DNA of 64,000 nucleotides, taken from the IMG/VR virus record IMGVR_UViG_3300032030_000028, positions 1 to 64,000 of that record; one strand, given 5' to 3'. The position numbers were made by a program, and so were the translations under genes. The notes beneath the pieces are model-generated. The model searched no databases and had not been told where the DNA came from. It saw nothing but the letters and a program-made list of their open reading frames with translations. Source of the DNA: a virus. Its lineage: Duplodnaviria; Caudoviricetes. Positions within the stretch are counted from its first letter, which is position 1. The number at the start of each line of letters is the position of its first letter. Below are positions 1 to 64,000 of this stretch, in pieces.

Positions 1-29
1 AAACCCCGGTAAATACCGAAAAATAATTC

Positions 30-52
30 AAGACCCGAAAGGGTCTTTTTTT
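30..52 (+). terminator. Rho-independent terminator
   Basis: AAGACCC-GAAA-GGGTCTT followed by T tract; same hairpin at 1651-1672. Confidence 0.8.
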
Positions 53-56
53 ATCC

Positions 57-83
57 TTAAGCTTTCCGGATTCCGATTATATA
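57..83 (+). promoter_or_regulatory. Putative phage early/middle promoter TTAA-N17/18-TATATA
   Basis: Same motif upstream of genes at 1678, 20076, 20303, 25344, 28094, 31086, 36337 and (minus) 8886-8912. Confidence 0.6.
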
Positions 84-121
84 AGATCATAAGAGATATA
101 TTAATAAAAAAAATAAGAATT

Positions 122-400
122 ATGAAAAAGATGATTGTAATATTGGTTCTTGCTCTGATGACAAGCTGCGTTCGCAATGTAAATTCATCAACAAGTGAAC
201 CTGTTGTAGAGTATACTTCTGTTAAAGGAGATTCTCATGGATTTATCACACCGGAAGAACGCGGAAAAATTGGTACGGTGAGAGAATTTAAGTACAATGG
301 TCACCAATACATTCAGTTTGATATCATCTCCACACACGGAGGCCGCAGTGGGGTCGTACATGATCCGGACTGTCCCTGTCACAACGGTTCTAACGAATAA
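122..400 (+). CDS. Putative lipoprotein
   Basis: MKK + hydrophobic stretch + LMTSC lipobox-like motif. Confidence 0.65.
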   Translation: MKKMIVILVLALMTSCVRNVNSSTSEPVVEYTSVKGDSHGFITPEERGKIGTVREFKYNGHQYIQFDIISTHGGRSGVVHDPDCPCHNGSNE

Positions 401-409
401 TCTGCAGCT

Positions 410-625
410 ATGGAAGTCGCAAAATACTGGGTCATTCAAGACCAGAACGGACACTTTTACCGCATGACTTCATACGGAAGCTGGTTCTTTGACGAGAACT
501 TCTCGAAGGCAAAGCACTTCACCAGCAAAGGCAGAGCAGAGTCCGGAATAAAGCAGATCTCTGGCTGGGCAGAGGCAACCAAAACCACTATGACTGTCCG
601 GTCCGTAACTGTAACTTTAGACTAA
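410..625 (+). CDS. Hypothetical protein
   Basis: Operon-like spacing, coding-like composition. Confidence 0.65.
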   Translation: MEVAKYWVIQDQNGHFYRMTSYGSWFFDENFSKAKHFTSKGRAESGIKQISGWAEATKTTMTVRSVTVTLD

Positions 626-644
626 AAATATAATCCGCAATAAT

Positions 645-1322
645 ATGAACAAGACAGACGTAAAAAACATTAAAAGCTTGCTCAAGTGGCGTGAATTGTC
701 CCGTAAAGTGAGCAAAGGCGCCGACTACGACACGGCCGGCGAGATCAAATTTGATGTGCTTTCTGAGTACTCAGATGATGAGCTCAATCAGAAAATGCAA
801 GAGTTCGAGGAAGCAGAAAAGAGAAAAGCTGCTGACAAGTTCCGCAGTCTCGTTGATGCATTCTTCAAGAAGTGGGGCGATGAAGGCGACAACATGATAG
901 TGCTGAGCGGCGCATACGTCCCAGAGAGAACGACCTATGAAATGGAAGATCCAGTGAACGACATCTACTGGGACCGTAGCGATTACAACAAACTGTACCA
1001 CGCAGTCGGCAGCCAGCAGCCGAGCAACAGCTATTTTGCTGTCTGTGATCTTCCCGAAGCGGAGAGAGCAGATAGAGAAAAGCTGTGGGATAAGTTCTGG
1101 ACAGACATGGAACCAATCCGTAAAGAAGCAAGAAAGCTCAAGATTCCGACAGCAGAGAAATACTGGGAGGACGACAACCATGCTCTCAACGAATGCTGGT
1201 ACGGCGTAATCGGAGTCATGAAAGACTACCGCATCGTATCTTTCGTCATCCGAGACGACGGCATGCTGTGCGACGAGGAAGGATACGAAACCTTCTACAA
1301 CTCTGTAATCACACAACTGTAA
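645..1322 (+). CDS. Hypothetical protein
   Basis: 225-aa ORF in operon. Confidence 0.8.
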   Translation: MNKTDVKNIKSLLKWRELSRKVSKGADYDTAGEIKFDVLSEYSDDELNQKMQEFEEAEKRKAADKFRSLVDAFFKKWGDEGDNMIVLSGAYVPERTTYEMEDPVNDIYWDRSDYNKLYHAVGSQQPSNSYFAVCDLPEAERADREKLWDKFWTDMEPIRKEARKLKIPTAEKYWEDDNHALNECWYGVIGVMKDYRIVSFVIRDDGMLCDEEGYETFYNSVITQL

Positions 1323-1334
1323 AATCAATAAAAC

Positions 1335-1631
1335 ATGAAAAAATCAACAGCATTAGCAATCATCACCCTCCTCTTCATCGTATTCATGTCCGTGATCGCC
1401 CTGACGGGCTGCACCGAAGGTCAGAAAAGAGGCCTGAAGGACATCAAGTCAGACTGGGGAGGAGGAATCGAACGCACCGCCGTTCTGATGGACTACAACG
1501 GCGACACAATCAAGACTTGGCACGGAAAATTCGACATCCGCGACTCTGGATCGGACAACCAGATTTTCTTTGATCTCGACGGAAAGCGAGTCTGGATCCA
1601 AGGAGGCATCTTTGTTTCGGAAGAAAAATAA
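1335..1631 (+). CDS. Putative lipoprotein
   Basis: MKK + hydrophobic helix + LTGC lipobox. Confidence 0.7.
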   Translation: MKKSTALAIITLLFIVFMSVIALTGCTEGQKRGLKDIKSDWGGGIERTAVLMDYNGDTIKTWHGKFDIRDSGSDNQIFFDLDGKRVWIQGGIFVSEEK

Positions 1632-1638
1632 TGATAAT

Positions 1639-1730
1639 GAAAAATAATCAAAGACCCGAAAGGGTCTTTTTTAATCCTTAAGCTTTTCCGGATTCCGATT
1701 ATATATGATCACAAAAAACATATTCAATAA
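1639..1730 (+). repeat. Terminator+promoter module, near-duplicate of 18-110
   Basis: Shared GAAAAATAAT..AAGACCCGAAAGGGTCTTTTTT..ATCCTTAAGCTTT(T)CCGGATTCCGATTATATA..GATCA. Confidence 0.85.
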
Positions 1731-1742
1731 ACTACAAAAATA

Positions 1743-3077
1743 ATGGAAAACTCAATAACTCTTGTAGGAAAATACACCAAGGCCGAAATTTTCGCTAAGA
1801 CTATCGAGGAAGGCGTATATACTCAGGTGTATGATATCATCAACAATCCGGCATTCTTGGGTAAGAAAGTGGTATTGATGCCGGACGTTCATGTGGGGGC
1901 AAGCGGACCCTGCGGGCTGGTAGCCGAGATCGGAGACTGGATTTGTCCGGAACATATCGGAGTAGATATTGGGTGTTCTGTGACTATGATGATGTTAGAT
2001 GGATTTATTCCTGAAGATAAATTAGTTTTATTAGAACATCGAGTCAAACAAGCTGTTCCTATGGGATTCAATCTTCATAAACACACTGTTATAGAGGAAA
2101 AAGATTTCTTCAAGTTCTTAGGCACGGAATTTATGAAAGCCAGAACCCTGTGGCCGGAAGTTTTCGATATTGAGCATCTCCCTAACATAGTCACGGAAAA
2201 ATGGATTGACAAACAACTTAAAAAACTTGGAATGGAACCTGGGGTTTTCTATAAATCATTGGGGACTATTGGTGGAGGAAATCACTTCATTGAATACGGA
2301 GAATCCAAATTAAACGGAGCTATCACTATGCACTTTGGGAGCCGGAATCTTGGAGTCAAAGTCTGTAAATACTGGATGAAGAAAACCACTAATCCTATGA
2401 CAAAGGCGGAAGCTCAAAAAGTTGTAATAGACTTTAAAAAAGAATGGAACCGGACTCATAAAAGTGATATGCACGGATTCAACGAAGCTCTTAAAAAGGA
2501 AATGCAAGAGCGCAAGAATAATTTTATCAAAGGTTACCTTACTGGCGAGGACATGAAAGGATATTTAGCGGATATGGTTTTTGCTCAAGCTTATGCTAAG
2601 TACAATCATAAGACTGTTAAAGACATTATTTCTAAGATTCTTTCAAAAATGCATCTTCCTAAGATTGACAAAGTGATTACCTGTACGCACAACTATATAG
2701 ATTTCCGGGATCACTACATCAGGAAATCATCTATTTCAGCACACGAAGAAGAGGAAGTTATAGTACCATTGAATATGAGAGATGGAACTATTTTTGGAGT
2801 AGGAAAAGGAAATGAATATTGGATGGATTCTTGTTCGCACGGCGCCGGCAGAAAGATGTCTAGGAATGAAGCTAAGAAGAACATCACTTTAGAAGAATTT
2901 CAAAAATCCATGGAGGGTATCGTCACCACTTCCGTAGATCAAACTACCATTGACGAATCTCCAATGGCCTATAAGGATACGGATGAAATCATCGAAGCCA
3001 TACAAGACACTATAGATATATTAGCGGTATTCATTCCTAAAATATCTTGGAAGGCTTCCGAAGAACCTCAAAAATAA
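1743..3077 (+). CDS. rtcB: RtcB family RNA ligase
   Basis: MPDVH, GVDIGC, GTIGGGNHFIE, HFGSRNLG, HNYID, SHGAGRKMSR, DESPMAYKD motifs. Confidence 0.95.
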   Translation: MENSITLVGKYTKAEIFAKTIEEGVYTQVYDIINNPAFLGKKVVLMPDVHVGASGPCGLVAEIGDWICPEHIGVDIGCSVTMMMLDGFIPEDKLVLLEHRVKQAVPMGFNLHKHTVIEEKDFFKFLGTEFMKARTLWPEVFDIEHLPNIVTEKWIDKQLKKLGMEPGVFYKSLGTIGGGNHFIEYGESKLNGAITMHFGSRNLGVKVCKYWMKKTTNPMTKAEAQKVVIDFKKEWNRTHKSDMHGFNEALKKEMQERKNNFIKGYLTGEDMKGYLADMVFAQAYAKYNHKTVKDIISKILSKMHLPKIDKVITCTHNYIDFRDHYIRKSSISAHEEEEVIVPLNMRDGTIFGVGKGNEYWMDSCSHGAGRKMSRNEAKKNITLEEFQKSMEGIVTTSVDQTTIDESPMAYKDTDEIIEAIQDTIDILAVFIPKISWKASEEPQK

Positions 3078-3100
3078 AAGGTCCCAAAGGGGCCTTTTTT
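3076..3100. terminator. Bidirectional terminator
   Basis: AAAAGGTCCC-AAA-GGGGCCTTTT between convergent genes. Confidence 0.7.
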
Positions 3101-3446
3101 ATTGCTTAAGAATTTCTTCTATTGAAGTTTTATATGGTACCATGCGCTTTTTAATAGTATAGAACGATAACATATCTGCAGTGACCTTAAAGTCGTTTGG
3201 ATTCGTAATAGTATATATCTCCGTAAAATGTTCCCATCTAAACTTCGAAAATTTAGAATATATATCTCTTATCTGATTTCCGGTCAGTATAAACCACACG
3301 CCCCCTTCTTCCGTCTGACATCGATCGTATTTGTTCTTGCTAAGAAATTCAAATATTTCTCCTACCGACCATATGGCGTAATATCCGGAATTATTACCAG
3401 GTACACCTCCCCGTTTCCCTATTATAGATTCGCTGATGTGTTTCAT
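3099..3446 (-). CDS. ESIIGRKG-tag family protein
   Basis: Starts MKHISESIIGKRG. Confidence 0.8.
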   Translation of the reverse strand: MKHISESIIGKRGGVPGNNSGYYAIWSVGEIFEFLSKNKYDRCQTEEGGVWFILTGNQIRDIYSKFSKFRWEHFTEIYTITNPNDFKVTADMLSFYTIKKRMVPYKTSIEEILKQ

Positions 3447-3463
3447 TGTCTTAGAATTTTGTC

Positions 3464-3877
3464 TTAAATATTTATTCTACCACTACGTATTAAACTAAAA
3501 TCATCTGGATAATCGAGCAGTTCATAAGGATATTTTATATTGTGCTGAGATATAAATTTCAAAATAGTCTCATTATATCCGTTTGGTGTCCAATAAATAT
3601 CACAATCAATATGATTGGTATTTAATTGTAATTTTGAAAAATCTCGGCCAGGACCAGTAAATATTAACGCCCCTTTCCCATTATTTAATTCGCATTGGTT
3701 AATGAAATGTGTATTGGATATAGAAAGTATAGCATTATCAAGCAATTTAATATCCCATCTTGTATGCGGTATGATTACGTATATATTGTTTTTATCGGTA
3801 AAAATTTCTTGAAATTTGTCTTGTTTGGTCGGGATTGATCCTTTCCGTCCTATTATAGATTCTCTTATGTGCTTCAT
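3464..3877 (-). CDS. ESIIGRKG-tag family protein (paralog of 6444-6854)
   Basis: Starts MKHIRESIIGRKG; NIYVIIP/LIFTGPGRDF/DCDIY match NIFIVYP/VIFVGTGEDF/DCCIY. Confidence 0.8.
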   Translation of the reverse strand: MKHIRESIIGRKGSIPTKQDKFQEIFTDKNNIYVIIPHTRWDIKLLDNAILSISNTHFINQCELNNGKGALIFTGPGRDFSKLQLNTNHIDCDIYWTPNGYNETILKFISQHNIKYPYELLDYPDDFSLIRSGRINI

Positions 3878-4197
3878 TTTTCTTCTAATCTTTCTCTTAA
3901 TTTTTCTGGTGTGTATGTATCATAGAAAATATCAAAATTTTTATCAAAAATAGACTTCCAAAAATACATGCCATCTTTTGAGTCGGACCAAGGAAATGCA
4001 CAATCTAAACCGAATTTTTGCAGACTTTCTAAATCAAAATCTTTTCTAGTCAAATATGTTTCATACAATGCTAACGTGATAATCTCCAAAGGATATCCTT
4101 CTATTTTCCCTTTAGCATCTTTCTTGGTTAAACCATATGGATTTGGCCACACCAGCGCTCCTTTCCGTCCTATTATAGATTCATTTATGTGTTTCAT
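3874..4197 (-). CDS. ESIIGRKG-tag family protein
   Basis: Starts MKHINESIIGRKG. Confidence 0.8.
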   Translation of the reverse strand: MKHINESIIGRKGALVWPNPYGLTKKDAKGKIEGYPLEIITLALYETYLTRKDFDLESLQKFGLDCAFPWSDSKDGMYFWKSIFDKNFDIFYDTYTPEKLRERLEEK

Positions 4198-4649
4198 AAT
4201 CTGCTTATAGTTTCTTCGGTTAATATCTTAAATAATAGACCATTTTTTTGGCAGAATTCCATAGCCGCCGCCCACTTGCTCCGGTTCCGGATGTATTCCT
4301 TCCAGGCATATCCGTTAGGATCAAATGGAGTCTTCGGAGGTAGGGTCTGGTTCTTGGGCTTGATTTCTATCAGCACTTGGGATCCGTCATCCATAATCAC
4401 AAAAAAATCCGGATAATAACGATGAGATTCTCCGTCGAGTTTATTTATATATGGTATAGCTAGGCATTCCGATGCCCAGCTTTTTACTTTAGGGGTATTT
4501 TCTAGCCAATGTATGAATATCTTCTCATAAGAACTTCTATATATTATAGGTTCCCGAGATTGAGATTCTAAAAGTTTCTTGCAAGACCCCGGATTGATGT
4601 ATCCTTGTTGAAATCTCTTTTTGGATGGCCGGACTTGTTTGATATTCAT
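4194..4649 (-). CDS. Head completion nuclease (T4 gp4 / TnsA-like endonuclease)
   Basis: YRSSYE, WASE, IPY, RYYPDF, IEIKP, N..KWAAA motifs. Confidence 0.85.
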   Translation of the reverse strand: MNIKQVRPSKKRFQQGYINPGSCKKLLESQSREPIIYRSSYEKIFIHWLENTPKVKSWASECLAIPYINKLDGESHRYYPDFFVIMDDGSQVLIEIKPKNQTLPPKTPFDPNGYAWKEYIRNRSKWAAAMEFCQKNGLLFKILTEETISRL

Positions 4650-6187
4650 ATTCGATTACTGATAAATCTGAAACATTCGAAAAGATTCTTATAAATGTCA
4701 ATATTTACAGTTCCGATTCGCTTTACGATTTCAAAACGATCAGGACTGGTTGCGTAATTTTTGGCTTTTAGAGGAAGATTCGAGATCTTATTTACACCAT
4801 ATATTAACTTCATACTCTCGCAGAAAAATCTTGGTTTCCCCATACCATCTTCTTCCATCCACATTATGACATCTCCACCGATTCTTATAAGACTATTTAC
4901 ATATTCTTTTGCTGTATCTAATCCAGGCAGCTTTAATATCTCATCTATGTGATTTGCATATTCTTCTTGAGTCAAATACAAGACAGTATGGTCTTCTATT
5001 TTTGGATTACCCTGCGTATGATCCGATCTCATAAGATATATCGGGGATGTCGTCCCGCCTACACCTTTTCTTCCTATTATAGATTCGTTAATATATTCCG
5101 ATAGTCCCACATAAGATTCGTTTTTACGGGCGGTACGAAATTCGGATTTAGTAGCATATCCGACCTCTTTACCATTCCGAGTCCGGACATAAGTCATACC
5201 ATGTCCCGTTTTTTTCCGACGAGCATGGATTTCCGATCCGTCTTTAGCTTTAACTATCTGTTCCTTGGGTTCTTTGTTAGAAATATTATCCTTTTTTATG
5301 AGATTTCGATCAAACTCTAAAAATTCCGAGCCGTTTTTCTTTATATATTCTTTTCCGGTCTTTCTCAGATCTTTATCTTGCATAATTTTAGAAAAGTTCT
5401 TTTGAAAATCTTTATCGGAGACATCGGAAAAATCGGGATCGATCCGAATCTTACCTTTCTTGTTATACATAGATTTCATCAGATTCTCATAATTCTTTTC
5501 CAGCTCTTTTTTCTTTTTCGGATCTTTTTCTGCTTCTATAGAAGCCTTCATGCCGGCAATGGTAGCTTCGTTTCGTTTTCGCATGATATGGACGGTGGTA
5601 GCGGTAATAGCAGCGGCCGCAATAGCTACTCCGGCTATTATAGCGGTTTTTTTAGGACCATCGGAATCTAAATATCTACCCCATCCCGTCTTAACGGTAT
5701 AATCAAATGTCTGATGATATTCCGTACCGGTTGCCACAGTCTCAGCTTTCACTGGACCAAACCAGGCCCAATCATTATCCTGCTTAGAATAGGTATGGTA
5801 GACGTGGCGTCTTCTTTTCCATTCCGATCGGCTGAGTGGTTTGGATGATATTTTATCATATTCATTTTTTGATACCTTCTTAGTCCTGCCTTTACCCATA
5901 TCTATGGTATAGGTATCCTTGTGAGATTCGGCATCTTTCTTTTCTTTATCATATTCGGCTGCTTTGCGATCAGCTTCTTTCTGAGCCTCCTCATATTCTT
6001 TCCGCGTATCTTCTTCCCGTTTGGCTATAGCATTTCCGAGTTCCTCAACCGTCTTATATCTCTTTCCGGTCTCCCAATCGCAATACGGAAATTGCGACCG
6101 CTCGCTCACCGGGATTCGACGGTCCTCTACATGGCTGCTCAGACGGCGCCCTTCTAAATTCATTTCTAATATATTAGTCTTCATCAT
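4646..6187 (-). CDS. Putative internal-head polyprotein (hydrophobic segment + basic domain + internal ESIIGRKG tag)
   Basis: Paralogous to 52131-53687 and 54187-55317; internal EYINESIIGRKG at 5063-5098. Confidence 0.75.
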   Translation of the reverse strand: MMKTNILEMNLEGRRLSSHVEDRRIPVSERSQFPYCDWETGKRYKTVEELGNAIAKREEDTRKEYEEAQKEADRKAAEYDKEKKDAESHKDTYTIDMGKGRTKKVSKNEYDKISSKPLSRSEWKRRRHVYHTYSKQDNDWAWFGPVKAETVATGTEYHQTFDYTVKTGWGRYLDSDGPKKTAIIAGVAIAAAAITATTVHIMRKRNEATIAGMKASIEAEKDPKKKKELEKNYENLMKSMYNKKGKIRIDPDFSDVSDKDFQKNFSKIMQDKDLRKTGKEYIKKNGSEFLEFDRNLIKKDNISNKEPKEQIVKAKDGSEIHARRKKTGHGMTYVRTRNGKEVGYATKSEFRTARKNESYVGLSEYINESIIGRKGVGGTTSPIYLMRSDHTQGNPKIEDHTVLYLTQEEYANHIDEILKLPGLDTAKEYVNSLIRIGGDVIMWMEEDGMGKPRFFCESMKLIYGVNKISNLPLKAKNYATSPDRFEIVKRIGTVNIDIYKNLFECFRFISNRI

Positions 6188-6440
6188 CTTTGTCGGATAT
6201 TTTTTCTAGATGGGATTCCGTTTTCTTTAAAGTTTCTTTACATAGTTCTATCAGATTATTCAGATCCGTCTTAGACCAATGACTGTCTTTAAGCTTGTCT
6301 TTTACAAATTCCTCAATATCATCGCCCCCGTCACTATAAAATCCTTCTATTAAAGAACTTACTATCAATATTAATTGATCTTTTTCTTTTTCCGGAATAT
6401 CCATTTTGGTTTCAAATATAAAATTTTTTATATTTTTCAT
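6174..6440 (-). CDS. Acidic helical protein homologous to N-terminus of 52131-53687
   Basis: FYSDGGDDIEEFVKD..W..IELCK vs FYNDDEDRDIEEFIKD..W..IDICK; starts MKNIKNFIFE. Confidence 0.75.
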   Translation of the reverse strand: MKNIKNFIFETKMDIPEKEKDQLILIVSSLIEGFYSDGGDDIEEFVKDKLKDSHWSKTDLNNLIELCKETLKKTESHLEKISDKDDED

Positions 6441-6443
6441 ATT

Positions 6444-6854
6444 TTAGAATTTTATTTTCCCATCATATACATTGTCGATTATATCAGAATATTTAAGAAC
6501 ATCGGACATGTATTCTATATGATAATCCAACCATGTTATGACATCTCCGATTTTATGGGGAAATATAGAATATATACAACAATCTACCTCTTGATTTATA
6601 TGAACCTTTTTAAAATCCTCTCCGGTCCCCACGAATATTACTTCCCCACCAGACAGATATACCTCCTCTATGTTTACATTTTTCACATCCATTATAGTAT
6701 TTGATATTTCGTCATAATCTTCATTATTAACTGGATATACTATAAATATGTTTTTAGGATTCCGATATATGGCTTTAGCAAATGCATTATCCTTATCCGG
6801 AATATTATAATTTCCTCTCCGTCCTATTATAGATTCATTAATGTGTTTCATCAT
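6444..6854 (-). CDS. ESIIGRKG-tag family protein
   Basis: Start re-called at MMKHINESIIGRRG. Confidence 0.8.
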   Translation of the reverse strand: MMKHINESIIGRRGNYNIPDKDNAFAKAIYRNPKNIFIVYPVNNEDYDEISNTIMDVKNVNIEEVYLSGGEVIFVGTGEDFKKVHINQEVDCCIYSIFPHKIGDVITWLDYHIEYMSDVLKYSDIIDNVYDGKIKF

Positions 6855-6861
6855 ATTTGGT

Positions 6862-7287
6862 TTATTTATAACTCCAAATTTCCTGACCTGTTGTTCCAAC
6901 AGAAGCCATTTTTAGAATTTCGATATCAGTCTGTATGTTTTTTATATTTTTACGATCAAAAATGTCGGATATATGACTTTTGACATATTCCGGATCCGCC
7001 CGCCAGATGCTCACCACATCTAAATCGTATCCCCGACCAGCTTCATTGCTGAATTCTAAATTATTGTCATATTCATAATCCGGAATATATCCTGATCCGA
7101 GTAAAACAAATTTACTATAGATGTCGAATTTATTATCAGCATATTTCTTTCTGATTTTTTTATCAAAAACCACTATCCAGAACTCTCTATTCGCAGTTTG
7201 AACGATATCAAAATCCTTTAATAACGATTTCGGATTTGAAAATGATGCGCCCTTTCTTCCAATTATAGATTCATTAATGTGTTTCAT
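6862..7287 (-). CDS. ESIIGRKG-tag family protein
   Basis: Start re-called at MKHINESIIGRKG. Confidence 0.8.
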   Translation of the reverse strand: MKHINESIIGRKGASFSNPKSLLKDFDIVQTANREFWIVVFDKKIRKKYADNKFDIYSKFVLLGSGYIPDYEYDNNLEFSNEAGRGYDLDVVSIWRADPEYVKSHISDIFDRKNIKNIQTDIEILKMASVGTTGQEIWSYK

Positions 7288-7291
7288 AGTA

Positions 7292-7720
7292 TTACTTTTT
7301 ATATAGATAAAATGTTCTTCCGGCCATATTAACAAAAATTATATCGGCTTCCATTGGTTTGCAAATAGGTGCCTCTCCAAATTCTTCAATTTGAAATGCA
7401 CCGCATATATATTTTTGTTGTCCTATTTTTTCATAAAGTTCATCAAGATCATTCCAAATTTGCATCAGAAAATTTCTATCTTTAATATAACCTTCATAAT
7501 CATTGACATTCACCGGTCCAAAATCTAACAAACAAGATGCAAATTCATTAAAATCTAATTTTTGCTCAATTTTTTCTAACCACTTATCAAATTTATCAAA
7601 ATTATTATACAAACCCTTTGATTTAAGTTTCTTATCATCGAATATGAGTTCCGATATGAAATATTTATTTGGCGGATAATTTCCCTTCCTTCCTATAATA
7701 GATTCAGTAATGTGTTTCAT
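7292..7720 (-). CDS. ESIIGRKG-tag family protein
   Basis: Starts MKHITESIIGRKG. Confidence 0.8.
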   Translation of the reverse strand: MKHITESIIGRKGNYPPNKYFISELIFDDKKLKSKGLYNNFDKFDKWLEKIEQKLDFNEFASCLLDFGPVNVNDYEGYIKDRNFLMQIWNDLDELYEKIGQQKYICGAFQIEEFGEAPICKPMEADIIFVNMAGRTFYLYKK

Positions 7721-7756
7721 GAGATATTTAATTGATTAAAAAATACAATAAAAAAC

Positions 7757-7807
7757 AAGCGATCTTCCGGTCAGATATATAAATGGTCATCCTACAGAAG
7801 ATCGCTT
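7757..7807. repeat. Dispersed 51-bp inverted-repeat element, copy 1
   Basis: AAGCGATC-N35-GATCGCTT. Confidence 0.85.
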
Positions 7808-7835
7808 GTTATACGGAGGATATGAGTGTTATATC

Positions 7836-8864
7836 CTAGATATTTGCATGTACATGTACGGCACTATCCTGAGATGCGGATTCGGATCTAGGATATCCGG
7901 AAAAACGAAGTATAGGTATATTGAATATATCGATCATGCTTTCTAGGTCGTCGCCTGGGATGCTTATATAGGATGCAATATCTTTCGCTTTGTTGGCGGA
8001 TGGCCTGCCTACTATGAAGTAATCGAATTTTTCTTGTTTATGATAGTAATACAAATCAATTACGCCGAAGAATCTAGATATGAGATTGTATCTTTCTTTA
8101 CTTTTATTTCTCAGCACATTCATGTTTCTCTCAACAAGTTCTTCTATCTCTCTCCGTTCAGATATAGATGAATCAAATTGAGCTAACAGGAGTTCGGGCA
8201 GTTTCTCTTCAATATCATCGGATATGATATCGAATAAATTGTCTATTACTTTCTCATTGCGGAAAATACCACCTTTTTCACCAAATACTGATTTGTAGTC
8301 GATATCAGGATACATCTTTTTAAATTTATCGTTGATTGCCGCCGGACTCTTCATAACCGAAGACCGCACGCGAGCGTCATCACCCTTAAATTCAAATGCT
8401 AATCCCCCGGCATGTACATCCGCTTTGCCTTTGTCGATATCTTTCAAGATCAGACGGCAAAGGATCTCTCCCGCACCTCTGGTAACACTATTTCTGGCGG
8501 GTGCAAAAGCACATATCTCTTGTAATGTGTCGAAAGAAAATACGTTTTGGAAGTGGTCATATATATTCCCACCGTATCTTAAAATGGATGAATCCGGCAC
8601 CGGAAGTTCTCCCTTTATCATCTGGATAAAGTTATTATAATCCCGATTGTTATCCTTTATGATCCGTACTACGTGCTTCCATACATCATCGATTTCCCGA
8701 TCTTTGAAATATTGTATAATCTGATCTTTATCAACTCTTTCCTGAGAGACAAAACGGAGAACATCCATTAGGGCATCATCCGGAGTTATCTGTAACTTAG
8801 AAGATATTTCCGCTATAGTACTATCTCTATCAAATGCTTCGATTGAATACTGTTTTAAATTCAT
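7836..8864 (-). CDS. Hypothetical protein, possible PD-(D/E)xK nuclease fold
   Basis: GAGE...ADV...FEFKG pattern; TAG stop. Confidence 0.55.
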   Translation of the reverse strand: MNLKQYSIEAFDRDSTIAEISSKLQITPDDALMDVLRFVSQERVDKDQIIQYFKDREIDDVWKHVVRIIKDNNRDYNNFIQMIKGELPVPDSSILRYGGNIYDHFQNVFSFDTLQEICAFAPARNSVTRGAGEILCRLILKDIDKGKADVHAGGLAFEFKGDDARVRSSVMKSPAAINDKFKKMYPDIDYKSVFGEKGGIFRNEKVIDNLFDIISDDIEEKLPELLLAQFDSSISERREIEELVERNMNVLRNKSKERYNLISRFFGVIDLYYYHKQEKFDYFIVGRPSANKAKDIASYISIPGDDLESMIDIFNIPILRFSGYPRSESASQDSAVHVHANI

Positions 8865-8921
8865 ATTCGTTTTATTTTATATCGCTATATAATCGGGGTA
8901 TAGAAATCTTAAGTAGTTTTT

Positions 8922-10775
8922 TTAGAATCCAAATTTATTTCTATATACACCATGCAGCTGATTCAGGGCGGCAAATGTGCCGGTAAGCTTCATGACTTTT
9001 CCTTTATAAGTGAATACCACGCCTTCGGCGGCACTCAGATTCTTATCTCCAATTCTTTTGATCTGAACCAGTGTCTTATTAATAGCATCTGGATCGTCGC
9101 TATCCATTATGGCGGTCCAGGCATGCAACATATCTTTTCTTAGCACATCCGTCACATAGCGCTCGCAGTTGGCATTGATAAATCCATCGCATATCTTCAT
9201 AAAGTCTATACCTATGCCCATGAATAACTCATCAAGCGGTTCCATGACTTTTTGGACATATTCCTTTCCCGGTCCCTTAAGTTCTTCATAATGATCCGGA
9301 TATACTTTCTTCAATTCGGTAACTCTAACGGTTTTGTCATCATTGAACCATCTGTTGAAGATCACATCCGTCATCTCGGTCATCCATTGGGGTTTGACTT
9401 CTTCAAATTTTTTCTTCTTCCATTCTTCTAGTGTTGCATTAAGATCTAAATCTAAATCTTTATATAGTTTTTTAATACCATCAATATACTTTTTCTTATA
9501 GCTTTCCGTATCCTCCATAGTTTTGATGATAATGTCTGGGCGCGGAGCTACCTGACTAGCATATACCCCGTGATTCACAATATCATATATGTCGTCTACA
9601 TGCCCTTCTACTTTCTTATATTCTTCCCAACCCTTTTCTCCTCTCTTATAGATCACATATCCATGGAAAGCTACCATATCGCTAGCATATATCATTACAT
9701 TGGTCTTGCCGGAAGTGATGCATTCGCAGTTGATAACCTTTCGGGTATCCGGTCTTGGATTGAAATATCGGGTTCCTAACTGTGAAAATATGCCTCGGAT
9801 AATCTCTCCAGCCTTTATGAATACATCCCGGACTCTCGGATTCATAGCCCATTTGTTAGCCATATCTCCGATAGTCATACCACCTTGTTCGGAATTCAGG
9901 TCGGACTTATTGCGGATAAACACTACCTCGCCATCTTCATTCATAGTAGCATAGATATTGGTACCGTCTAGTTTCTCCTTGACATGTTCCAGTTTACCGG
10001 AGAATAGGGTTCCGACAAGATTGCAGAGTTCCTTGCCTGTAAGTTCCGTGTAATCATAGGGGTGTGCCATATGTCCGGCGGCTCCGCCTTCTAAGATCAT
10101 ATTCAAGTAACCTCTCAGGCTCCGGGATTCTTTCACTCCTCCTTCCAGATCTCTCAAGAACCTTCCGAAAGCATCACAGAACTCTCCGAACATACCTCCG
10201 GTGCCTTTGGGCATCATCTTCTCGAATGAGGATTGATTTTTCTCTAATATAGATTTTCGGACTAGTGATCCGCTTACTCCGGAGCTCCGCCCATTGCCTA
10301 TATTAGGCTCTAGTTTGCCTTCCAGATCCGGAAAGCTCTTGATAAGAGTCTTGTATTTCTCTACCCGGTCGTCTCCACACATCAAATATTGTGGTTCATA
10401 TTCGCCTTCCTTGACTTTGTTATTGAAGTCTTCTATGGCCTCATAGGCATTTTTGACATAGATAATATCTATTATATCTTTCTTATAGTTCCGCTTGACT
10501 ATATCTAATTCTTTTTCAATAAGTTCGTTGGAAAAAGGTCGTTTCAGGATTTCTTTTTCTCTCTCGGTGAGATCTCCTTTGCCGGTCCTAGCAAATTCCG
10601 ATACTCTTTCTAGTTCTTGCTTGGATATTTTTTTACCTTTGATCTTAGAAGGATCCCGATCCGATGAATTGATTCTATATATAATACAAGGCAATTCCCC
10701 TTCCAATATCATATTGAGATGGCCTTGAGTAAACGGCTGAAATCTACCTATAGTTATATTGACTTTCTTTGACAT
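8922..10775 (-). CDS. Cytidylyltransferase-like domain fused to ligase-like nucleotidyltransferase domain
   Basis: GRFQPFTQGH, CGDDR, SGSLVRK in N-terminal half; GHMAHPYD, EKLDG, EGVVF, KLTG in C-terminal half. Confidence 0.7.
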   Translation of the reverse strand: MSKKVNITIGRFQPFTQGHLNMILEGELPCIIYRINSSDRDPSKIKGKKISKQELERVSEFARTGKGDLTEREKEILKRPFSNELIEKELDIVKRNYKKDIIDIIYVKNAYEAIEDFNNKVKEGEYEPQYLMCGDDRVEKYKTLIKSFPDLEGKLEPNIGNGRSSGVSGSLVRKSILEKNQSSFEKMMPKGTGGMFGEFCDAFGRFLRDLEGGVKESRSLRGYLNMILEGGAAGHMAHPYDYTELTGKELCNLVGTLFSGKLEHVKEKLDGTNIYATMNEDGEVVFIRNKSDLNSEQGGMTIGDMANKWAMNPRVRDVFIKAGEIIRGIFSQLGTRYFNPRPDTRKVINCECITSGKTNVMIYASDMVAFHGYVIYKRGEKGWEEYKKVEGHVDDIYDIVNHGVYASQVAPRPDIIIKTMEDTESYKKKYIDGIKKLYKDLDLDLNATLEEWKKKKFEEVKPQWMTEMTDVIFNRWFNDDKTVRVTELKKVYPDHYEELKGPGKEYVQKVMEPLDELFMGIGIDFMKICDGFINANCERYVTDVLRKDMLHAWTAIMDSDDPDAINKTLVQIKRIGDKNLSAAEGVVFTYKGKVMKLTGTFAALNQLHGVYRNKFGF

Positions 10776-10790
10776 ATAAAATAAGTTTTT

Positions 10791-11147
10791 TTATACCTTC
10801 CCGGTTTTAATAATTCTTTCTAATTCGTTTTGTGTATATGTGGGGAACTTCAAATATATATCAGGTAGTTGTGAGGTTTTGAATATCTTGATCACATCAT
10901 TGTCCCGGTCAAATGAACATTTCAGATTATCATCGAAATGCGCTATATCACACAAATATCTGTCTTCATAAAATCCTGTGCGCATCTCTCCATCCTGGTC
11001 AAAATCAGCAATTAGGAATATTTTATAATCTCCACTCCTCCACAATACTATATCTCCCTCTTCAAGATTCTCTTTCCGGGGTAGAGCTTGAGAGACCCCG
11101 ATAATGCCTTTCCGGCCTATTATAGATTCGGTTATTGATTTCATCAA
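10791..11147 (-). CDS. ESIIGRKG-tag family protein
   Basis: Starts MMKSITESIIGRKG; body resembles 6862-7287 (DIV..., DNL...DV..I). Confidence 0.8.
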   Translation of the reverse strand: MMKSITESIIGRKGIIGVSQALPRKENLEEGDIVLWRSGDYKIFLIADFDQDGEMRTGFYEDRYLCDIAHFDDNLKCSFDRDNDVIKIFKTSQLPDIYLKFPTYTQNELERIIKTGKV

Positions 11148-11232
11148 TGAATTTTTATTTGATTAAATAATATATTATATATCTGAAAACATATGCCCAG
11201 TAACTGTATTTTTTATACATAAAACACTAATA

Positions 11233-14223
11233 ATGAGAGATACTTTTATAGATATTCAGGCAAGCCGCCCATATAATGGAGATCCGCCGTATATATTTAG
11301 ATTCGATGAAGGACAATCCGTGGGATTGAATTATATTAAGAAAATCTGTATGGTTTCCGATAGCCCTAAGGCTGTTATCCAAACGGAAAAAGACCAGACT
11401 ATATTCCGTATTTTAAAAATGTCCAAAGACCTTCCGAACGATATGGAGACGGTTAAGATGAATCTTAAAGTATATGCTGATCTGGAAAGTCTTATTGCCG
11501 CAGATAATGAATGGGAGTGCGAGGGATTCCAATACAACCTAGCTTACGACATCACACAGGGCGATCCTCCAGGCGAGCCTACTAAGTGGGTATATATCTA
11601 TATGTTCTATATTCTCGGAAGATCAGAAGATCCTGGAGAATATACGGGAGCGTTTTGGATTAATGGAAGTGAATATCGCATATTAGCGGATTTTTATGCA
11701 GAAAATGAGATTTTAAAAGAAAATTTAAAAAATTTTGAAAGCAAACTTCCCGAAAGTATCCAGAAAGCGATTTATGAAAATGATGTTCACGAAGAACTGA
11801 ATGATAATATCCTCATCAACCGAAAAAACAAAGAACTGTTGATGAACTATATGGATATTATGGGCAACAAAGGTTCTTATGATTCTATTTTGAATTCTAT
11901 TAATTGGTTTGAATGGGGAGAACTTTTGAGATTGGAAGAATATTGGAAAAGATATCTTAATGATAACTTGGATTATGATTATTTCGCTACGGAACTCAAT
12001 CATCAGCTCACTCCCGAAGACCTCCATCAGCTTGCCAATCATGTAAAAACCACGTTTATAGGAATACATTGTGCATTAAATCGTCTTCAGATGGTTGATG
12101 GAAAAATGGCCTATCAAGATAGTTTCGGCCGTACTAATATCCAATCTATGACCAGCTGGCAGGACATGGATGCCTCTCATATGTATGCCCCCGGAGACAT
12201 GTATCGGTTATATGTCGAAGGAGATCATCTTATGGAACCCGCTATAATCGCTCCGATAAACTCCTTGCCGGGAGAGGAATGGGATGATTTAAATTCCTCC
12301 GACTTGAATCCTGAAAACATCGGACAGGGAACTCCGGCGGAGATTGGTACGGAAGAGGTTATGACAAGTGAGCAATTCGATCAATACTATCCCGGCACTA
12401 TGAAACCAGGAAGCAATACTCCGGGGAACTGGGCGGAAGTAGATAATCCTGACGGGACCATAACCTGGATAGAAGTAACCGAGGGCAATACCGGGACTAT
12501 ACCTTCGGGTGCCAAGTTTTGGGAAATAAATTTCAATTATGTATATAATGAGCAAATGCCTAATGTATTAAGACAGTTTGCTATGTGGTCGGGACAGGAT
12601 CTTTCTTTGAAGATGACAGTATTAGGTAATTTCTTTTCATCTTTCTTCATGCCTATACATCTTGACTTGATTCATTCTTGCATAGAATATTGGGCTTATG
12701 CTTATGCCCTGAAATTGATATATACCCAATCTTCGGATCAAAAAGGATATATAATCGGACCGGAAAGCTTCGATATGATATGGGATAGTGATCTCAAGAT
12801 AGCTCCCCATCCCGAAACCAGAATATATAAAAATACACTGTTCAAGAATTATAATACGGAAAAAGTGTTCGGATTCTCTACAGATGTTTCGGATCACGAA
12901 CTACCGGATTCCGGAGAGGATATTAAAAAATATAATGAAGATATTTTAAAATATTTTTACGCGGGAGAATGCTGCCCGATAAGATTCATAGGCAAGATAT
13001 ATTCAAAAACGGACGATCCCGATATATCTATATATGAACAGAAGCTGATATGGATCAGAAACGGTGGATCTAGCGAATTTATAAAAGACGATATTCCTTC
13101 TTATCACGAATATCATTTCTTCAAATACCTCAATCAGGACGACCCGGATGCCGATGAATATTATAAAATTAATGATTCGAACAGAGATTTATTGATAGAA
13201 TATATTCAAGATCCGACACAAGGCATACCTAACGATGGGCATACATATTCAAAGAATTTCGGTGGCATAATATCAAATGTGAGCATAACTCCGGATGAAG
13301 AATATGTAAAAGACAGCATTACACAATATACTCACGGGCATTTTTATATGGAAGAAGATGGAAATATGTCACCTATAACGGATTCTAATAAAAGTGCTCT
13401 TGAAAAATCCCGTGCTAATACCTATTCGAAAATGGGGGTATTTAATTTAGATTTCAACATAGGATTCAAAGAATCCGGAAAATTCGAGCTCCGTATAGAA
13501 TTCAAAGCTACCAATGGCCGGGTTTATTGCAAGACGTTCCATATAGATATATCGGACTTCATGCACAATAAGGTAGAGGTCATGAAATTAGTACCCGCGG
13601 AATATACGGATTGGGCCTCGGTAGAATCTCCGTTGAATTTATACCAGTATGCCGGTTTGCCCGAAAAGTTTGAAGACCGGGATGTCGCACTACAAAGTCA
13701 TTTCTTCTCCACCGAGCATGCTGGAGATCCCTCTATGGCGGGTCTTAATCATACTATTATAGGTATTGTTGAAAAAGATTACCGATTCAACGGCGATCCG
13801 GAGTTTGATCACGATATGAATAAAACCATATGGCACAGGGAATCCGATTTGGATATGGCGGAAGGTATTTCGGGCCCGCGTTCGGAATCTCCGTTTGAGG
13901 GAGTTGTGATAAAATGGATGAGAGATGGGGAATCTGCTGTATGGAGATCTGATGATGACCCTAGCAAATGGCCGGAAGAATGGGGCGAGTATACTGAAGC
14001 AAAATCTGATGAGTATGCCGGTGTTAATATCCCGGATACTTATAAATCCGGAAGATTAAACAAACTAGTTTCCGATTTAGAAGATGTTTTTCCCGATTAT
14101 TGGTGGAGTTGGGACAGAATCCAGATATCGAAAAGAGGTGAAATAAATGTTAAAGCATATCCATTTGATCCTTACCCAAAAGGAGAGGAGAAAGAATATC
14201 CGGACGAATATCCGGCACAATAA
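11233..14223 (+). CDS. Large putative virion (baseplate/tail) protein
   Basis: 996-aa acidic ORF; KGSY.S..NSI.WF segment resembles baseplate-wedge proteins; function inferred. Confidence 0.55.
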   Translation: MRDTFIDIQASRPYNGDPPYIFRFDEGQSVGLNYIKKICMVSDSPKAVIQTEKDQTIFRILKMSKDLPNDMETVKMNLKVYADLESLIAADNEWECEGFQYNLAYDITQGDPPGEPTKWVYIYMFYILGRSEDPGEYTGAFWINGSEYRILADFYAENEILKENLKNFESKLPESIQKAIYENDVHEELNDNILINRKNKELLMNYMDIMGNKGSYDSILNSINWFEWGELLRLEEYWKRYLNDNLDYDYFATELNHQLTPEDLHQLANHVKTTFIGIHCALNRLQMVDGKMAYQDSFGRTNIQSMTSWQDMDASHMYAPGDMYRLYVEGDHLMEPAIIAPINSLPGEEWDDLNSSDLNPENIGQGTPAEIGTEEVMTSEQFDQYYPGTMKPGSNTPGNWAEVDNPDGTITWIEVTEGNTGTIPSGAKFWEINFNYVYNEQMPNVLRQFAMWSGQDLSLKMTVLGNFFSSFFMPIHLDLIHSCIEYWAYAYALKLIYTQSSDQKGYIIGPESFDMIWDSDLKIAPHPETRIYKNTLFKNYNTEKVFGFSTDVSDHELPDSGEDIKKYNEDILKYFYAGECCPIRFIGKIYSKTDDPDISIYEQKLIWIRNGGSSEFIKDDIPSYHEYHFFKYLNQDDPDADEYYKINDSNRDLLIEYIQDPTQGIPNDGHTYSKNFGGIISNVSITPDEEYVKDSITQYTHGHFYMEEDGNMSPITDSNKSALEKSRANTYSKMGVFNLDFNIGFKESGKFELRIEFKATNGRVYCKTFHIDISDFMHNKVEVMKLVPAEYTDWASVESPLNLYQYAGLPEKFEDRDVALQSHFFSTEHAGDPSMAGLNHTIIGIVEKDYRFNGDPEFDHDMNKTIWHRESDLDMAEGISGPRSESPFEGVVIKWMRDGESAVWRSDDDPSKWPEEWGEYTEAKSDEYAGVNIPDTYKSGRLNKLVSDLEDVFPDYWWSWDRIQISKRGEINVKAYPFDPYPKGEEKEYPDEYPAQ

Positions 14224-14233
14224 ATAAGTTATC

Positions 14234-17200
14234 ATGGCGAATCAAGTAATATTATTAGATTGGAACGGCAATCCGTTCACGGATATATATGAAGTTAGTT
14301 ATATTGGCGAGCGATTGGCATTTGTGCCGCAGATTACAATAGGCGGCCAAAATCAATTAGAAAAAGATTTCTGGGTTAGGTATTATACCCTAAACGATGA
14401 TAGTACCGAAATAACGGGGTGTGTTATGGTAGGCCCCGCTAGCTTGCCGGAAAATGATCCGCGACGTGTAGGAGAGAAAGGATTGACCCCAGACGCCATG
14501 CACGTGCTAGGATTGACGAATATCTATGATGAAGATGGTTTGATAGGCAGTGCCGGATCGACCAAAAAACTTATAACATTCGAGATATTCGACGACATGG
14601 AAACCTCCCCAGGCGTTCATGAACCAGATTTAAGATCCCCGATATGGGCTAAAGGAGGATTTACCTGGAATGGCAAGCCCGTTATAGATGAAGGTGTATT
14701 TGAAGAGCCGATTCCGATAGTTGCCGAAGGGGAAGGCCCGAAGCCATATATTTTTCAATTAAACCCGGCAAAACCTACCGTTACCTTTATTGGCGATGTA
14801 GAAGAAATAGAATTTGATCCTAATAATCCGGATGAAGTATATTATGCATCCGGCTATGAACTGGCTTATTCTAATGACTATCGGTTTTTATTCAGAGATG
14901 CTATAGAACGGCGGATCATAGCCATATCTGCGGAGAACCCCAATGACCTTGTGGTCTCCGGAAAAGGAGCCGAATCGGAAACAAAAACATATACCTCGGG
15001 AATACGTCCTTCTGATTTGCGAGTTGTTATGGGAGATAATCCCGGAGAAAATCCGGATCTTTGGAGAAATTTTGCTCCTTTATTTAAAATCAAAAGACAG
15101 ATCAAACTTATCATTCGCGGACAGGTCGCGGAAGGTTCAGGAATAGGAATACCGGTATCGGCTACTAAAGTATATGATGGGAGGCCATTATGTCCGGTTG
15201 TTGAAAACAGCCAGTCCGGAGTAACCGTAGAATATAGTGAAGATGGCATTAATTTTAGCTCTTCTCCAATATCTATAACCGATGCCGGTACAAAATATGT
15301 CACTGTCCGGGTATCCGGAATTTCGGAAGAAGCTTTGTATGGATATTATAGTATCACCGTAACTCCCCGTCCCATATACATAACGTCGGATTCAGCTTCT
15401 TGGGATTATAATGGAGGAAAAAATACGTGTGACTGGGTGACCGTGCAAGGTCATTATGATGCGGAAACGAGTTCTCTCCGTATACCATCAAGATTCGAAC
15501 CAATGGACCCCGAAGATCCGGATTACGACCCCGAACATCCTAGGATGACAGGGGATATCCCTCTTATAAAACCCGGGGATTATATGAAAGTGGAATTTAA
15601 AGGAGGACAGGCAGAAATCGGGTCTTCAAGCAATGCCTTTGATTTTGAAGTAATATCCGCTAAACCTAATAATTATGATATAAGGATAGAATTCGGCTTA
15701 TTGAAAGTCAATCTTGGCTCGCAAGATATATATGTATTTATCCGTGGTAATACCAAGGGCACTTGGTATGATCCGGACGATTTTTCCGACCCTGCTACTA
15801 AAAACTACATCATCTGGGATAATAGTTTTATTCAGGAAAAAGATAAAGTCTGTACATATAATGGGGGGATCTGGACGACTACTGGCTGGCAGGTAGTGGC
15901 AGTAACCGACGATTTTTTGGTTTTACCTGATCCTTTTAATTTACATGAAGAAATATCCATACCCACCGGCAACGATTTGTCCGAAATATATGGAGTTAAA
16001 GATTTTGAATTTATAGGTAAAGAAACAGATGCGGAAGTTTCGGGTGTATATATTAACGATATCGTTGATAATGAAGATGTAAATTATTGGAAATCTGTAG
16101 AATACCGTTCTTTGTTATCCGCCGACAATTTTAAAAATATCAATACAGGATTTTCTTCAAGATACATTCATTTTGTAGTCAGTCCTAATAGGTTGCTGAT
16201 ATCTAAAAATCAATCGACAATATCCATTACCGGGCACCATAATACATTCGACTTCAATATGATCAAACCTTTGGGTGGAGACAATTGGATTCCAGAATTC
16301 AGAACGGTTGAAGGATGCGATTTTGTTGCGGATAACCCGATCTATGATACATCGGATATAATTTATCGCAAACCTAATCCCCGCGGCGGCAAAGATTTAA
16401 CCAAGCCGCTTATATCGGCCGGTACGGTGAATGAAGAGAATGAAGATCCCGAAGATGGAAAATGGTATATGAATCTTGAAAACGACATTCATGACGGAGA
16501 GTCCGATAAGGACGCACCATTTGTTCCGGTTCCGCTAGAGGATCCGGATTATCCTAATAAAGGAAGCTTTATTAACACTAATAAGAATTTCGAAGTTTCA
16601 TTTGATGTTGCGGAAGACGGTTGGATTTTAATAGAACCTATTGATGTCGAGGTATACATCCGGGGCACTCAAAAAACAGTGGTTTACGATGCAAATGAAC
16701 ATGACATTATCGGTACCCGAGAAGTTCCCGAAATTTGGTGGCGATCGGATTGTGTATTTTACAACTGGGAATCTATGGCGGAGGCTGTAGCCAACGAAGA
16801 TACTTTAGAAAGTGGCGTGCATTGGATATGGCAATACAAAGAGCAAACCGAAGAATCCGAAACGATAGACAGTTCTACCCAAACTCTCAAATCTACCGAA
16901 AAAGAAAAAAGAACCACGTATTACCGGGCTATTCATGAGATGAAATATTTCGAGTGGGATGAAGATGGAGATACCGGAGAGCATACAGATATCAACGAGA
17001 CGGACACAACCCCCGACGACTCTCAGTATTGGGAATCTGCGTCTTATCCTATGGAAGATTTGATTGAAAGCAATTTTTATGCAGATGACGAATCTGAATT
17101 CAACGAGAATCTGGATTATCCGAATCATATTTATAAAAACATCATACCGGAATTCATTATAATCGAAAAAGGTTCATTGACTATTACACCATACCCGGAT

Positions 17201-19165
17201 ACGGTATCTGTGTATATAGCTGGTGAGACCCTAGATAATCAAGATTATACCGGAAGCGAACAAACTGTATCCGGATATAAGTCTAAAGATACGGACACTC
17301 CGATATATGATCCGGAGAGCGATGAATATGTATCCGGACCTGAAGATCCCGAAGCCCGCGGTACTGATCCCGGAGTTTATGTAATGGGATTAAGTTCAAA
17401 TGATTTTAAAAATATTAATAAAAATTTCTCTAAAGTCGTATTTATTGTAGTCGATGGATGGATCCAGATTGGAAATACCGATATAGATCAGGAAGTCACT
17501 GGTGAAGAGGCAAAATATAAAATATTTGACAATTCCGCTTTAGAGATTGAAGATCCTGCTGGCGTATCGAGTCCAAAAAGATATGAACAAAATCCCGACT
17601 ATGACCCAAGCGACCCGGATTCTTCCGAATGGATCGAAAAGTCCGGAAATCTCGAGGTCTATGACAGTGGGAATTATCAATTCAAAATAGAATCGAACAA
17701 GACGGGCAGTGTTCTGGATATTAAGACTTCCGGAAAAATAATTCCTTTATATTTATCTATTTCATCAGCTAGCGAGACTTGGATATATGATGGAGAAGCT
17801 CACCACAACCATGATATATCCATGAAATTGATTAATTCCGAAAATGCTCTTAATATAAATTCTGCTTTAGATTTTGCTAATGAAATTACAAGCACGATAG
17901 AAGAGTCCTCTATGCCCGAAATCCGAGAGACTGGAACTATTTCAAATGAATTTGCAATCGGAAATGTGAGTGATCTATTCGATGCAAATGTCCAAAACAA
18001 GAAATATGTCATTAATGGATATCTATATGAAGATGGTGAAAAAATCGGAAAATGGGATCCGAACAGTACACCGACACCTAATGTGATTATTACTACATAT
18101 TTCGGCACATTAGAAGTATCTACAGGAATCAATACGGTAACCATCAAAGGATTGGAAAAAACAATCTTGTATGATGGAAGACCGCATTCCCTCCGAGGTT
18201 ATACTGTCAATCCTCCTATAAATATTCCTTTAGCGGCGGGTATAAATCCGGAAGAATTTTATGAAAACACTATAGATAAAATTAAGGCTAGCGACGACCC
18301 ATACAGGACCGTGCTCGCGGAAGATAATTTTGATTGGCCGGCTAATGTCGTCAATCGCGTTATTGATGGAGATGTGTTATTAAAAATAGACAAGCGTCCG
18401 CTTCTGATCACAACAGGTTCGGATACTTCGCATTTTGACGACGAGGATCCCGAGCATGTGGCAAAAAACGAAACCTTTAATGCATACGGATTAGCGGATA
18501 CGGATTGTATATCTCCTAGTGCATGGACTAGCATAACTTCCGGTTCTTCTCCAAATGAAATGACCTATGAAATAATAGGCATTGAAGACGGACAAGATAC
18601 TTCTTCTAATTATATTGTTGCCGAGAAGTGGGGACTGCTTAAAATCCGACATGCGTCCGATGCTTCTATGTATTATAGAATATTGGGTATTCGTAAAAAT
18701 ATAACTTCGCCGGATACCGATAAAGTCAAGATTTATGGATTGAAACATATAGATGGCATTTTGCGGATGGTTGATGAAGATCGTTTTTACCCGGCCCTCC
18801 ACAAACTCATGCCTATTTCCGAAGACGGGTCCGTGGATCCGGGAGATGTAATTTGTATAGTTCCGGTATTCAAACATGGTAAAAAAATTGAAAATGTGAC
18901 TTGGATGTTCGAAAATAAGAGCACCGGCGAAAAGATATTCTCTAAGGTATATGACAGGCCAATATTCCCGGACGGAAATTATGGTGGGGCTTGGATGAAT
19001 TATAAAGATTATGGGGGATTGGCGGATACTCCCGTGTTAAATGTAACTCCTCGCGAGATGAAACCGGGTTATTATGATATTACTGTTAATTATAGAATGG
19101 ATAAGACTGATTATTCTCAAAAATTCTCTAGCGTATTTGTCGTTGAAAAAAAGAAAAAATCATGA
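14234..19165 (+). CDS. Large putative virion surface protein with MBG-like repeats
   Basis: Repeated K.VYDG / I.PRP..IT.DSA / G.L.I segments typical of MBG/Ig-like adhesin repeats. Confidence 0.6.
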   Translation: MANQVILLDWNGNPFTDIYEVSYIGERLAFVPQITIGGQNQLEKDFWVRYYTLNDDSTEITGCVMVGPASLPENDPRRVGEKGLTPDAMHVLGLTNIYDEDGLIGSAGSTKKLITFEIFDDMETSPGVHEPDLRSPIWAKGGFTWNGKPVIDEGVFEEPIPIVAEGEGPKPYIFQLNPAKPTVTFIGDVEEIEFDPNNPDEVYYASGYELAYSNDYRFLFRDAIERRIIAISAENPNDLVVSGKGAESETKTYTSGIRPSDLRVVMGDNPGENPDLWRNFAPLFKIKRQIKLIIRGQVAEGSGIGIPVSATKVYDGRPLCPVVENSQSGVTVEYSEDGINFSSSPISITDAGTKYVTVRVSGISEEALYGYYSITVTPRPIYITSDSASWDYNGGKNTCDWVTVQGHYDAETSSLRIPSRFEPMDPEDPDYDPEHPRMTGDIPLIKPGDYMKVEFKGGQAEIGSSSNAFDFEVISAKPNNYDIRIEFGLLKVNLGSQDIYVFIRGNTKGTWYDPDDFSDPATKNYIIWDNSFIQEKDKVCTYNGGIWTTTGWQVVAVTDDFLVLPDPFNLHEEISIPTGNDLSEIYGVKDFEFIGKETDAEVSGVYINDIVDNEDVNYWKSVEYRSLLSADNFKNINTGFSSRYIHFVVSPNRLLISKNQSTISITGHHNTFDFNMIKPLGGDNWIPEFRTVEGCDFVADNPIYDTSDIIYRKPNPRGGKDLTKPLISAGTVNEENEDPEDGKWYMNLENDIHDGESDKDAPFVPVPLEDPDYPNKGSFINTNKNFEVSFDVAEDGWILIEPIDVEVYIRGTQKTVVYDANEHDIIGTREVPEIWWRSDCVFYNWESMAEAVANEDTLESGVHWIWQYKEQTEESETIDSSTQTLKSTEKEKRTTYYRAIHEMKYFEWDEDGDTGEHTDINETDTTPDDSQYWESASYPMEDLIESNFYADDESEFNENLDYPNHIYKNIIPEFIIIEKGSLTITPYPDTVSVYIAGETLDNQDYTGSEQTVSGYKSKDTDTPIYDPESDEYVSGPEDPEARGTDPGVYVMGLSSNDFKNINKNFSKVVFIVVDGWIQIGNTDIDQEVTGEEAKYKIFDNSALEIEDPAGVSSPKRYEQNPDYDPSDPDSSEWIEKSGNLEVYDSGNYQFKIESNKTGSVLDIKTSGKIIPLYLSISSASETWIYDGEAHHNHDISMKLINSENALNINSALDFANEITSTIEESSMPEIRETGTISNEFAIGNVSDLFDANVQNKKYVINGYLYEDGEKIGKWDPNSTPTPNVIITTYFGTLEVSTGINTVTIKGLEKTILYDGRPHSLRGYTVNPPINIPLAAGINPEEFYENTIDKIKASDDPYRTVLAEDNFDWPANVVNRVIDGDVLLKIDKRPLLITTGSDTSHFDDEDPEHVAKNETFNAYGLADTDCISPSAWTSITSGSSPNEMTYEIIGIEDGQDTSSNYIVAEKWGLLKIRHASDASMYYRILGIRKNITSPDTDKVKIYGLKHIDGILRMVDEDRFYPALHKLMPISEDGSVDPGDVICIVPVFKHGKKIENVTWMFENKSTGEKIFSKVYDRPIFPDGNYGGAWMNYKDYGGLADTPVLNVTPREMKPGYYDITVNYRMDKTDYSQKFSSVFVVEKKKKS

Positions 19166-19473
19166 TTTATGTAATAAATATACTAACTCCCACACGCCAA
19201 GGCGATGCTTACGATTTAGTAGCTATTAATAAATTTCCGATAATCTACCGGACTTCCCGGAAGCCGGATGAGTTCCTGCACGATTCGTGTATGATAGAAC
19301 AGATGAAATCCTTAATTCTTAATAAAACTACATATAATCATTCCGTATTATATATACGATGTATAAATAACGACATGACATTTAAGGATTACGAATATCC
19401 GGTCAAGGATATTTTGAAATCTTTTGAAGTGTCCGATAAAAAACAAGATACAAAAAATGGCAAAGAAAAGTAA
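19162..19473 (+). CDS. Hypothetical protein
   Basis: ATGA overlap with upstream gene. Confidence 0.65.
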   Translation: MIYVINILTPTRQGDAYDLVAINKFPIIYRTSRKPDEFLHDSCMIEQMKSLILNKTTYNHSVLYIRCINNDMTFKDYEYPVKDILKSFEVSDKKQDTKNGKEK

Positions 19474-20059
19474 TTATACTCCTAAAGACCTCATGGATGA
19501 CCTTTTTGGTGGAGATGATCTTCCGATCGATGGTGTAGAAGACGTATATACCATAGATACCGATCTTATCAACAAGGAAAGCAATATTATGGCTACCTCC
19601 CTGATATCTTCGGTGTTGAGGCTTTATAACAATAAAGATTTTGTGGACGAACATCCAGATTTCAAGAAGAGAATAGATACAGAGATCGAATCTTTGAAAA
19701 GAATGTATAAGATGATCAAAACGGATGAGATTGTTCATGATCATTTAGTGCAAGCTATATCTAAAAATCCCGGCAATGCTTCGCTGTATATGTCTATGAC
19801 CAAACTTCAAGAAAAAATTTCTTCATTAGACGGTGATATCAAACGGATCTTGGATGGTTTAAATAAGATATGTGCTAATTACCAGATGGAGCTTAACTTC
19901 GAGCAAACCCGCAAATCCACGGAAGACGAGTCATCATATGATGAGACGGGGGTGGTTACTCGGGGCAACAAAGCGTTTATAGATCTGATGAATGCGGATC
20001 TAGAGGATGATGATGAATTTGATGAAGAGGACGAACTTGGAGAGTTCGAAAAAGAATAA
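19457..20059 (+). CDS. Hypothetical helical protein with acidic C-terminus
   Basis: Start re-called at MAKKSN. Confidence 0.75.
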   Translation: MAKKSNYTPKDLMDDLFGGDDLPIDGVEDVYTIDTDLINKESNIMATSLISSVLRLYNNKDFVDEHPDFKKRIDTEIESLKRMYKMIKTDEIVHDHLVQAISKNPGNASLYMSMTKLQEKISSLDGDIKRILDGLNKICANYQMELNFEQTRKSTEDESSYDETGVVTRGNKAFIDLMNADLEDDDEFDEEDELGEFEKE

Positions 20060-20129
20060 AATTATTATACATGGGTTAAGATTTCTCGAAATAGATTATA
20101 TAAGATCAAATATCAAAACCCTTATATCT

Positions 20130-20306
20130 ATGGAAGAAATTAAAAACATCCTGGGCGATTCGTTTGACGACTTTATGTCGGAATTTAAATCTATTATTCA
20201 TAGTGGACGTCATCCATTCGATCAATATTCCGAGATAGAAGAACTTTTATTTGATTATGGATTAGAATTAGATTATTTGGAAGTATTGCTTCCAGTCACG
20301 ATTTAA
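20130..20306 (+). CDS. Small hypothetical protein
   Basis: ATG downstream of promoter motif at 20076-20102. Confidence 0.6.
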   Translation: MEEIKNILGDSFDDFMSEFKSIIHSGRHPFDQYSEIEELLFDYGLELDYLEVLLPVTI

Positions 20307-20349
20307 TTTCTCGAAAATTTTGTTTATATAAATTCAAAATTATATAGTT

Positions 20350-20985
20350 ATGCGAATTAGAAAACAATACAGCATCGAGATGGGGCATCTGGTTAGGAAT
20401 TGTTCCTCCGAAAGATGTGCTTTTTCCCAGCACGGACACTCCGCCATTATAGAAGTAATTCTGAGTGCAAGTGCATTGGATAATGCCGGAATGGTTTATG
20501 ACTTCGGCCTAATGAAGGGCACTATCAAGCAGTTTATTGATTCTTTTGATCACTGCTATGTCTTCTGGAACAAGGAATCCGATGAATTTAAAGATTATAT
20601 TAAGAAATTCAATCGCCGATGGATAGAGACAAACTTCAACCCTACGGCTGAGAACCTGGCATTGTTTTTCCACGGCTGGATAGAATATATTCTTTCCAAA
20701 ACCGGAAAGCACAACAATGAAAGCCCGGATTTACACGTAGCTTCCGTTATCTATCATGAGACCGCTACCGGATATGCTCAGACGGAGTATGATGATGTGG
20801 ATATGATTTTTGATGATTCTTTCAAATACAACCATATCAGTCCCAGATTGAAGATATCCGATGTTTCCGAGCATGTCACCAAGGACTGGTCTAATGATCT
20901 TAAATCAATCATGCACCCCACCAGCATGGATTCCGATGGTGCTATTGTAGATAATCCGTTCCCATTCCATCAAATTGAAAATTAA
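20350..20985 (+). CDS. queD: 6-carboxytetrahydropterin synthase
   Basis: H..R.C...C...HGHS, GMVYDFG, FDH, NPTAENLA, YHETATGYA. Confidence 0.9.
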   Translation: MRIRKQYSIEMGHLVRNCSSERCAFSQHGHSAIIEVILSASALDNAGMVYDFGLMKGTIKQFIDSFDHCYVFWNKESDEFKDYIKKFNRRWIETNFNPTAENLALFFHGWIEYILSKTGKHNNESPDLHVASVIYHETATGYAQTEYDDVDMIFDDSFKYNHISPRLKISDVSEHVTKDWSNDLKSIMHPTSMDSDGAIVDNPFPFHQIEN

Positions 20986-21012
20986 AAAACGTTAAATTAA
21001 ATTTTATAAAAA

Positions 21013-21930
21013 ATGAGTAATTTAGATAATCCTTTATTTGAAAGTGTGTGTGATCTTCTGGGTGTCGATAAAAAAGCCTTTGAAAAGCACTTAAAAGATT
21101 CCATGTCTAATATGACTTTTAATGCAATGAAAGAAGCTCCGGCGGAGACTCCGGTAATTAATCACGATGATCTACCAAATCGTATGAACCCTGGTGGTAA
21201 GTCAGATAATCAGCTGAAGGCTGAGGGTTGGAAACTATCCGAAGATTTTGAAAAACGCGAGGATGGTGCTTATGTCTGTAAGAGAGTCTGGACTAAGTCC
21301 GAAGAAACCCCTAAATGCAATTGCGAAAAAGAAACTCCTGACATTTCGGATAATCATCTGAGATTCGATATGCTAACGGTGGACGATTGGATGGATACTA
21401 TGAACTGGACTCTGCTTGATAATTGGGAGCCTATGAAAGCGGCTATGCTTGCCAAGCTTCCCGGTGCCGAAGATGAAATTGAATCTATTCTGAATTTTGT
21501 AAAATTCATTCTTCAAGGGTCCACACAAAGCAATACGACTTCGGTTTCGGATCTATGGAATACATTTCCTTCTAAGAATGCTTATTCTACAGCGGAGATT
21601 TTAGATCATATCATTCAAGATATTATCGAAACCGCCAAGGAAAACGAACTAGACGTTGTTGCCCGGATGAACAATCTCTGTCCCGAAGCTTGCAATGCTT
21701 TTATCAAAAGACTGTCTAACTATAAAAAATACTTAGAAGAAGAACTTGAAAACGTCACGGATTCCGTTGATTATATTGAACCTCAATATCATCACGCCAA
21801 CATAGTAACACCCTATTTTGAATCTTCATTGTATTCTATGATCTATTTGTGGTATTCTCTCATTACCGAATATCTCGCGGAACTGATCGAGATTGCTAAC
21901 AAGATTCTTTCTGCTAACAAGGTCCTTTAA
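21013..21930 (+). CDS. Hypothetical protein
   Basis: 305-aa ORF followed by terminator-like hairpin 21919-21941. Confidence 0.75.
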   Translation: MSNLDNPLFESVCDLLGVDKKAFEKHLKDSMSNMTFNAMKEAPAETPVINHDDLPNRMNPGGKSDNQLKAEGWKLSEDFEKREDGAYVCKRVWTKSEETPKCNCEKETPDISDNHLRFDMLTVDDWMDTMNWTLLDNWEPMKAAMLAKLPGAEDEIESILNFVKFILQGSTQSNTTSVSDLWNTFPSKNAYSTAEILDHIIQDIIETAKENELDVVARMNNLCPEACNAFIKRLSNYKKYLEEELENVTDSVDYIEPQYHHANIVTPYFESSLYSMIYLWYSLITEYLAELIEIANKILSANKVL

Positions 21931-21989
21931 GGACCTTTTTTAATATCCGACGATAATCATATATATTACATTATAAAATTTTATAAGAT

Positions 21990-22736
21990 ATGAAAAATGA
22001 CATTAGTTTTGACAAACAAGCGGTAATCAGTTTCTCCGGTGGCATGGACAGCACCTGCCTGATGATGTATCTTCTCTCTAAAGGATATAAGGTCAATGCA
22101 TACAGCTTTGATTATGGTCAGGCACATTCCGTCGAACTTCGGCTTGCTAAGAAGAATATCAAGTATCTGCAAAGCCTGGGATTGCCGGTAGAACACCAAG
22201 TTATAAATCTTCGGGATGTCTTCTCCGGGGATACCAGCACGCTGGTGAGACATGAGAAGTCTCCGGAAGGAGACTATAGAGAAGAGACTATGAAACAAAC
22301 TTTCGTAAATAACCGCAATTGTATATTCAGCGCTATCATCTTTGCTAAAGCACTATCATTAGCACGTCCGACACATCAAAACGTCCTGATTTCGATGGGA
22401 TTACACAGTGGAGATCATTTTATTTACCTTGACGCGCGGGAAGAATCAGTCAATATGGCCCGCGAACTGTTCCGTATTTCCAACTGGGACTCCGAACTGG
22501 TGGAATATGATGCCCCATTCGTGAATATCAGCAAGTCCGAGGTTCTCGGTAAGGGCCTGGAAGCTATGAAGGCACTGGGCATGACCAAATCTCAGATCAA
22601 TAAAGTGCTCAAAAATACTATGACTTGCTATAATGCCACACCGGACGGGAAAGCATGTGGTAAGTGCGGATCATGCAATGAAAGACTACAAAGTTTCCAA
22701 GATAATAATATGAAAGACCCTATTCAGTATGTATAA
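21990..22736 (+). CDS. queC: 7-cyano-7-deazaguanine synthase
   Basis: SGGMDST, FDYGQ.H..EL, TFV.NRN, T.TCY, CGKCGSC.ER. Confidence 0.95.
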   Translation: MKNDISFDKQAVISFSGGMDSTCLMMYLLSKGYKVNAYSFDYGQAHSVELRLAKKNIKYLQSLGLPVEHQVINLRDVFSGDTSTLVRHEKSPEGDYREETMKQTFVNNRNCIFSAIIFAKALSLARPTHQNVLISMGLHSGDHFIYLDAREESVNMARELFRISNWDSELVEYDAPFVNISKSEVLGKGLEAMKALGMTKSQINKVLKNTMTCYNATPDGKACGKCGSCNERLQSFQDNNMKDPIQYV

Positions 22737-22830
22737 GTAACTGATTTTTAATTTATTAGCAGAAATAACATTTCTATCAAAGTTATTCTAAACCAAAATC
22801 CGGACGACCCAAAAAGAAATAACCTATTAC

Positions 22831-22857
22831 AAGACCTCTTCGGAGGTCTTTTTTTTA
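22831..22857 (+). terminator. Rho-independent terminator
   Basis: AAGACCTC-TTCG-GAGGTCTT + T tract. Confidence 0.8.
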
Positions 22858-22878
22858 TTATTAAAAAAATATCATATA

Positions 22879-23268
22879 ATGAAAACACTGCAAGAATCCA
22901 TAATTGGAAGAAAGGGATCTTATCGAAAAATAAAAATATCTGATCTAAAACCCGGTGATGTATTAAAAATTGAAGGCGATTATCACCCGTATGAATATTT
23001 CTTATTAATATCAGGAGATGACTATTATAAATTATTCAAAGACAGATCCGCAGATTTGGTCATAGTGATGGATTCTAGCGGGGGGTGGTTTACTCCGTTA
23101 TGGGACGAGCATTTTAAAAATACAGATAAGGATTTCCTAGAAAATGGGGATATCCTCGAAATATTTCCGGATGCATTGGATGAAAGAAAAAGAAGGGCTA
23201 AAAAATTTTATAGCTCGGTAGAATTGGAAATCATGTGCATGAATCTTCCATCAATAAAAGTAAATTAA
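22879..23268 (+). CDS. ESIIGRKG-tag family protein (paralog of 24468-24875)
   Basis: MKTLQESIIGRKG; KISDLKPGDVLKI and LLISGDDYYKLFK shared. Confidence 0.85.
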   Translation: MKTLQESIIGRKGSYRKIKISDLKPGDVLKIEGDYHPYEYFLLISGDDYYKLFKDRSADLVIVMDSSGGWFTPLWDEHFKNTDKDFLENGDILEIFPDALDERKRRAKKFYSSVELEIMCMNLPSIKVN

Positions 23269-23269
23269 T

Positions 23270-23707
23270 ATGAAAACGCTATCTGAAGCTATAGTAGGTC
23301 GAACGGCAAAATTTACACCGGGTTATAATAAATATTTTAAAATACCCGGAAAATTAGAATGGCACTTTGAAAGCCGGGATAATGATTTTACTGGAGATCT
23401 GAATTTGACCTCCGAAAAATGGCTGGCTTTTTATAGTAATGAAGTTATATTATTCTGGGCTCCCGATGTAGAATGGTATCCGTTTTTCTTCATAGAAGAA
23501 TATAAAAAACTCAAAGATCGTGCTTGGTTGCTGACGGGTCCGGCTGATTTTGATCATGACTATAAAGACCCGGAATTTATATATAACGATCTGGTATCAT
23601 ATATGGACGCACAACTCCAATACATTCCGCTGATTTCCGACATGAGCAAGGTGGATATTCCGAAAAAAGCTATTGACGCTATTGAAAGAATTCTTAGAAG
23701 AACATAA
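23270..23707 (+). CDS. ESIIGRKG-tag family protein, variant tag (paralog of 24877-25299)
   Basis: MKTLSEAIVGRT; IPGK, W.P...YP.F shared. Confidence 0.8.
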   Translation: MKTLSEAIVGRTAKFTPGYNKYFKIPGKLEWHFESRDNDFTGDLNLTSEKWLAFYSNEVILFWAPDVEWYPFFFIEEYKKLKDRAWLLTGPADFDHDYKDPEFIYNDLVSYMDAQLQYIPLISDMSKVDIPKKAIDAIERILRRT

Positions 23708-23717
23708 AATTTATAAT

Positions 23718-24044
23718 ATGAAAACGTTAACAGAATCTATAATAGGGAGAAAAAATACTCAATCTCGGTCAATCTGGTATAATAAAGAACCCAAATTATC
23801 CCGAGATGAAATAATCGGAGATATTGAAGATTGTATAGGCAATGTCCGCGACAATAATAATTATCTGCGTGGATTGAAGGATCCGGAGGTTAATTATGCC
23901 GAATACGTTGCAGGTGTTCTAAATATTGCAGCCAGATGCAAAGATAAGAAAATATCCGATATAGCTAAAAAATACTTACATAATTCTCCCGATGAAGGAC
24001 TTTTTGATGGGGTAATCGCCATATCGCAATTACTAGGAATTTAA
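23718..24044 (+). CDS. ESIIGRKG-tag family protein
   Basis: Start re-called at MKTLTESIIGRKN. Confidence 0.8.
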   Translation: MKTLTESIIGRKNTQSRSIWYNKEPKLSRDEIIGDIEDCIGNVRDNNNYLRGLKDPEVNYAEYVAGVLNIAARCKDKKISDIAKKYLHNSPDEGLFDGVIAISQLLGI

Positions 24045-24057
24045 GCTATAAAAAATC

Positions 24058-24471
24058 ATGAAACACATTCAAGAATCTATAATAGGAAGCAAAGGAACTC
24101 CTCTACAGGATTGGCATACCGGGGATCTTGTGTATATGAACATCAATGGCCCCAATAGGCCCGGACACCTGGAATATGTTTGGGTGTATTTGGATAAATT
24201 TGAAGCTAAAAGACGGATAAATGAATTCGAAACAAATAACAAATTGCGAGGGTATATTCTATCCGGAAAATCCGTATTTGTACAGCCCAGCAATACCGCA
24301 ATCCAGAATGCCCACGGGCGCAGTGTCCGGTGCGATTATGAATATGTTGGGCAGGATTCGGAAAAATTTTTATCCAATTTTGCACAGGAACTGATCAGGA
24401 TGGATCGGCTGAATTTGGATCCTAAAAAAACCATACTAGAAAATTTAGAAGAAAACAATTACGGACTATGA
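24058..24471 (+). CDS. ESIIGRKG-tag family protein
   Basis: MKHIQESIIGSKG. Confidence 0.8.
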   Translation: MKHIQESIIGSKGTPLQDWHTGDLVYMNINGPNRPGHLEYVWVYLDKFEAKRRINEFETNNKLRGYILSGKSVFVQPSNTAIQNAHGRSVRCDYEYVGQDSEKFLSNFAQELIRMDRLNLDPKKTILENLEENNYGL

Positions 24472-24875
24472 AGACATTACAAGAATCTATAATAGGAAGG
24501 AAGGGATCTTATCAAAAAATGAAAATCTCTGATTTAAAACCCGGAGATGTGCTGAAGATTAAAAGTGATTATGATGGTTCACGTGAATATGATTATCTTT
24601 TATTAATATCCGGTGATGATTATTATAAATTATTCAAACGAAATTACGCCGATTTAGTTATAATAGTAGATCCTTATAGTGGTCGTATTACCCCGAGTGA
24701 AATTTGGGATGATCAGTTTAAAAATAAACGCAAACCATATTATCTCGAGCACGGAGATATTATAGAGATATACCCTCAAGTTTTAAATGAAAAAGAAAGA
24801 AGATCTAAGAAATTTTATAGTGCCAAAGAACTAGAAAGAATATGTTGGGGCCTTCCATCAATAAAAGTAAATTAA
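24468..24875 (+). CDS. ESIIGRKG-tag family protein
   Basis: MKTLQESIIGRKG. Confidence 0.85.
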   Translation: MKTLQESIIGRKGSYQKMKISDLKPGDVLKIKSDYDGSREYDYLLLISGDDYYKLFKRNYADLVIIVDPYSGRITPSEIWDDQFKNKRKPYYLEHGDIIEIYPQVLNEKERRSKKFYSAKELERICWGLPSIKVN

Positions 24876-24876
24876 T

Positions 24877-25299
24877 ATGAAGACATTACAAGAATCTATA
24901 ATAGGAAAAAAGGGATCGAAAAGCAAATTTCTCCATATTCCTGGCAAGATAATGCTTAAATATGAAAAGGATGACGGCAGCTGGGACGGTAAGGATTATT
25001 GCGATGGGTGGTATGTGTTCATCAATCCCGAAGAACAAATATTATTATTGTGGTCTCCGGAAGCGACATATTATCCATATTTTTACTATGATACTAGATC
25101 TAGTTGGGATCAAATAAAAACAGAAACTTGGGATTTATTAGAGGGAGTACCTGATATAAAAACACCGGAAGATATGTATGATTTTATGACGGATGTAGAT
25201 AAATGGAATGAGGTTACTGTATATGCCACTATTTTTAATGTTTATATAGATATACCAGGTAATGTTATACGAGATATTCGTAGATATACCGGATTATAA
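24877..25299 (+). CDS. ESIIGRKG-tag family protein
   Basis: MKTLQESIIGKKG. Confidence 0.8.
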   Translation: MKTLQESIIGKKGSKSKFLHIPGKIMLKYEKDDGSWDGKDYCDGWYVFINPEEQILLLWSPEATYYPYFYYDTRSSWDQIKTETWDLLEGVPDIKTPEDMYDFMTDVDKWNEVTVYATIFNVYIDIPGNVIRDIRRYTGL

Positions 25300-25391
25300 A
25301 ATACATCATATCAAAGGACTCCAGCGGAGCTCTTTTTTTCACCTTAATGTCCGGCGGAATCGGATTATATATAGCTATAAAATCATATTAT

Positions 25392-25730
25392 ATGGAATTA
25401 GCTATATCCGACAATCACCGGCATGAATATCCTATAGAGAAGTTCTGGTATACCAAACATAACGGACATTCTATAGAATATATTATAGATCACGATATCT
25501 CTTTCTTCGAATGGGCGGTAAGAGTATTTCAAGATGTCACCCCACATCAAGCGGAATATTATTATAAAAAATCCGGAAAGAAGGTTCCGGTATCCTGTAT
25601 AAAAGCGGTTGTTCCATATGTATGGGAATCCGGAGATCCGGAAAGATTATATATGGAATTATGCGAGTCCGGCGATCTAGAAAAAGTGTTGTTCAAATAT
25701 CGCTCCGGAAATCAATTAGATTTATTTTAA
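25392..25730 (+). CDS. Hypothetical protein
   Basis: Start re-called at MELAISD, downstream of promoter motif 25344-25371. Confidence 0.7.
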   Translation: MELAISDNHRHEYPIEKFWYTKHNGHSIEYIIDHDISFFEWAVRVFQDVTPHQAEYYYKKSGKKVPVSCIKAVVPYVWESGDPERLYMELCESGDLEKVLFKYRSGNQLDLF

Positions 25731-25741
25731 CGCGATATTTT

Positions 25742-25792
25742 AAGCGATATCTATCTTGAATATATACTTATATCATTTTGATACGATCGCTT
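25742..25792. repeat. Dispersed 51-bp inverted-repeat element, copy 2
   Basis: AAGCGATA-N35-GATCGCTT; pairing extends 25734-25800. Confidence 0.8.
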
Positions 25793-25836
25793 AAAATATC
25801 AGTATTTATGCGCGATATAAATATAAATTTCAATAT

Positions 25837-26064
25837 ATGGCAAAACAACAACCAATAGAAATAGATGCTACCGTAACGGAGGCATTGGGTAATGGAATAT
25901 TCCGATGTGAACTAGAAAACGGTCATGAAGTGATCGCTCATCTCTCCGGTAAGATGCGAACCAAATATATCCGGACCATCCCCGGCGACCGGGTGAAATT
26001 AGAAATGTCCCCATATGATCTGACCAAGGGGAGGATTTCTTATAGATATAAAACAGGGTCTTAA
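25837..26064 (+). CDS. infA: Translation initiation factor IF-1
   Basis: [39 protein letters not shown]. Confidence 0.97.
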
Positions 26065-26113
26065 AATTTCTTAAAAAGAAACTTGAAAAGAATCTTAAAA
26101 AATCATAAAAGAA

Positions 26114-26599
26114 ATGTTAAAATATACAGATACACAAGTAGTATTCAGAGAGTTTCCAGGTGAGATAACACTGGCTATCAATATCTCGGGATGTCCTAAC
26201 CGGTGTCCGGGGTGCCATAGTCCGGAACTACAAAGAGATGTTGGGCAAGAACTGAATTGGGATACTCTGAAGGAACTTATCGAAAAGAACCCAGGTATCA
26301 CTTGTGTAGGTTTCATGGGGGGCGATAATGATCCGATATTGATTAAATATCTAGCATATATGGTTAGAACCCGAACTGATTTAAAAGTAGGGTGGTATAC
26401 CGGTATCGGACATGCATATACTATGAGAGAAATGGATTTTGTAAAAATCGGATTATATAAAGAAGAATTCGGACCTTTAGATAAACCTACTACTAATCAG
26501 ATATATCTTGAAAGACAACCTAATGGAGATTGGAGGGACCGGACTGACAAGTTTTGGGTTCATAAAAATTCGGAGAATGACTCCGATCAAAATTCTTAA
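26114..26599 (+). CDS. nrdG: Anaerobic ribonucleotide reductase activating protein (radical SAM)
   Basis: E.PGEITLAINISGCP.RCPGCHS, FMGGD, KIG.Y.EEFGPL..PTTNQ. Confidence 0.8.
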   Translation: MLKYTDTQVVFREFPGEITLAINISGCPNRCPGCHSPELQRDVGQELNWDTLKELIEKNPGITCVGFMGGDNDPILIKYLAYMVRTRTDLKVGWYTGIGHAYTMREMDFVKIGLYKEEFGPLDKPTTNQIYLERQPNGDWRDRTDKFWVHKNSENDSDQNS

Positions 26600-26648
26600 A
26601 TAATATTCATTGAAATTTTATATATTTTCATACTAAATATCAAGAAAT

Positions 26649-27800
26649 ATGCCAATCAAGAAAAGTGAAATCAAGACGGAGCTGGATCAGCTCAAATATG
26701 ACTACATGAGAGCCTATCAACGGATGTGGGAGGCTCGGAAACGCGGAAAGGATCTTAAAGAATATGAAAAATGCCTAGCCGGAATCAAAGAGAAGATGGA
26801 TAAGATCACGGGACTGGCACCCGGACACAGAACCGTACACGAGCTCGATCGTAGCGAGTATAAAAAAGAGTTCGTGCCCGATAAAGACTATCTAGAGTCT
26901 ATGCCGGATCTTCAAAATTCTCAATTCATCGGAACTCCTATCGATTTTGTGGGTATTGAAGGAATGAGAATTCCTTTGAAGATCAAGCAGAAAAAGGGAG
27001 GAACCCAAGAAGTAGTCTGCGATGTCACCGGTACGGTCTCCCTAGATGCCGCCAAACGCGGTATCAATATGAGTCGCATCCTCCGCTCTCTGCAGAAGAC
27101 CACTAAAGGAGCTGCTACCTTCGACATCAACGATCTGGAAAAAGTCCTGAAAGCCTATCAGAAAGACTTGGATACCTTTGATGCCCACATCTTAGTGAAC
27201 TTCCCATACCGTCTTTGGCAACCCAGTCTGCGCAGTGTAGATGAAGACGGCGAACCCAATGGAGGCTGGCAATATTATAATGTCACCTTTGACTGCAACC
27301 TGGATGTCGATGGAGAATTCAAAAAGATCATCTGGTTCGATTATGTATATTCTTCCGCCTGTCCTTGTTCTACGGAGCTTTCCATGCATGCTCAGGAGAC
27401 CCGCGGAGTGTATGCCATCCCACATTCTCAGAGAAGCGTAGCTCGCATAGGTATCGAGATGGGCAACACACTGGTCTGGATTGAAGATATCCTGGCTATG
27501 TGCAAGAAGGCTATCCCTACAGAAACCCAAGTTTTTGTCAAGAGAGAAGATGAGCAGGCTTTTGCTGAGATGAATGGGGCCAATACTATCTTTGTGGAAG
27601 ATGCTGTCCGGAAGCTGAGTGTTATCTTGGAAGACAATGCGGCGGTGATGGATTATAAGATTATCTGTTCTCATGCGGAGAGTCTCCACAGTCATCAGGC
27701 CACCGCGGTTATCACCCGAGGTCGACATCGCACTGGAGCCGCTTCTATCTTCAACCACCATGTCTCATTAGAGGAGTGGAAGTCTATAAGTCATAATTGA
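26649..27800 (+). CDS. folE2: GTP cyclohydrolase IB (FolE2/MptA family) with N-terminal extension
   Basis: RGINMSR, SSACPCS, PHSQRS, VKREDE, FVEDAVR, ESLHSH. Confidence 0.9.
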   Translation: MPIKKSEIKTELDQLKYDYMRAYQRMWEARKRGKDLKEYEKCLAGIKEKMDKITGLAPGHRTVHELDRSEYKKEFVPDKDYLESMPDLQNSQFIGTPIDFVGIEGMRIPLKIKQKKGGTQEVVCDVTGTVSLDAAKRGINMSRILRSLQKTTKGAATFDINDLEKVLKAYQKDLDTFDAHILVNFPYRLWQPSLRSVDEDGEPNGGWQYYNVTFDCNLDVDGEFKKIIWFDYVYSSACPCSTELSMHAQETRGVYAIPHSQRSVARIGIEMGNTLVWIEDILAMCKKAIPTETQVFVKREDEQAFAEMNGANTIFVEDAVRKLSVILEDNAAVMDYKIICSHAESLHSHQATAVITRGRHRTGAASIFNHHVSLEEWKSISHN

Positions 27801-27853
27801 TAGGTTAAATTTTTAAAATTTGTTTTATTATATAAATTGAAACAACAAAATAA

Positions 27854-27997
27854 ATGCAACCGAAACTCGGACATATAATGGAAACCGCCGGATGGCAACA
27901 GGAAAGCTCTTTGAGAGCTCGCATGAGTGTGCCATGTCAAAATTTAGGAGATAATTATGTTTCCTTTATTGACAAATCCGTCGAAAATTCCCGTTGA
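27854..27997 (+). CDS. Putative 47-aa leader peptide upstream of the tRNA array
   Basis: MQPKLGHIMETAGWQQESSLRARMSVPCQNLGDNYVSFIDKSVENSR-TGA; A-rich upstream context; followed by terminator. Confidence 0.55.
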   Translation: MQPKLGHIMETAGWQQESSLRARMSVPCQNLGDNYVSFIDKSVENSR

Positions 27998-28035
27998 AGG
28001 TCCGGGAAAGGAAAACAAGATATACGCAATATAAG

Positions 28036-28070
28036 ATAAGGCCTTCATTTAGAGGGCCTTATTTTTTTTT
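28036..28070 (+). terminator. Terminator / possible attenuator
   Basis: ATAAGGCCTTC-ATTTA-GAGGGCCTTAT + T tract. Confidence 0.85.
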
Positions 28071-28145
28071 GACAAAAAAAGCAAGAAAATACCTTAAGAT
28101 TGGATAAAGTGCGTTTATATAAAGATGCAAGATTGAGAAACGCGA

Positions 28146-28179
28146 GAGTTCATTGACATATTGGAAAAGATCATAGATA
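28146..28179 (+). promoter_or_regulatory. boxA-like leader element, copy 1
   Basis: AGTTCATTGACATATTGGAAAAGATCATAGATA downstream of promoter 28094-28121; repeated at 31127-31159. Confidence 0.55.
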
Positions 28180-28281
28180 TAGTAAGATCTATAAAAGCCC
28201 CGAAAGGACCTGTGGGTTCTTTTGCGAGCATAATAAAAGATCTTGGAAGAATCGGAGCGAAAAGGCGAATACTCCGAGATA

Positions 28282-28354
28282 GGGAGATCCTCTAATCGGT
28301 TATAGGAGACCGGTCTGATACACCGGCAATCCGAGTTCGAGTCTCGGCCTCCCT
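28282..28354 (+). tRNA. tRNA-Ile(GAU)
   Basis: CCGGT-CTGATAC-ACCGG anticodon arm; GTTCGAGTC T-loop. Confidence 0.85.
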
Positions 28355-28361
28355 ACAAATA

Positions 28362-28576
28362 TGACCGGACATTCGGTGCACTATGTGAAAGTGTCATTAT
28401 TGTCAAGGTGGTCTGTTTGCCAGCTTTGACGAAAGGATGGAAAAGATGAAAAGCACTACGAAGTTGCAAATTCGTTTGTGTCTGAGTAGTAACCGTGAGG
28501 AGACCTGATCAACCTCCAAAAAGTCGGCTGTCTGTTGGTATTAGTAATATATCGGGTTCGATTCCCGACCGGCCAC
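28362..28576 (+). ncRNA. RNA with tRNA-like acceptor stem and T-arm enclosing a long insert
   Basis: 5' TGACCGG pairs with 3' CCGGCCA (one mismatch); TCGGG-TTCGATT-CCCGA T-arm. Confidence 0.5.
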
Positions 28577-28580
28577 CCAT

Positions 28581-28654
28581 GGTCCCTTAGCTCAGTAGGT
28601 TAGAGCGGCTGACTCATAATCAGCGGGTCGGGGGTTCAAGTCCCTCAGGGACCA
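28581..28654 (+). tRNA. tRNA-Ile2/Met(CAU)
   Basis: GCTGA-CTCATAA-TCAGC. Confidence 0.9.
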
Positions 28655-28760
28655 CTACTAAATGATGATATGCTTCCAAATATCTCGTATAATATGAGGA
28701 GCTTGAGCTGCTTAGGGTAAAGACGTTTGGTAGAACTAAGCCATCATTTATTAAATACAT

Positions 28761-28835
28761 TGCGGGATGGACTGGAGATGGTTCCAGCTCGGTCTCATAA
28801 GCCGAATTACGCGGGTTCGAGTCCCGCTCCCGCTA
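28761..28835 (+). tRNA. tRNA-fMet(CAU)-like
   Basis: TCGGT-CTCATAA-GCCGA; mismatched first acceptor pair. Confidence 0.85.
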
Positions 28836-28948
28836 CTGATCAAGTCCTAAGTGAATAACAGGCACTAGATGCTAGCATACCATCACGGACACAATCCGGT
28901 GAAGTCGAGGGTCACGACGCCGAGGGTCGGACAGTATGCTTTTTATAT

Positions 28949-29023
28949 TGGGGAGTAGCTTCAATTGGTCAGAGCTGCGGCCTGTTAAGCCGATGGTTGT
29001 GGGTTCGAATCCCACCTCCCCAG
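28949..29023 (+). tRNA. tRNA-Asn(GUU)
   Basis: CGGC-CTGTTAA-GCCG. Confidence 0.9.
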
Positions 29024-29081
29024 CAAATATGAATCTCACAGGGCCCGAGATCAATGGTGAGATTCAGAAAGATCTCAAATA

Positions 29082-29178
29082 TGCCGACGTAACACTAACA
29101 GACTGTAAATCTGTCCTGCCTTATCAAATTGGTGTACTGGACTCTGGCAGTAAGGGAGTTCGAATCTCTCCGGCGGCA
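29082..29178 (+). tRNA. Aberrant tRNA-Tyr(GUA): no D-arm, long variable region
   Basis: ACAGA-CTGTAAA-TCTGT directly after an 8-nt linker; normal T-arm and acceptor. Confidence 0.6.
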
Positions 29179-29339
29179 CTAGCAAACTTCACATGTGATA
29201 GCACGTTCCCTACCGGGTGATATAAAAGAGAAGGGATTAGCCGTCTTGGTAGAAATAGGCGGAGGTATGTTCCTGACCTAACTGGTGGAAACAGGGTTAT
29301 TCGTTCTCGAAAGAATGAAGTTCCGTGAGAATCGGAAGT

Positions 29340-29410
29340 GGATATGTAGCTTAGTGGTAAAAGCGGTCCCTCTAGGGGATTGACATGAGTTCGAGTCTCA
29401 TCATGTTCCG
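29340..29410 (+). tRNA. Putative amber suppressor tRNA(CUA)
   Basis: GGTCC-CTCTAGG-GGATT arm; normal D and T arms; bulged acceptor stem. Confidence 0.6.
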
Positions 29411-29416
29411 CAATTT

Positions 29417-29493
29417 GGAGGAGTAGCTCAGCTGGAAGAGCGCCAGATTGAAGATCTGGGACGTTAGCGGGGGTTCGACTCCCTCCTCCTCCA
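29417..29493 (+). tRNA. tRNA-Phe(GAA)
   Basis: CCAGA-TTGAAGA-TCTGG. Confidence 0.9.
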
Positions 29494-29578
29494 CAATAGG
29501 TTGACACTGAAGTACAAGGTGCAAGCAATGAGGTGTAATGGGGAGAGCCTCACGTTAAATAAAAACCCTCCCGGTCAC

Positions 29579-29652
29579 GGGCTCGCATGTTCCAAGGCTG
29601 GCGGAACTCCCTTGCAAGGAGATCGTGGTGAGTTCGATTCTCATCGGGTCCA
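29579..29652 (+). tRNA. tRNA-Ala(UGC)
   Basis: CTCC-CTTGCAA-GGAG; G3:U70 pair. Confidence 0.8.
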
Positions 29653-29657
29653 CAAAA

Positions 29658-29769
29658 GTCCGAGTTGGTACGGTTCGACTCCGTCGTTCACAGTGGTTTG
29701 TGACAAATACAGGTTCGAGTCCTGTACTGTCTTTCGGGGTGGTTGATGAAATTGGATAAACATCCGGAC
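29658..29769 (+). ncRNA. Circularly permuted tRNA-like (YrlA-like) RNA 1
   Basis: T-arm, TTCG-capped acceptor-like stem, then D-arm-like TGATGAAATTGGATAAACA; closed by GTCCG/CGGAC; extra upstream T-arm. Confidence 0.5.
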
Positions 29770-29778
29770 ATAATATAC

Positions 29779-29849
29779 AGGTATCTAGTTCAATGGTAGA
29801 ATAATGGTCTCCAAAACCATAGATTGAGGTTCGAATCCTTAGGTTCCTG
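29779..29849 (+). tRNA. tRNA-Trp(CCA)
   Basis: ATGGT-CTCCAAA-ACCAT. Confidence 0.9.
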
Positions 29850-29859
29850 CTAAAATTAT

Positions 29860-29967
29860 TACAATATGGTGTAATGGTAGCACACTCCTCATGCGGGGAT
29901 CGGATAGCGCACCGAATGAGGTTCTTAAATGAGCTAAGAGATGTAGGTTCGACCCCTACTATTGTAT
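29860..29967 (+). ncRNA. tRNA-like RNA with expanded anticodon arm
   Basis: TACAATA/TATTGTA acceptor, normal D and T arms, ~55-nt centre with CCTCAT/ATGAGG stem and no 7-nt loop. Confidence 0.6.
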
Positions 29968-29973
29968 CAAAAT

Positions 29974-30046
29974 GGCGCGTTCGTCTAGTTGGTTAGGACG
30001 CCAGGTTTTCAACCTGGAAACCTCGGATCATACCCGGGAGGCGCTA
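29974..30046 (+). tRNA. tRNA-Glu(UUC)
   Basis: CCAGG-TTTTCAA-CCTGG; atypical T-loop. Confidence 0.8.
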
Positions 30047-30051
30047 CTATT

Positions 30052-30124
30052 ATTCCCGTAGTTCAATGGATCAGAACGGATGACTACGGATCATCGGATG
30101 GGGGTTCGAGTCCTCTCGGGAATA
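30052..30124 (+). tRNA. tRNA-Arg(ACG)
   Basis: GATGA-CTACGGA-TCATC. Confidence 0.9.
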
Positions 30125-30282
30125 CATAAAAGTCTTGTGAAATGCGCGTGAGTAACAAGAATCGTACCAATCTTGGATAGGCGATGCGAAAGCGTCGGAT
30201 AACAATGATCCGACACCGGATCGTAAGTGCCGGTGGGAGTTTTCTGGTATAGTTCTCCGGTGATATAAACTATACCATCTAT

Positions 30283-30356
30283 GCGATAGTAGCTCAGTTT
30301 GGCAGAGCGTCTGCCTTCCAAGCAGAAGGTCGTGGGTCCAAGTCCCATCTATCGCT
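30283..30356 (+). tRNA. tRNA-Gly(UCC)
   Basis: TCTGC-CTTCCAA-GCAGA. Confidence 0.9.
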
Positions 30357-30375
30357 CACATTATCAAGTAGTTAT

Positions 30376-30447
30376 AGGGTAGTAGCGCAGCGGTAGCGTA
30401 CTTGATTTGGGTTCAAGTGGTCGTGAGTTCGATCCTCACCTACCCTA
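30376..30447 (+). tRNA. tRNA-Pro(UGG)
   Basis: CTTGA-TTTGGGT-TCAAG. Confidence 0.9.
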
Positions 30448-30473
30448 CTGATTATCAAGCACTTATAAGAAAT

Positions 30474-30556
30474 GGAGAGTAAATTCTACGGGGTAGGAGC
30501 CAACCTGCTAAGTTGTGCGAGCGTAACAGCTTGTGGATCGAGACCACTGCTCTCCG
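30474..30556 (+). tRNA. tRNA-Ser(GCU)
   Basis: CAAC-CTGCTAA-GTTG; long variable arm. Confidence 0.8.
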
Positions 30557-30785
30557 CTTATCGGAATATACAGTAAACGGGATAAACACAGGCAGCCGTG
30601 TGTTCCTTCGCCAACCATGGGAGGTGGGTAAATATCACCCTGTATATGACCAGCTGTGATAAATTAAAAAGGGGTTATATTAAAGCTTCCAAACCAGAAC
30701 CCCTGAGCCCTTAACTGTGTGAGACGTCACCAGGGCGACAGTCCATTGGGTAATTCCATAGGAGCGCTGTTAGGGAAGCATTTAT

Positions 30786-30857
30786 TGAGCTGTGGTATAA
30801 TTGGTAACACGTTGGGTTTTGGTCCCAAAGTTCTGGATTCGAGTTCCGGCAGCTCAA
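30786..30857 (+). tRNA. tRNA-Gln(UUG)
   Basis: TTGGG-TTTTGGT-CCCAA. Confidence 0.9.
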
Positions 30858-30859
30858 CA

Positions 30860-30981
30860 AAGTGAGATAGAACAGAGATTAGATGGTTCGAATCCTCCTG
30901 CGACGGGCGTTGCTGTAGCTCAACGGATAGAGCGCTGTTCTATAAAAATTCGGAAGGTCCGGAACTTCCGGATGCTCATTT
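30860..30981 (+). ncRNA. Circularly permuted tRNA-like (YrlA-like) RNA 2
   Basis: ATAGAACAG..T-loop GGTTCGAATCC..CTGCGAC-GGGC-GTTGCTG..D-arm TAGCTCAACGGATAGAGC..CTGTTCTAT. Confidence 0.65.
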
Positions 30982-30986
30982 CTCTT

Positions 30987-31059
30987 GTCCGAGTGTCCGA
31001 ATTGGTTTAGGTGACGGTCTGCAAAACCGTCTATGCGGGTTCAAGTCCTGTCTCGGACT
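30987..31059 (+). tRNA. tRNA-Cys(GCA)
   Basis: ACGGT-CTGCAAA-ACCGT. Confidence 0.9.
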
Positions 31060-31085
31060 CTTGAAAAAAAAATAATTTTCTTTCC

Positions 31086-31159
31086 TTAAGATTCTCTAAA
31101 GTCGTTTATATAATATCACAAGAGAGAAGTTCTTTGACATATTGGAAAGATCATAGATA
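31086..31159 (+). promoter_or_regulatory. Internal promoter plus boxA-like element, copy 2
   Basis: TTAA-N17-TATATA then AAGTTCTTTGACATATTGGAAAGATCATAGATA. Confidence 0.6.
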
Positions 31160-31166
31160 AGAAAGT

Positions 31167-31276
31167 TACGGGTTAAAATGTCGGTTCGAATCCGACCCTG
31201 TCCGCCGTTGAGAAATGTCTTCGGAAAATCATCCGAAGGGTGCGGGTGGGTTGACAACTGGATAGTCTGGCCCGTA
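31167..31276 (+). ncRNA. Circularly permuted tRNA-like (YrlA-like) RNA 3
   Basis: TACGGGTTA..GTCGG-TTCGAAT-CCGAC..CCTGTCCGC/GCGGGTGGG..D-like GACAACTGGATAGTC..TGGCCCGTA. Confidence 0.65.
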
Positions 31277-31280
31277 TTTT

Positions 31281-31354
31281 GCCCTGATAGCCCAATTGGC
31301 AGAGGCCTATGACTTAGGATCATAACAGTGCGAGTTCGAATCTCGCTCGGGGCA
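31281..31354 (+). tRNA. tRNA-Leu(UAG), short variable loop
   Basis: TATGA-CTTAGGA-TCATA. Confidence 0.85.
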
Positions 31355-31946
31355 CAAAGATCAGCAGACTGAATCAAGAAAAGCATAGAATAACAAAACA
31401 AAGAACAGAACGGCTGCCTCTTTACAAGTTTTCTTGAGCTGAAGGCCGTTTTAGCTGCCGATCCGAATGAGGTGAAATGATATATCCTCGCAAAGCACGG
31501 ATAAGATCTCGTGAAGATCCTAATCTTATTGGAACTAGTAGATTCCGGCTTTGAAAAGGCCGCGATAGCGGCAACACCACATGGTATTATAACACACTAG
31601 TTCTGTGCAATCTGCTCGAAGCACTTAATTAGAAAGAGAGAGCTGGAATCTTGGGCGCCAAACATAGACAAAAGACCGAGCGATGCAAGACGGAGCCGAA
31701 GCGATAAATTATCTAAAGAGGCTGTCCAGGTAAAGAACAATGCTTGTCCCTGGCAATAATGTAGCCAAACAAAAATCCGATGTGCCTCGAGAGAGTGTAC
31801 CATAAAAAAGGGAAAGCCGTGAACAGGTGTGCTGAAAATTTGCGAAAAGACGCAAGCACCACGGAATGTAGCATTGGATTGGAGCAAATAGGTCTCGTGA
31901 GGTCCCTTATCCTTGCATGGCTGAAAGTTCATGTTCTTTATTTGAT

Positions 31947-32020
31947 ATCCCGGTAGCCCAACCGGTAGAGGCACAGCGTTGAGGACGCTGACAGTGGCAG
32001 TTCGAATCTGCCTCGGGATA
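31947..32020 (+). tRNA. tRNA-Leu(GAG), short variable loop
   Basis: CAGCG-TTGAGGA-CGCTG. Confidence 0.85.
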
Positions 32021-32022
32021 CT

Positions 32023-32310
32023 AGTCAAGAATAGGTTACCACCGAGTAGTGTTCGGGGTAAATTGAATGGGGATGTATACTTAACCAGTCAATGTAGTCT
32101 TGGGTGGTGTGACCCCCAGCCCGATGAAAGGTGTTGGTTATCGTGAGGTGCCATAAGGTGCAACGCAACAGGAGGTAAAACCGCGTGGTAATGCAATCCT
32201 CGTAATGAGATCGCCCTATGTAATGGGTAATGGTGAGATCGCCCCATGTAATGGGTAGCGGGTTCAAAGCCGAGGTTTCTCCAGTCCGTAGCTCGTAAAT
32301 TTTCTTGACT
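32023..32310 (+). ncRNA. Putative structured RNA (~290 nt)
   Basis: Closed by AGTCAAGAA/TTCTTGACT; internal 24-nt direct repeat 32206-32229 / 32234-32257. Confidence 0.5.
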
Positions 32311-32318
32311 TTCTATAT

Positions 32319-32397
32319 TGTCTGATAGCTCAATGGCAAGGGAACAGAGCACCTCGGGAACATCGGGGCGACGGAGGTTCGATTCCTTCTCAGACAA
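32319..32397 (+). ncRNA. Aberrant tRNA-like RNA (enlarged D-loop, non-canonical anticodon loop GGAACAT)
   Basis: TGTCTGA/TCAGACA acceptor and normal T-arm. Confidence 0.55.
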
Positions 32398-32400
32398 CAA

Positions 32401-32816
32401 ATAATATCAGTTAACAGTAGGCTTGAAAGCAGCCATCTGATAATGAGTTGCGAGAGGAAGTTTGCGTGGAAGTCATGACTCCGCAAGAGAACAAGGCGCA
32501 TGTGAGTAACTTGGCAATATACATGTGAGAAACACCTCAGGAATAACAAAAATGGAAATCCCGAATGCAAAGAAGGTAGCATAGCTGAAATGCTATGTGA
32601 GGTTCCAGTAGCGTGACGGTGTATAGAAGTGATGTAGTTAAGTTTTATGTAAGCCCCAACAGTACGAGAGGAACCTGGGGTTAATGGATGCCATTAAGGT
32701 TTCTATGCCGTAAGTGATTCGGTAAAGAACGCGAGAAGTATCAAGTGAAGGCTCGCGGCCAAAAGCATAAAACAGTCCTCAGAGCATTTGGCGTGATAGC
32801 ACATAATTGGTATTAT
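32401..32816 (+). ncRNA. 416-nt RNA with 23S rRNA L11-binding-region and sarcin-ricin-loop mimics
   Basis: 13-bp closing stem; GTAGGCTTGAAAGCAGCCATC..TAATGAGT / GCGTGATAGCACA; AGTACGAGAGGA hairpin at 32652-32682. Confidence 0.7.
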
Positions 32817-32818
32817 AC

Positions 32819-32894
32819 AGGGAAGTAGCTTAGCGGTCTAGAGCGACAATGGGTGCGACGCCCGGAAACATTGGTTCAAATCCAGTCTTCCCTG
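32819..32894 (+). ncRNA. Aberrant tRNA-like RNA lacking a normal anticodon loop
   Basis: AGGGAAG/CTTCCCT acceptor, normal D and T arms, short GGGTG-CGA-CGCCC hairpin in centre. Confidence 0.55.
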
Positions 32895-32898
32895 CTAT

Positions 32899-32981
32899 GG
32901 AGAGTAAACTCGGAAGGTCTGAGCGCTGTCTCGAAAACAGACGGAGTCTAACGACTTGGGGATCGAGACCTCAGTTCTCCG
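32899..32981 (+). tRNA. tRNA-Ser(CGA)
   Basis: CTGT-CTCGAAA-ACAG; long variable arm. Confidence 0.8.
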
Positions 32982-32986
32982 CAGAT

Positions 32987-33073
32987 GGAGAGCTAAGCCG
33001 GCGGGGCTGGCCGCTGTTTGGAAGACAGTCGGAGTCTGAAAGATGGCTTGGGGATCGACACCTCAGTTCTCCG
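32987..33073 (+). tRNA. tRNA-Ser(GGA)
   Basis: GCTGT-TTGGAAG-ACAGT. Confidence 0.8.
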
Positions 33074-33081
33074 CAAACAAT

Positions 33082-33165
33082 GGAGAATTAACTGCAGCGG
33101 CCTGCAGGCCGGTCTTGAAAACCGTGGGAGGGTAACACCTTGGGGATCGACACCTCAGTTCTCCG
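33082..33165 (+). tRNA. tRNA-Ser(UGA)
   Basis: CGGT-CTTGAAA-ACCG. Confidence 0.8.
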
Positions 33166-33339
33166 CAAAGGCTTCAGTAATGAAGTTAGGTGTCCTTGGG
33201 AGGCTTAATTACCCTCCGACCGTGTGGAAACCCCACTATAGCGTACCGAGGATCGTGGGCACCCTCCGTCAGTGTAGTAGCGCTGTAAACTGACGGAGAT
33301 ATCCAAGCAAATAATCAGCACGAAAGTGCGTCAACATAT

Positions 33340-33432
33340 CAGGTGTGTGCTGGAATTGGTAGACAGCTGAAGGAGGTTAGATCCTCACAGGGTGATAATG
33401 TAACCGTACAGATTCAAATCCTGTCGCACCTG
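33340..33432 (+). ncRNA. Aberrant tRNA-Leu-like RNA
   Basis: Leu-type D-arm CTGGAATTGGTAGACAG, CAGGTGTG/CGCACCTG acceptor, irregular anticodon arm. Confidence 0.45.
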
Positions 33433-33444
33433 CAACACATAATT

Positions 33445-33518
33445 GGACCTATAGTCCCAGTGGTCTAGGATGCCTGACTGTCTATCAGGAGGCCCGGGTT
33501 CAAGTCCCTCCTAGCCCA
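33445..33518 (+). tRNA. tRNA-Asp(GUC), imperfect acceptor and T stems
   Basis: CCTGA-CTGTCTA-TCAGG. Confidence 0.7.
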
Positions 33519-33637
33519 CTATGAGGAGTGTACATAAACCTCAGACGTGCGCCTATGGCTCGCAAAAACATAGGTAGTTATCCGTTTATAGGTAAAACGG
33601 CGGACGGAAGCGGCCCAACCGTAAGAGGCCGCAATAT

Positions 33638-33709
33638 GGTGATATTAGTGTAATGGTAACACGAGACACTGTGGATGTCTTATTATCGGTTCAAATCCGG
33701 TATATCACC
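33638..33709 (+). tRNA. tRNA-His(GUG)
   Basis: AGACA-CTGTGGA-TGTCT; extra 5' G. Confidence 0.9.
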
Positions 33710-33872
33710 CTAAAGGATTGGTTGATCCGAGGTTCAAGAAGGCCCCCGTAAGATGGCTAGTCGTTGGGGCAATGCTTGAGATGGATACCGCGAAGGGACA
33801 GCCATAAGTCTTGAAGTACGGTTAGATGCGGAGCTGGTGAAAGTCCAGACTATGTAGGACAATCCAATCTAT

Positions 33873-33946
33873 AGCCCGGTAGCCCAACCGGCAGAGGCAA
33901 CAGATTCAAAACCTGTATAGTGTGAGTTCGAATCTCACTCGGGCTA
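33873..33946 (+). tRNA. tRNA-Leu(CAA), short variable loop
   Basis: ACAG(A)-TTCAAAA-(C)CTGT. Confidence 0.8.
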
Positions 33947-34074
33947 CAAAAAAAATGGAACAATAGAGTAGAGAATCGGTCTGTGAGAATAAATTGCCTG
34001 CGCAGAATCCCATTCTATTCTTAAGGAAAAGGTATATTGTGGCAATTCTGATACCGAAGTACTGTTCCATTTAA

Positions 34075-34198
34075 CGGGGTATGGTCGAATTGGTAGAGAT
34101 ACCCGGTATGGACCGGGAGGTTTGTGAATAATTCCATGGTGAATAGCAAACAGAGATTCTTCGGAATCCGAATGGTGGTTCGAGTCCACCTACCCCGA
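34075..34198 (+). ncRNA. Aberrant tRNA-Pro-like RNA with large variable-region insert
   Basis: CGGGGTA/TACCCCG acceptor; CCCGG-TATGGA-CCGGG 6-nt loop; two extra hairpins before T-arm. Confidence 0.55.
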
Positions 34199-34330
34199 CA
34201 ATCGTTATCTAGTATCCGGCAACCTATATGAGCCGGGAATTCGAGAATATCTCGTTAATAGGCCAAGGCCATGCCCCTTGCTAGTGGGGGTTGGAGTCCA
34301 CACAGAAATGTGGGAATCACTAGCGATAAT

Positions 34331-34404
34331 GTCGGTATAGCGGAGCTGGTTTCTTGCGCCTCTCTCATAAGGAGGAGACGGTGGTTCGAGTCCACCTACC
34401 GGCA
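34331..34404 (+). tRNA. tRNA-Met(CAU)
   Basis: CCTCT-CTCATAA-GGAGG. Confidence 0.85.
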
Positions 34405-34424
34405 CTCATAAAAATGTTATAATT

Positions 34425-34805
34425 ATGGAAAAGAAGATAAAGGATCGCAGATATACAATTCTCGGAATTCACCGGAACGGCACATTATACGGATGGGCCG
34501 AAAATTCATTTTCATTCTCCCCCTCCGAGGACTACACTAGGGTTTGGGGTGCTGAATACAAAGAATGCGGCAATCGTCAATATTGGAAACCTAACAAAAA
34601 TCAATCCACTTGGAATTATCTCAAGAAGGTGGCGGACGATCTGACCGCAAAGAAGTATATGGGGTGTGTATGGAAAGTGTATAGGGTCGGTAGTAAGCAC
34701 TGTCCGGTCGATATAGACTTCAGAACCTGCGATCTGATGAAAACCGGAAAAATAAAATACGACAAATATCAGGCGAGAAACCACAAATTCACGTCGAAAC
34801 AATAA
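34425..34805 (+). CDS. Basic hypothetical protein inside the RNA array
   Basis: 126-aa ORF with AT-rich start context, no overlap with tRNAs. Confidence 0.7.
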   Translation: MEKKIKDRRYTILGIHRNGTLYGWAENSFSFSPSEDYTRVWGAEYKECGNRQYWKPNKNQSTWNYLKKVADDLTAKKYMGCVWKVYRVGSKHCPVDIDFRTCDLMKTGKIKYDKYQARNHKFTSKQ

Positions 34806-35068
34806 CGGGCGACCCGGATAATGGGGACTGAACAGGCGGGTTAGCTACCGCTTACGCAGCGGCGCTTCTGAGACGGATCTCAGAGACAAGCCGTAAAGTG
34901 CGGAACCGAAAGTCCAATGAGCTGTAGACAATCGGCACAAGCACCAGAACTCAGGCGAAGACAGTTGCAATAGAGCTCAATAAAGAGCTGCCAAGTCTGA
35001 GTCATTCTCTGACTGGACAGGCCAGTCCAAGAAGAAGCGTTCAGGAGGTTCGACTCCTCCTCGCCCGA
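34806..35068 (+). ncRNA. RNA with tRNA-like acceptor stem and T-arm enclosing a long insert
   Basis: Perfect CGGGCGA/TCGCCCG ends; GGAGG-TTCGACT-CCTCC T-arm. Confidence 0.6.
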
Positions 35069-35075
35069 CTAAGTT

Positions 35076-35159
35076 GGCCGAGTGGTGGAATTGGTAGACA
35101 CGTCAGACTTAAAATCTGGTGCCCGTAAGGGCGTGCGGGTTCAAGTCCCGCTTCGGCTA
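35076..35159 (+). tRNA. tRNA-Leu(UAA)
   Basis: TCAGA-CTTAAAA-TCTGG; long variable arm. Confidence 0.92.
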
Positions 35160-35232
35160 CAAACAATGGATATTTGGAGTGAAATTGTTAAAACGTTGTG
35201 ATTCACTCATGGAAATATTCTAACAACGTTAC

Positions 35233-35305
35233 GCGTCAGTAGCTCAGCAGGTAGAGCACATCCCTTTTAAGGATGGGGTCCCGGGTTCGAGCCCCGGTTG
35301 ACGCA
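35233..35305 (+). tRNA. tRNA-Lys(UUU)
   Basis: CATCC-CTTTTAA-GGATG. Confidence 0.92.
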
Positions 35306-35314
35306 CTTATAAAA

Positions 35315-35397
35315 GGAGAGCTAAATCGGCGGGGCCGATCGCTGTTTGGAAGACAGTTGGAAGATGACGCTTTGGGGATCGAGACCTCAGTTCTCCG
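35315..35397 (+). tRNA. tRNA-Ser(GGA), second copy
   Basis: GCTGT-TTGGAAG-ACAGT. Confidence 0.75.
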
Positions 35398-35402
35398 CAC
35401 AA

Positions 35403-35475
35403 GCCCTTGTAGCTCAATTGGTAGAGCAACGCACCTGTAATGCGAAGGTTGCTGGTTCAATTCCGGTCAGGGGCT
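35403..35475 (+). tRNA. tRNA-Thr(UGU)
   Basis: CGCA-CCTGTAA-TGCG. Confidence 0.85.
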
Positions 35476-35492
35476 CTTATTATAATTATATT

Positions 35493-35568
35493 GGGAGTTT
35501 AGCTCAGCTGGTTCAGTAGCGTCTGCCTTACAAGCAGAAGGTCGTTGGTTCGAATCCAACAACTCCCA
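35493..35568 (+). tRNA. tRNA-Val(UAC)
   Basis: TCTGC-CTTACAA-GCAGA. Confidence 0.9.
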
Positions 35569-35572
35569 CAAA

Positions 35573-35860
35573 GCTGGTATCGATGACGCTCTGGTGAAAG
35601 GATGTTTGGACGAGGGGTTCGATTCCCTCTACCTCCACTATTTCTCAGCTGACCAACCATGATGTTGGAACAGTTACGGTGGCGGAAACTTAACATGAGA
35701 TCCGTCACTTGCTTATGGGGGTAATTGGTTTTGACAGCATTTGAGTAAGAAGAGAAGAGATGCTGGTAAGTGAGAATAAATCACAACACAACTTTTCGTC
35801 TTGCCGCTTAATCTCTAGGAGATTTAGCAGTAAGGGTCCGGGCGGAACCAAATCCGCCCT
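35573..35860 (+). ncRNA. ssrA: Two-piece (circularly permuted) tmRNA
   Basis: Acceptor piece GGACGAGGGGTTCGATTCCCTCTACCTCCA (to 35637) precedes GGGGGTAATTGGTTTTGAC (35717); G3:U70; tag frame 35782-35811 HNTTFRLAA-stop. Confidence 0.8.
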
Positions 35861-35864
35861 TTAT

Positions 35865-35937
35865 GCTCTTATAGCTCAATGGATTAGAGCACGGGCCTCC
35901 GGAGCCCGGAATCCGGGTTCGAATCCCGGTAGGGGCT
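35865..35937 (+). tRNA. tRNA-Arg(CCG)
   Basis: CGGGC-CTCCGGA-GCCCG. Confidence 0.9.
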
Positions 35938-35965
35938 CGAAAAATATCTATGATCTTTCCTATAT

Positions 35966-36038
35966 GCCCCGATAGCTTAATTGGAAAAGCAGTACCCTTC
36001 TAAGGTATGGAGTGGGGGTTCGAATCCCTCTCGGGGTA
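35966..36038 (+). tRNA. tRNA-Arg(UCU)
   Basis: GTACC-CTTCTAA-GGTAT. Confidence 0.9.
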
Positions 36039-36055
36039 CAAAATTAAGAATTATT

Positions 36056-36340
36056 ATGACCGATCAAGAATTGTCTAGATATATCGAGATATTCGCTCTC
36101 ACTCATCCGGAATATGAGATGGATGAGGTTTGTCCTATTCCAAAGAAAGATCTTAAAGTGGGACATATATATTTAGGAGATTGTCGCAATGCAGATAAAG
36201 CAGTCTGGATTGGTGAGAAGTTTGAATATCAAAGAGATAAATTTGGAAGCACCCTCTTAGAATATATCAACCATTATGAAGATGATGACGGTTATGACGT
36301 ATTTGTTCCATTTGTAGATATTTCGAAATTTTCTTCTTAA
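36056..36340 (+). CDS. Hypothetical protein
   Basis: Start re-called at MTDQEL, after the last tRNA. Confidence 0.7.
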   Translation: MTDQELSRYIEIFALTHPEYEMDEVCPIPKKDLKVGHIYLGDCRNADKAVWIGEKFEYQRDKFGSTLLEYINHYEDDDGYDVFVPFVDISKFSS

Positions 36341-36386
36341 CCTTTCCGGAAATCGATTATATAAAATCATAAAAGAAATAATCGTT

Positions 36387-36551
36387 ATGAAAGAATACAG
36401 AACTGAAGATAACGGATATCAAGAAAATGCGGAACTCCGCAAAGATACTGATGAGTATGGCAACTGGCTTCCGGAACGCGACAAATCTGGGTATATGGAG
36501 AACGCCGCCCCGTGGGATAGGCCCGATACCTGGGAAGATATGGGAAGATAA
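36387..36551 (+). CDS. 54-aa acidic hypothetical protein (absent from ORF track)
   Basis: MKEYRTEDNGY...WEDMGR directly after promoter motif 36337-36363. Confidence 0.6.
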   Translation: MKEYRTEDNGYQENAELRKDTDEYGNWLPERDKSGYMENAAPWDRPDTWEDMGR

Positions 36552-36606
36552 CTGTAAAAGAAGATAATTAAAATTTATAATAGTTAACATTAAAAATCGC
36601 AAAGAA

Positions 36607-36954
36607 ATGAAAGAAACTAAGTATTATGTAAATCCGGAAAAGAAAACGGTGGTCTGTGTCATCACCATCCAAGACGATTATTTTGGAGAAATTCATCGTT
36701 TTGAAGGCAAAGCCAAATGTTCCCCAGAAGATGATTTTGATGAAAATGTCGGTCGAGAGATTGCCCAAAATAGAGCATTCATCAAAATGAAGACACATTT
36801 TCTCAATCTGAAGAAATCCGCTCGTCTGGGTATTGCGAATCGAATTAAGGATCTTACGAAGTATGGTACGAGAATAGACGCTGGCATTCTCAGGAACGAA
36901 GGTGAAATCAAGACCGCCAAAGCTCGCATCCGCGAACTCGGAACTTCTAAATAA
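36607..36954 (+). CDS. Hypothetical phage protein
   Basis: GKAKCSPED.FDE..G..IA segment, coiled C-terminus; followed by hairpin 36983-37004. Confidence 0.75.
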   Translation: MKETKYYVNPEKKTVVCVITIQDDYFGEIHRFEGKAKCSPEDDFDENVGREIAQNRAFIKMKTHFLNLKKSARLGIANRIKDLTKYGTRIDAGILRNEGEIKTAKARIRELGTSK

Positions 36955-37016
36955 TTTTTTCCATAATATATCTCTTTTATAGAAGGTCTCTCCAGAGACC
37001 TTTTATTTTTTATAAT

Positions 37017-37259
37017 ATGAAGATACAAGACAATGGTACATATACCGGAAATTATTACGTATGGGAACGCAAATTGCACCAGCCATATGATTATGAACAT
37101 AATGGATTAGTCAATCGGATTTTGTCTCATAAGATCCATGACACTTCGAATCCGTTTTTGAAATATATGGTAGATGTTTATGAAAGGTCCTTAGTATATT
37201 GCATGAAATATATCGATATGTTGGCTAATTTCATTAACTATAACAAATGGAATAGATAG
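37017..37259 (+). CDS. Hypothetical protein
   Basis: 80-aa ORF after TATTTTTTATA motif; TAG stop. Confidence 0.6.
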   Translation: MKIQDNGTYTGNYYVWERKLHQPYDYEHNGLVNRILSHKIHDTSNPFLKYMVDVYERSLVYCMKYIDMLANFINYNKWNR

Positions 37260-37314
37260 CCTGGATCTGTTTATTATAATTTTGCGTTTTTTGCAGGATT
37301 TGCTGTGATTTAAC

Positions 37315-37365
37315 AAGCGATCTCTTCGAGAATGATATAACTATTCATTTAAGAAGAGATCGCTT
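37315..37365. repeat. Dispersed 51-bp inverted-repeat element, copy 3
   Basis: AAGCGATC-N35-GATCGCTT between convergent genes. Confidence 0.85.
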
Positions 37366-37383
37366 GAATTTGATATGGTTTTG

Positions 37384-39372
37384 CTATTTACCGGTATTCG
37401 CTAGATTAGTACCTATGGAGGACCATCCGCGTTGCGCCGCTTTATCATCGTTAGAGTTGCTCGGAGAAGCGGACCTGCCTTCCGGAGTCGGAGTACTTGG
37501 GGGAGGGGTACCGACTGCAATACTTCCGAGTTTTTCAATTCCTTGATTGGTTATTTCGTTAAACTTGTCATTTATACCCCCTAGTGTTTTGCCGATCAAA
37601 CTAGATCCTTTGTCGATCATCTTATCGAAAGGCTCTAAAGTTTTATTAGTGGTGTTTGCCGTGAAATCTTCAAGATTTTTACCAATGCGGGCACTAAGAG
37701 CATTTGCTGCGTCTAGGATGCTTCCCGTTCTAGCAATACTCTGATTCACCGCAGCATCCATAGGATCAAACACCCGGTTTACGGCAGCATTGCCGAAATC
37801 CGCAAGCTTACCCCCGACAATAGATCCCAGCCGCGTGCCTATGGTTTTGAATCTTTCACCCATTTCTTTAGAACTTTCCGCCACCATCTGAAGAGGTTTC
37901 CATACGTTTTCGGAAAGATTTTTAAGTCTTTTTTTAACACTATCCATGCCGGATTTTACCCCGGCATTGACTCCTTTTAGAAAATCTTGGGTGATTTGGT
38001 TAATAACCCGGGGTTTATACTTATCTATTATTTTTTGACCGACTTCTTCTATCTTGAGTGGTCTTTTTTTATATACATTCCCCCGTATATTGGTTATATC
38101 CCAACGAGAAATCATATCTTGAGTTTTAGGCAAGGGAATGAGTGCTGAATCCGCGGTTAAGATATGACCGGTGGCATCTCTTGCTAGAGATTCATCTCTC
38201 ATCATATTTTCATCAATCATGGATTGATATTCATTCAAAGCGCTGTTCGGATCCTCGGTCTGATATAGTTCTACGGGATTGCCGTCTTCATCCGTTTCAT
38301 CTAGCAATAATGGTATTTCGTTTCCTCTTTGATCTGAAAGAGTTTTATATTTTTTCATAGTGTCTTCAAAATCCTTGGCATGAAATGCGACATCGGCCTC
38401 TCCCCAGACATTCTCTTTGCTTTGCCGATCTTCTTTATCCATATCCATGAATATATAGTCTCCGATAATTCGATTCAAGTGGTCATTGAATCGCTGTTCT
38501 ATTATATTCTTATATGTAATTTTAATTTCATGCACCATATGAAACGGCTCATCAGATTTGATTTCGGTATAGGCACTGGACGCGGAATTGGCATCTATCT
38601 CGCAGCCTTGGAGCTCTATGAGCTTAGCGGATGAAAAAATGTTATTAGACCCTGAAGCCCATTCCCGGTAACTAGGTATATCGAATATAACCTCCGGATC
38701 GCCCATATCGGTCAATGATACGGGAGGGCGCCCGCCTAATCCATGCCTTTCTTTTTCCCTATCCACATCTCCATGCCCATAATGAACATAAGCAACAGGA
38801 GTATTGATAATATATATAGACATATCAAATCTGCGAAGGTTAGCCGGGAGAATTTCTTTATGCTGGATTTTAGAAAAAGACACCGCTTTATATAAATCTA
38901 AAAGAGTAGATATTCTATTATCATAGGGATCCTCTAAGGTCTTGATAGTTATGGATTTCGGCTCTTCATCGATTTTGAATTCCCCGGTATATTCGGATCT
39001 CTGCAGTGCTTCTTGCAGGCCTTCTATACTTTGGAAATACCATGGTGAGTAAGTATTTATATTGGAAAATAAAGTTACAAAGTCATCTAACATTTGTTTT
39101 CTTTGAAGCTCTCCATTGACATATAAATAGCTAACGGCTGTATTGGTATTTTCGGTATAACTCGTCCTGGTGGAATCTAAATCTATAAACTCTTTTCCGG
39201 TATTTAGCAAACCGTACCCCGTATTGAAATGAAAAAACAACCGGAAATAAAGGCTTGCCGGAGTTTCCATCTGGTTGAACTCTTTAGCGTAAATATCGGA
39301 ATGACCACCGGAACGCTTAAATGCCTCCCGGAGTTGATATATACTATTATATGATTTTATATTTTCTTGCAT
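37384..39372 (-). CDS. Putative tail/baseplate structural protein
   Basis: 662 aa, in operon with baseplate-like genes; function inferred. Confidence 0.5.
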   Translation of the reverse strand: MQENIKSYNSIYQLREAFKRSGGHSDIYAKEFNQMETPASLYFRLFFHFNTGYGLLNTGKEFIDLDSTRTSYTENTNTAVSYLYVNGELQRKQMLDDFVTLFSNINTYSPWYFQSIEGLQEALQRSEYTGEFKIDEEPKSITIKTLEDPYDNRISTLLDLYKAVSFSKIQHKEILPANLRRFDMSIYIINTPVAYVHYGHGDVDREKERHGLGGRPPVSLTDMGDPEVIFDIPSYREWASGSNNIFSSAKLIELQGCEIDANSASSAYTEIKSDEPFHMVHEIKITYKNIIEQRFNDHLNRIIGDYIFMDMDKEDRQSKENVWGEADVAFHAKDFEDTMKKYKTLSDQRGNEIPLLLDETDEDGNPVELYQTEDPNSALNEYQSMIDENMMRDESLARDATGHILTADSALIPLPKTQDMISRWDITNIRGNVYKKRPLKIEEVGQKIIDKYKPRVINQITQDFLKGVNAGVKSGMDSVKKRLKNLSENVWKPLQMVAESSKEMGERFKTIGTRLGSIVGGKLADFGNAAVNRVFDPMDAAVNQSIARTGSILDAANALSARIGKNLEDFTANTTNKTLEPFDKMIDKGSSLIGKTLGGINDKFNEITNQGIEKLGSIAVGTPPPSTPTPEGRSASPSNSNDDKAAQRGWSSIGTNLANTGK

Positions 39373-39376
39373 AGCT

Positions 39377-40780
39377 CTAATTCTTTTCTATTTCTTCTTT
39401 AATAGGAGGATTATATTTTTCGAATCCAATACCGTCTCTTGAAAGCAAAAACTCCTGAGACCATTGGAATTGGGTATGATAACGAAAAGACATTTCACTT
39501 ATATAATATTGGCCGGAAATCATCTTGTTGATAACCCACCCATTAGAATCATCTAATATCACCGAATCCGGCAGCTCGATATTTGAAGATATTTCCTCAT
39601 TAGCCGCTTCCGTTATAGGCCCTGTAACATAATTATTTTCATCATACCACCAAAGATTGGCCTTGCCGCCTTGTACTAAACCTAATGTCGGTATGCGAAT
39701 AGATACCTTTATTGTCTGAGCATCGATTTTTGCCAACATCATATTTTTAGCCGCCGCCCTGGAAAGGTAGTCATAATCCCCATAATATTCTCCGCCATAA
39801 ATATAAGATTTCTGAAGATTGTCTTTTGCGTCTCCGTTTTCTATAAGCGTAGTGGTCTGCTCTAATTTATCCATCGAATATGTGTCAAAAATCTGATCTG
39901 TGACACCCGGAGAAGAATATACCGGAACATATTCGTTTATAAATAATTGAGAATTTTTCAGGATCGGATGATTATTAAATGCTGCTATCATTTTCACAGG
40001 GATTTGAGTATTGTCGTCTCCGCCGATGCTAGGCGTATTGTCCACTACCCAGATTTGTAAATTTTCATCGGAAACCTTTTCTTTATATTCTGTATATTTA
40101 TCCACCAATACCAGATTATTCCAATAGTCTATCCACCAATCAAATATAGATTCCTTATTGTTATTATGGGCATAAGATACTGTTTTATCAATATGGCTAA
40201 CTATATTCATCATAGGATTGTATATATATCGCTTATCATCTGTACTCGTTACATTCGAGGCAAATCCTAATCCAAAATTCCGGGCGACTGTTTCCATATA
40301 CTCATAGGTAGTGATTTCACCATAAGCTTTCAGTTCATGATCCCAAAAATTAGGAATATGATAGGTGGCGGACATCGATATAATGCTTCCTTTAATGTTC
40401 ACTTGCTCCACATAGAATAATAGGTTGATTTTCTTATACGCGCCGTCGAATGGCGGGATTATCTGTAATTGCAGACTGTTGTCCCAGGACGGAGTATCTA
40501 GATTCTTGATCAATCCTAATTGATCCTCAATGGTGATGTCTAATTTAGGGACTTGGTTTATGTATAAATGCATATCTACAATTTCCGAAAAGAAAACCGT
40601 TTGATTGCACATTCTAACCAAAGGCACCATGACTCCATCCACCTTGGTCTGTTTTAAGACAGTAGTATCCCCATCGGAACCAAATTCTTTTCCGCGAGGA
40701 TCTGCTTCATCATCTTCGGAATAGATCGGCATCTTGATATCCGGTAATATTAAGGTAGGATCAAAACGTACTTCTATCAT
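39377..40780 (-). CDS. Putative baseplate hub protein
   Basis: LGFASN, WIDYW.NL.LVD, SGQYYI...F.Y..Q...LSR ending typical of hub proteins. Confidence 0.55.
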   Translation of the reverse strand: MIEVRFDPTLILPDIKMPIYSEDDEADPRGKEFGSDGDTTVLKQTKVDGVMVPLVRMCNQTVFFSEIVDMHLYINQVPKLDITIEDQLGLIKNLDTPSWDNSLQLQIIPPFDGAYKKINLLFYVEQVNIKGSIISMSATYHIPNFWDHELKAYGEITTYEYMETVARNFGLGFASNVTSTDDKRYIYNPMMNIVSHIDKTVSYAHNNNKESIFDWWIDYWNNLVLVDKYTEYKEKVSDENLQIWVVDNTPSIGGDDNTQIPVKMIAAFNNHPILKNSQLFINEYVPVYSSPGVTDQIFDTYSMDKLEQTTTLIENGDAKDNLQKSYIYGGEYYGDYDYLSRAAAKNMMLAKIDAQTIKVSIRIPTLGLVQGGKANLWWYDENNYVTGPITEAANEEISSNIELPDSVILDDSNGWVINKMISGQYYISEMSFRYHTQFQWSQEFLLSRDGIGFEKYNPPIKEEIEKN

Positions 40781-40781
40781 A

Positions 40782-41243
40782 TTAGTAGATTATAACTCTA
40801 TTGGTTTTATCTATTTTAAATCTAGTGTCTCCGATAATAGCTTCATTAGGAGCCCGTTTTTCTTTAGGCTTCTTATAAGAAGGCTTGTCGTTTCTTATGT
40901 CTTCATCGGTGTCTTCAATATTGTCTTCTTTGTTTGCTGGGGTCAGAAATTTGTCTATATCTTGTAGCTCAGGCACGTATAGTACATCCCCTTCGTTTAA
41001 TTCAAACGGATTCTGCACACCATTAAGCCTGCAAATTATATCCCCGTACATTGTAGTGCCATATAAAGACTTGGAAACTAAATCCGGTCTGGCGACATGT
41101 TCCGGAGATACCTCTATGAGACGATAAGAAAAATTTTCGGGCAACACGAAAGATTCTCCGAAAAAATCCACCATATCCTCGCCGAATCTTTTCGAAAATC
41201 TATTTTGCTTGTTTGTCAGTATGGAATTAATCAGCATATCCAT
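40782..41243 (-). CDS. Baseplate wedge protein (T4 gp53/LysM-like)
   Basis: ARPDLVS..LYG.....IICRLNG..NPFEL.EGD.LYVP. Confidence 0.75.
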   Translation of the reverse strand: MDMLINSILTNKQNRFSKRFGEDMVDFFGESFVLPENFSYRLIEVSPEHVARPDLVSKSLYGTTMYGDIICRLNGVQNPFELNEGDVLYVPELQDIDKFLTPANKEDNIEDTDEDIRNDKPSYKKPKEKRAPNEAIIGDTRFKIDKTNRVIIY

Positions 41244-41382
41244 TGATTTATGTTATAAAAAATAAATCGGGATATGCTCGGATAAATGAATTATTCTCCT
41301 ATAAGGTCTCCCAGTCGAATATCTATTTCTAAAGTACCCACCGGGAAATCAATTATTTCTTGTGGGGTGGCTCCTTCCGTAA

Positions 41383-41715
41383 TCATAATCCTAATTCTTT
41401 TATCATCTCCGCAAATTGATCCGGAGAATAAATTATTATAGTAAATTCCTTTGAAAAATCTCCTTTTATAAAACGCACATCCCATTGGGTGGTCTCTTGA
41501 TGATCGGAACCGTCCATATTTTCCACCCAGCCATCTCCCGTGTATTCTACCTCTATCTTAGTAATCTGTGGAGGGCCATCTATCTGATGCCCATTAATTA
41601 TCATAGTGCCTCCGGAAGATTGTATAGTCTTAGAATAGTATCCCACCCAGCTTTCTTCTATCATCTTGCGAGTCCATCCTAAGGATTCTAATATCTTATA
41701 ACATTCTTCTACCAT
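41383..41715 (-). CDS. Hypothetical protein
   Basis: 110-aa ORF in operon. Confidence 0.6.
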   Translation of the reverse strand: MVEECYKILESLGWTRKMIEESWVGYYSKTIQSSGGTMIINGHQIDGPPQITKIEVEYTGDGWVENMDGSDHQETTQWDVRFIKGDFSKEFTIIIYSPDQFAEMIKELGL

Positions 41716-41765
41716 AGAAATGGTTTATTTCGGAAAAATATCCAAAATCTTATATAAATTAAAAA

Positions 41766-41975
41766 TTATAAGAATTCAAATCTCAGATCATTGGTATTGC
41801 TCCCTACTTTAGATATTTTGCCATTATCCATGGTGACATAGAATATGATTTCCCCATTATGCCATTCTATATCGGATACAAAACCGGAGACATTTATGGG
41901 GATCGCGCAATCCGCCACAAATCGGACTTTTTTGTTCAGAAATTGTTTCTTAATAAAGTCTTTCCAGGTTACCAT
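41766..41975 (-). CDS. Small hypothetical protein
   Basis: Overlaps stop of upstream gene. Confidence 0.65.
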   Translation of the reverse strand: MVTWKDFIKKQFLNKKVRFVADCAIPINVSGFVSDIEWHNGEIIFYVTMDNGKISKVGSNTNDLRFEFL

Positions 41976-42916
41976 CTCATTTTTTCATATAGATAAGTAC
42001 TCCAATCTAAAAATGCGGAAGATATAAAATTCCGGTTGCCGGATACCTTGTCTTCTATAATATACCCTAACGCCTTGGAAAGTCTCTTCAGGACATCCGT
42101 CAGTACATCGTGTTCATTTACATCGATATTCGTACAGGTACAATCCGAAAAGTTATCATATAATGAAACGGAAGCTAGAGTCAGTCCGGTTTTTATAATA
42201 TTATCTATATATTTTTTCATTTCACCACATATCTCCACCTGCCCCAGCCAATAAGTAATATCTGAAAATATTTCTATCATGTACTTATATATATTATGAC
42301 GATATATAAGAAGAGGGTCGCACATGGTGAGCCCATTGGATGTATAAGAAACAAAACCATTAGAGCAGCCGCATCCGGATTGCTTGGATATACTATTAAT
42401 ATCAACAAAATTATTAAATTTCATAAGAGATCTAACTACTTGATCGTACATCTCTTGGATATAGTATTGAAGCATATATCTATGTTTATCCGGATCTTTT
42501 GACCACTCATCGATCCATATTTCGTTGGCATACAATATTTCGGCCAGCCAGGTCCGGAATTTTTTCAGTTCTTCCAGGGTAATGTCTTTATCCGTAGTGA
42601 AATTATTGAGATATATATATTTTTGGATATCTCCGAGATCTTCAGCATAAGAACCATAGTCTTCGAATAATACGTAATCGAAATCTCTGTCTAAATGAAA
42701 ATCCTCCCCGTCTATTTGGAAATCCAATTCTCCGGAAGGTAATTCTTCAAGTTGTTGATATTCTAACTCTATAATATGAGAAGAATCATCCGTGAGCCCG
42801 GTTATTCCTAATGGAATTATATATTTGTAATTTACTGCTAAAGCATATTTGCCTTTCAGGTTCTCATTAAAAAACTCCGATTCTGTTATGACATCTTTGA
42901 ATTTTACTATATTCAT
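41969..42916 (-). CDS. Hypothetical protein with Cys-rich segments
   Basis: 315 aa; GCGCS and DCTC motifs. Confidence 0.75.
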   Translation of the reverse strand: MNIVKFKDVITESEFFNENLKGKYALAVNYKYIIPLGITGLTDDSSHIIELEYQQLEELPSGELDFQIDGEDFHLDRDFDYVLFEDYGSYAEDLGDIQKYIYLNNFTTDKDITLEELKKFRTWLAEILYANEIWIDEWSKDPDKHRYMLQYYIQEMYDQVVRSLMKFNNFVDINSISKQSGCGCSNGFVSYTSNGLTMCDPLLIYRHNIYKYMIEIFSDITYWLGQVEICGEMKKYIDNIIKTGLTLASVSLYDNFSDCTCTNIDVNEHDVLTDVLKRLSKALGYIIEDKVSGNRNFISSAFLDWSTYLYEKMRW

Positions 42917-42918
42917 AT

Positions 42919-43116
42919 TTATAATTGATTTAATAAATAATTCCTAAGACCCACGGATTCCTTCAAGACCATGAATTCCTTAATTTCCTGATCGGTCATA
43001 TCTCCGTCCACAATATCCAGGACTTCTTTAGATACTTTAGATCTTTCTAATTCTCCTTTTCTGACAGCCCAAGCCATACAGAAAAGTCTTTGTTGTGATT
43101 TTGATTTACTCGGCAT
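42919..43116 (-). CDS. Small protein, DUF3008-like, with LKE-S motif
   Basis: MPSKSKSQQR..MA.A.RKGE; C-terminal LKESVGLRNYLL. Confidence 0.6.
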   Translation of the reverse strand: MPSKSKSQQRLFCMAWAVRKGELERSKVSKEVLDIVDGDMTDQEIKEFMVLKESVGLRNYLLNQL

Positions 43117-43125
43117 ATCATTATT

Positions 43126-46100
43126 TTAGTTTTGTTCATGTGTAAATATAACATGTGAACCTCCAGATCTTCCGACGCAGTTCCCTATTTTTGTCAATAC
43201 ATCGGATAAGGCATTCATATTTTTACTCAATTCATCTAATTTTGCACTGGTCTTGTCTTGACGCGGCTTTTGTTGCGCTTGAGTTCCATCAGTCGGTTTC
43301 CTAAGTGTCTCGGGTTCGGGAGGTTGCGTGCCGAAATCTTTCCTATTCACATCGTCCAAAGCCCCGGTAAGTTTTTCTAACACAGTGATCAATTTTTCGT
43401 TTATGACATCCGCTAATTTATCAAAGTTACCTTGAATGCTATTAGAGAATAGATATAATTCGTGCATCATTTCCTTTAAGGAAGTGGCTTTAGAAATATC
43501 TAATGAATTGACTGATTTAATAAGCTTGACAGAATCATCGGTAGCCTGTTTCCAAGATTTGGTCCGCTGTTCTAAGTCTTTGCCATCCACATTTTGGAAT
43601 ACGGATTTAGCGATGAGATCTACGGCATGACCTCCAACAGTATTGGTTTTATCATCTATTTTAACGAATTTGATATCGCCGCCCTTTTGTAGAACTTCTA
43701 TAATCTTACCCATCGGTTCGGACATGCCTCCTAGCGATTTTATTAAAGTCCCCGCAGCGTCTATTGATTTCTGGTCCTTAACGGCATCTTTTAATACTTT
43801 GTTCTCCGTCAGATTTGTCACAAATGCTCCTATAATATCAAATACTGTTTTTGTAGGATCCTCTTTTGATAAATCTATCATCTTCCATCCGGTAGGTTCT
43901 CCGGTCTTTTCATCAATCTTAGTAGGATATTTGGCGGATTTGTATTTAACGATAGTATCCATTAGTGAATTTATCGGAGAAGTCATATCCATGATTTTCT
44001 TCACCGAATCTTCATTATTCTTTTTAGTACCTTTTACCTTGTCCCAGAAAGATTCTTTACCGAAATTTATATTCGGAAGATCAAATGCTTCTACATAATC
44101 TTTGACGAACTTGGCAATCTCCTTAGCTGCATCGGATATATCCGAGGTATTCAAGAGTTTCCATTTTTTGATTTCTCCGGTATTCGGATCCAGATATCCT
44201 TCGGTGGACGTATCCGGAACCTTTAGAGCTTTCATTTTGATGATAGTATCTACTAATTTGCTAATAGGATCCGATAATTCCACTAATGCTTTAGTATGTT
44301 CTATTCTTCTCTTATTGCCGGCGGTCACCAGGTTCCATAGGTCTTTAAGAGATCCGTTTTCTTGTCCGATATCTACCGTCTTGACATAATTAGATACAAT
44401 CAATGCGACATTTTTGGCGGCATCCGCAAAATATTTAGAATCCGCGAGTTTCCATTTGTTTATCTTTCCGGTTTTCTGATCAATACTATTTTCGTCATAT
44501 GGAACCATCATCCGAGATAGTTTGTTTATAGTATCCACCATACCGGAGATTGGAACTGCCAATTCCATGATTTTTTTGACCTTCTTGATCTGGCGTTTGG
44601 AGATTTTATCTAAATTGTCAAGATTTGTTACACCGGTTTTTTCATCTTTGAAGCTAAATGCGCCAACCATTGAGGTTATGATTTGCTGGATGTTCTTTCC
44701 AGCTGTTTCAAACTTCGTTGCATCCGCTAGAGCATATTTTTTAATTTCTCCAGTTTTCTCATTTATCTCAACAGGGAATCTCATGAAAGAAATATCCACC
44801 ATAGTCTTAGCCATCTTTCCGATAGAAGCTACAGTTCTTTTCATATTCCGGAATATTCTCTTGATAATACGAGCCTTTTTGGCATCATTATCAAAATACT
44901 CGGCAGTAGCTATAATGGCACCCATCACTGATATTATCAAAGTCTTGAAGTTTTCAGCATCACCCTCATATGGAGGTATCATAGCTATAGTGCGAGCTAT
45001 GTTTCCGACACCTTCTATTACGGTAGATAATCCTATAGTGACTTTTTTAGCATCTTTGATGGTACTCAACTTGAAATGAGCTAAGAAATGAACTATACTA
45101 CCTTCATCTACCTTTCCTGTCCATGCCGTACGTGGATTTTTCACCACTGCCTTAATAGGTATGAGCATCATCTGAGCTAGATAATTAGCTACTTCTATAT
45201 CTTTCATTCCGGATAACCCTGGTATCTTCTCATATATATTATGCCACTCTATAGCTGCCGCGGCGACTGCTTTCATGCTTTCGGCTAGTGCCCAGATGAT
45301 ACCACCAATAGCTAAAACGGTGGCGGCGCCTATAGCCATAACAATCGCTCCGCCCCCCATAGTAGCGGTTATCATTCCACCCAAAACAAGTATTAATCCG
45401 GTCATACCTAAAACAACAGCACTCATAATACCTACAGTAGCCGCTAAATCTCCGACATCAGTCATATTAGCAATATAAGCTATTGGTTCAAATAGTTTAG
45501 CTACACACCACATCACCCCGGCGATAGCTAGTAACGCGATAGCGCCCTCTCCGAGGATTGTCGCACCCTCTCCGGTTTGCATAAATGCACCTAATATAAA
45601 TAGTAATGCGGTAACGCCGGCTACCGTAAGTATCATCATTGCTACAACACCCGCAAGTTTAAGGAAGTTGACCTTCTCCGACAACTCTACCAATGCATAC
45701 ATAATTAAGGTCAAGATAGCTAGTGATAATGATATCACTAATAATGCAATAGCTCCTTCTTTGATAAATTTCCTGCCTAATGCCAACAGTACCATAAGAG
45801 CTAGTACTCCAGCAATAAATCCAATAGCTACCGAGATCAATGCCGCTCCTATAACCACCATAGCGCCCACGCCGATTACCGCCAATGCTATGATCACTAT
45901 AGAATAGAATACCATTCTTATAAGCATAGATGCTCTATATGCCCTCCGAGATTCGCGTTGAGATTTATTAAGTATATGGATAACGACAATCATACCGGAC
46001 ATGATCACCATCATCATCAATATAGACACAGCAGAGTCTTTGAGATCTTCTTTTTTAGGTAATACTTTTATAGCTTCTCCAAATGATTTCATGGTAGAAG

Positions 46101-48276
46101 CCATGTCCTTGACAATCTGAGCTACCCTTTCTTGCGCTTTACTTCTATCATCCCCCAGTTTTTTATCTATGATCGAGATCGCCCAGAGCATGCCTTCGTA
46201 AATCACAATGCTCAACATCATAGTACCTAATATAGCAGCAATCTCCCCGGTTTTCTTTGCTTCCGGAGCATTTTTAGTGGCTTCGGTGAAATCTTTTAAG
46301 GTAGCCGCCATAGCTGCTATGACAATCTGAGCGGAATTCTTATCATTGGGTCCGGCATTTGGATCTACTAAGCCCATAGATATAAACTTTCCGGTAATCC
46401 ACAAAACACCACCGTATATAAGAACCGCTCCCACCATAACCACCATACAAAGCAAAATCTTATAAGAATCTGCTATTGCCGGAGCCGTGTTTGCCGCTTC
46501 GGACATTTTTTTAATTGTGGATATCATGGAATCTAAAGTAGACTGCAGCAAATTAAAGGCATCGTCAGACAATAAAGATTTTTCTTTAAGTTTCTTTATT
46601 TTATTTAATATTCTACTATAGAAGATTATAGCAAAATATATAGATATTAAACATGTACCGAATTTAGCTTGCTGGACAAGATCAGGTGATGCCTTAATTA
46701 TCTCAATAAATTTATCGATCATATATTTCATATTATCGATAACCTTTTTAGCATCTTCTGATTTTTCTAATATTTTAGCTTTTTTATCGGTAAGCAGTTT
46801 GACAATTTTAATAAGCTTTCTAATATCCCATATAAATGTCCGGAGGAGTATTTTAGACGAAGCAGCAGCTTTTAAGTCTACTTCTTTTAATTTTTTAAAG
46901 ATATCTACAATAGATTCAACAATATTGAATACACATATAAAACCTTTTTTGATATTTTCTTCGTTTCTTCCAAACGTCATCATTATGCCCATTATAGAGC
47001 GGCTTCCGCCCCCACTACTCGGGTCTTTCGATGTACCGAATAATATGATATATAATCTTTTGATTCCTTTTCGTAGTCTTTTATATCTTAGCTTTCCGAA
47101 TAATCCGGTGAGTAAGTTCAAACTTCGTAATACTATATTAAGAGCTTTGAAGAAAACTACTAGAGAAATAGCGATACCGGCAGCTTTCAAGGCGTCTACG
47201 ATTTCCAACGACTCTAATACGCCTTCTATCAGATCCATGACTCCCCGGTTTTTCTTTCCTTTTTTCCGGAATACTTTTCGAGCTAGCCACCCATATTCTT
47301 CTCCAAATAACAATTTCCACATTCTATCAAGATTGGTCTGGATTTGATTTTTTTCCAACCAACTCATATGCTCATTGATAAAATGCAACGTCACATTTAA
47401 ACTTTCAAATGTCTTAGATATCATAAGCATATTTATCCGAGATTTAATAGCGGTAGCTATTTCCATCCTTCCAATATTCTCAATAAGACTCATTATAGAA
47501 TGAGAACGGCGGAATATTCTATCATAGGTGCGTCCGAATAGTAATACATATATCTTAGATATAGTTCTTCGATATTGAATTATCTGTTTGAGGGTAATAT
47601 TGTTTTTCAATACTTCGAAAATCGTCGGAATTAAATTAATAGTATCGGCTATAAATTTTATGCTTGTCTTTGCTTTAGCAAACGGAACCAATTTTCGATC
47701 TCCGATAAATTCTATTAGCCGAATGAGTTTTCGGAACAACATCTTATATTTTATAACCGTAAACCTATATTTTATAACATCCCTTAAAGATATCTTTTTC
47801 AATGGAGAAGCCACAATCTCTAAGGACTCCATAATGGGTTCCATGGCTTTTAGGGATATTTTGGCTTTTATAATATTTATGGTATTATAACTTCCAAGTT
47901 TTTCTACGAATTTAAATAAAGACCTCATACTCTTTCTCAAGAGAATCATCCGAAACTTATTGCCGATTAAATCTTTTAATGGAATCTTTCCAACAGTTTC
48001 CATTAGTATCTGATACTCATATATGGTATCGGTCATGCTCTTCAAATCTTTGGCATTTATAGATACGGCTAAATAAGCACCCGAGATTCTTTCTAACCCA
48101 TATAGAACAGTCTCTATGGCGTCGGTAGAACGCTCTATGCATTTCTTCAAAGTATTGAAGAATTTCTTATCCATCTTATTCTTGACGATGATCTGATTTA
48201 TATCATTGACAAGTTTAAGCTGCTCTTTATATATTTCGAAAAGGTCCTCACTATTAGGTATTTTGGTCTCGGCCAT
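43126..48276 (-). CDS. Tape-measure-like protein with multi-pass hydrophobic core
   Basis: 1716 aa helical repeats, many TM-like segments, upstream of baseplate genes. Confidence 0.65.
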   Translation of the reverse strand: MAETKIPNSEDLFEIYKEQLKLVNDINQIIVKNKMDKKFFNTLKKCIERSTDAIETVLYGLERISGAYLAVSINAKDLKSMTDTIYEYQILMETVGKIPLKDLIGNKFRMILLRKSMRSLFKFVEKLGSYNTINIIKAKISLKAMEPIMESLEIVASPLKKISLRDVIKYRFTVIKYKMLFRKLIRLIEFIGDRKLVPFAKAKTSIKFIADTINLIPTIFEVLKNNITLKQIIQYRRTISKIYVLLFGRTYDRIFRRSHSIMSLIENIGRMEIATAIKSRINMLMISKTFESLNVTLHFINEHMSWLEKNQIQTNLDRMWKLLFGEEYGWLARKVFRKKGKKNRGVMDLIEGVLESLEIVDALKAAGIAISLVVFFKALNIVLRSLNLLTGLFGKLRYKRLRKGIKRLYIILFGTSKDPSSGGGSRSIMGIMMTFGRNEENIKKGFICVFNIVESIVDIFKKLKEVDLKAAASSKILLRTFIWDIRKLIKIVKLLTDKKAKILEKSEDAKKVIDNMKYMIDKFIEIIKASPDLVQQAKFGTCLISIYFAIIFYSRILNKIKKLKEKSLLSDDAFNLLQSTLDSMISTIKKMSEAANTAPAIADSYKILLCMVVMVGAVLIYGGVLWITGKFISMGLVDPNAGPNDKNSAQIVIAAMAATLKDFTEATKNAPEAKKTGEIAAILGTMMLSIVIYEGMLWAISIIDKKLGDDRSKAQERVAQIVKDMASTMKSFGEAIKVLPKKEDLKDSAVSILMMMVIMSGMIVVIHILNKSQRESRRAYRASMLIRMVFYSIVIIALAVIGVGAMVVIGAALISVAIGFIAGVLALMVLLALGRKFIKEGAIALLVISLSLAILTLIMYALVELSEKVNFLKLAGVVAMMILTVAGVTALLFILGAFMQTGEGATILGEGAIALLAIAGVMWCVAKLFEPIAYIANMTDVGDLAATVGIMSAVVLGMTGLILVLGGMITATMGGGAIVMAIGAATVLAIGGIIWALAESMKAVAAAAIEWHNIYEKIPGLSGMKDIEVANYLAQMMLIPIKAVVKNPRTAWTGKVDEGSIVHFLAHFKLSTIKDAKKVTIGLSTVIEGVGNIARTIAMIPPYEGDAENFKTLIISVMGAIIATAEYFDNDAKKARIIKRIFRNMKRTVASIGKMAKTMVDISFMRFPVEINEKTGEIKKYALADATKFETAGKNIQQIITSMVGAFSFKDEKTGVTNLDNLDKISKRQIKKVKKIMELAVPISGMVDTINKLSRMMVPYDENSIDQKTGKINKWKLADSKYFADAAKNVALIVSNYVKTVDIGQENGSLKDLWNLVTAGNKRRIEHTKALVELSDPISKLVDTIIKMKALKVPDTSTEGYLDPNTGEIKKWKLLNTSDISDAAKEIAKFVKDYVEAFDLPNINFGKESFWDKVKGTKKNNEDSVKKIMDMTSPINSLMDTIVKYKSAKYPTKIDEKTGEPTGWKMIDLSKEDPTKTVFDIIGAFVTNLTENKVLKDAVKDQKSIDAAGTLIKSLGGMSEPMGKIIEVLQKGGDIKFVKIDDKTNTVGGHAVDLIAKSVFQNVDGKDLEQRTKSWKQATDDSVKLIKSVNSLDISKATSLKEMMHELYLFSNSIQGNFDKLADVINEKLITVLEKLTGALDDVNRKDFGTQPPEPETLRKPTDGTQAQQKPRQDKTSAKLDELSKNMNALSDVLTKIGNCVGRSGGSHVIFTHEQN

Positions 48277-48361
48277 AATGTTATGTTTTCTTTTTTATAT
48301 TTCGGATTATATCAGTGGCAATCCGAATTATTATATAAATAATCAAATATCAGTTGAAACA

Positions 48362-49078
48362 ATGAAGAAGCTGACACAATATCTTAAAAATGTAAATGAA
48401 GCATTTGGGGATGAATTGAATGAAATTACCGGATGGCTAGGTTCACTAGAAAACCTATCCGATGTCTTGGATAGACTCGAAAATTCAAAAATTCTCGGCG
48501 GACGGGGTAACGATAGATTTGGAAGGGGAGATGGTGAGAATATTGATGATCATACAAAAAGGTATGTGGGAATGATTCTCAAAAAACTTATGACGGATCC
48601 CGAGATTATATCCTGGTATGATTCTCCATATAACAACGAGATGGAGCTTTATAGTTTGCTAGCTAAAAAGCTTTCTCCCAGAGAAATGACTTATCTGGAA
48701 GAGATCACTCAGGTTTTATCTTCCGTAGAAGACTCGGATAAAGATGCAGAGATAGTTAATAATGCCGTTGTCCGCCTCATAGATGATCCAGATTTAGAAA
48801 GATGGTTTAAAAAATATTCAAAACCTATTAAGAAAACGGATAGGTTCGGTAATGTCGAAACTACAACGGCAACTCCTAATGAATTTGAACTCAGAAAGAT
48901 TATTAACAGCAAACTTTCAGGCACGGAAAGAAAATTTTCCGAGCCCATTGCGCGAAAATTTATGCGAATATATAGTGGTGAATATGATACCGATGACTAT
49001 TTTAATGGAGATAGAGGCAGTTCAGGAATGGGTATGTCTATGACCGGAAGACGGAGCGGCGGACGTTTTAGAATTTAA
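48362..49078 (+). CDS. Hypothetical protein with CTS-like N-terminus
   Basis: Start re-called at MKKLTQYLKNVNEA; internal repeat DP....W......NE.EL...(KLS..E). Confidence 0.7.
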   Translation: MKKLTQYLKNVNEAFGDELNEITGWLGSLENLSDVLDRLENSKILGGRGNDRFGRGDGENIDDHTKRYVGMILKKLMTDPEIISWYDSPYNNEMELYSLLAKKLSPREMTYLEEITQVLSSVEDSDKDAEIVNNAVVRLIDDPDLERWFKKYSKPIKKTDRFGNVETTTATPNEFELRKIINSKLSGTERKFSEPIARKFMRIYSGEYDTDDYFNGDRGSSGMGMSMTGRRSGGRFRI

Positions 49079-49098
49079 TTAAAAATTAATCAAGATAT

Positions 49099-51603
49099 AT
49101 GAAAAGATTTCATGAATATACAGGGATGATCACGGAATCCCTAATGATGTTATTAGTCTATTCCGCTATAGTAGCTACCATGGTCCAGGATGCCAAACAA
49201 GAACGTCTCAAGTTCAAGATAGAGCAAAAACGAATGGAAAAAGAGCTTAAAGAAATGGAAGATAGGGAGGATGATGAAGAAGTCCAACGTAGGATAGAAA
49301 AAGAACGTCATAAACAAGAACTAGCTCAGGCGAGACATGAACGTCAAGAAGAGAAAATGAAACGGAGAATGGCTAAAATACAGATGCTCCAGGATAAAAT
49401 AGCGGAATCTCGTGAGAAAAAATTAGAAACTCAGCGTTTTGCATTAGCAGCCCATAATATGATGAACGACAAGGAGACCGCTGAAGACCGGAGTCTTATC
49501 GAGAAACATGCTAAGAACAAAGAAAAATGCTCTCCTGATCAAATTCGCAGGGCTACTGAAAAAGCTGATAAAATATCCGACGAAGAAGCAGATAAGTATA
49601 TAGCTAAATACATGCCGAAAAAAGAACTCCCTAAGACCGAACCCGGGCCTAAAAAAGAAACTCCGAAGAAAACGGATAAGATCCCAAATCCTGGAGACTT
49701 CAAGATGCCTAAAAAACCGGATACTGACGGGGCTGTAGATAAAAAATCAGAACCTAAAGAAGAAGAAGTAATCAATCCGGAAACTGGCAAGAAAGAAAAA
49801 CATAAAGTATATACAGGTAAACGCGGTGGTAGATATTGGATGTCTAAAAACAACAATAAAGTATATGTTAATGAAGATAAAGAAGAACAAGAAGAAGCTT
49901 CTCGTTGGGATATTACTAATTCTAGACTAGCTTATCTGCAATGGGTTATAGATAACACTAAAGATAAAGAAAAATCCAATAAGCTTCAGGAGATGTATAA
50001 TGCCTTGTATAATATAACATATGATACGGGCGGCGATATCCGGAGCTTAGATGATACTATATCTTATATTACTCAGACCATGCAAAACAATAAAGGTCTG
50101 ATTCCGGGACTTCCTTCTAATGATCAGATAGAAGAAATCGATAAAAAAGCAGCTAGCTTTGAAGAATTGCACCCGGAAGAATATGAAAGTTATATCAAGA
50201 GACTGGAAAGTTCTAATCTGGATAAATCCAAGAAAGATAAAGAAGATCAAGCGGATAGTGTGCTGAGTCCGGCGGACACCAAAGATGATAAAGATGCCCG
50301 CAATAAGCTAGCTACTCTTACTTCCATATTTGGATTTACTAATATTATAGGTCTAGAACCTAATCGGAAGCCATCCGCGGAAGATATGAAGAAAAAATCC
50401 GAGCTGAAAAAAGATCAGAAAGATAATGCATTGCTCCAGGATACCGAGGATGACGAAACTGCTCTTAAAAAACCGGAGATCTCCGGTGAAGAAAGCTCCG
50501 ATGAGTCCGGTGAAGAAGGCTCCGATGAGTCCGGTGAAGAAGGCTCCGATGAGTCCGGTGAAGAGTTGTCGGATATTGAAGAGGATATGATCATGTATGT
50601 AGTCATGATGGCTGAAGAATATTTGGACCAGTTCGAAGGCGAAGACTATGACGAAGCTGATGTGGACAAATGGTTGGATGAACAGGATTTGGAATCCGAT
50701 CTTGGCCTGGAAACCGAAGAAGAGAAAAAAGGCTTCCGGGATGCTATGAAGCAAGAAATTAAGAATGAACTAGAATCCGAGTCCGATGAAGGTAGTGAAG
50801 AGTCCGGTGAACAGACTACGGAATCTCTCTTAGAGTTCTCTCAAAACTTTATATTTGAATTGTTTGGTCGGAATGACGCTTTCAAGGCGGCTAAGAAAAA
50901 TGCTGAAATGTTCAATAAGTATGGTGATGGTGCATATAAACCGGAAGTTACAGTAAAAGAACTCCAAAAGGCACGTAAGAAAAATGCAAGCGCCGTTAAG
51001 TTCAACAAGGCGGCAAATTTGCTTACCGGACCACTGGGTGCCGCCATTATCAACAAAAAACAAGATAATATGAAGAAACGTATGGCCGGAATGAAGTCCA
51101 TGATTGATAGCACGCAGGATCCCGATGAAAAAGAGAAACTTCAAAAGAATTACGATATGATGATGAAGGCTTGTGTTACCAAGAAAGGAAGATTCCGCGC
51201 CCGTCCGAAACTTAAAAGCCTTTCTCCGGAAGAAAGGGCCGAATTTAAATCTAAGTACAAAGAAATCAAGCAATCTAAAACAATCCGACAAGCTGGCAAG
51301 GATTATATGATCAAACACGAAGATTTTGCAGACCAAGTACTACAAGATAAAGTATCTAAGAAAAAAGAAGAAAAAGAAATCAAGAAAGGTAATGTTGAAA
51401 AGACTTCCATGGATGACGGATCTACTCTGGTAGCTCGGAAATCGGAAAGAGACGGCCATATGATTTATACTAGAGAAAAAGGAGGCAAGACTATTGAATA
51501 TATGGATAAAGACGACTATCAAAAACGTCTAGCTAGCAAGAAAGAATCTGTAGAACATCACTTCAGTTCTTTCAAATCCTTGCTAGAATCTAAAAATGCA
51601 TAA
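49099..51603 (+). CDS. Putative internal-head polyprotein (coiled coil, basic adaptor-like motif, acidic repeat, family C-terminal domain)
   Basis: TGKRGGRYW...NNKVYV motif; C-terminal third homologous to 52131 and 54187 genes. Confidence 0.7.
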   Translation: MKRFHEYTGMITESLMMLLVYSAIVATMVQDAKQERLKFKIEQKRMEKELKEMEDREDDEEVQRRIEKERHKQELAQARHERQEEKMKRRMAKIQMLQDKIAESREKKLETQRFALAAHNMMNDKETAEDRSLIEKHAKNKEKCSPDQIRRATEKADKISDEEADKYIAKYMPKKELPKTEPGPKKETPKKTDKIPNPGDFKMPKKPDTDGAVDKKSEPKEEEVINPETGKKEKHKVYTGKRGGRYWMSKNNNKVYVNEDKEEQEEASRWDITNSRLAYLQWVIDNTKDKEKSNKLQEMYNALYNITYDTGGDIRSLDDTISYITQTMQNNKGLIPGLPSNDQIEEIDKKAASFEELHPEEYESYIKRLESSNLDKSKKDKEDQADSVLSPADTKDDKDARNKLATLTSIFGFTNIIGLEPNRKPSAEDMKKKSELKKDQKDNALLQDTEDDETALKKPEISGEESSDESGEEGSDESGEEGSDESGEELSDIEEDMIMYVVMMAEEYLDQFEGEDYDEADVDKWLDEQDLESDLGLETEEEKKGFRDAMKQEIKNELESESDEGSEESGEQTTESLLEFSQNFIFELFGRNDAFKAAKKNAEMFNKYGDGAYKPEVTVKELQKARKKNASAVKFNKAANLLTGPLGAAIINKKQDNMKKRMAGMKSMIDSTQDPDEKEKLQKNYDMMMKACVTKKGRFRARPKLKSLSPEERAEFKSKYKEIKQSKTIRQAGKDYMIKHEDFADQVLQDKVSKKKEEKEIKKGNVEKTSMDDGSTLVARKSERDGHMIYTREKGGKTIEYMDKDDYQKRLASKKESVEHHFSSFKSLLESKNA
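50482..50564 (+). repeat. Coding tandem repeat, 24 bp x ~3.5 (SGEEGSDE)
   Basis: TCCGGTGAAGAAGGCTCCGATGAG units. Confidence 0.9.
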
Positions 51604-51628
51604 ACTAAACTTATAAATATCTTATAAG

Positions 51629-51685
51629 AATCGGACTCGAAAGGGTCCGATTTTTTTATTATTTATTCAAAGGTGATTTTATATG
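51629..51685 (+). repeat. Terminator + putative late promoter/start module, repeated at 52075-52133 and 53710-53766
   Basis: AATCGGACTC-RAAA-GRGTCCGATTTTTTT then TATTNTTTAT..CAAA...GATTTT(T)ATATG. Confidence 0.8.
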
Positions 51686-52069
51686 AAACATATTAGTGAA
51701 TCCATAAGGAATGTAAAATGCTACGTTAACGAAGATACCGTAACTCATGATAAAAGATCGCAATCTTTCCAATACGGTGACGGAAGCCTTGTCTATTTTG
51801 ATGAGATTTTAACATATCCCCAATATCACGACAATGCTCTGGAAATCGAGACTCTGCATGCCGTAACTAAAAGAAGAGGTATTGGTTCGAAACTGATAGA
51901 AGCTATCAAGGATTATGCTGATTCCGAAAGAAAATCAATAGTGGTATATGCTAGTCCGCTGACAAACGACATATCTGAAAGAGACCTTATCAAATTCTAT
52001 AAAAAGAATGGATTTATACAAGATCCGGATACCGACAATCCACATTGTTTGATTTATATCGGAAGATAA
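51683..52069 (+). CDS. GNAT acetyltransferase with MKHISES tag
   Basis: RRGIGSKLIE acetyl-CoA motif and FYKKNGF. Confidence 0.8.
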   Translation: MKHISESIRNVKCYVNEDTVTHDKRSQSFQYGDGSLVYFDEILTYPQYHDNALEIETLHAVTKRRGIGSKLIEAIKDYADSERKSIVVYASPLTNDISERDLIKFYKKNGFIQDPDTDNPHCLIYIGR

Positions 52070-52130
52070 TTCAAAATCGGACTCGAAAGGGTCCGATTTT
52101 TTTTATTTTTTATACAAATAAGATTTTTAT

Positions 52131-53687
52131 ATGAAAAATATTGGAAGTTATATTCAAGAATCCCAAATGTTTGAGGCAGAAAAAGAAAATTTAAAGTTAT
52201 CTAAAGAAGACCAAAAACAACTACAAGAGATTCTTCAAAGAGCTATTACTGCATTTTATAATGATGATGAAGATAGAGATATAGAAGAATTTATTAAAGA
52301 TACATTTGCTGATTATGGATGGTCCGATAAGCTCATGTCTGGATTCATAGACATATGTAAGCAGATTGTGGACAAGTCTGATAAATATGTTGAAAAATTG
52401 AGTAAAACAGATAAAGATGTTAATGAAAGTTTGGGTGATTTAATTGCCGAAAAAGATGGGGAGGGCTTAAAAAAGGCAATTGATGCAGTTGATAGTGGCT
52501 TGGGAAAACTTGTGGATGCCGGTGTATTCGGAGATAATGCTAAAAATAAGCGAGCTGTTAATAAAGCACTTGGCAATACAGCGGCCGATAAAGCTAAAAA
52601 AGGTGTTGACAATGTGGTTTCAACAAAAACTGCGGTAGAAGATGCTCATAAAGCAGAAGTAAAACGTAACGCTGAGATGGCTAATAATATCGGGCGGGAT
52701 GGCAAATTCCACCAAGATTTGGTAACCGGAAAATATTACAAATCCGAAGAAGAACTTAATCGAGCTGTTGGGAGAAGAAAAATGGAGGAATTTGATAAAG
52801 AATATGAAGAAGCTGTTAAAAAAGAAACCGATATAAAGAAAAATAACCAGGACACATATCAAATTCAAACATCACCAGGTAAATGGAAAGATGTATCTAA
52901 AGAAGAGTATGAAAAGGCTAAAAAAGAAAATCCCAGAACAGCTAAAAAGACGGAACGTTCTTCCATAGATCCTCATGAGTATAAAATACCAACTTCTAGA
53001 GACACCAAATATGGATATGAAAAGGATGGGGAAATAACCCATACACACCTTCAACGTCATTATGAAATGGAAACTCCGTGGTGTCGTTTCTTGACTTCCG
53101 GAGGTCCTCAGAAGGTAGCGTTAGGTGCAGCTATCGTGGGTGCCGTGGCTCTCACTACGGCCGTTGCGGTACATACTGCCAGAAAGCAAAATGAAAAATT
53201 CTTAGCAGGCCTCAAAGCCCGCTCCGAACAAGCTGACGACCCCAGAATTCGCAAGGAATATGAAAAATACTATCAAGATGCATTAAAGGCTATGTATAAG
53301 GATAATGGCAAGGTTAGAATGGATCCGGATTTTTCTAAAATCCCCGAAGAGAGTAGAAAGTCATTCGTTAAAATTTACGGTTCCGGCAAAGATCTTCGCA
53401 AAATGGGCAAAGAATATATTAAGAAAAACGGTTCCGAATTTTTAGAATATGATAGAGACCATACTGCTTCTTCTACTAAAAAAGAACCTAAAGAACAAGT
53501 AGCTAAAGCTAAAGACGGATCCGAAATCCATGCTCGCCGCAAGAAATCCGGACACGGTATGACCTATGTGCGTACTAAAAACGGCAAAGAAGTCGGATAT
53601 GCCACTAAGGACGATTTCCGGCGCGCTAGACAAAATGAAGGCATGATTTCATTGAGAGATGCTTTGTTAGAATCTTTTGAAATCTAA
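52131..53687 (+). CDS. Putative internal-head polyprotein, paralog of 4646-6187
   Basis: Shared LRK.GKEYIKKNGSEFLE.DR and KAKDGSEIHARRKK.GHGMTYVRT.NGKEVGYATK. Confidence 0.8.
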   Translation: MKNIGSYIQESQMFEAEKENLKLSKEDQKQLQEILQRAITAFYNDDEDRDIEEFIKDTFADYGWSDKLMSGFIDICKQIVDKSDKYVEKLSKTDKDVNESLGDLIAEKDGEGLKKAIDAVDSGLGKLVDAGVFGDNAKNKRAVNKALGNTAADKAKKGVDNVVSTKTAVEDAHKAEVKRNAEMANNIGRDGKFHQDLVTGKYYKSEEELNRAVGRRKMEEFDKEYEEAVKKETDIKKNNQDTYQIQTSPGKWKDVSKEEYEKAKKENPRTAKKTERSSIDPHEYKIPTSRDTKYGYEKDGEITHTHLQRHYEMETPWCRFLTSGGPQKVALGAAIVGAVALTTAVAVHTARKQNEKFLAGLKARSEQADDPRIRKEYEKYYQDALKAMYKDNGKVRMDPDFSKIPEESRKSFVKIYGSGKDLRKMGKEYIKKNGSEFLEYDRDHTASSTKKEPKEQVAKAKDGSEIHARRKKSGHGMTYVRTKNGKEVGYATKDDFRRARQNEGMISLRDALLESFEI

Positions 53688-53763
53688 AAGTTCTTAAAAA
53701 ATCCATAAGAATCGGACTCAAAAGAGTCCGATTTTTTTATTCTTTATTCAAAGAAGATTTTAT

Positions 53764-54183
53764 ATGAAACATATTAGTGAATCTATAATAGGAAGAAGGG
53801 GATCTTCAAATATTTCCGACTTCCGTTTTGAAAGCATAGTCCGAGGAAGTATAGTATATATTCCCGAACTCAAGCGAAACGATTCCGATAATCCTTATTT
53901 TTTGTGTGTAACTATCCGAGATTTATATGATTTGTGGCCGGATAGATACATAGATAGTAATTTACTTAGTTTAATTCATTATATTCTGCCTTCTAAATAT
54001 AGTGTATATGACACTCCAATCGGAGAGGTAACCCTTCAAGGATATAAAAATCATTTTCCATTTTATGACGGTAATAAAATACCCATAAAAGCTATATACG
54101 GACCTATAGATCGGCATAAGTTAAACAGAATACTATCCTCAGAAGACACATTAATAGATTTTTTAAAAAATTTACACCCCTAA
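53764..54183 (+). CDS. ESIIGRKG-tag family protein
   Basis: MKHISESIIGRRG. Confidence 0.8.
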   Translation: MKHISESIIGRRGSSNISDFRFESIVRGSIVYIPELKRNDSDNPYFLCVTIRDLYDLWPDRYIDSNLLSLIHYILPSKYSVYDTPIGEVTLQGYKNHFPFYDGNKIPIKAIYGPIDRHKLNRILSSEDTLIDFLKNLHP

Positions 54184-54186
54184 AAT

Positions 54187-55317
54187 ATGAATTTAAAAAA
54201 TTATATCTTAGAATCTCAAGAACCGGAAAATCTTCCGGAAATTCTAGACTTTGTAACTAATATAATATCTCAATATACGGACTCTCTTTCCGATCTTTCC
54301 GATTATTCGGAATCCGGCTTCAAAAAATGGTGTGAAGACAATGGTATTGAAGATATAGATTGGGATGATGATGCTAAAAAGAATTTTTATAAGTTATGTG
54401 ATACTGCGCTTTCTAATATGAAAGATACGGATGATTCTGTAGAAGAATCTTTTAAGATCCCGGATCTTAATATTTTATTAGAAGCGGTCCCTAATAAGGA
54501 TTCTCAAAATTCTCCGAAGTTTTCTAAAGAAGATGCTCAAAAATTATTAAAGCAAGCTAGAGATGAAGTTTGGTCGGGAATGAAAACATACGGCAAGAAA
54601 AAAGCCACTAACTGGTCTGGCGATCAACTTAACAAACTCACTGATAAGATAATGACGAGCATTAAAAATAAAAAAACATCATCCGCCGAAGAATATGCAA
54701 ATGCTGGAATTTCCGCCGGAAAAGCATTTTCTAAAGTACCTGGCATCAGCAAGGCACTGGCCGGAATATCCGCTCTTTCGGGTCCTCAGGTCGCTCTGAT
54801 CACCGTATCCGTAGCGGCGGTTGCCGCGGGAACTGTAGTGGTTGTCCGTCAGATAAAGAAAAAGAAAAACGAAAAGATCTTGACTGGGATAAAGGCTAAA
54901 GTTGAGGAATATAAGAAATCGGGAGATACTGAAAAAGCTAAGTTCTATGATGATTTTTACCAAAAACTAGAAAAAACCTGTTTAGACGATAAAGGAAAAC
55001 TTCGCGTGAGTCCGGACCTTAACAAGCTTCCTGAAAAAGATCGCGATTTATTCTCAACTTTATATAATAGGATTAAGAAAAATAAAAACATCATTAAAGC
55101 CGGAAAGGTTTCGGCACCTAAAGAACAAGTGGTGAAAGATAAAGATGGGAGCGAGATCCACGCCCGCCGGAAAAAAACCGGCATCGGCATGACCTATGTC
55201 AGAATGAAAAATGGCAAAGAAATCGGATACGCCACCAAAGATGAATTCCGGGCCGCAAAAAGCTCCAATGAATCCTATACAGGATTATCGGATTATATTA
55301 ATGAGTCAGTCGAATAA
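54187..55317 (+). CDS. Putative internal-head polyprotein, same family
   Basis: MNLKNYILES start, hydrophobic segment, DGSEIHARRKKTG domain, ends NESYTGLSDYINESVE. Confidence 0.8.
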   Translation: MNLKNYILESQEPENLPEILDFVTNIISQYTDSLSDLSDYSESGFKKWCEDNGIEDIDWDDDAKKNFYKLCDTALSNMKDTDDSVEESFKIPDLNILLEAVPNKDSQNSPKFSKEDAQKLLKQARDEVWSGMKTYGKKKATNWSGDQLNKLTDKIMTSIKNKKTSSAEEYANAGISAGKAFSKVPGISKALAGISALSGPQVALITVSVAAVAAGTVVVVRQIKKKKNEKILTGIKAKVEEYKKSGDTEKAKFYDDFYQKLEKTCLDDKGKLRVSPDLNKLPEKDRDLFSTLYNRIKKNKNIIKAGKVSAPKEQVVKDKDGSEIHARRKKTGIGMTYVRMKNGKEIGYATKDEFRAAKSSNESYTGLSDYINESVE

Positions 55318-55352
55318 AATCTATCATAAATCTTTCATATTCGTTATAAAAC

Positions 55353-55403
55353 AAGCGATCGTATCTTAGATGACTAGTTATATCACTTAAGATGTGATCG
55401 CTT
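55353..55403. repeat. Dispersed 51-bp inverted-repeat element, copy 4
   Basis: AAGCGATC-N35-GATCGCTT; pairing extends 55346-55410. Confidence 0.85.
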
Positions 55404-55428
55404 GTTTTATATATGTTTATGAAAGAAA

Positions 55429-57570
55429 TTACATTATTTCTAAATTCGGAACTAAGCTCGGATATATAAATTGCCAAGCTGTATACATGTTTTTCTTATC
55501 ATCCACCGATTTAAGAATATCCCGGTTATAAGAATATCCGTATTTCGCAACAAACTTAAACCATACCTCTCTTATATTCTCATATAAATCTATTGAAGTT
55601 ATATACGTATTGTTTTTTATTCGCAACCTACAGTTTTCACATCCCATCTCGCCCAAAAATTCATTGACTAATTGTTCATACCCCCCACATTCATTATCGT
55701 ACTCTACAGCTCCAGCCACCGTAATTAATTTATCAGGAGTTTCAATAATTTTTTCATATAATCCCCGATGGAATCCGTGGTCTATAAAAAATGCATTGAG
55801 TGTGCCGTTGAGAATATCTAATCTTTCATAATCATTATAATCTTTATCATGCTGAGATATATCATATCCAAGATTGAATACTATCTGGGGTTGCCCATAT
55901 GTTTCGCATTTATGAACTTGAGGCATCCAGGCGGACCCATATGTAGAACAATAAATAGGAATACATAAGAAATTCAGCTCTCCATATCTATGCTCGCATA
56001 TGTTGAATTCCGGGTCTCCGCAAATGGTCACATCCGCATCCGATAAAGGAAGGACATAGGATGTAATCAAATCTTTCTTGCGCTCCGCATACCAGAAAAT
56101 ATCAAATGGTTCCCAATGGCATATCAGATTAATTTTCGGCCGGAAAGTCCAGTTAGGTTTCATTCCTTTGCTTAATAAGAATTCTTGTTCTCCTCTAGAT
56201 AACGGCCCTTGTATATCGGTAAAATAATTTATATTCTGATTCCAATTCCACCAAGTATATCCATCCACACTTTTCATATCCAAACCGGCATGACCACGTT
56301 TGTACTTATTGTACCAATAATCCTTGATGTTTTTGATGATATAGTGATTCACCCATACTGTATCGAGACTTCCGTCTCTCCATTTAAACATATTGTAATT
56401 CACAAGATTGCCTAAACAGTCTCGAGCGGATACACCTGACGCGGACCACACCGTATGTTCATTCATATCCAAAGCCAATCCGGATCTAGATATAGTTTTA
56501 TACCAGCCGTTCATATTCTCGGGTCGGCAATCTTTCCGGACATTATCCGCAATCGGCTCTGTACAATATTGATATATTGGTTTATCTATATCAAACGATT
56601 CGGGATTTGCATGAAAACAACGCCATTGTAAGATATAAGCATCTGTATCTGGGAAAGTGTTCAAAAAGTTTTTAATGCTCGTATAAATATCTTTATTGAT
56701 ATTAATATATTCATCAATGTCAATAAAGGCTACCCATCTATAAATATTATCGTCGCAAAATGTTTTATATTGTGTTATTTGCTGAGCCTTGGCTCCGCGA
56801 ATTTGGCGTATTTCGACTTGATTGAACTTTTTTTCCAGCCACTGATATGATTCTGGAGAATCGATATCGTTGTTGTCATAGACATATATTCTGTCAAATC
56901 CTAGTTCTAAATGCCATTTGCACCAATCTTCTAGATAATTGTTTTCTTGCTTGGCAATAGCACATATTACCGTTTCGCGAGATCGGTTCTCATATGTTTC
57001 TATAGACATAGTCAAACCAAGGTCTCCAGCGGCCTTATGCCAGGTTTCGACATCTATATCCCATTCGGGAATATTTCTTTCTAAAATTTTATTATGCACA
57101 GTTTTTCGGATAATCGTAGTACCCTGATCAAAATCATTGAAAACATGTATAAGCAGATCATCGTGCTCTCCGGCGATTTTCAGCAGCGCTTTATAACAAT
57201 CTCCATTCCACGGCCCACCAAACACCGGATCATGAGAAGCCGCACATTCAGAAATTGGCCACATATCATGACACACAATAGTCCCCCCAGTATTCAAAAA
57301 TTTAAGAGAGTTTGTAATATCTCTATATACTTGCTCATGCTGATGCAATCCATCAATGAATATTAAATCAAACATTTGCCGGTTTATAGAGAAAAAGTCA
57401 TCCGAAGCAATTATCATATTAGCGGCGGTATCCGGGTTAGGGTCCACCCCTGTTTTGAATTCGGCATTGATTTGATTAAAAACATAACCTTCCGATACGC
57501 CGATTTCTAAATATGTTTTATATTTATATTTTTCTATTAAAAAATTTAAAAGATCTAATCTATCTTTCAT
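55429..57570 (-). CDS. Class I SAM methyltransferase fused to GT-A glycosyltransferase (GT2/GT92-like)
   Basis: YLEIGV, FDLIFIDGLH, GGTIVCHD; ICAIAK.EN.YL.DW..WH..LGFD.IYVYDNN, FIDIDEY. Confidence 0.85.
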   Translation of the reverse strand: MKDRLDLLNFLIEKYKYKTYLEIGVSEGYVFNQINAEFKTGVDPNPDTAANMIIASDDFFSINRQMFDLIFIDGLHQHEQVYRDITNSLKFLNTGGTIVCHDMWPISECAASHDPVFGGPWNGDCYKALLKIAGEHDDLLIHVFNDFDQGTTIIRKTVHNKILERNIPEWDIDVETWHKAAGDLGLTMSIETYENRSRETVICAIAKQENNYLEDWCKWHLELGFDRIYVYDNNDIDSPESYQWLEKKFNQVEIRQIRGAKAQQITQYKTFCDDNIYRWVAFIDIDEYININKDIYTSIKNFLNTFPDTDAYILQWRCFHANPESFDIDKPIYQYCTEPIADNVRKDCRPENMNGWYKTISRSGLALDMNEHTVWSASGVSARDCLGNLVNYNMFKWRDGSLDTVWVNHYIIKNIKDYWYNKYKRGHAGLDMKSVDGYTWWNWNQNINYFTDIQGPLSRGEQEFLLSKGMKPNWTFRPKINLICHWEPFDIFWYAERKKDLITSYVLPLSDADVTICGDPEFNICEHRYGELNFLCIPIYCSTYGSAWMPQVHKCETYGQPQIVFNLGYDISQHDKDYNDYERLDILNGTLNAFFIDHGFHRGLYEKIIETPDKLITVAGAVEYDNECGGYEQLVNEFLGEMGCENCRLRIKNNTYITSIDLYENIREVWFKFVAKYGYSYNRDILKSVDDKKNMYTAWQFIYPSLVPNLEIM

Positions 57571-57583
57571 ATATTAATTTTAA

Positions 57584-58390
57584 TTAAAGTTCCGGAATCC
57601 AAGCATATGTCCATTTATCTTGGAAGAAATACATCCAATTGTCAATTTCATCCCGGTTGTCCGTCATATTTATGAACGGACGAAATCCTTCTTTTTGTGA
57701 GATTTCGGAATTATGATAATAATATTCAAACCATTTGCAGAACAAAAACCGGTTATGCATTAGGATGAACCTAGGATCCTGATACGCCATTTTATATACT
57801 GCATAGGTAAGTGCGGTTTGATTGATGCGATCTACTTGCCGGTTACTACCCCACAAGAACATGACCGTCCAGGTATGAGAATTTATAGCCTGGGTGAATT
57901 TAGTGTTTTTATATATAATCATGGTGCTCTGGAGAAGTCCTTCAGAGTGATAATTTGCGTCGTCTAAATATCGTACTACTCTTTCCGCATCTTCTTTTGA
58001 AAAACCATAATATCCATAATAAGCCCATCTATTCACTTCCGTCCGAATATCATTGACTATGGTATTCTGCAATGTACCATATTCCCAATTTTCATTTTCA
58101 AACTTTTTCAATACATCAATAGGATCTTTTTTTATTTGAATAGATCCATCTATATATAAGCAAATATCGGTGTTGACAAATTCAAATGGGTGATATCGGA
58201 CATATGCCCACCGATCCTGCCCTTCGGGGTAATCTAAAAGCTGAGGATAATATAATATCTTCCAAGTTTCGGACCGGAGGTCTGGATTATCGGTTACCAT
58301 TATATATTCTATATCGGGGTTTGGATCAAGGACTTCCCGGACCATTTCGTATCCGGAAAATATACAAGACAATATACTATATTTAGGCAT
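57584..58390 (-). CDS. Putative glycosyltransferase (DUF616-like)
   Basis: CIFSGYE, VTDN, LYIDGSIQI pattern. Confidence 0.65.
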   Translation of the reverse strand: MPKYSILSCIFSGYEMVREVLDPNPDIEYIMVTDNPDLRSETWKILYYPQLLDYPEGQDRWAYVRYHPFEFVNTDICLYIDGSIQIKKDPIDVLKKFENENWEYGTLQNTIVNDIRTEVNRWAYYGYYGFSKEDAERVVRYLDDANYHSEGLLQSTMIIYKNTKFTQAINSHTWTVMFLWGSNRQVDRINQTALTYAVYKMAYQDPRFILMHNRFLFCKWFEYYYHNSEISQKEGFRPFINMTDNRDEIDNWMYFFQDKWTYAWIPEL

Positions 58391-58489
58391 ATCGATTTAA
58401 TGATTTATAATATAATATTATATTTCTTTTCGAAATTTCCAAATCCACACGTATAATATATTTATTTTTTTATCAAGGAATTTGTTAAT

Positions 58490-60535
58490 ATGTGGAGTAA
58501 TAAAATATACGATCATGGCATAGACACCCAGCCATTTAAAAGCATCTTGCCGTACGATCGGGTAGATATAGATAATGATGTAGTAAATGACATGAACTAT
58601 TATCGTCATTGGGGAATATTCGGTCTTAAAGACGAACCTTCCTTGATGGTGTGGACTCGTATGACGAATGGAAAATTAGAATATTATATTCCGGCGCATA
58701 AAGATATCAATGATCAGATGATTCCGGAAGTAAAAAATATTCCGGAAGATCAGGTATATTACACGGATAAAAGAAACCCGCGCATAGGCACCAAATCATT
58801 ATTTAATAATGTTAATGCAGTAGCATTTCAACCCGAATATGCTGTGCATGCCAATGCTCCCTTGATTGATTCTAGAGAAGTCCGTAAAAGAATGCGAGAT
58901 TTAGGAGATTGCTCTATTAAAGCTCTTGTCAATGCTTCCCAGGAGGGACGCATGGGGCGGGCGGTATATGATTATAACGACTTTATGTTCTGCAAATATC
59001 TGGGGCAAGTTTCTAATAACTATCTAATAACATTAAGAAGATTTCCATTTCCTGCGGGTGATAATATCAATCTAGTTTTACATGGGGAAGATGCGAATGA
59101 GATCACTACTCAAAAACATATGCCGGACGTCGGTCGATTGGTGACATGGATGGGAACTCCAGGTAATGATCTGGAAAATATATTAAAATATAAGGTTTTG
59201 ATGCCGTATAAGGAACTCACCTCTACTATAGAGCAAACCAGTGGTGGGGGTGAAGGCGGTGGAATTATGGGTACTATTACAAACTTGACTAGCCCAGCAT
59301 ACGCTCATAATGTTTATCTAGGACGTGCCGGATCGGGGTCTATAGCTCATTTACAAGCATTGACCCAAACTCGTCTCGGTGGCATGATGGGAATGGGAAG
59401 AATTGGTAATTTATTGCAAGGACCTCGAGATGAAGGAGCTTCCGGGCATATGGATCGAACTAAAAACTATGGACCCGTAGATGTTATTGCTAAAACTCAT
59501 ATTCGCGAAGGTGGAGAAGATGGAGGATTGCGTTTCGAACAAGATATTAATTTAACGTTTGATTATGAGTTGAGATCGTATGATAATATCAACACAAGGG
59601 CGGCTTTTTTGGATTTACTAGCTAATATATTAGCCGTGACCTATGTAGACGGCCGGTTCTGGGGAGGTGCTTACATGGGGACTGGTGTATCTCAGAATAA
59701 ATTGTTTTCAAACCTCCCTATATATAATCTAAAACAACCCTTTAATTTTGGAGACATATATAATGCCGGAGTAGCTTCATTAAAAATGATTGCGACGGAA
59801 TTAAATGGCGGCAAGCCTATAACAGGTACTAAAGATATCGTGAATGCGGTAGTTCAATTAGGTAAAAATATGCTCACGGTAGTTGCTGGTGGCTTGCTGA
59901 ACGGACTAGGTCGTCCGCAAAGACAGGCAGTTAATTCGTTGTTGACTAACGCCCCGGTAGGTCTTTGGCATCTTACCATAGGCAATCCAAAACATCCTAT
60001 CATGTCTATGGGAAATATGATTCTTGATGATGTTAATATTCAACATTACGGGAGGCTAGGTTTAGATGATTTCCCGGTCGGGTTGAGAGTCAGCATTACC
60101 TTAAAACATGGCATGCCCCGGGATGCTAAAGGCATTGAGCATATGTATATGATGGGAGATTCTCGAATATATCAGCATATGGATGAAGATCTGCTTTATA
60201 TGTACGAAGAAGCTCAATCTTTAGATACTAAACCTAAAAATAAAAAAGGCGGCGGTAATTCCGGCAAAGTGAAAAATTCAATGAAAAGCCTGAAAGAAGT
60301 AAACGATACTATAGGGACGTATGCCGGAAGAATTGCTAGAATGGTTACCGATATCCTACACGGCAACCCTAATGCCGACGTTGATACGATTGAAAAATCT
60401 ATAATGAATAGGTTAGGTCAAGTTCAGGGATTTGCTCGAATAGTCAAGCAGTTTGGCACCAATTCACTCCGGCAGATCATTATAGCTGCTAAAGAAAGCT
60501 ATAAGGGTAACGATAAAATATCTAAAAATTCGTAG
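58490..60535 (+). CDS. Putative baseplate/tail structural protein
   Basis: YLITLRRF, L.FDYELRS, GLWHLTIGNP..PIM.MGNMI, LGLDDFP..L.V.ITLKH..PRD; function inferred. Confidence 0.55.
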   Translation: MWSNKIYDHGIDTQPFKSILPYDRVDIDNDVVNDMNYYRHWGIFGLKDEPSLMVWTRMTNGKLEYYIPAHKDINDQMIPEVKNIPEDQVYYTDKRNPRIGTKSLFNNVNAVAFQPEYAVHANAPLIDSREVRKRMRDLGDCSIKALVNASQEGRMGRAVYDYNDFMFCKYLGQVSNNYLITLRRFPFPAGDNINLVLHGEDANEITTQKHMPDVGRLVTWMGTPGNDLENILKYKVLMPYKELTSTIEQTSGGGEGGGIMGTITNLTSPAYAHNVYLGRAGSGSIAHLQALTQTRLGGMMGMGRIGNLLQGPRDEGASGHMDRTKNYGPVDVIAKTHIREGGEDGGLRFEQDINLTFDYELRSYDNINTRAAFLDLLANILAVTYVDGRFWGGAYMGTGVSQNKLFSNLPIYNLKQPFNFGDIYNAGVASLKMIATELNGGKPITGTKDIVNAVVQLGKNMLTVVAGGLLNGLGRPQRQAVNSLLTNAPVGLWHLTIGNPKHPIMSMGNMILDDVNIQHYGRLGLDDFPVGLRVSITLKHGMPRDAKGIEHMYMMGDSRIYQHMDEDLLYMYEEAQSLDTKPKNKKGGGNSGKVKNSMKSLKEVNDTIGTYAGRIARMVTDILHGNPNADVDTIEKSIMNRLGQVQGFARIVKQFGTNSLRQIIIAAKESYKGNDKISKNS

Positions 60536-60578
60536 TAAGAAATACAATATAAATTAGTATAATATATAAAAACAACAT

Positions 60579-63500
60579 ATGAATTCAATTACCGAATGTT
60601 TAAAACAGATAACCTCCCTGACTAAGAAAAATCTTCAATTATTGAAGATGATCAATGATTCCTTTTATACTAGAAAAAATCATCTGGTATCTATAGTCGA
60701 TGGGGAGCAATACGTAGTTCCGTCTTTCTTGTCTTTAGAAAGCAAGATTGATAATCTGGAAGCTAATTTACAAAATATTTTAGATGCTCCAAAAACAGGA
60801 GAGGCTTTTACTTATTTCGATGGCACTACTCAGAGAATAGAGCTATCCGGATATTCTAATACACCACCGAAAACGAATCTCATACCACCGAATTCATTCG
60901 TTTCATCTATCAATCATATTTTTAAAGATTTTATGTCTCCCCAACCTACGGTTCGATTCGATATCGGGGGTATTTCTAATACAATCAAACACGTATTAGT
61001 TAAAAAGGTATCTATTCGCAATCCTATTTTGTTAGGGTTGGTTTTAGATAATGTAGTATCCGGGGAATCGGATATTTCCGAAGATGGAACTAAAAAGCGC
61101 GGGTCTATAGAATATGGTGATCTTGTCAAAACTTTATTTAATTATGAAAATGGAGTAGAATATGAAGATTATGACACAATAAAAAGACTGCCTTTAAGAA
61201 TGGATAATCCTACCGGCGAATACGATATTTTAGAAATTGTAGATACTTGGCAGGATGAGAATTTTGAAGAGCATTATATTCTCCGATTAGATAAAGATTT
61301 GATATATTATGTGCGAAATGGTACTATTCAAAAAAATATCATGATAGGAGACTACTTAGTCAGCTATAATGACAAAGTAGAGATGATCGTGGAAGATACG
61401 AATCCCGTAAATAGAACTATTACGGTTAAGATACTACACGGTGCATATGCTGAACTTTGCGATGTTCTTTCCGGAAATACTGATCTATATAGGCTTAAAT
61501 ATCATAAAGTTAATGATGAAGTATTTTCGGCGACAAAATATGTCGAAGTCCCATTGGAGGAAGATGAACACGTATGTATATTTATCGCGCCGATTAACGA
61601 TACCACTAACACACAAGCCGCTTTCGGCACTGGGGCTTATTTATATACAGATTATCTTGAAGATGAATCGGGAAATGATTTCCGAACATATTATACGGAT
61701 AATGTAAATAATATTGGAGATGCCTTATTCGCTATCACTAATATGATGAACGACGACGATCAAGTGGAAAAACTTACCGGATCAGAATTTCTAGCGCTTT
61801 CTGCCGTTAAGCCGGTATTGGGGACGGAAAGTATTACCGTATATCAGATCAACAAACACCTGAATGATTCGGAGAGCGTCAAAAAAATACGTAATTTATA
61901 CAATCAAAAAGTTCATTATAAAAACGAATTATCCGATATTGAAAAGAAAATTGATGATATTAATAATATTTTAGCGGACTCATCTTTTGATGATACCGAC
62001 GAAACCAGAGAGGCTTACAAATCTCAGCTTCGGGAATTGAATGCTCAAAGAAAGGAGCTTGCCCAAAACGTCACTTCCGTCATCCAAGAGATTTCCGAGA
62101 ACGCCAATTCTTCAGACACTCCTATTGAAAATGCTAAATACCACATCCGCGGGTTTGTGGACACCGGTAATTTTGATAACGCCTCCGTTATAGGTTTGGA
62201 TGTAGAATACAGATATAAAAACAAAAACAAATTTACGGGCAATGCCGAAACAATCGGTGAATCTTATATTTACTCTGATTGGAATAAAATGGATTCGTTT
62301 ATGAATGTAAAAACTCCAGCATATGATCCCATTACCGGTAAATATTCGTATAAATGGGGGGACCACAATGAATCTATGAATGAGCCTTCTTTTAATCAAA
62401 TAGATATCCCCATATCTCAAGGCGAAAATGTAGATATCCGGGTTCGATTCATTTATAATTTGGGCTGGCCATTGATTACTTTCCGTTCGGATTGGTCCGA
62501 AATATTAAATGTAGATTTTCCCGAAGAATTTGTCAAAGATATAGAAATACTGGATATCATAGAAGAGAATAACTCGGATATCAAACAACAACAATTTATT
62601 GGAATTCTAGAAAAAGAAGGAATTTTAGACCATGTATATGATAAAATCAGAGACATGGATCTTACATATTTTCATCAGCCGGAACATATCGCCAGTGGAT
62701 TTTATACGCCCGAACGCCGGATAATTCCGCTTTCAGACCAATTAGCGACTATGGCCCGAGCACTATCCGATTTGCAGACGGAAGTTAATGGAGCTACCGC
62801 ACAATTAGTGTTAACCTTATCGGATGGGATCCAAGAATCAACACTGTTGCCCGGAATAATGAATAACTTTAGAGTCCGGTCTTATGTCGATGCTGTCAAC
62901 GAGGGCGATTATCAAACTATGAAATTTGTTCGTGATCCTTTACATCCCGACGAAACATTAGACGCACCCCTGGCCGTATCTAATTTGGTTATTAATATCT
63001 ATAATCCATCTGAATACGTTATTAAACTACATTCTTTATTCCCGGGAGACAATTCCACAATATTGGATGATTCTCTCTCTTCTAATAGGTTCGGATATTT
63101 GAATTATGTCGGTGGCGGATATTGTACAACCGAAAACACCGATCCAAAATCTTCTAATATCGGAGGATATAATTATGATCCGTCCGCGGGTGTATGGATG
63201 ATGATGTCCGATATCGATAACCCTAACCAACAAAGGATTCTTCAAAGACAAAATCAATTTTTATATTTCAGAACGGTAGTGGATGGTAAATCTTTATATA
63301 CCGTAGGGTTATATGATGGGAACTCGTTTAATAACACTAGACAATCCGTATCGGACGATAACTTCAATGGCAAGTTCCCGGAAAATCTATTGTCCGCCAG
63401 AAACAACAATATACTCGAATTAGAAGATTATTTATATTATATGTACGATAGTTCCGATGTTTTATATAAAGGAATCGCCGGTTTATATCCAAGTATTGGA

Positions 63501-63866
63501 GGCATAGAAGAAATATGTGCCCCCACCGGATCTAGTTTTTATGAATTAAAACCCGGAGAATCCGTACAAATTCCTTTGAATTTCGCTTATTGGATTTCTA
63601 ACAATAAGAGTTCATCTATCCAATCCGCCGGAGATCTTTCTTCTAATGTAGAGGCGAAAATGAAACCCTATATTAACAAAATATCCCGAGCAATTGCATT
63701 TGATATCCGGACATCTTTATTTACGGACCCGGTAACTTATAAAATCACGGTATCCGCACATTACCAAGACCTGCAGACATTCAAATCTACTAGAGTTAAT
63801 AAACAATCCGTAAAAAAACAATATTCCCCCACTACTGTGGTAACCCAACTTAAAATCGGCAAATAG
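60579..63866 (+). CDS. Large putative virion structural protein with coiled coil
   Basis: 1095-aa ORF in late-type operon. Confidence 0.6.
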   Translation: MNSITECLKQITSLTKKNLQLLKMINDSFYTRKNHLVSIVDGEQYVVPSFLSLESKIDNLEANLQNILDAPKTGEAFTYFDGTTQRIELSGYSNTPPKTNLIPPNSFVSSINHIFKDFMSPQPTVRFDIGGISNTIKHVLVKKVSIRNPILLGLVLDNVVSGESDISEDGTKKRGSIEYGDLVKTLFNYENGVEYEDYDTIKRLPLRMDNPTGEYDILEIVDTWQDENFEEHYILRLDKDLIYYVRNGTIQKNIMIGDYLVSYNDKVEMIVEDTNPVNRTITVKILHGAYAELCDVLSGNTDLYRLKYHKVNDEVFSATKYVEVPLEEDEHVCIFIAPINDTTNTQAAFGTGAYLYTDYLEDESGNDFRTYYTDNVNNIGDALFAITNMMNDDDQVEKLTGSEFLALSAVKPVLGTESITVYQINKHLNDSESVKKIRNLYNQKVHYKNELSDIEKKIDDINNILADSSFDDTDETREAYKSQLRELNAQRKELAQNVTSVIQEISENANSSDTPIENAKYHIRGFVDTGNFDNASVIGLDVEYRYKNKNKFTGNAETIGESYIYSDWNKMDSFMNVKTPAYDPITGKYSYKWGDHNESMNEPSFNQIDIPISQGENVDIRVRFIYNLGWPLITFRSDWSEILNVDFPEEFVKDIEILDIIEENNSDIKQQQFIGILEKEGILDHVYDKIRDMDLTYFHQPEHIASGFYTPERRIIPLSDQLATMARALSDLQTEVNGATAQLVLTLSDGIQESTLLPGIMNNFRVRSYVDAVNEGDYQTMKFVRDPLHPDETLDAPLAVSNLVINIYNPSEYVIKLHSLFPGDNSTILDDSLSSNRFGYLNYVGGGYCTTENTDPKSSNIGGYNYDPSAGVWMMMSDIDNPNQQRILQRQNQFLYFRTVVDGKSLYTVGLYDGNSFNNTRQSVSDDNFNGKFPENLLSARNNNILELEDYLYYMYDSSDVLYKGIAGLYPSIGGIEEICAPTGSSFYELKPGESVQIPLNFAYWISNNKSSSIQSAGDLSSNVEAKMKPYINKISRAIAFDIRTSLFTDPVTYKITVSAHYQDLQTFKSTRVNKQSVKKQYSPTTVVTQLKIGK

Positions 63867-63868
63867 AT

Positions 63869-64000
63869 ATGATGACGCAAGAAGAAAAAGATATTATATA
63901 TAAAATTCGCAAAGGAGAGATAGATGTGAATAACCAACAGATATTCCTATCTCTCCTCATAAAGGGTTTGATATGGAATCTTAATCAGCATATTAAAATC
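63869..64000 (+). CDS. Partial ORF running off the window
   Basis: MMTQEEKDIIYKIRKGEIDVNNQQ... open to end. Confidence 0.6.
   Translation, partial: MMTQEEKDIIYKIRKGEIDVNNQQIFLSLLIKGLIWNLNQHIKI

Follow-up and report, generated by a model that had tools for sequence, protein, structure and literature searches.

Why should about a quarter of the genes of a large, uncultured phage whose head is of the T4 type, mostly genes for small proteins without an assigned function, open with the same 13 residues? We addressed this question in a window of 64,000 nucleotides from a 110-kb contig (G000), which is 49% complete and represents about half a genome. A six-frame scan with codon listings gave a leader of consensus M-K-(H/T/S)-(I/L)-x-E-S-I-I-G-(R/K)-(R/K)-G at the start of 14 ORFs in the window, together with one internal and one partial copy, as an earlier sequence-only reading had claimed. 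The motif search of the full contig and its relatives proposed there revealed a larger leader set than it had reported: the degenerate coding pattern GARTCNATHATHGG matched 30 times in the 110-kb contig and 21 to 39 times in each of the three closest relatives, with 39 leaders in sister contig G001 and 22 in G002. The reversed pattern gave 0 matches, indicating that the leader count is far above chance.

Seven leader genes lie on the minus strand with the ATG at the high coordinate; the positions previously given for them are the low ends of these ORFs. Three are located at 3099-3446 (115 aa, MKHISESIIGKRG; body without relatives among the other groups), 3464-3877 (137 aa, MKHIRESIIGRKG; body group C) and 3874-4197 (107 aa, MKHINESIIGRKG; body group D). 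This array is indeed interleaved with a head-completion (head closure) gene of the T4 gp4 type (4194-4649, minus strand; phrog_218, E=2e-40). Next to it, a 513-aa membrane-segment paralog (4646-6187, minus strand) is an in-frame fusion to a leader-type body, with the junction …LSEYINE|SIIGRKG… at ~5101-5060. This is the internal leader copy (YINESIIGRKG, ~5092-5060), and it retains the frozen 14-mer described below (5073-5086). At higher coordinates are an 88-aa ORF (6174-6440, minus strand) whose leader, MKNIKNFIFE|T, is longer and T4-like, and the leader genes at 6444-6851 (135 aa, MKHINESIIGRRG; group C, paralog of 3464-3877), 6862-7287 (141 aa, MKHINESIIGRKG; family A), 7292-7720 (142 aa, MKHITESIIGRKG; group G) and 10791-11144 (117 aa, MKSITESIIGRKG; family A).

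On the plus strand, leader genes start at 22879 (to 23268; 129 aa, MKTLQESIIGRKG; family A), 23718 (to 24044; 108 aa, MKTLTESIIGRKN; group F), 24468 (to 24875; 135 aa; family A, paralog of 22879) and 24877 (to 25299; 140 aa, MKTLQESIIGKKG; group B). Between them are two genes with degenerate leaders, 23270-23707 (145 aa, MKTLSEAIVGRTA; group B, hence a paralog of 24877) and 24058-24471 (137 aa, MKHIQESIIGSKG, …IIGSKG; group E). The last leader gene, 53764-54183 (139 aa, MKHISESIIGRRG), has a singleton body. The partial leader MKHISESIRNVK (51683-52069, plus strand) precedes a weakly GNAT-like body (Acetyltransf_7, 26.1 bits, just below the cut-off of 27). Three plus-strand paralogs in this region share a C-terminal domain with the 513-aa protein: an 834-aa protein (49099-51603) with a long leader (…GMITE|S) and the C-terminal LLE|SKNA, a 518-aa protein (52131-53687) with the T4-like leader MKNIGSYIQE|S and the C-terminal LLE|SFEI, and a 376-aa protein (54187-55317) with the leader MNLKNYILE|S and the C-terminal …GLSDYINE|SVE.

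The best explanation, which we hold with moderate confidence, is that the leader represents this lineage's own form of the T4-type capsid-targeting/prohead-protease propeptide. MKTYQEFIAE is reportedly the capsid-targeting sequence (CTS) of T4 IPIII (Mullaney and Black, 1996). As in the CTS of T-even phages (IPI, IPII and IPIII, with the gp21-cut propeptides also of Alt and gp24), a short N-terminal M-K-x-(hydrophobic)-x-E… leader is found on unrelated small proteins, and an (I/L)-x-E motif is present in both. MKTYQEFIAE is printed in 10.1101/2021.01.19.427310 / PMC8442874. In T4, gp21 recognizes a short motif and cleaves on the C-terminal side of its Glu (PMC9026906, PMC5694885). In the T4 CTS, residues 4 and 7 are the targeting determinants, while processing requires residues 8 and 10 (PMC9026906); Alt and gp21 have C-terminal propeptides as well (PMC9026906). 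The CTS is the sole common part of the diverse T-even internal proteins (PMC3012670), and the T-even cargo and the putative cargo here are both diverse ORFans that vary among related phages (PMC3012670, PMC9026906). In the leader analyzed here, position 4 is exclusively I or L, position 5 is free and E6 is invariant, so that I/L-x-E at positions 4-6 would fit the gp21 cleavage motif. However, the predicted pro-piece would have 6 residues, compared to 10-20 in T4 (PMC5694885), position 10 is Gly instead of the Glu at which T4 cleaves, and seven further residues (SIIGRKG) are conserved past the predicted cut. The scale also differs, with ~30 genes per half genome compared to 3-4 genes in T4.

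The gene content points to a T4-type head. G000 encodes a gp20 portal (PF07230, E=1.7e-67, 228 bits) and a large terminase, while the gp23 capsid protein (PF07068, 73 bits) and a Peptidase_S77 (gp21-type prohead protease) above the Pfam cut-off were detected in the leader-carrying sister contigs G001 and G002. The sister-contig protease aligns to T4 gp21 (5JBL) across segments with the query residues …GELEHP… and …SSRATG…. The phage would share the portal, capsid protein and S77 protease with T4, the latter two as seen in the sister contigs. The protease and capsid genes were not found in G000 at its 49% completeness, and no nucleotide overlap joining G000 to G001 was found; the genome of G000 probably encodes an S77 protease of its own. 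Eight leader genes of G001 (47684-51163) occupy the region immediately upstream of its capsid gene (at 51280), and two others (35054-35973) are found just upstream of the protease-scaffold gene (protease at 36102). The leader genes of G000 come after the portal gene and flank gp4. This context lends partial support to the capsid-targeting signal proposed in the sequence-only reading, along with the I/L-x-E fit and the T4-like leaders of relatives (see below); the short pro-piece, Gly10 and the detection of protease and capsid genes in sister contigs but not in G000 count against it.

Alternatively, the leader might mark proteins for recognition or cleavage by the phage protease or by some other partner that they have in common (a chaperone, degradation adaptor or host target, for example), with no capsid loading; cleavage would then time the activation or removal of intracellular host-takeover proteins. 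The motif is compatible with a protease site, the short leader is disordered in the models, its lineage-specific forms would reflect co-evolution with one partner, and the bodies are mixed in charge and lack a structural-protein signature. However, S77 proteases act inside proheads (PMC9026906), related T4-type leaders are capsid-targeting by experiment (PMC9026906), and the leader genes are located within head-gene clusters, adjoining capsid, protease and portal genes. We consider a tag of this type unlikely.

We next turn to the bodies. They sort into 42 BLAST clusters, with one small beta-barrel family (family A) comprising 40 of 93 bodies, including the four in the window. At least 14 further groups have an hhalign probability of <3% to family A and to one another. 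Structure models of two body groups gave different folds, a small beta barrel for family A (10791-11144) and an alpha/beta fold for group B (24877-25299; pLDDT 79.5), with the leader disordered. Searching known folds with the body models, including that of group B, gave no match, and screening the bodies with Pfam and PADLOC gave no match and no likeness to a known anti-defence protein. The modelling and anti-defence screening suggested earlier thus yielded distinct folds but no assignment. Body pI ranges from 4.6 to 9.4; in contrast to the basic IPII and IPIII of T4, the bodies are not uniformly basic. This and the missing likeness to anti-defence proteins weigh against the capsid-targeting reading. 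By these profile and model comparisons, the leader is common to otherwise unrelated proteins, although the description of the bodies as mostly unrelated must be qualified for family A and for the paralogs of group B.

The dominance of family A, the similar lengths of the leader proteins (100-150 aa) and their tandem arrays could also be expected if the leader were no signal at all but simply the most strongly conserved part of a single family of rapidly evolving paralogs that grew by tandem duplication. We regard this as highly improbable, given the mutually dissimilar body groups, the two different folds, the existence of partial and internal copies, and junctions at which bodies are replaced behind a retained leader. 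Moreover, 51 of 150 family-A homologs elsewhere are leaderless, starting at the domain itself, and others carry different leaders, e.g. MKSLKEALVHKH. The leaderless homologs, the disorder of the modelled leader and the in-frame fusion exactly at YINE|SIIGRKG suggest a modular element, consistent with capsid targeting.

Is the leader conserved as protein or as nucleic acid? Comparison of synonymous sites, as the sequence-only reading had advised, revealed constraint at both levels. Silent sites are frozen in codons 6-9 plus GG (GAATCTATAATAGG): the Ser codon is TCT in 77 of 82 cases (0.30 expected) and the two Ile codons are ATA in 80 and 78 of 82 (0.42 expected). The exact 14-mer occurs at 93 of 112 ESIIG-coding sites, compared to ~4% expected from codon usage, and is confined to leaders; leader Arg codons are never CGY. 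In contrast, adjoining silent sites vary at codon-usage frequencies. Thus, the leader is constrained as protein and, in addition, as DNA or RNA, unlike the T4 CTS. The freezing of the central 14 nt exceeds what protein function alone explains and counts against the capsid-targeting reading.

These same features, together with the homology-block junctions at the 14-mer described below, would be expected if the conserved element were mainly nucleic acid and the peptide a by-product. As RNA, the 14-mer (GAAUCUAUAAUAGG, at mRNA +15 to +28 with the A of AUG as 0) could serve a translational repressor as its operator, or be cut by a site-specific RNase, in control of the whole gene set (RegA/RegB-like); as DNA, it could be the site of a dedicated recombinase. 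However, the flanking positions are kept as amino acids over codon families: position 4 uses six codons (ATH, TTR, CTG), and R and K exchange at positions 11-12 across the AGR and CGR families. Conservation solely as DNA, which was to have refuted the earlier proposal, is thus not what we observe. No conservation was found upstream of the leader ATG, longer leaders and C-termini contain I/L-x-E-S again, encoded by other codons, and sister lineages have leaders built on the same plan but with freely varying silent sites or a different peptide. We consider a mainly nucleic-acid element rather unlikely.

Related phages have also exchanged these genes at the DNA of the leader. Homology blocks between G000 and relative G003 have boundaries at 3446, 4160, 6805, 22915, 23733, 24508 and 24876. 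Homology ends at 22915, the end of the leader of 22879-23268, and the body is replaced beyond; a block begins exactly at the 14-mer (23733) in 23718-24044. The cassette 24468-24875 is missing from G003, the indel being flanked by two leaders (24508 and 24876). On the minus strand, blocks begin at 4160, the body-side edge of the 3874-4197 leader, and at 6805, ~8 nt from that edge (6813) in 6444-6851. Between G001 and G002, 8 of 9 block ends fall at +13 to +27 nt relative to the 14-mer start. Differences between close relatives are thus insertions, deletions and replacements bounded by a repeated element, lending good support to an earlier side remark on cassette shuffling. The frozen silent sites and the homology blocks beginning or ending at leaders indicate that the leader works both as a protein and as a recombination junction.

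A similar arrangement is known from the promoter-early stem-loops (PeSL) of the T4-type phages RB49 and phi1, short repeats bordering ORFans that act as homology patches at which cassettes are inserted, deleted and replaced among related phages (PMC2839356). However, PeSL are intergenic, ~100 bp long and contain a promoter and terminator (PMC2839356). The repeat analyzed here spans the initial 39 nt of the ORF, with a protein signal in place of the promoter. Exchanges would accordingly be in-frame body swaps behind a constant leader.

Leaders of other forms accompany this one. Relatives with 62-69% identical portals have T4-like 10-residue leaders (MKSLAEYISE|A, MKHLHEFIVE|S, MKLFTEIIAE|S and others), and 12 of 78 G000 genes without the tag have an N-terminal [IL]xE[SAGT], compared to 2.1 expected (p=1e-6). 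On homologous bodies, lineage-specific forms are …E-SLFD, MKHLxEGLIKQRG in tandem arrays, and MKSLKEALVHKH. In the SLFD lineage, Ser is encoded by AGT, AGC, TCA, TCG and TCT, indicating that the constraint there is on the protein. The proposal that SIIGRKG is a second signal agrees with its conservation beyond the predicted cut, but we regard it as speculation: the presence of SLFD, GLIKQRG or ALVHKH at this place in sister lineages points to docking specific to each lineage, not to a universal signal. The giant phages phiKZ, 201phi2-1 and SPN3US have ~50 head proteins, abundant ejected proteins and a gp21-related protease that cleaves behind the Glu of a three-residue motif (PMC5694885, PMC9026906). 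However, their motif is S/A-x-E or A-x-E instead of I/L-x-E, their propeptides often exceed 100 residues, and they have no common leader on dozens of small ORFans.

In the capsid-targeting reading, leader genes would be co-transcribed with head genes, and the leader would mediate docking of each small protein to the scaffolding core during prohead assembly. The gp21-type (S77) protease would trim the leader after Glu6, generating the new N-terminus Ser-Ile-Ile-Gly-Arg-Lys-Gly, or the leader may stay uncut. The cargo would be kept in the capsid with the DNA and enter the host at infection. We infer docking, cleavage, packaging, ejection and an effector role alike; the model for such a role is IPI*, an ejected protein that counteracts a defence. 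At the gene number estimated below, ~60-70 kinds of cargo in one capsid would have no parallel among CTS systems, which counts against this reading.

In conclusion, the 39-nt leader coding sequence with its frozen 14-mer may double as a short homology patch for the recombination system of the phage, with cargo cassettes being inserted, deleted and swapped there in frame, so that any body landing behind the leader would be automatically tagged. Should G000 and G001 each represent one half of a single type of genome, as may be the case, such a genome would carry ~60-70 leader genes with many unrelated body families.

A six-frame scan of the window detected the motif (I/L)-x-E-S-I-I-G-(R/K)-(R/K) 13 times, 12 times right behind a start M-K-x and once internally. 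Together with two degenerate starts, at 23270 (MKTLSEAIVGRTA) and at 24058 (…IIGSKG), and a partial one at 51683 (MKHISESIRNVK), these matches bear out the ORF list of the sequence-only reading. On the minus strand the 13-residue leaders are located at 3446, 3877, 4197, 6851, 7287, 7720 and 11144, the figures listed there earlier being the low ends of the ORFs. The full set proved larger than had been reported. The 110,371-bp contig G000, whose first 64 kb are the window, has 33 leader-like starts by peptide pattern and 30 E-S-I-I-G-coding sites, compared to 0 matches for a reversed control pattern, and three IMG/VR contigs (130.5, 115 and 55 kb; all from one metagenome) have 39, 21 and 22 sites, respectively. 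Thus, the leader is a real feature, far from chance expectation. The sole match outside these contigs, LIESIIGRKG in L025, a GC-rich contig of IMG/VR, lies within a coiled-coil ORF that is unrelated, and was taken as chance.

The leader is under both a protein-level constraint and a separate nucleic-acid constraint over its middle. Position 4 is solely Ile or Leu (codons ATA, ATT, ATC, TTA, TTG and CTG), while position 5 is free. The codons of Lys2, AAA and AAG, occur in the same proportions as in the genome, all four Gly codons are found at positions 10 and 13, Arg11 is coded by AGR and CGR, and R and K interchange at positions 11-12. Over the middle, codon 6 is GAA in 81 of 82 leaders, codon 7 is TCT in 77 of 82 (0.30 expected from codon usage) and codons 8 and 9 are ATA in 80 and 78 of 82, respectively (0.42 expected). 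The exact sequence GAATCTATAATAGG is present at 93 of the 112 ESIIG-coding sites of the four contigs, versus ~4% expected. Conservation as nucleotides only, which had been named as evidence against a protein signal, was therefore not what we found: flank residues are kept across codon families, and the middle is constrained as nucleic acid as well. The frozen 14-mer (codons 6-9 plus GG) was never found outside leaders, and no conservation was found upstream of the leader ATG or past +40. The frozen core might reflect selection for recombination proficiency, frequent gene conversion over short tracts, or an operator acting at the RNA level. A promoter function of the 14-mer, which contains TATAAT, was rejected because the 14-mer is confined to leaders and TATAAATA shows no pattern upstream of genes.

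Homology blocks between relatives begin or end at leaders, lending good support to the earlier remark that the shared tag could allow cassette shuffling. Between the window and the syntenic relative G003, homology ends at 22915, the end of the first leader, with the body behind it replaced, and restarts at 23733, precisely where the third leader has its 14-mer. A second break follows at 24508, with homology restarting at 24876, so that the cassette 24509-24875 is an indel between two leaders. In the minus-strand arrays, blocks shared with G003 start at 4160 and 6805 (body-side leader edges) and at 3446. When two further leader-carrying relatives, G001 and G002, were compared, 8 of the 9 block ends in the capsid-proximal array fell at +13 to +27 nt, counted from where the 14-mer begins. 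In T4-type phages, shuffling is mediated by promoter-early stem-loop (PeSL) cassettes, with short homology patches bordering ORFan cassettes (PMC2839356). The leaders likewise form short homology patches at cassette borders. However, unlike PeSL, the leader patch lies within coding sequence and carries a protein signal.

We compared the bodies behind the leader for 93 leader proteins from the four contigs. These formed 42 BLAST clusters, and an iterative HMM search united 40 of the 93 as family A (motifs GD(I/V)… and D(I/V)(I/M)x(I/V)YR). In profile-profile comparison, members of family A matched one another with 94-96% probability; the values were <3% for family A against 14 other groups and <2% for all 91 pairs of those groups. 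Thus, the description of the bodies as mostly unrelated holds for family A versus the 14 groups without profile similarity, but not for the 40 of 93 proteins that form family A. AlphaFold modeled family A as a small beta barrel (pLDDT 64) and group B as an alpha/beta fold (pLDDT 79.5), with the leader disordered in both models. Foldseek against the PDB for both models, and VIA-align wide for the better one, gave no convincing solved-fold match (best Z 5.2). Neither Pfam and PHROGs searches of individual bodies nor Pfam and PADLOC searches of all 93 leader proteins produced a match; the ESM Atlas gave no usable match, and no relative of a family-A body was found among GenBank phages. The mature forms have pI values between 4.6 and 9.4. 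Note that at G000 99073-99478 (minus strand; L019:15073-15478) the reading frame of a leader start (MKPLQESIIGKK…) does not match that of the family-A body after it (99073-99405), owing either to an assembly error or to a frameshift or decay of the cassette.

A family A profile search of 1.8 billion representative proteins returned 179 relatives. Among the best 150 of these, 84 carry the SIIG leader, 15 have other leaders of the same design (MKHLKEGLIKQRG, MKSLKEALVHKH…, MKxIxEYLFSKK) and 51 start with the domain itself, without a leader. These leaderless homologs and the body replacements, as well as the profile and fold comparisons, contradict the view that the leader proteins are a simple paralog family, which we regard as very improbable.

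Other lineages have leader arrays of their own. Genes starting with MKHLxEGLIKQRG occur in tandem on metagenome contigs of a sister lineage (L106-L113; Ga0265299_*, Ga0310696_*); the Leu codon CTT after Gly is invariant in these (17/17), while other silent sites vary. The gene contexts of the variant leaders were taken from one metagenome scan, and a search of IMG/VR found no variant-leader relatives. Relatives with 62-69% identical portals contain arrays of MKSLxE-SLFD genes, whose Ser codons (AGT, AGC, TCA, TCG and TCT) demonstrate clear protein-level conservation. The occurrence of SIIG, SLFD and GLIKQRG arrays on many bodies thus indicates one uniform leader form per lineage. A conserved element acting as nucleic acid alone would account for the frozen core and for the junctions, but would leave unexplained the amino-acid-level conservation of the leader flanks, the protein-level conservation in sister lineages and the recurrence of the motif with other codons, and we consider it unlikely.

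The SLFD-lineage relatives also have many leaders of T4 design (MKSLAEYISE|A, MKHLHEFIVE|S, MKTLVEYIKE|A, MKLFTEIIAE|S; the bar marks the predicted cut). MKTYQEFIAE is reportedly the capsid-targeting sequence (CTS) of T4 IPIII, according to Mullaney and Black in 1996. On G000, [IL]xE[SAGT] is present in the first 12 residues of 12 of 78 non-tag genes (2.1 expected, p=1e-6), for example MKNIGSYIQE|S, MNLKNYILE|S and MKLFTEQILE|S. The last of these belongs to a 462-aa protein (G000 101649-103037, minus strand; L019:17649-19037) with weak, sub-threshold Pfam matches to sigma-70 regions 2 and 4 (E about 1e-3), which may be a packaged sigma-like factor.

G000 is 49% complete (CheckV) and encodes a T4-type portal (PF07230, E=1.7e-67), a large terminase and a GH108 endolysin. 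Its portal is 97% identical to that of G003. The nearest GenBank portals are those of an uncultured huge phage (40%), Sphingomonas phage PAU (36%) and Prevotella Lak phages (~35%). No cultured relative is known. No Shine-Dalgarno motif was found upstream of start codons, where the sequence is A-rich, which we take to be compatible with a Bacteroidota host. The gp23 capsid gene and the gene for the gp21-type (S77) prohead protease were not found on this half genome; both are above Pfam cut-offs on G001 and G002, which have the same leader. No nucleotide overlap that would link them as one genome was detected between G000 and the G001/G002 loci compared, and the capsid protein had no match among PDB sequences. 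The sister-contig protease can be aligned with T4 gp21 (PDB 5JBL) and continues into a scaffold-like tail rich in repeats. The G001 gene (36102-37517; L023:1426-2841) joins the S77 domain to a long C-terminal region that contains EKWIVEEYSPE(I/V) five times in tandem, and its product may be a protease-scaffold fusion.

Eight leader genes are arranged head to tail directly upstream of the G001 capsid gene, and two directly upstream of the protease-scaffold gene. On the T4 map the position upstream of the protease gene is occupied by prohead core genes 67 and 68. On G000, leader genes follow the portal, flank gp4 and lie beside baseplate- and terminase-proximal genes; the head-completion gene noted earlier inside a leader array of the window is indeed a gp4-type head-closure gene. 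This placement among head genes is circumstantial evidence for co-expression with them, as needed by scaffold-mediated loading. It also fits poorly with the leader being a protease or partner tag without a role in packaging, as does the known site of action of S77 proteases, making that alternative improbable. We also observed two copies of the 5' half of the gene that follows the portal (G000 94220-94789 and 95318-96148; L019:10220-10789 and L019:11318-12148), each preceded by a different leader gene (93679, MKSLTESIIGRR…; 94862, MKSLTESIKNIK…).

Based on gene context and analogy with T4, a capsid-loading signal is the best available and coherent reading of the leader, and we consider it moderately probable. 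The leader would bind the scaffolding core, as in T4, the S77 protease would cut C-terminal to the Glu after the short motif, and the cargo would be retained in the head and ejected together with the DNA. S77-type cleavage is known to occur C-terminal to Glu following a short motif (PMC9026906, PMC5694885). The internal proteins of T-even phages are diverse, with the CTS alone in common (PMC3012670); the string MKTYQEFIAE is printed in 10.1101/2021.01.19.427310 (also PMC8442874). Residues 1-10 of IPIII suffice for packaging, with targeting dependent on residues 4 and 7 and processing on residues 8 and 10; an uncleavable variant is still packaged, 20 to 200 fusion proteins can be loaded per head, and Alt and gp21 lose C-terminal pieces too (PMC9026906).

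In contrast to the T4 CTS, the predicted pro-piece here has just 6 residues, seven further residues are conserved past the predicted cut, and leader position 10 is Gly. Thus, the whole 13-mer is possibly a docking signal, with cleavage inside it or absent. The post-cut part varies by lineage (SIIGRKG, GLIKQRG, SLFD, ALVHKH), a pattern more in keeping with docking to a co-evolving partner than with a universal signal for ejection or DNA binding. The readings of the leader proteins as an injected arsenal and as anti-defence proteins are unsupported. More speculatively, the leader might serve two purposes as an in-frame cassette site, analogous to integron attC but located in coding sequence. Selection, or a dedicated factor binding DNA or RNA, would preserve the 14-mer, any captured ORF would be joined in frame to the capsid-loading signal to give a plug-in arsenal of dozens of injected proteins, and the mature, lineage-specific SIIGRKG would be a second docking or ejection signal. 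We give this extended scheme little credence.

Four large paralogs in the window (4646-6187, 49099-51603, 52131-53687 and 54187-55317) have a hydrophobic segment and a common C-terminal domain (…KDGSEIHARRKK.GHGMTYVR..NGKEVGYATK…), and three of them have long leaders. Three end in LLE|SFEI, LLE|SKNA and YINE|SVE, and in the fourth an in-frame fusion, placed exactly at YINE|SIIGRKG, adds a body of the size seen in leader genes; a cut at this site would free both parts with native ends. These paralogs are candidates for processed internal or ejection proteins. Note that C-terminal I/L-x-E-S alone is not enriched (4 versus 1.9 expected, p=0.12), with 3 of the 4 occurrences paralogous.

Several neighboring genes in the window were also recorded. 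An island of 24 tRNA genes (28281-36039) includes a tRNA with CTA anticodon (amber suppressor; 29340-29409), labelled 'Pyl' by ARAGORN, so that TAG read-through in some genes is a possibility; ARAGORN also reported a doubtful permuted tmRNA (35544-35965). Around the plus-strand leader array (20350-27800) is a 7-deazaguanine (preQ0-type) pathway set consisting of a PTPS/QueD-like protein (20350-20985), QueC (21990-22736), a radical-SAM/4Fe-4S protein (26114-26599) and the GTP cyclohydrolase FolE2 (26649-27800), which probably serves DNA or tRNA base modification. A phage-encoded homolog of translation initiation factor IF-1 is located at 25837-26064 (PF01176, E=9e-27). The RtcB RNA ligase (1743-3077; PF01139, E=1e-58) may form an RNA-repair set with a 617-aa ORF (8922-10775, minus strand) that, by eye, has a nucleotidyltransferase-like N-terminus and a KxDG ligase-like motif, and that gave no Pfam match.

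The T4 CTS/internal-protein system is already known, and we regard the leader system as a variant of it that stands out by its scale, by a short pro-piece followed by a conserved mature end, by leaders that differ between lineages and by a recombination core with frozen codons. If packaged, the leader proteins would far exceed in number any other known set of capsid-delivered proteins that share one short signal, and would provide a catalogue of candidate effectors for host takeover or anti-defence in the first minute of infection by uncultured gut or rumen-type phages. The leader itself would then offer a natural tag of minimal size with which foreign proteins could be loaded into phage heads. 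The lineage-specific leaders offer a natural experiment on the co-evolution of signal and scaffold or protease, and a recombination patch frozen at silent sites, combined with a protein signal, provides a concrete mechanism by which injected arsenals could be diversified with targeting intact.

Follow-up and report, generated by a model that had tools for sequence, protein, structure and literature searches.

A conserved reading frame, RNA fold and terminator at the head of a phage tRNA array: a candidate leader-peptide-type transcription attenuator

The tRNA array of a metagenomic jumbo phage was found to be preceded by a cassette that is shared by a small clade of such phages and in which a promoter-like motif is followed by a frame of 41-49 codons set in a conserved RNA fold and by a terminator. 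The explanation that we favour, and to which we give an even chance, is that this cassette would act as a leader-peptide-type, ribosome-dependent transcription attenuator heading the array. The comparison of related phages established the conservation of the cassette and its frame, and of the predicted helices and alternative pairing; the translation of the open reading frame (ORF), the efficiency of termination, and the read-through and its trigger are what we infer from these sequences.

The cassette and its locus

The window, i.e. the whole stretch of DNA analysed (64,000 nucleotides), covers the opening 64 kb of a metagenomic virus record of 110 kb, with a CheckV completeness of about half. 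The host is probably Bacteroidota-like, as suggested by the lack of Shine-Dalgarno sequences and by the CHU_C and Fib_succ_major domains in the relatives of the phage. The cassette and the array are both on the + strand. Upstream of the cassette are 7-deazaguanine-type genes, namely a PTPS/queD-like gene, a radical-SAM gene and folE2 (26649-27800). In relatives, an intein interrupts a QueC homolog (Pfam Intein_splicing / Hint, plus a faint LAGLIDADG match; L029:1-491, L030:207-2111 and the ENA contigs of P0004 and P0006), and an IF1-like gene (PF01176) is present two genes upstream of folE2 in all of them.

The array (28281-36039) opens with a tRNA-Ile gene (28281-28356) and, according to ARAGORN, contains 24 tRNAs at default settings and 29 with relaxed thresholds, plus a permuted tmRNA (35577-35811) which matched Rfam RF04321 with 62 bits, above gathering. 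Four Ser-type tRNAs (anticodons GGA twice, UGA and CGA; 32987-33074, 33082-33166, 35315-35398 and 32819-32895) were detected only under the relaxed settings. No canonical Ala, Asp or Tyr tRNA was found by ARAGORN in the array of the window; these are present in the related contigs L001, L029 and L030. A tRNA with a CUA (amber) anticodon is located at 29340-29409, and L029 has two copies of it (8399-8465 and 9896-9967); among the 41 long ORFs of the window, TAG still terminates 5, TAA 29 and TGA 7. A hairpin (TCGGAG...CTCCGA, 28249-28276) adjoins the 5' end of tRNA-Ile and may serve in processing of the precursor; its arms show a compensated change to TCGAGG...CCTCGA in L024 and L025. Ahead of this tRNA there is also a ~44-nt unit, AAAGCCCCGAAAGGACC...GCATAATAAAAG (approximately 28184-28227), which is duplicated in tandem in L001 (8711-8798) and is missing in L024 and L025.

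The cassette begins with a promoter-like region (27804-27839), composed of GTTAAAT (27804-27810) and TATTATATAAATTG (27826-27839). This putative promoter was kept in all relatives, also where the upstream neighbour changes. Its TTATATAAA core is also found ahead of the PTPS/queD-like gene at 20350, 26 nt from the ATG, and six of its nine + strand copies in the window are intergenic. Another motif of this promoter-like type, CTTAAGAT ... TTATATAAA, is situated between the terminator and the first tRNA, upstream of the 44-nt unit. It had been pointed out at 28094-28121 in an earlier reading of the sequence alone, and was located here at 28093-28123 and in every lineage, being also found 3' of the terminator in L029, L030 and L032; it is repeated within the array at 31084-31159. 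The genes behind an attenuator are expected to depend on read-through, with no promoter after the terminator, and here the conserved motif at 28093-28123 is a predicted promoter, so that the array need not rely on read-through. A 21-nt box, AGTTC(A/T)TTGACATATTGGAAA, comes after the promoter-like motif in two places, ahead of the first tRNA (28147-28167) and inside the array (31128-31148), and is conserved in L029, L030 and L032. It might serve as a promoter element or as a signal for processing.

The leader ORF (27854-27997) comprises 47 sense codons and a TGA stop codon. A recount agreed with the sequence-only reading that it encodes all 20 amino acids with 34 distinct sense codons. When this coverage was set against random ORFs, as that reading had advised, it was within chance: the probability of finding all 20 residues in 47 was 1.2% with the amino-acid composition of the phage and 1.6% in real 47-residue windows, 4.9% of composition-matched stop-free shuffles contained all 20, and the single case among the 65 ATG-initiated ORFs of 40-55 aa in the window compares with about one expected. 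The start context is A-rich without a Shine-Dalgarno sequence, as in 39 of the 41 genes of the window. The G+C content at the three codon positions of the frame was 0.47-0.56, 0.34-0.43 and 0.37-0.47 across all lineages, i.e. the same GC1 > GC2 ~ GC3 order as in the genes of the phage (0.46, 0.34 and 0.37). Codon usage was ordinary (21st-79th percentile in a codon-adaptation test), and the idea of a leader built of rare codons was rejected on this result. No run of one regulatory codon was seen in the ORF, with its 34 different codons and with 19-20 different residues across the relatives.

Two competing frames were also considered and rejected. An ORF at 27957-28034 (25 aa, with AGGAG 7 nt upstream) retains this AGGAG in neither L001 nor L024, and in L024 its frame is also disrupted by a 2-nt deletion. 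An antisense ORF (MAHS..., from 27935 down to 27828) is open in relatives, yet it runs into the 5' UTR, which has 1-nt indels, and so is not the frame that was kept. As other frames on both strands of the leader region are also often open, the openness of the ORF says little by itself. The statistics of the single sequence being within chance, the case rests on the relatives.

Related phages and how they were found

A scan of IMG/VR by folE2 yielded one related phage, L001, and the scans of IMG/VR and of JGI metagenomes together gave only this one related contig (L001 = L020 = L023). A blastn search against 50,697 phage records gave no match. A search with the peptide returned three clusters of 47-aa products and five further loci (L024-L028); as these five close relatives were found via the peptide, their ORF is intact by ascertainment and they form a biased set. 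Three contigs (L029, L030 and L032) were instead picked as those of the closest FolE2 homologs, without reference to the ORF, with FolE2 identities to the window of 92%, 83% and 70%, respectively.

The cassette was present in all three FolE2-found relatives. In L029 and L030 it lies directly 5' of a tRNA array opening with tRNA-Ile, and the L032 contig ends just past the cassette. The ORF has 49 codons in L029, 41 in L030 and 45 in L032, against 47 in the close relatives, and the leader peptides have 47%, 33% and 38% identity to that of the window. All lineages share the ATGCAA start and the TGA stop, at homologous positions. The search for codon-diverse upstream ORFs with a terminator before the tRNA arrays of related phages, which the sequence-only reading had recommended, thus recovered the cassette in four diverged lineages, the only four that were compared. 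Further folE2 relatives (L002-L015, L031, L033 and L034) had no tRNA array or cassette in reach of the contig.

The profile searches revealed no peptide family outside these phages. Two of their matches (P0124 and P0128) were rejected as relatives, being long repetitive proteins; in another, the relative P0127, the gene caller begins the ORF at codon 9, giving 37 aa. Four viral contigs (L016-L019) carry the exact 23-nt terminator hairpin AAGGCCTTCATTTAGAGGGCCTT after genes (e.g. L016:4862-4884). They were rejected as relatives, since they are from unrelated phages without tRNAs and share this hairpin only, which reflects either coincidence or a convergent terminator sequence.

The junction immediately 5' of the cassette is a hot spot for insertions, and the cassette always begins at the same GTTAAAT motif. 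In L001, a 366-aa ORF with a GIY-YIG-like, homing-endonuclease-like N-terminus (L001:7223-8323) is inserted between folE2 and the cassette, and folE2 has its own terminator downstream; the entire cassette is still found before tRNA-Ile. Two extra ORFs are upstream of the cassette in L027 (2186-2944) and a different upstream gene in L028 (3-527).

The frame is kept and the peptide is not

The sequences were cut at conserved anchors (ATGCAAC, GGACATA, ATGGCA, GTGCCATG, TGAAG and TAAGGYCTTCA) and the lengths of the segments were compared between lineages. The differences inside the ORF were +3, +3, -3, +3, -6 and -18, all six of them multiples of three, for which the chance is (1/3)^6 = 0.0014. 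Outside the ORF, the 5' UTR was 28 or 29 nt long and the spacer from the stop codon to the terminator 42, 43, 41, 44, 41 or 30 nt. Indels thus respect the frame over just the stretch that the borders of the ORF enclose.

Substitutions between the lineages were flat over the codon positions (17/16/16, 22/18/14 and 19/18/17), and the pN/pS of the ORF (0.31-0.84) was no lower than that of shifted frames (0.49-1.1); neither measure revealed purifying selection on the leader peptide beyond the shifted frames. Overlapping RNA constraints could mask weak selection on the peptide. A frame kept without constraint on the peptide would be expected if the act of translation matters and not the product. 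Third codon positions changed by 17% in the ORF versus 28-42% in folE2, which indicates a constraint on the nucleotide sequence itself, and conservation over the 240 nt preceding the terminator exceeds that at the synonymous sites of folE2.

RNA fold, terminator and alternative pairing

The leader region had a fold z-score of -5.4 against shuffles. RNAalifold on the close relatives gave a multi-stem domain closed by two predicted helices, P1 (27866-27872 with 28000-28006) and P1b (27876-27881 with 27991-27996), which join codons 5-10 (27866-27881) to the region of the stop codon. Their joint energy was -15.9 kcal/mol (27866-27881 with 27991-28006), and they were present in all minimum-energy folds and displayed covariation, with a G-C to A-U compensation of P1 in L032 and wobble to Watson-Crick changes in P1b. 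In the predicted fold, P1/P1b provides the protector pairing (1:2) by which an attenuator sequesters its antiterminator strand. The P2 hairpin (27890-27937) has a core of AUGGCA (27892-27897) with UGCCAU (27930-27935), 97.9% paired in 8 sequences, and an apical hairpin (27906-27918); the apical part is lineage-specific yet always a hairpin. The P3 (27946-27965) and P4 (27969-27984) hairpins vary between lineages: each had a compensatory G-C to A-U change among the close relatives, and L032 and L030 have other hairpins instead.

In the close relatives, 98.6% of the cells of the full fold were paired, with three compensated pairs. For P1, P1b, P2 and the terminator, 95.8% were paired in 8 sequences, compared with 30-52% when the partners were slid. 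The 8-sequence alignment contained two doubly compensated pairs, one in P1 of L032 and one in the terminator of L030 and L032, a result matched by 3 of 500 shuffles. The diverged relatives, each folded alone, gave the same plan of P1/P1b/P2 and terminator.

No Rfam family, T-box included, was matched in 27820-28285 at gathering or E-value thresholds; the only matches were terminator look-alikes with E of 0.2-10, and those to Phe_leader and RnaG (E ~0.3) were discarded because they align to the terminator alone. Neither the match to a curated model nor the conserved ligand-binding core of a riboswitch or T-box was thus found, P3 and P4 differing between lineages.

The strong terminator that had been described at 28036-28070 was found at 28033-28070, as a 14-pair stem (28033-28046 with 28052-28065) followed by nine U up to 28070, with a hairpin energy of -18.6 kcal/mol. 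This predicted intrinsic terminator, located between the leader ORF and the genes that would be regulated, is conserved and includes a compensated pair. The 3' strands of P1b and P1 form the putative switch strand (27991-28006), which carries the TGA (27995-27997) and could pair instead with the G+C core of the 5' arm of the terminator. The complementarity of the stop-overlapping TGAAGGTC (27995-28002), the antiterminator strand, to GGCCTTCA (28040-28047) was confirmed, with 7 Watson-Crick pairs and one U.G. The flanking alternative pairings that had been proposed along with it, UUCCCG/CGGGAA and UGUUUCCUUU with AAAGGAAAACA (bulged), both appeared in the folds.

The antiterminator duplex had an energy of -10.2 kcal/mol, or -7.6 as a hairpin with a 37-nt loop. 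A duplex as strong with the terminator arm was obtained with 17% of shuffled upstream sequences, and in five of six sequences its strength was unremarkable against shuffles. In each of the six sequences examined, the best partner of the terminator arm began one nucleotide 5' of the stop codon. Conservation of the stop-overlapping pairing, whose loss in relatives would have counted against the sequence-only reading, was complete: all 64 cells held standard pairs (G-C / A-U / G.U and U.G / C-G). Where the terminator has C to U at 28042 (a C-G to U-A stem compensation in L030 and L032), the antiterminator partner changed from G to A in L030 and forms G.U in L032, and L032 also has U.G to C-G at the next antiterminator pair. 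The two switch-strand changes, one in L030 and one in L032, preserve the antiterminator and each cost one P1 pair. The covariation involves two variable columns and was reached by 114 of 500 shuffles. The antiterminator is thus consistent with an alternative pairing under selection, rather than proven to be one.

Folding with a ribosome footprint, a further check recommended earlier, did not favour the switch. In the fold without a ribosome, the domain was closed and the terminator was formed. For 28-nt masks at codons 5 to 48, both on the full transcript and on transcripts that end at 28051, the antiterminator was never in the minimum-energy structure, and forcing it cost 0.3-4.5 kcal/mol. 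Equilibrium folding argues neither for nor against the switch, which would have to act kinetically, as in classical attenuators.

Proposed mechanism and alternative explanations

In the mechanism that we propose, when no ribosome is present P2-P4 would bring the closing strands together, the domain would shut, the terminator would form and transcription would stop at 28070. A ribosome keeping pace to the TGA would cover 27995-28002, and the terminator would again form. A ribosome lagging or stalled inside the ORF would hold P1 open and leave the switch strand free to capture the emerging terminator arm, and the RNA polymerase would read into the array. This read-through would add to the transcription from the array's own promoter, rather than being the sole source. 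The attenuator architecture put forward by the sequence-only reading is backed, at moderate strength, by the conservation of the cassette, the exact frame, the helices and the pairing embedding the stop codon, and falls short in the missing codon run and in the promoter-like motif after the terminator.

The same features may be read as a stand-alone tiny gene or dual-function RNA, that is, a structured transcript of about 220 nt with a fast-evolving peptide of 41-49 aa, the array being transcribed from its own promoter only. The cassette does have its own promoter-like motif and strong terminator, another such motif is found past the terminator in all lineages, the reading frame is conserved and the energetics do not favour the antiterminator, all as this explanation would have it. 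It is nevertheless somewhat unlikely, as the peptide shows no purifying selection beyond shifted frames and has no family outside these phages in the profile searches; it also leaves unexplained why the stop codon is always within the complement of the terminator arm, with compensating changes, and why the position directly before the array is constant. An untranslated structured RNA with an incidental ORF, either a small RNA or a riboswitch-like leader in which a ligand or factor would set P1 against the terminator, is unlikely. The multi-stem fold conserved with compensatory changes and the slow change of third positions relative to folE2 (17% against 28-42%) would suit such an RNA, and a P1 strand doubling as antiterminator is a classic riboswitch design. 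However, such an RNA does not account for indels that respect the frame exactly within the ORF borders, nor for the conserved start and stop; the differences in P3 and P4 between lineages leave no stable aptamer core, and terminator look-alikes apart there was no Rfam match, T-box included, down to E = 10.

The terminator might also be an insulator which merely blocks transcripts from the folE2/7-deazaguanine block, the upstream sequence having no switching role. This would be in keeping with the array having its own promoter-like motifs, and with the window having no terminator between the end of folE2 (27800) and the leader hairpin. In L001, however, folE2 has a terminator of its own as well as the homing-endonuclease insertion, and the entire cassette is still intact; the 240 nt before the terminator, moreover, are conserved beyond the level of folE2 synonymous sites, and we consider the insulator quite unlikely. 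That a chance ORF and a chance complementarity arose in ordinary intergenic DNA would agree with the unremarkable single-sequence statistics, but the cassette, frame, helices and pairing were kept in four lineages at 33-47% peptide identity, and a very recent common descent is contradicted by the divergence of folE2, which makes this explanation highly improbable.

An amino-acid-complete leader

A more specific version of the attenuator reading is that the leader ORF has been kept amino-acid-complete, so that a shortage of any charged tRNA would lead to more transcription of the array, which would make the cassette a general sensor of decoding capacity. Triggers such as attack by a host anticodon nuclease or host shut-off would delay the leading ribosome, whereupon the terminator arm would be captured by the switch strand and the full phage tRNA set would be transcribed more strongly. 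We hold this version to be doubtful. The leader uses 20 distinct residues in the window, L024, L025, L029 and L032, and 19 in L001 and L030, both of which lack Thr. When the ORF of the window was drifted neutrally to the observed identities, the probability of 20 residues was 7% and 5.5%, and that of 19 or more 27%; with seven invariant residues fixed (including W, C and H, in conserved helices) these values became 22%, 16% and about 50%. The joint replication p for amino-acid completeness ranged from ~0.001 to ~0.02, and was ~0.02 with the invariant residues fixed. The array's canonical tRNAs can read 37 of the 47 leader codons, compared with 70% in genes (p = 0.12), and the leader has Ala, Asp and Tyr codons, for which the window's array has no canonical tRNAs. 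The completeness of the leader is suggestive, not established. For the general tRNA-depletion sensor inferred by the sequence-only reading, the all-20 content replicated only nominally (p ~0.02) and the match of codons to the array was at chance level.

Comparison with known systems

Phage tRNA arrays have been discussed as a counter to codon-usage mismatch, host shut-off and tRNA-cleaving defence; to our knowledge, their regulation is essentially undescribed. No paper on an attenuator or leader ORF heading a phage tRNA array was found in a full-text search of the literature. A conserved, frame-kept leader ORF wired to a terminator would be the first testable control element for such arrays, and would carry leader-peptide attenuation, familiar in amino-acid operons, over to tRNA genes and into a non-Shine-Dalgarno host group. 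If the amino-acid-complete design is true, the sensing logic would be new, responding to overall decoding capacity versus a single amino acid.

In the attenuators of amino-acid operons (trpL, hisL, pheL and the multivalent ilv and thr leaders), a ribosome at the stop codon of a leader ORF covers the antiterminator strand; trpL-type leaders have a protector (1:2), an antiterminator (2:3) and a terminator (3:4), and the sequence of their peptide is unconstrained. Like trpL, hisL and pheL, the cassette has P1/P1b in the place of 1:2, a putative antiterminator (2:3), a terminator (3:4) and a switch strand that contains the stop codon. It differs from trpL-type leaders in having no run of codons for a single amino acid, 19-20 residues being used once or a few times, and in its longer ORF (41-49 codons), which extends over an entire folded domain, the protector strands lying about 110 nt apart. 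What is encoded downstream, moreover, is tRNAs instead of biosynthetic enzymes, there is a promoter-like motif past the terminator, and the cassette is phage-borne.

In resistance leaders of the ermC/cat, vmlR and bmrCD type, a stall in a short leader ORF is decisive; they respond to antibiotics and control resistance genes. As proposed here, the cassette would resemble them in that the stalling of a ribosome, and not the shortage of one amino acid, would choose between terminator and antiterminator, and would differ from them in having a tRNA array as its output. The pheM leader of pheST has Phe codons, and T-box leaders contain the conserved T-box sequence and sense uncharged tRNA by binding it directly. 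With both of these the proposed attenuator would share the placing of genes of the decoding machinery under a choice between terminator and antiterminator, whereas, unlike T-box leaders, the cassette is matched by no T-box or other Rfam model.

Follow-up and report, generated by a model that had tools for sequence, protein, structure and literature searches.

Cis-acting mRNA leaders that mimic ribosomal RNA are known. The GTPase-associated centre (GAC) and the sarcin-ricin loop (SRL) are separated by 1600 nt in 23S rRNA and come together only once the ribosome is folded. Isolated pieces of these sites are functional off the ribosome. In vitro, an SRL oligonucleotide on its own is bound by EF-G and by IF2, and binding of EF-G is lost upon the G2655U change (PMC3496166). 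Oligonucleotides of the thiostrepton domain bind EF-G as well, according to Munishkin and Wool 1997 as cited in PMC3496166. On the ribosome, the elbow of an A/R-tRNA held with RelA stacks on A1067 while its acceptor stem touches A2660/G2661 (PMC5829649). 23S rRNA is also the target of toxins: Tre23 ADP-ribosylates H44 at 1095-1098, and VapC-mt20 and VapC-mt26 cleave 23S rRNA (PMC8661411).

The DNA analysed here, referred to as the window, covers the first 64 kb of the IMG/VR record of a large uncultured phage; this virus record has 110 kb and is estimated to be about half complete. Between 28.2 and 36.0 kb, more than 25 tRNA genes are arrayed on the + strand together with a permuted tmRNA. No plausible coding gene was seen in this stretch upon examination of the ORFs of at least 40 aa, which are short and overlap one another as well as the tRNA genes. 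Within the array lies the gene of an RNA that stands on its own and is about 416-421 nt long (Table 1). A unit of 416 nt closed by a 13-bp stem and set between tRNA-like genes had been predicted from the sequence, and these limits were recovered; both flanking tRNA-like genes are atypical. Because it is set between tRNA-like genes and no ORF that it could control was seen downstream at the locus, the RNA is not cis-regulatory. It is probably cut out of the tRNA-array transcript by tRNA-processing enzymes. The tRNA 3'-end nuclease acting on the upstream tRNA-like gene would generate the 5' end of the RNA, and RNase P acting at the 5' end of the downstream one would generate its 3' end, 2 nt beyond the stem. 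Such defined ends would be expected since the RNA starts 3 nt past the first of these genes and stops 2 nt ahead of the second.

Table 1. Features of the RNA locus in the window (23S rRNA positions in E. coli numbering).
Feature	Position	Strand	Basis or remark
Upstream tRNA-like gene	32319..32397	+	Rfam tRNA model, 40.4 bits
RNA element, 416 nt	32401-32816	+	Discrete non-coding RNA gene flanked by tRNA-like genes
Closing stem, 5' strand	32401..32413	+	Pairs with 32804-32816, read from sequence
H43 copy, 23S 1057-1081, 9-nt loop UUGAAAGCA	32415..32439	+	blastn-short to E. coli rrnH
Junction 1082-1086 (AUAAU) and lower H44 5' strand (GAGU, 1087-1090)	32440..32448	+	A1082-U1086 replaces U-A
Inserted domain, 342 nt, between 1090 and 1091	32449..32790	+	P2a covariation; hairpins from constrained folds
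Strand d (AGGUUCC), helix A 5' strand	32600..32606	+	Complementary to SRL loop 3' half
SRL-type hairpin	32653..32681	+	12/12 identity to E. coli 23S; stem covariation
Upper H44 hairpin and lower H44 3' strand (A1101, C1102, A1103)	32791..32803	+	Sequence
Closing stem, 3' strand	32804..32816	+	Read from sequence
Downstream tRNA-like gene	32819..32894	+	Rfam tRNA model, 42.6 bits

The original prediction of a real structured non-coding RNA outside the known families was upheld. When a 2.4-kb region was compared with Rfam by cmscan, only tRNA-type models matched, at gathering thresholds as well as at E<=10, and neither GOLLD, ROOL or another large phage ncRNA in Rfam nor the LSU model gave a match to this region. 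The lone other match at E<=10 is a chance lncRNA match outside the element. Isolated slices of the RNA were recognized weakly: the H43 slice by positions 1098-1122 of the LSU_rRNA_bacteria model (5.8 bits, E 3.1), the match of the window RNA being broken by the 342-nt insert, and the slice with the SRL-type hairpin by H95 of the archaeal LSU model as its only match (8.8 bits, E 0.33).

The ends of the RNA had been read as the H43-H44 helices of 23S rRNA split by an insert, and this reading agrees with the detailed comparison. The 5' piece (32417-32448) is identical to E. coli 23S 1059-1090 at 23 of 32 positions and the 3' piece, GCGUGAUAGCACA, is identical to 1091-1103 at 11 of 13. Six out of nine differences stay in complementary pairs (1080, 1081, 1082, 1086 and 1090, with 1101 in the 3' piece), and the compensated pairs of the window are 1057-1081 (C-G), 1058-1080 (A-U), 1082-1086 (A-U) and 1090-1101 (U-A). 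Two of the 13 bp of the closing stem are G.U; its inner 5 bp correspond to 1051-1055/1104-1108, i.e. the top of H42, and the non-Watson-Crick A1056.A1103 lies directly inside it. H43 reads CAGUAGGC-UUGAAAGCA-GCCAUCUG, with a loop of the form UURRRRGCA and U1060.U1078 kept. Its A1061.A1077 mismatch is presumably the arrangement of the stabilising U1061A change. The 1082-1086 pair is present, and in upper H44 a hexaloop of the form GURRYA (GUGAUA, with G at 1095) is closed by G1091-C1100 and C1092-G1099. Upon comparison with the rrnH operon by blastn-short, the two best matches of the element were the SRL and, second, the H43 word AAGCAGCCAUC.

These ends define a large family of phage RNAs. A pattern built on the H43 word retrieved 40 loci, about 30 of which are RNAs that share these ends and differ in their inserts, whose lengths range from 0 to about 470 nt; L009/L024, L019/L023 and L022/L030/L037 were set aside as chance matches. 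The 3' motif pattern alone has matches in at least 119 viral contigs. A two-motif pattern led to a close relative on a 361-kb phage contig (L006) and to a distant one (L004), in which all three motifs are kept. Other pattern-scan matches were due to chance, namely L003 and L005 and, in coding DNA from the scan of genome contigs, L055 and L056. The family set comprises 93 distinct members of about 105-509 nt. Throughout these, pairing of the closing stem, H43, 1082-1086 and H44 is maintained with compensatory changes. The pairs 1051-1055/1104-1108 are 83-99% complementary and include all four Watson-Crick types, 1056.1103 is G.A or A.A in 91/93 members, U1060.U1078 is retained and 1061-1077 is either U-A or A.A. 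The 1082-1086 pair covaries (UA 38, CG 26, AU 13), and G1071, C1072, G1091-C1100 and C1092-G1099 are invariant. In a minimal uninterrupted member (L040:295-353), the Rfam bacterial LSU model matches from model position 1092 to 1149 with every pair formed (42.4 bits, E 5e-12), which is exactly H42-H44 of 23S rRNA. Given this match and the conservation of pairs across the 93 members, the core of the window RNA can be regarded as reproducing the structure of the uL11-binding domain faithfully. The window's lineage stands out by a G at each of 1067 and 1095: position 1067 is A in rRNA and in 61 of 68 family members sampled without bias, with G as a minority (6/68), and 1095 is A in rRNA and in 90/93 members.

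Unannotated family RNAs are carried by the cultured phages Xanthomonas XacN1, Serratia BF and Pseudomonas UNO-G1W1. The window RNA itself has no blastn match among cultured phages, and three other RNAs with an SRL-type hairpin matched them only over the GAC 5' core of about 45 nt; no cultured phage with an SRL-type RNA was found with these four queries.

The 342-nt insert leaves the core through a short junction, P2. Its first helix, P2a, consists of 3 bp (32449-32451 UGC/32784-32786 GCA) and is separated by a GA/AGA internal loop from P2b (32454-32457 GAGG/32777-32780 CCUC). The GA-rich loop is conserved and, by eye, P2a forms in seven covarying versions (UGC/GCA, AGC/GCU, GUC/GAC, GGC/GCC, UCC/GGA, GAC/GUC and UUC/GAA). 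The same junction is seen in the shorter members from XacN1, Serratia BF and UNO-G1W1. Beyond P2, constrained folds predict several local hairpins in the insert, e.g. at 32579-32598. No consensus structure was obtained for the variable insert segments with MAFFT and RNAalifold, and no further rRNA segment was matched recurrently at homologous insert sites. Short matches to other rRNA sites did recur but were explained by GAC-core words with matches elsewhere, and the 8-mer UGAAAUGC, common to the insert and the 16S 690 loop in only five lineages, was also rejected.

The hairpin inside the insert had been predicted to carry the sarcin-ricin loop, and it does so at the level of sequence. The 12-mer AGTACGAGAGGA at 32661-32672 is identical to 23S 2654-2665 of E. 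coli at 12 of 12 positions. A 6-bp stem (32653-32658/32676-32681) closes a 17-nt loop region made of a non-Watson-Crick 'flexible region' (C.C, A.A), the bulged-G module sequence (A2654 G2655 U2656 A2657/G2664 A2665 N2666, with C2658-G2663) and a GAGA tetraloop. With one mismatch allowed, the SRL 12-mer is expected 0.21 times per window and was found in 13/100 shuffles. Taken alone, the motifs are not significant and could be due to chance; their weight comes from the homologues, since all three recur with covarying stems in 19 RNAs from 16 lineages. The expectation that homologues would keep both motifs was thereby also confirmed. As a general observation, a bulged-G module with a GNRA cap is a common RNA building block, and a 12/12 identity to the SRL is less improbable than it looks.

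The SRL-type subfamily was retrieved by tying the SRL word to the 3' motif and by inspection of other long members. Its 19 RNAs are 373-517 nt long and differ widely in base composition, and their inserts are otherwise not alignable. They reside within tRNA arrays in 13/16 lineages and abut tRNA genes in at least 7/16. In an unbiased sample, about 6% are of the SRL-type version (4 among some 70 members listed for the 3' motif). Most family members (105-330 nt) are devoid of any SRL-like hairpin, which is absent below about 377 nt bar one out-of-context pattern match (L098, 215 nt). When the hairpin stem (stem B; 2646-2651/2669-2674) was tested over the 16 lineages, in a hand-anchored register and with phylogeny ignored, 93/96 cells were paired and none of 20000 partner shuffles reached 93. 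The exchanges include CG, GC, AU and UA, and on a MAFFT alignment the stem is 97% paired with 5/6 pairs changed on both sides. In the loop, GUAC and GGA are kept in 18/19 sequences and AGUAC, on the 5' side, in 16/19. Position 2653.2667 is non-Watson-Crick throughout the subfamily, as in real SRLs; 2654 is G or U in two lineages, and 2666 is A, G or U and never the bacterial C. Judging from this pattern, the SRL hairpin is under selection. The tetraloop is GAGA in 13 sequences, GGGA in 3, and GAAA, AGAA and AGGC in 1 each; it is GAGA or another GNRA loop in about 16/19 and purine-rich in 18/19. Because relatives vary in this way, the positions of A2660/G2661 seem to be free of an rRNA-like constraint.

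The loop of the hairpin is not free. Its nucleotides 2663-2668/2669 can pair, in a covarying manner, with an upstream strand, strand d. In the window this helix A joins 32600-32606 to 32670-32676, i.e. strand d to G2663-U2669. Over the 19 sequences, strand d lies 54-63 nt upstream of the SRL, with one exception at 78 nt, and in 15/19 no other stretch of the entire upstream region forms a better duplex with the 3' half of the SRL. An alternative pairing of strand d with GAGUGGAAG at P2 was discarded, as only 4 bp are possible and they are not conserved. In the same lineage test, with the register set by hand and phylogeny ignored, 109/128 cells of helix A were paired against a shuffled mean of 91, and 0/20000 shuffles reached 109. 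Pairs changed on both sides are found at 2666 (UA, UG, AU), 2667 (GC, AU, UA) and 2668 (GC, CG, AU, UA, GU). With a MAFFT alignment made without fitting to the structure, 86% pairing was counted for helix A, and helices A and B together are 91.7% paired versus 70.3% after shuffling; sliding the 3' partners by 1-3 columns lowers their pairing to 23-54%. Helix A thus appears to be under selection too. G2663, G2664 and A2665 never vary despite their Watson-Crick position inside helix A, and this invariance fits a second constraint, imposed by the SRL fold.

Since helix A uses G2663, G2664 and A2665, the SRL fold cannot be permanently present and would exist in at most one of two states. Nearest-neighbour folding of the two states gave -92.9 and -91.0 kcal/mol, which is close to equal. 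The region would be either a switch or a pseudoknot, formed by helix A and the hairpin stem, in which the SRL fold never forms. The conservation of AGUAC in 16/19 sequences and the lack of covariation at G2663-A2665, unlike at their neighbours, favour the switch.

The account that we prefer, tentatively and with slightly less than even confidence, is that of an off-ribosome mimic of the factor-binding site that would bind host uL11 and display the SRL conditionally. The ends of the RNA would form a copy of the GTPase-associated centre, the uL11-binding site (H42 top, H43 and H44), that is closed by its own stem, and this core would bind host uL11. The SRL hairpin would offer a second contact to whichever host protein or complex normally docks on both GAC and SRL; a toxin that targets ribosomes, a translational GTPase and a complex of the RelA/tRNA type are candidates. 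The RNA would toggle between a masked form, with strand d on G2663-U2669, and an SRL-displaying form. Simpler decoy models are complicated by the upstream pairing of the SRL loop 3' half and by the relaxation of the tips contacted by factors and toxins. In the subfamily, 1067-1070 (which vary among purines), 1095-1097 and the tetraloop 2659-2662 are relaxed. These appear to be the parts that GTPases, the tRNA elbow, thiostrepton and known toxins touch, the nucleotides that build the fold or contact uL11 being conserved. The cut made by VapC-mt20 and VapC-mt26 reportedly falls in the SRL. The pattern seems to fit selection for shape and uL11 binding better than selection for the fidelity of a catalytic site.

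The chief rival, which we consider unlikely and yet a serious contender, holds that the RNA is a GAC/uL11 decoy only, the insert being a scaffold or a stabilising domain and the SRL-like hairpin a pseudoknot-locked module, reused from the bulged-G plus tetraloop repertoire, that is never presented. Roughly 90% of family members do without the hairpin, and matches to further rRNA segments do not recur at homologous insert sites. Helices A and B use adjacent, non-overlapping nucleotides and both covary; a pseudoknot with an 11-nt crossing loop would be sterically plausible. Moreover, helix A and stem B are kept in L167, where the 5' half of the SRL motif is lost. The tetraloop varies as well, although GAGA is dominant among its GNRA versions. 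The pseudoknot would, however, reduce AGUAC to a mere connecting loop, which is at odds with its conservation in 16 of the 19 RNAs, and it leaves the absence of covariation between strand d and G2663, G2664 and A2665 unaccounted for, whereas the neighbouring pairs do covary. It is also hard to credit to chance that one RNA should unite a faithful copy of the GAC with an exact 12-mer of the SRL.

A bolder version of the two-site mimic is improbable at present. It would be a gated two-site replica, in which uL11 or another trigger frees the masking strand and the exposed SRL traps a defence toxin or a RelA-tRNA-like stress factor. If true, it would amount to an RNA-based counter-defence by rRNA mimicry, parallel to the phage tRNAs that counter tRNA-cleaving defences.

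Still further down, and very improbable in our view, the RNA would be a tRNA docking platform. A tRNA elbow would stack on the purine at 1067 and an acceptor stem would contact the SRL tetraloop, as in the A/T and A/R states, and the RNA would in this way retain, shield or present tRNAs of the phage or the host, or complexes of tRNA with protein. PMC5829649 gives the geometry of such contacts, and the gene is part of the array of over 25 tRNA genes, with an atypical tRNA-like gene on either side. SRL-type RNAs have a purine at 1067 without exception, and their tetraloop is nearly always purine-rich. The array location is, however, equally explained by shared transcription and processing. Counting also against this platform, we know of no isolated GAC or SRL RNA that binds tRNA without the ribosome.

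Short exact matches to 23S rRNA might suggest a piece of a host 23S rRNA gene that was captured or has decayed, a chimera of the assembly or a cis-regulatory leader. The chance of any of these is next to nil, as the order GAC 5' half, SRL, GAC 3' half is not colinear with 23S rRNA (the original prediction had likewise excluded an rRNA fragment), the 93 distinct members show compensatory changes and self-closing stems, the same architecture is found in independent contigs of very different base composition (the window versus L035, L045 and L051), the site lies between tRNA-like genes with no downstream ORF, and 2666 is a non-bacterial A.

Partners of the RNA were sought among the phage genes. 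Five phage records with an SRL-type RNA, two of them at least 94% complete, contain neither a uL11 gene (PF00298) nor a translational GTPase gene (PF00009). No ORF family is common to more than two SRL-type loci and no neighbouring gene is conserved. Almost nothing matched when the large ORFs of the window were compared with PHROGs. In the absence of a phage uL11 or translational GTPase gene and of a conserved neighbouring ORF, the partner is probably host-encoded.

No published description of such a phage RNA, the wider family included, was found in the full-text literature. As far as that literature goes, a trans-acting replica of one rRNA functional centre encoded in a tRNA array, and here of two, was not previously known. 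If the mimicry holds true, hundreds of large phages would carry a stand-alone RNA replica of the docking site of translation factors that is made in the manner of a tRNA, and in the subfamily of the window this replica would comprise a second rRNA centre, the SRL, besides the GAC. Host takeover or counter-defence of this kind would be new. A natural 'ribosome-in-pieces' would moreover be available for work on the recognition of this site by uL11, GTPases, RelA and toxins directed at the ribosome. Having two covarying and mutually exclusive helices, the RNA is in addition a candidate natural RNA switch.

The closest known relative of the core is the 58-nt uL11/thiostrepton domain of 23S rRNA (E. 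coli 1051-1108). Both share the secondary structure, the 1056.1103 and 1060.1078 mismatches, the 9-nt H43 and 6-nt H44 loops, the covarying 1082-1086 pair and the invariant G1071, C1072, 1091-1100 and 1092-1099. Contrary to the rRNA domain, the phage RNA is a separate small gene in a tRNA array and is closed by its own stem; in the window RNA, 342 nt separate 1090 from 1091 in H44, and G is found at 1067 as well as at 1095.

The hairpin compares in the same way with the SRL (H95, E. coli 2646-2674). It has a 6-bp stem, non-Watson-Crick 2653.2667 and 2654.2666 and the identical 12-mer, and its likeness in the bulged-G module (G2655, U2656.A2665, A2657.G2664), C2658-G2663 and GAGA is known here from sequence. 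Unlike in the bacterial SRL, position 2666 of the window is A, which is the archaeal/eukaryotic type, and the tetraloop varies among relatives. The 3' half of the phage hairpin can pair with an upstream strand of its own RNA, whereas to our knowledge that of the rRNA SRL does not.

The window RNA has its core in common with the wider GAC-mimic family, as well as the place where H44 is interrupted, the P2 junction with its GA-rich loop and the location in a tRNA array; its subfamily of 373-517 nt has the SRL-type hairpin and helix A in addition. The mRNA leaders of ribosomal proteins (L1, L10, L20) and the 'ribosome-in-pieces' oligonucleotides are likewise RNAs that reproduce a protein-binding site of rRNA off the ribosome. 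In contrast with the leaders the phage RNA is not cis-regulatory, in contrast with the oligonucleotides it is natural, and it brings together two distant rRNA sites in one molecule.

Among the GAC-mimic RNAs, which copy the GTPase-associated centre of 23S rRNA, a G at position 1067 (E. coli 23S numbering) is commoner in SRL-type lineages, whose insert carries a sarcin-ricin-like hairpin, than in the whole family (4/8 versus 6/68; Fisher p ~0.009, from a small sample and ignoring relatedness). The eight SRL-type lineages counted are those whose retrieval was unbiased at this position: the window and the related loci L004, L035 and L049 versus L045, L046, L048 and L051. The hairpin directly upstream of strand d of the insert has homologues in L048, L049, L012 and L031, and its loop shares the 8-mer UGAAAUGC with the 690 loop of 16S rRNA. 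Because hairpins with this loop are limited to five lineages and unrelated hairpins occupy the site elsewhere, the resemblance to the 690 loop is probably coincidental. The SRL-type RNAs of L054 and L048 are near-identical and differ only over ~45 nt directly after position 1090, a stretch spanning the 5' strand of the anchoring helix P2 and the first hairpin. This replacement disrupts helix P2a in L054, which suggests that L054 is a recombinant or decaying copy.

The RNA of the window lies between two tRNA-like genes for neither of which ARAGORN returned a call. The acceptor and T arms are normal in both; the D region of the upstream gene contains 10 extra nt and the anticodon region of the downstream gene consists of 20 nt. 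Three related units in tandem start immediately 3' of the downstream gene, the third of which scored 43.8 bits on the tRNA-Sec model, slightly under the cut-off of 47. The tRNA array also contains a permuted tmRNA gene. A tRNA of the amber-suppressor type, with anticodon CUA, hints that TAG may be recoded in this phage.

Features of the window and GAC-mimic RNAs of cultured phages
Feature	Location	Strand	Details
tRNA, anticodon CUA	window 29340-29409	+	ARAGORN label 'Pyl'
Upstream tRNA-like gene	window 32319-32397	+	
Hairpin upstream of strand d	window 32579-32598		loop GCUGAAAUGC
Downstream tRNA-like gene	window 32819-32894	+	
Three tandem units	window 32895-33170	+	each terminating in GGGGAUCGA(G/C)ACCUCAGUUCUCCGCA
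Third tandem unit	window 33081-33165	+	
tmRNA, ARAGORN call	window 35544-35965		tag peptide VRAEPNPPFMLL
Permuted tmRNA gene	window 35577-35811	+	Rfam RF04321, 62.1 bits (gathering score 47)
GAC-mimic RNA L170, Xanthomonas phage XacN1	AP018399.1 ~150358-150589	-	
GAC-mimic RNA L171, Serratia phage BF	KY630187.1 ~285212-285460		
GAC-mimic RNA L172, Pseudomonas phage UNO-G1W1	PP551948.2, locus 897-1097		

The cultured phages XacN1, BF and UNO-G1W1 encode GAC-mimic RNAs of ~200-250 nt that lack annotation and belong to the non-SRL type. In XacN1, the GAC-mimic RNA has upstream of it a gene whose annotation reads 2'-5' RNA ligase, and downstream a terminator-like hairpin. In UNO-G1W1, the RNA is flanked by tRNA-Trp and tRNA-Arg and overlain by a CDS on the opposite strand that is probably spurious. 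These three phages constitute experimentally tractable systems for the GAC-mimic RNA.
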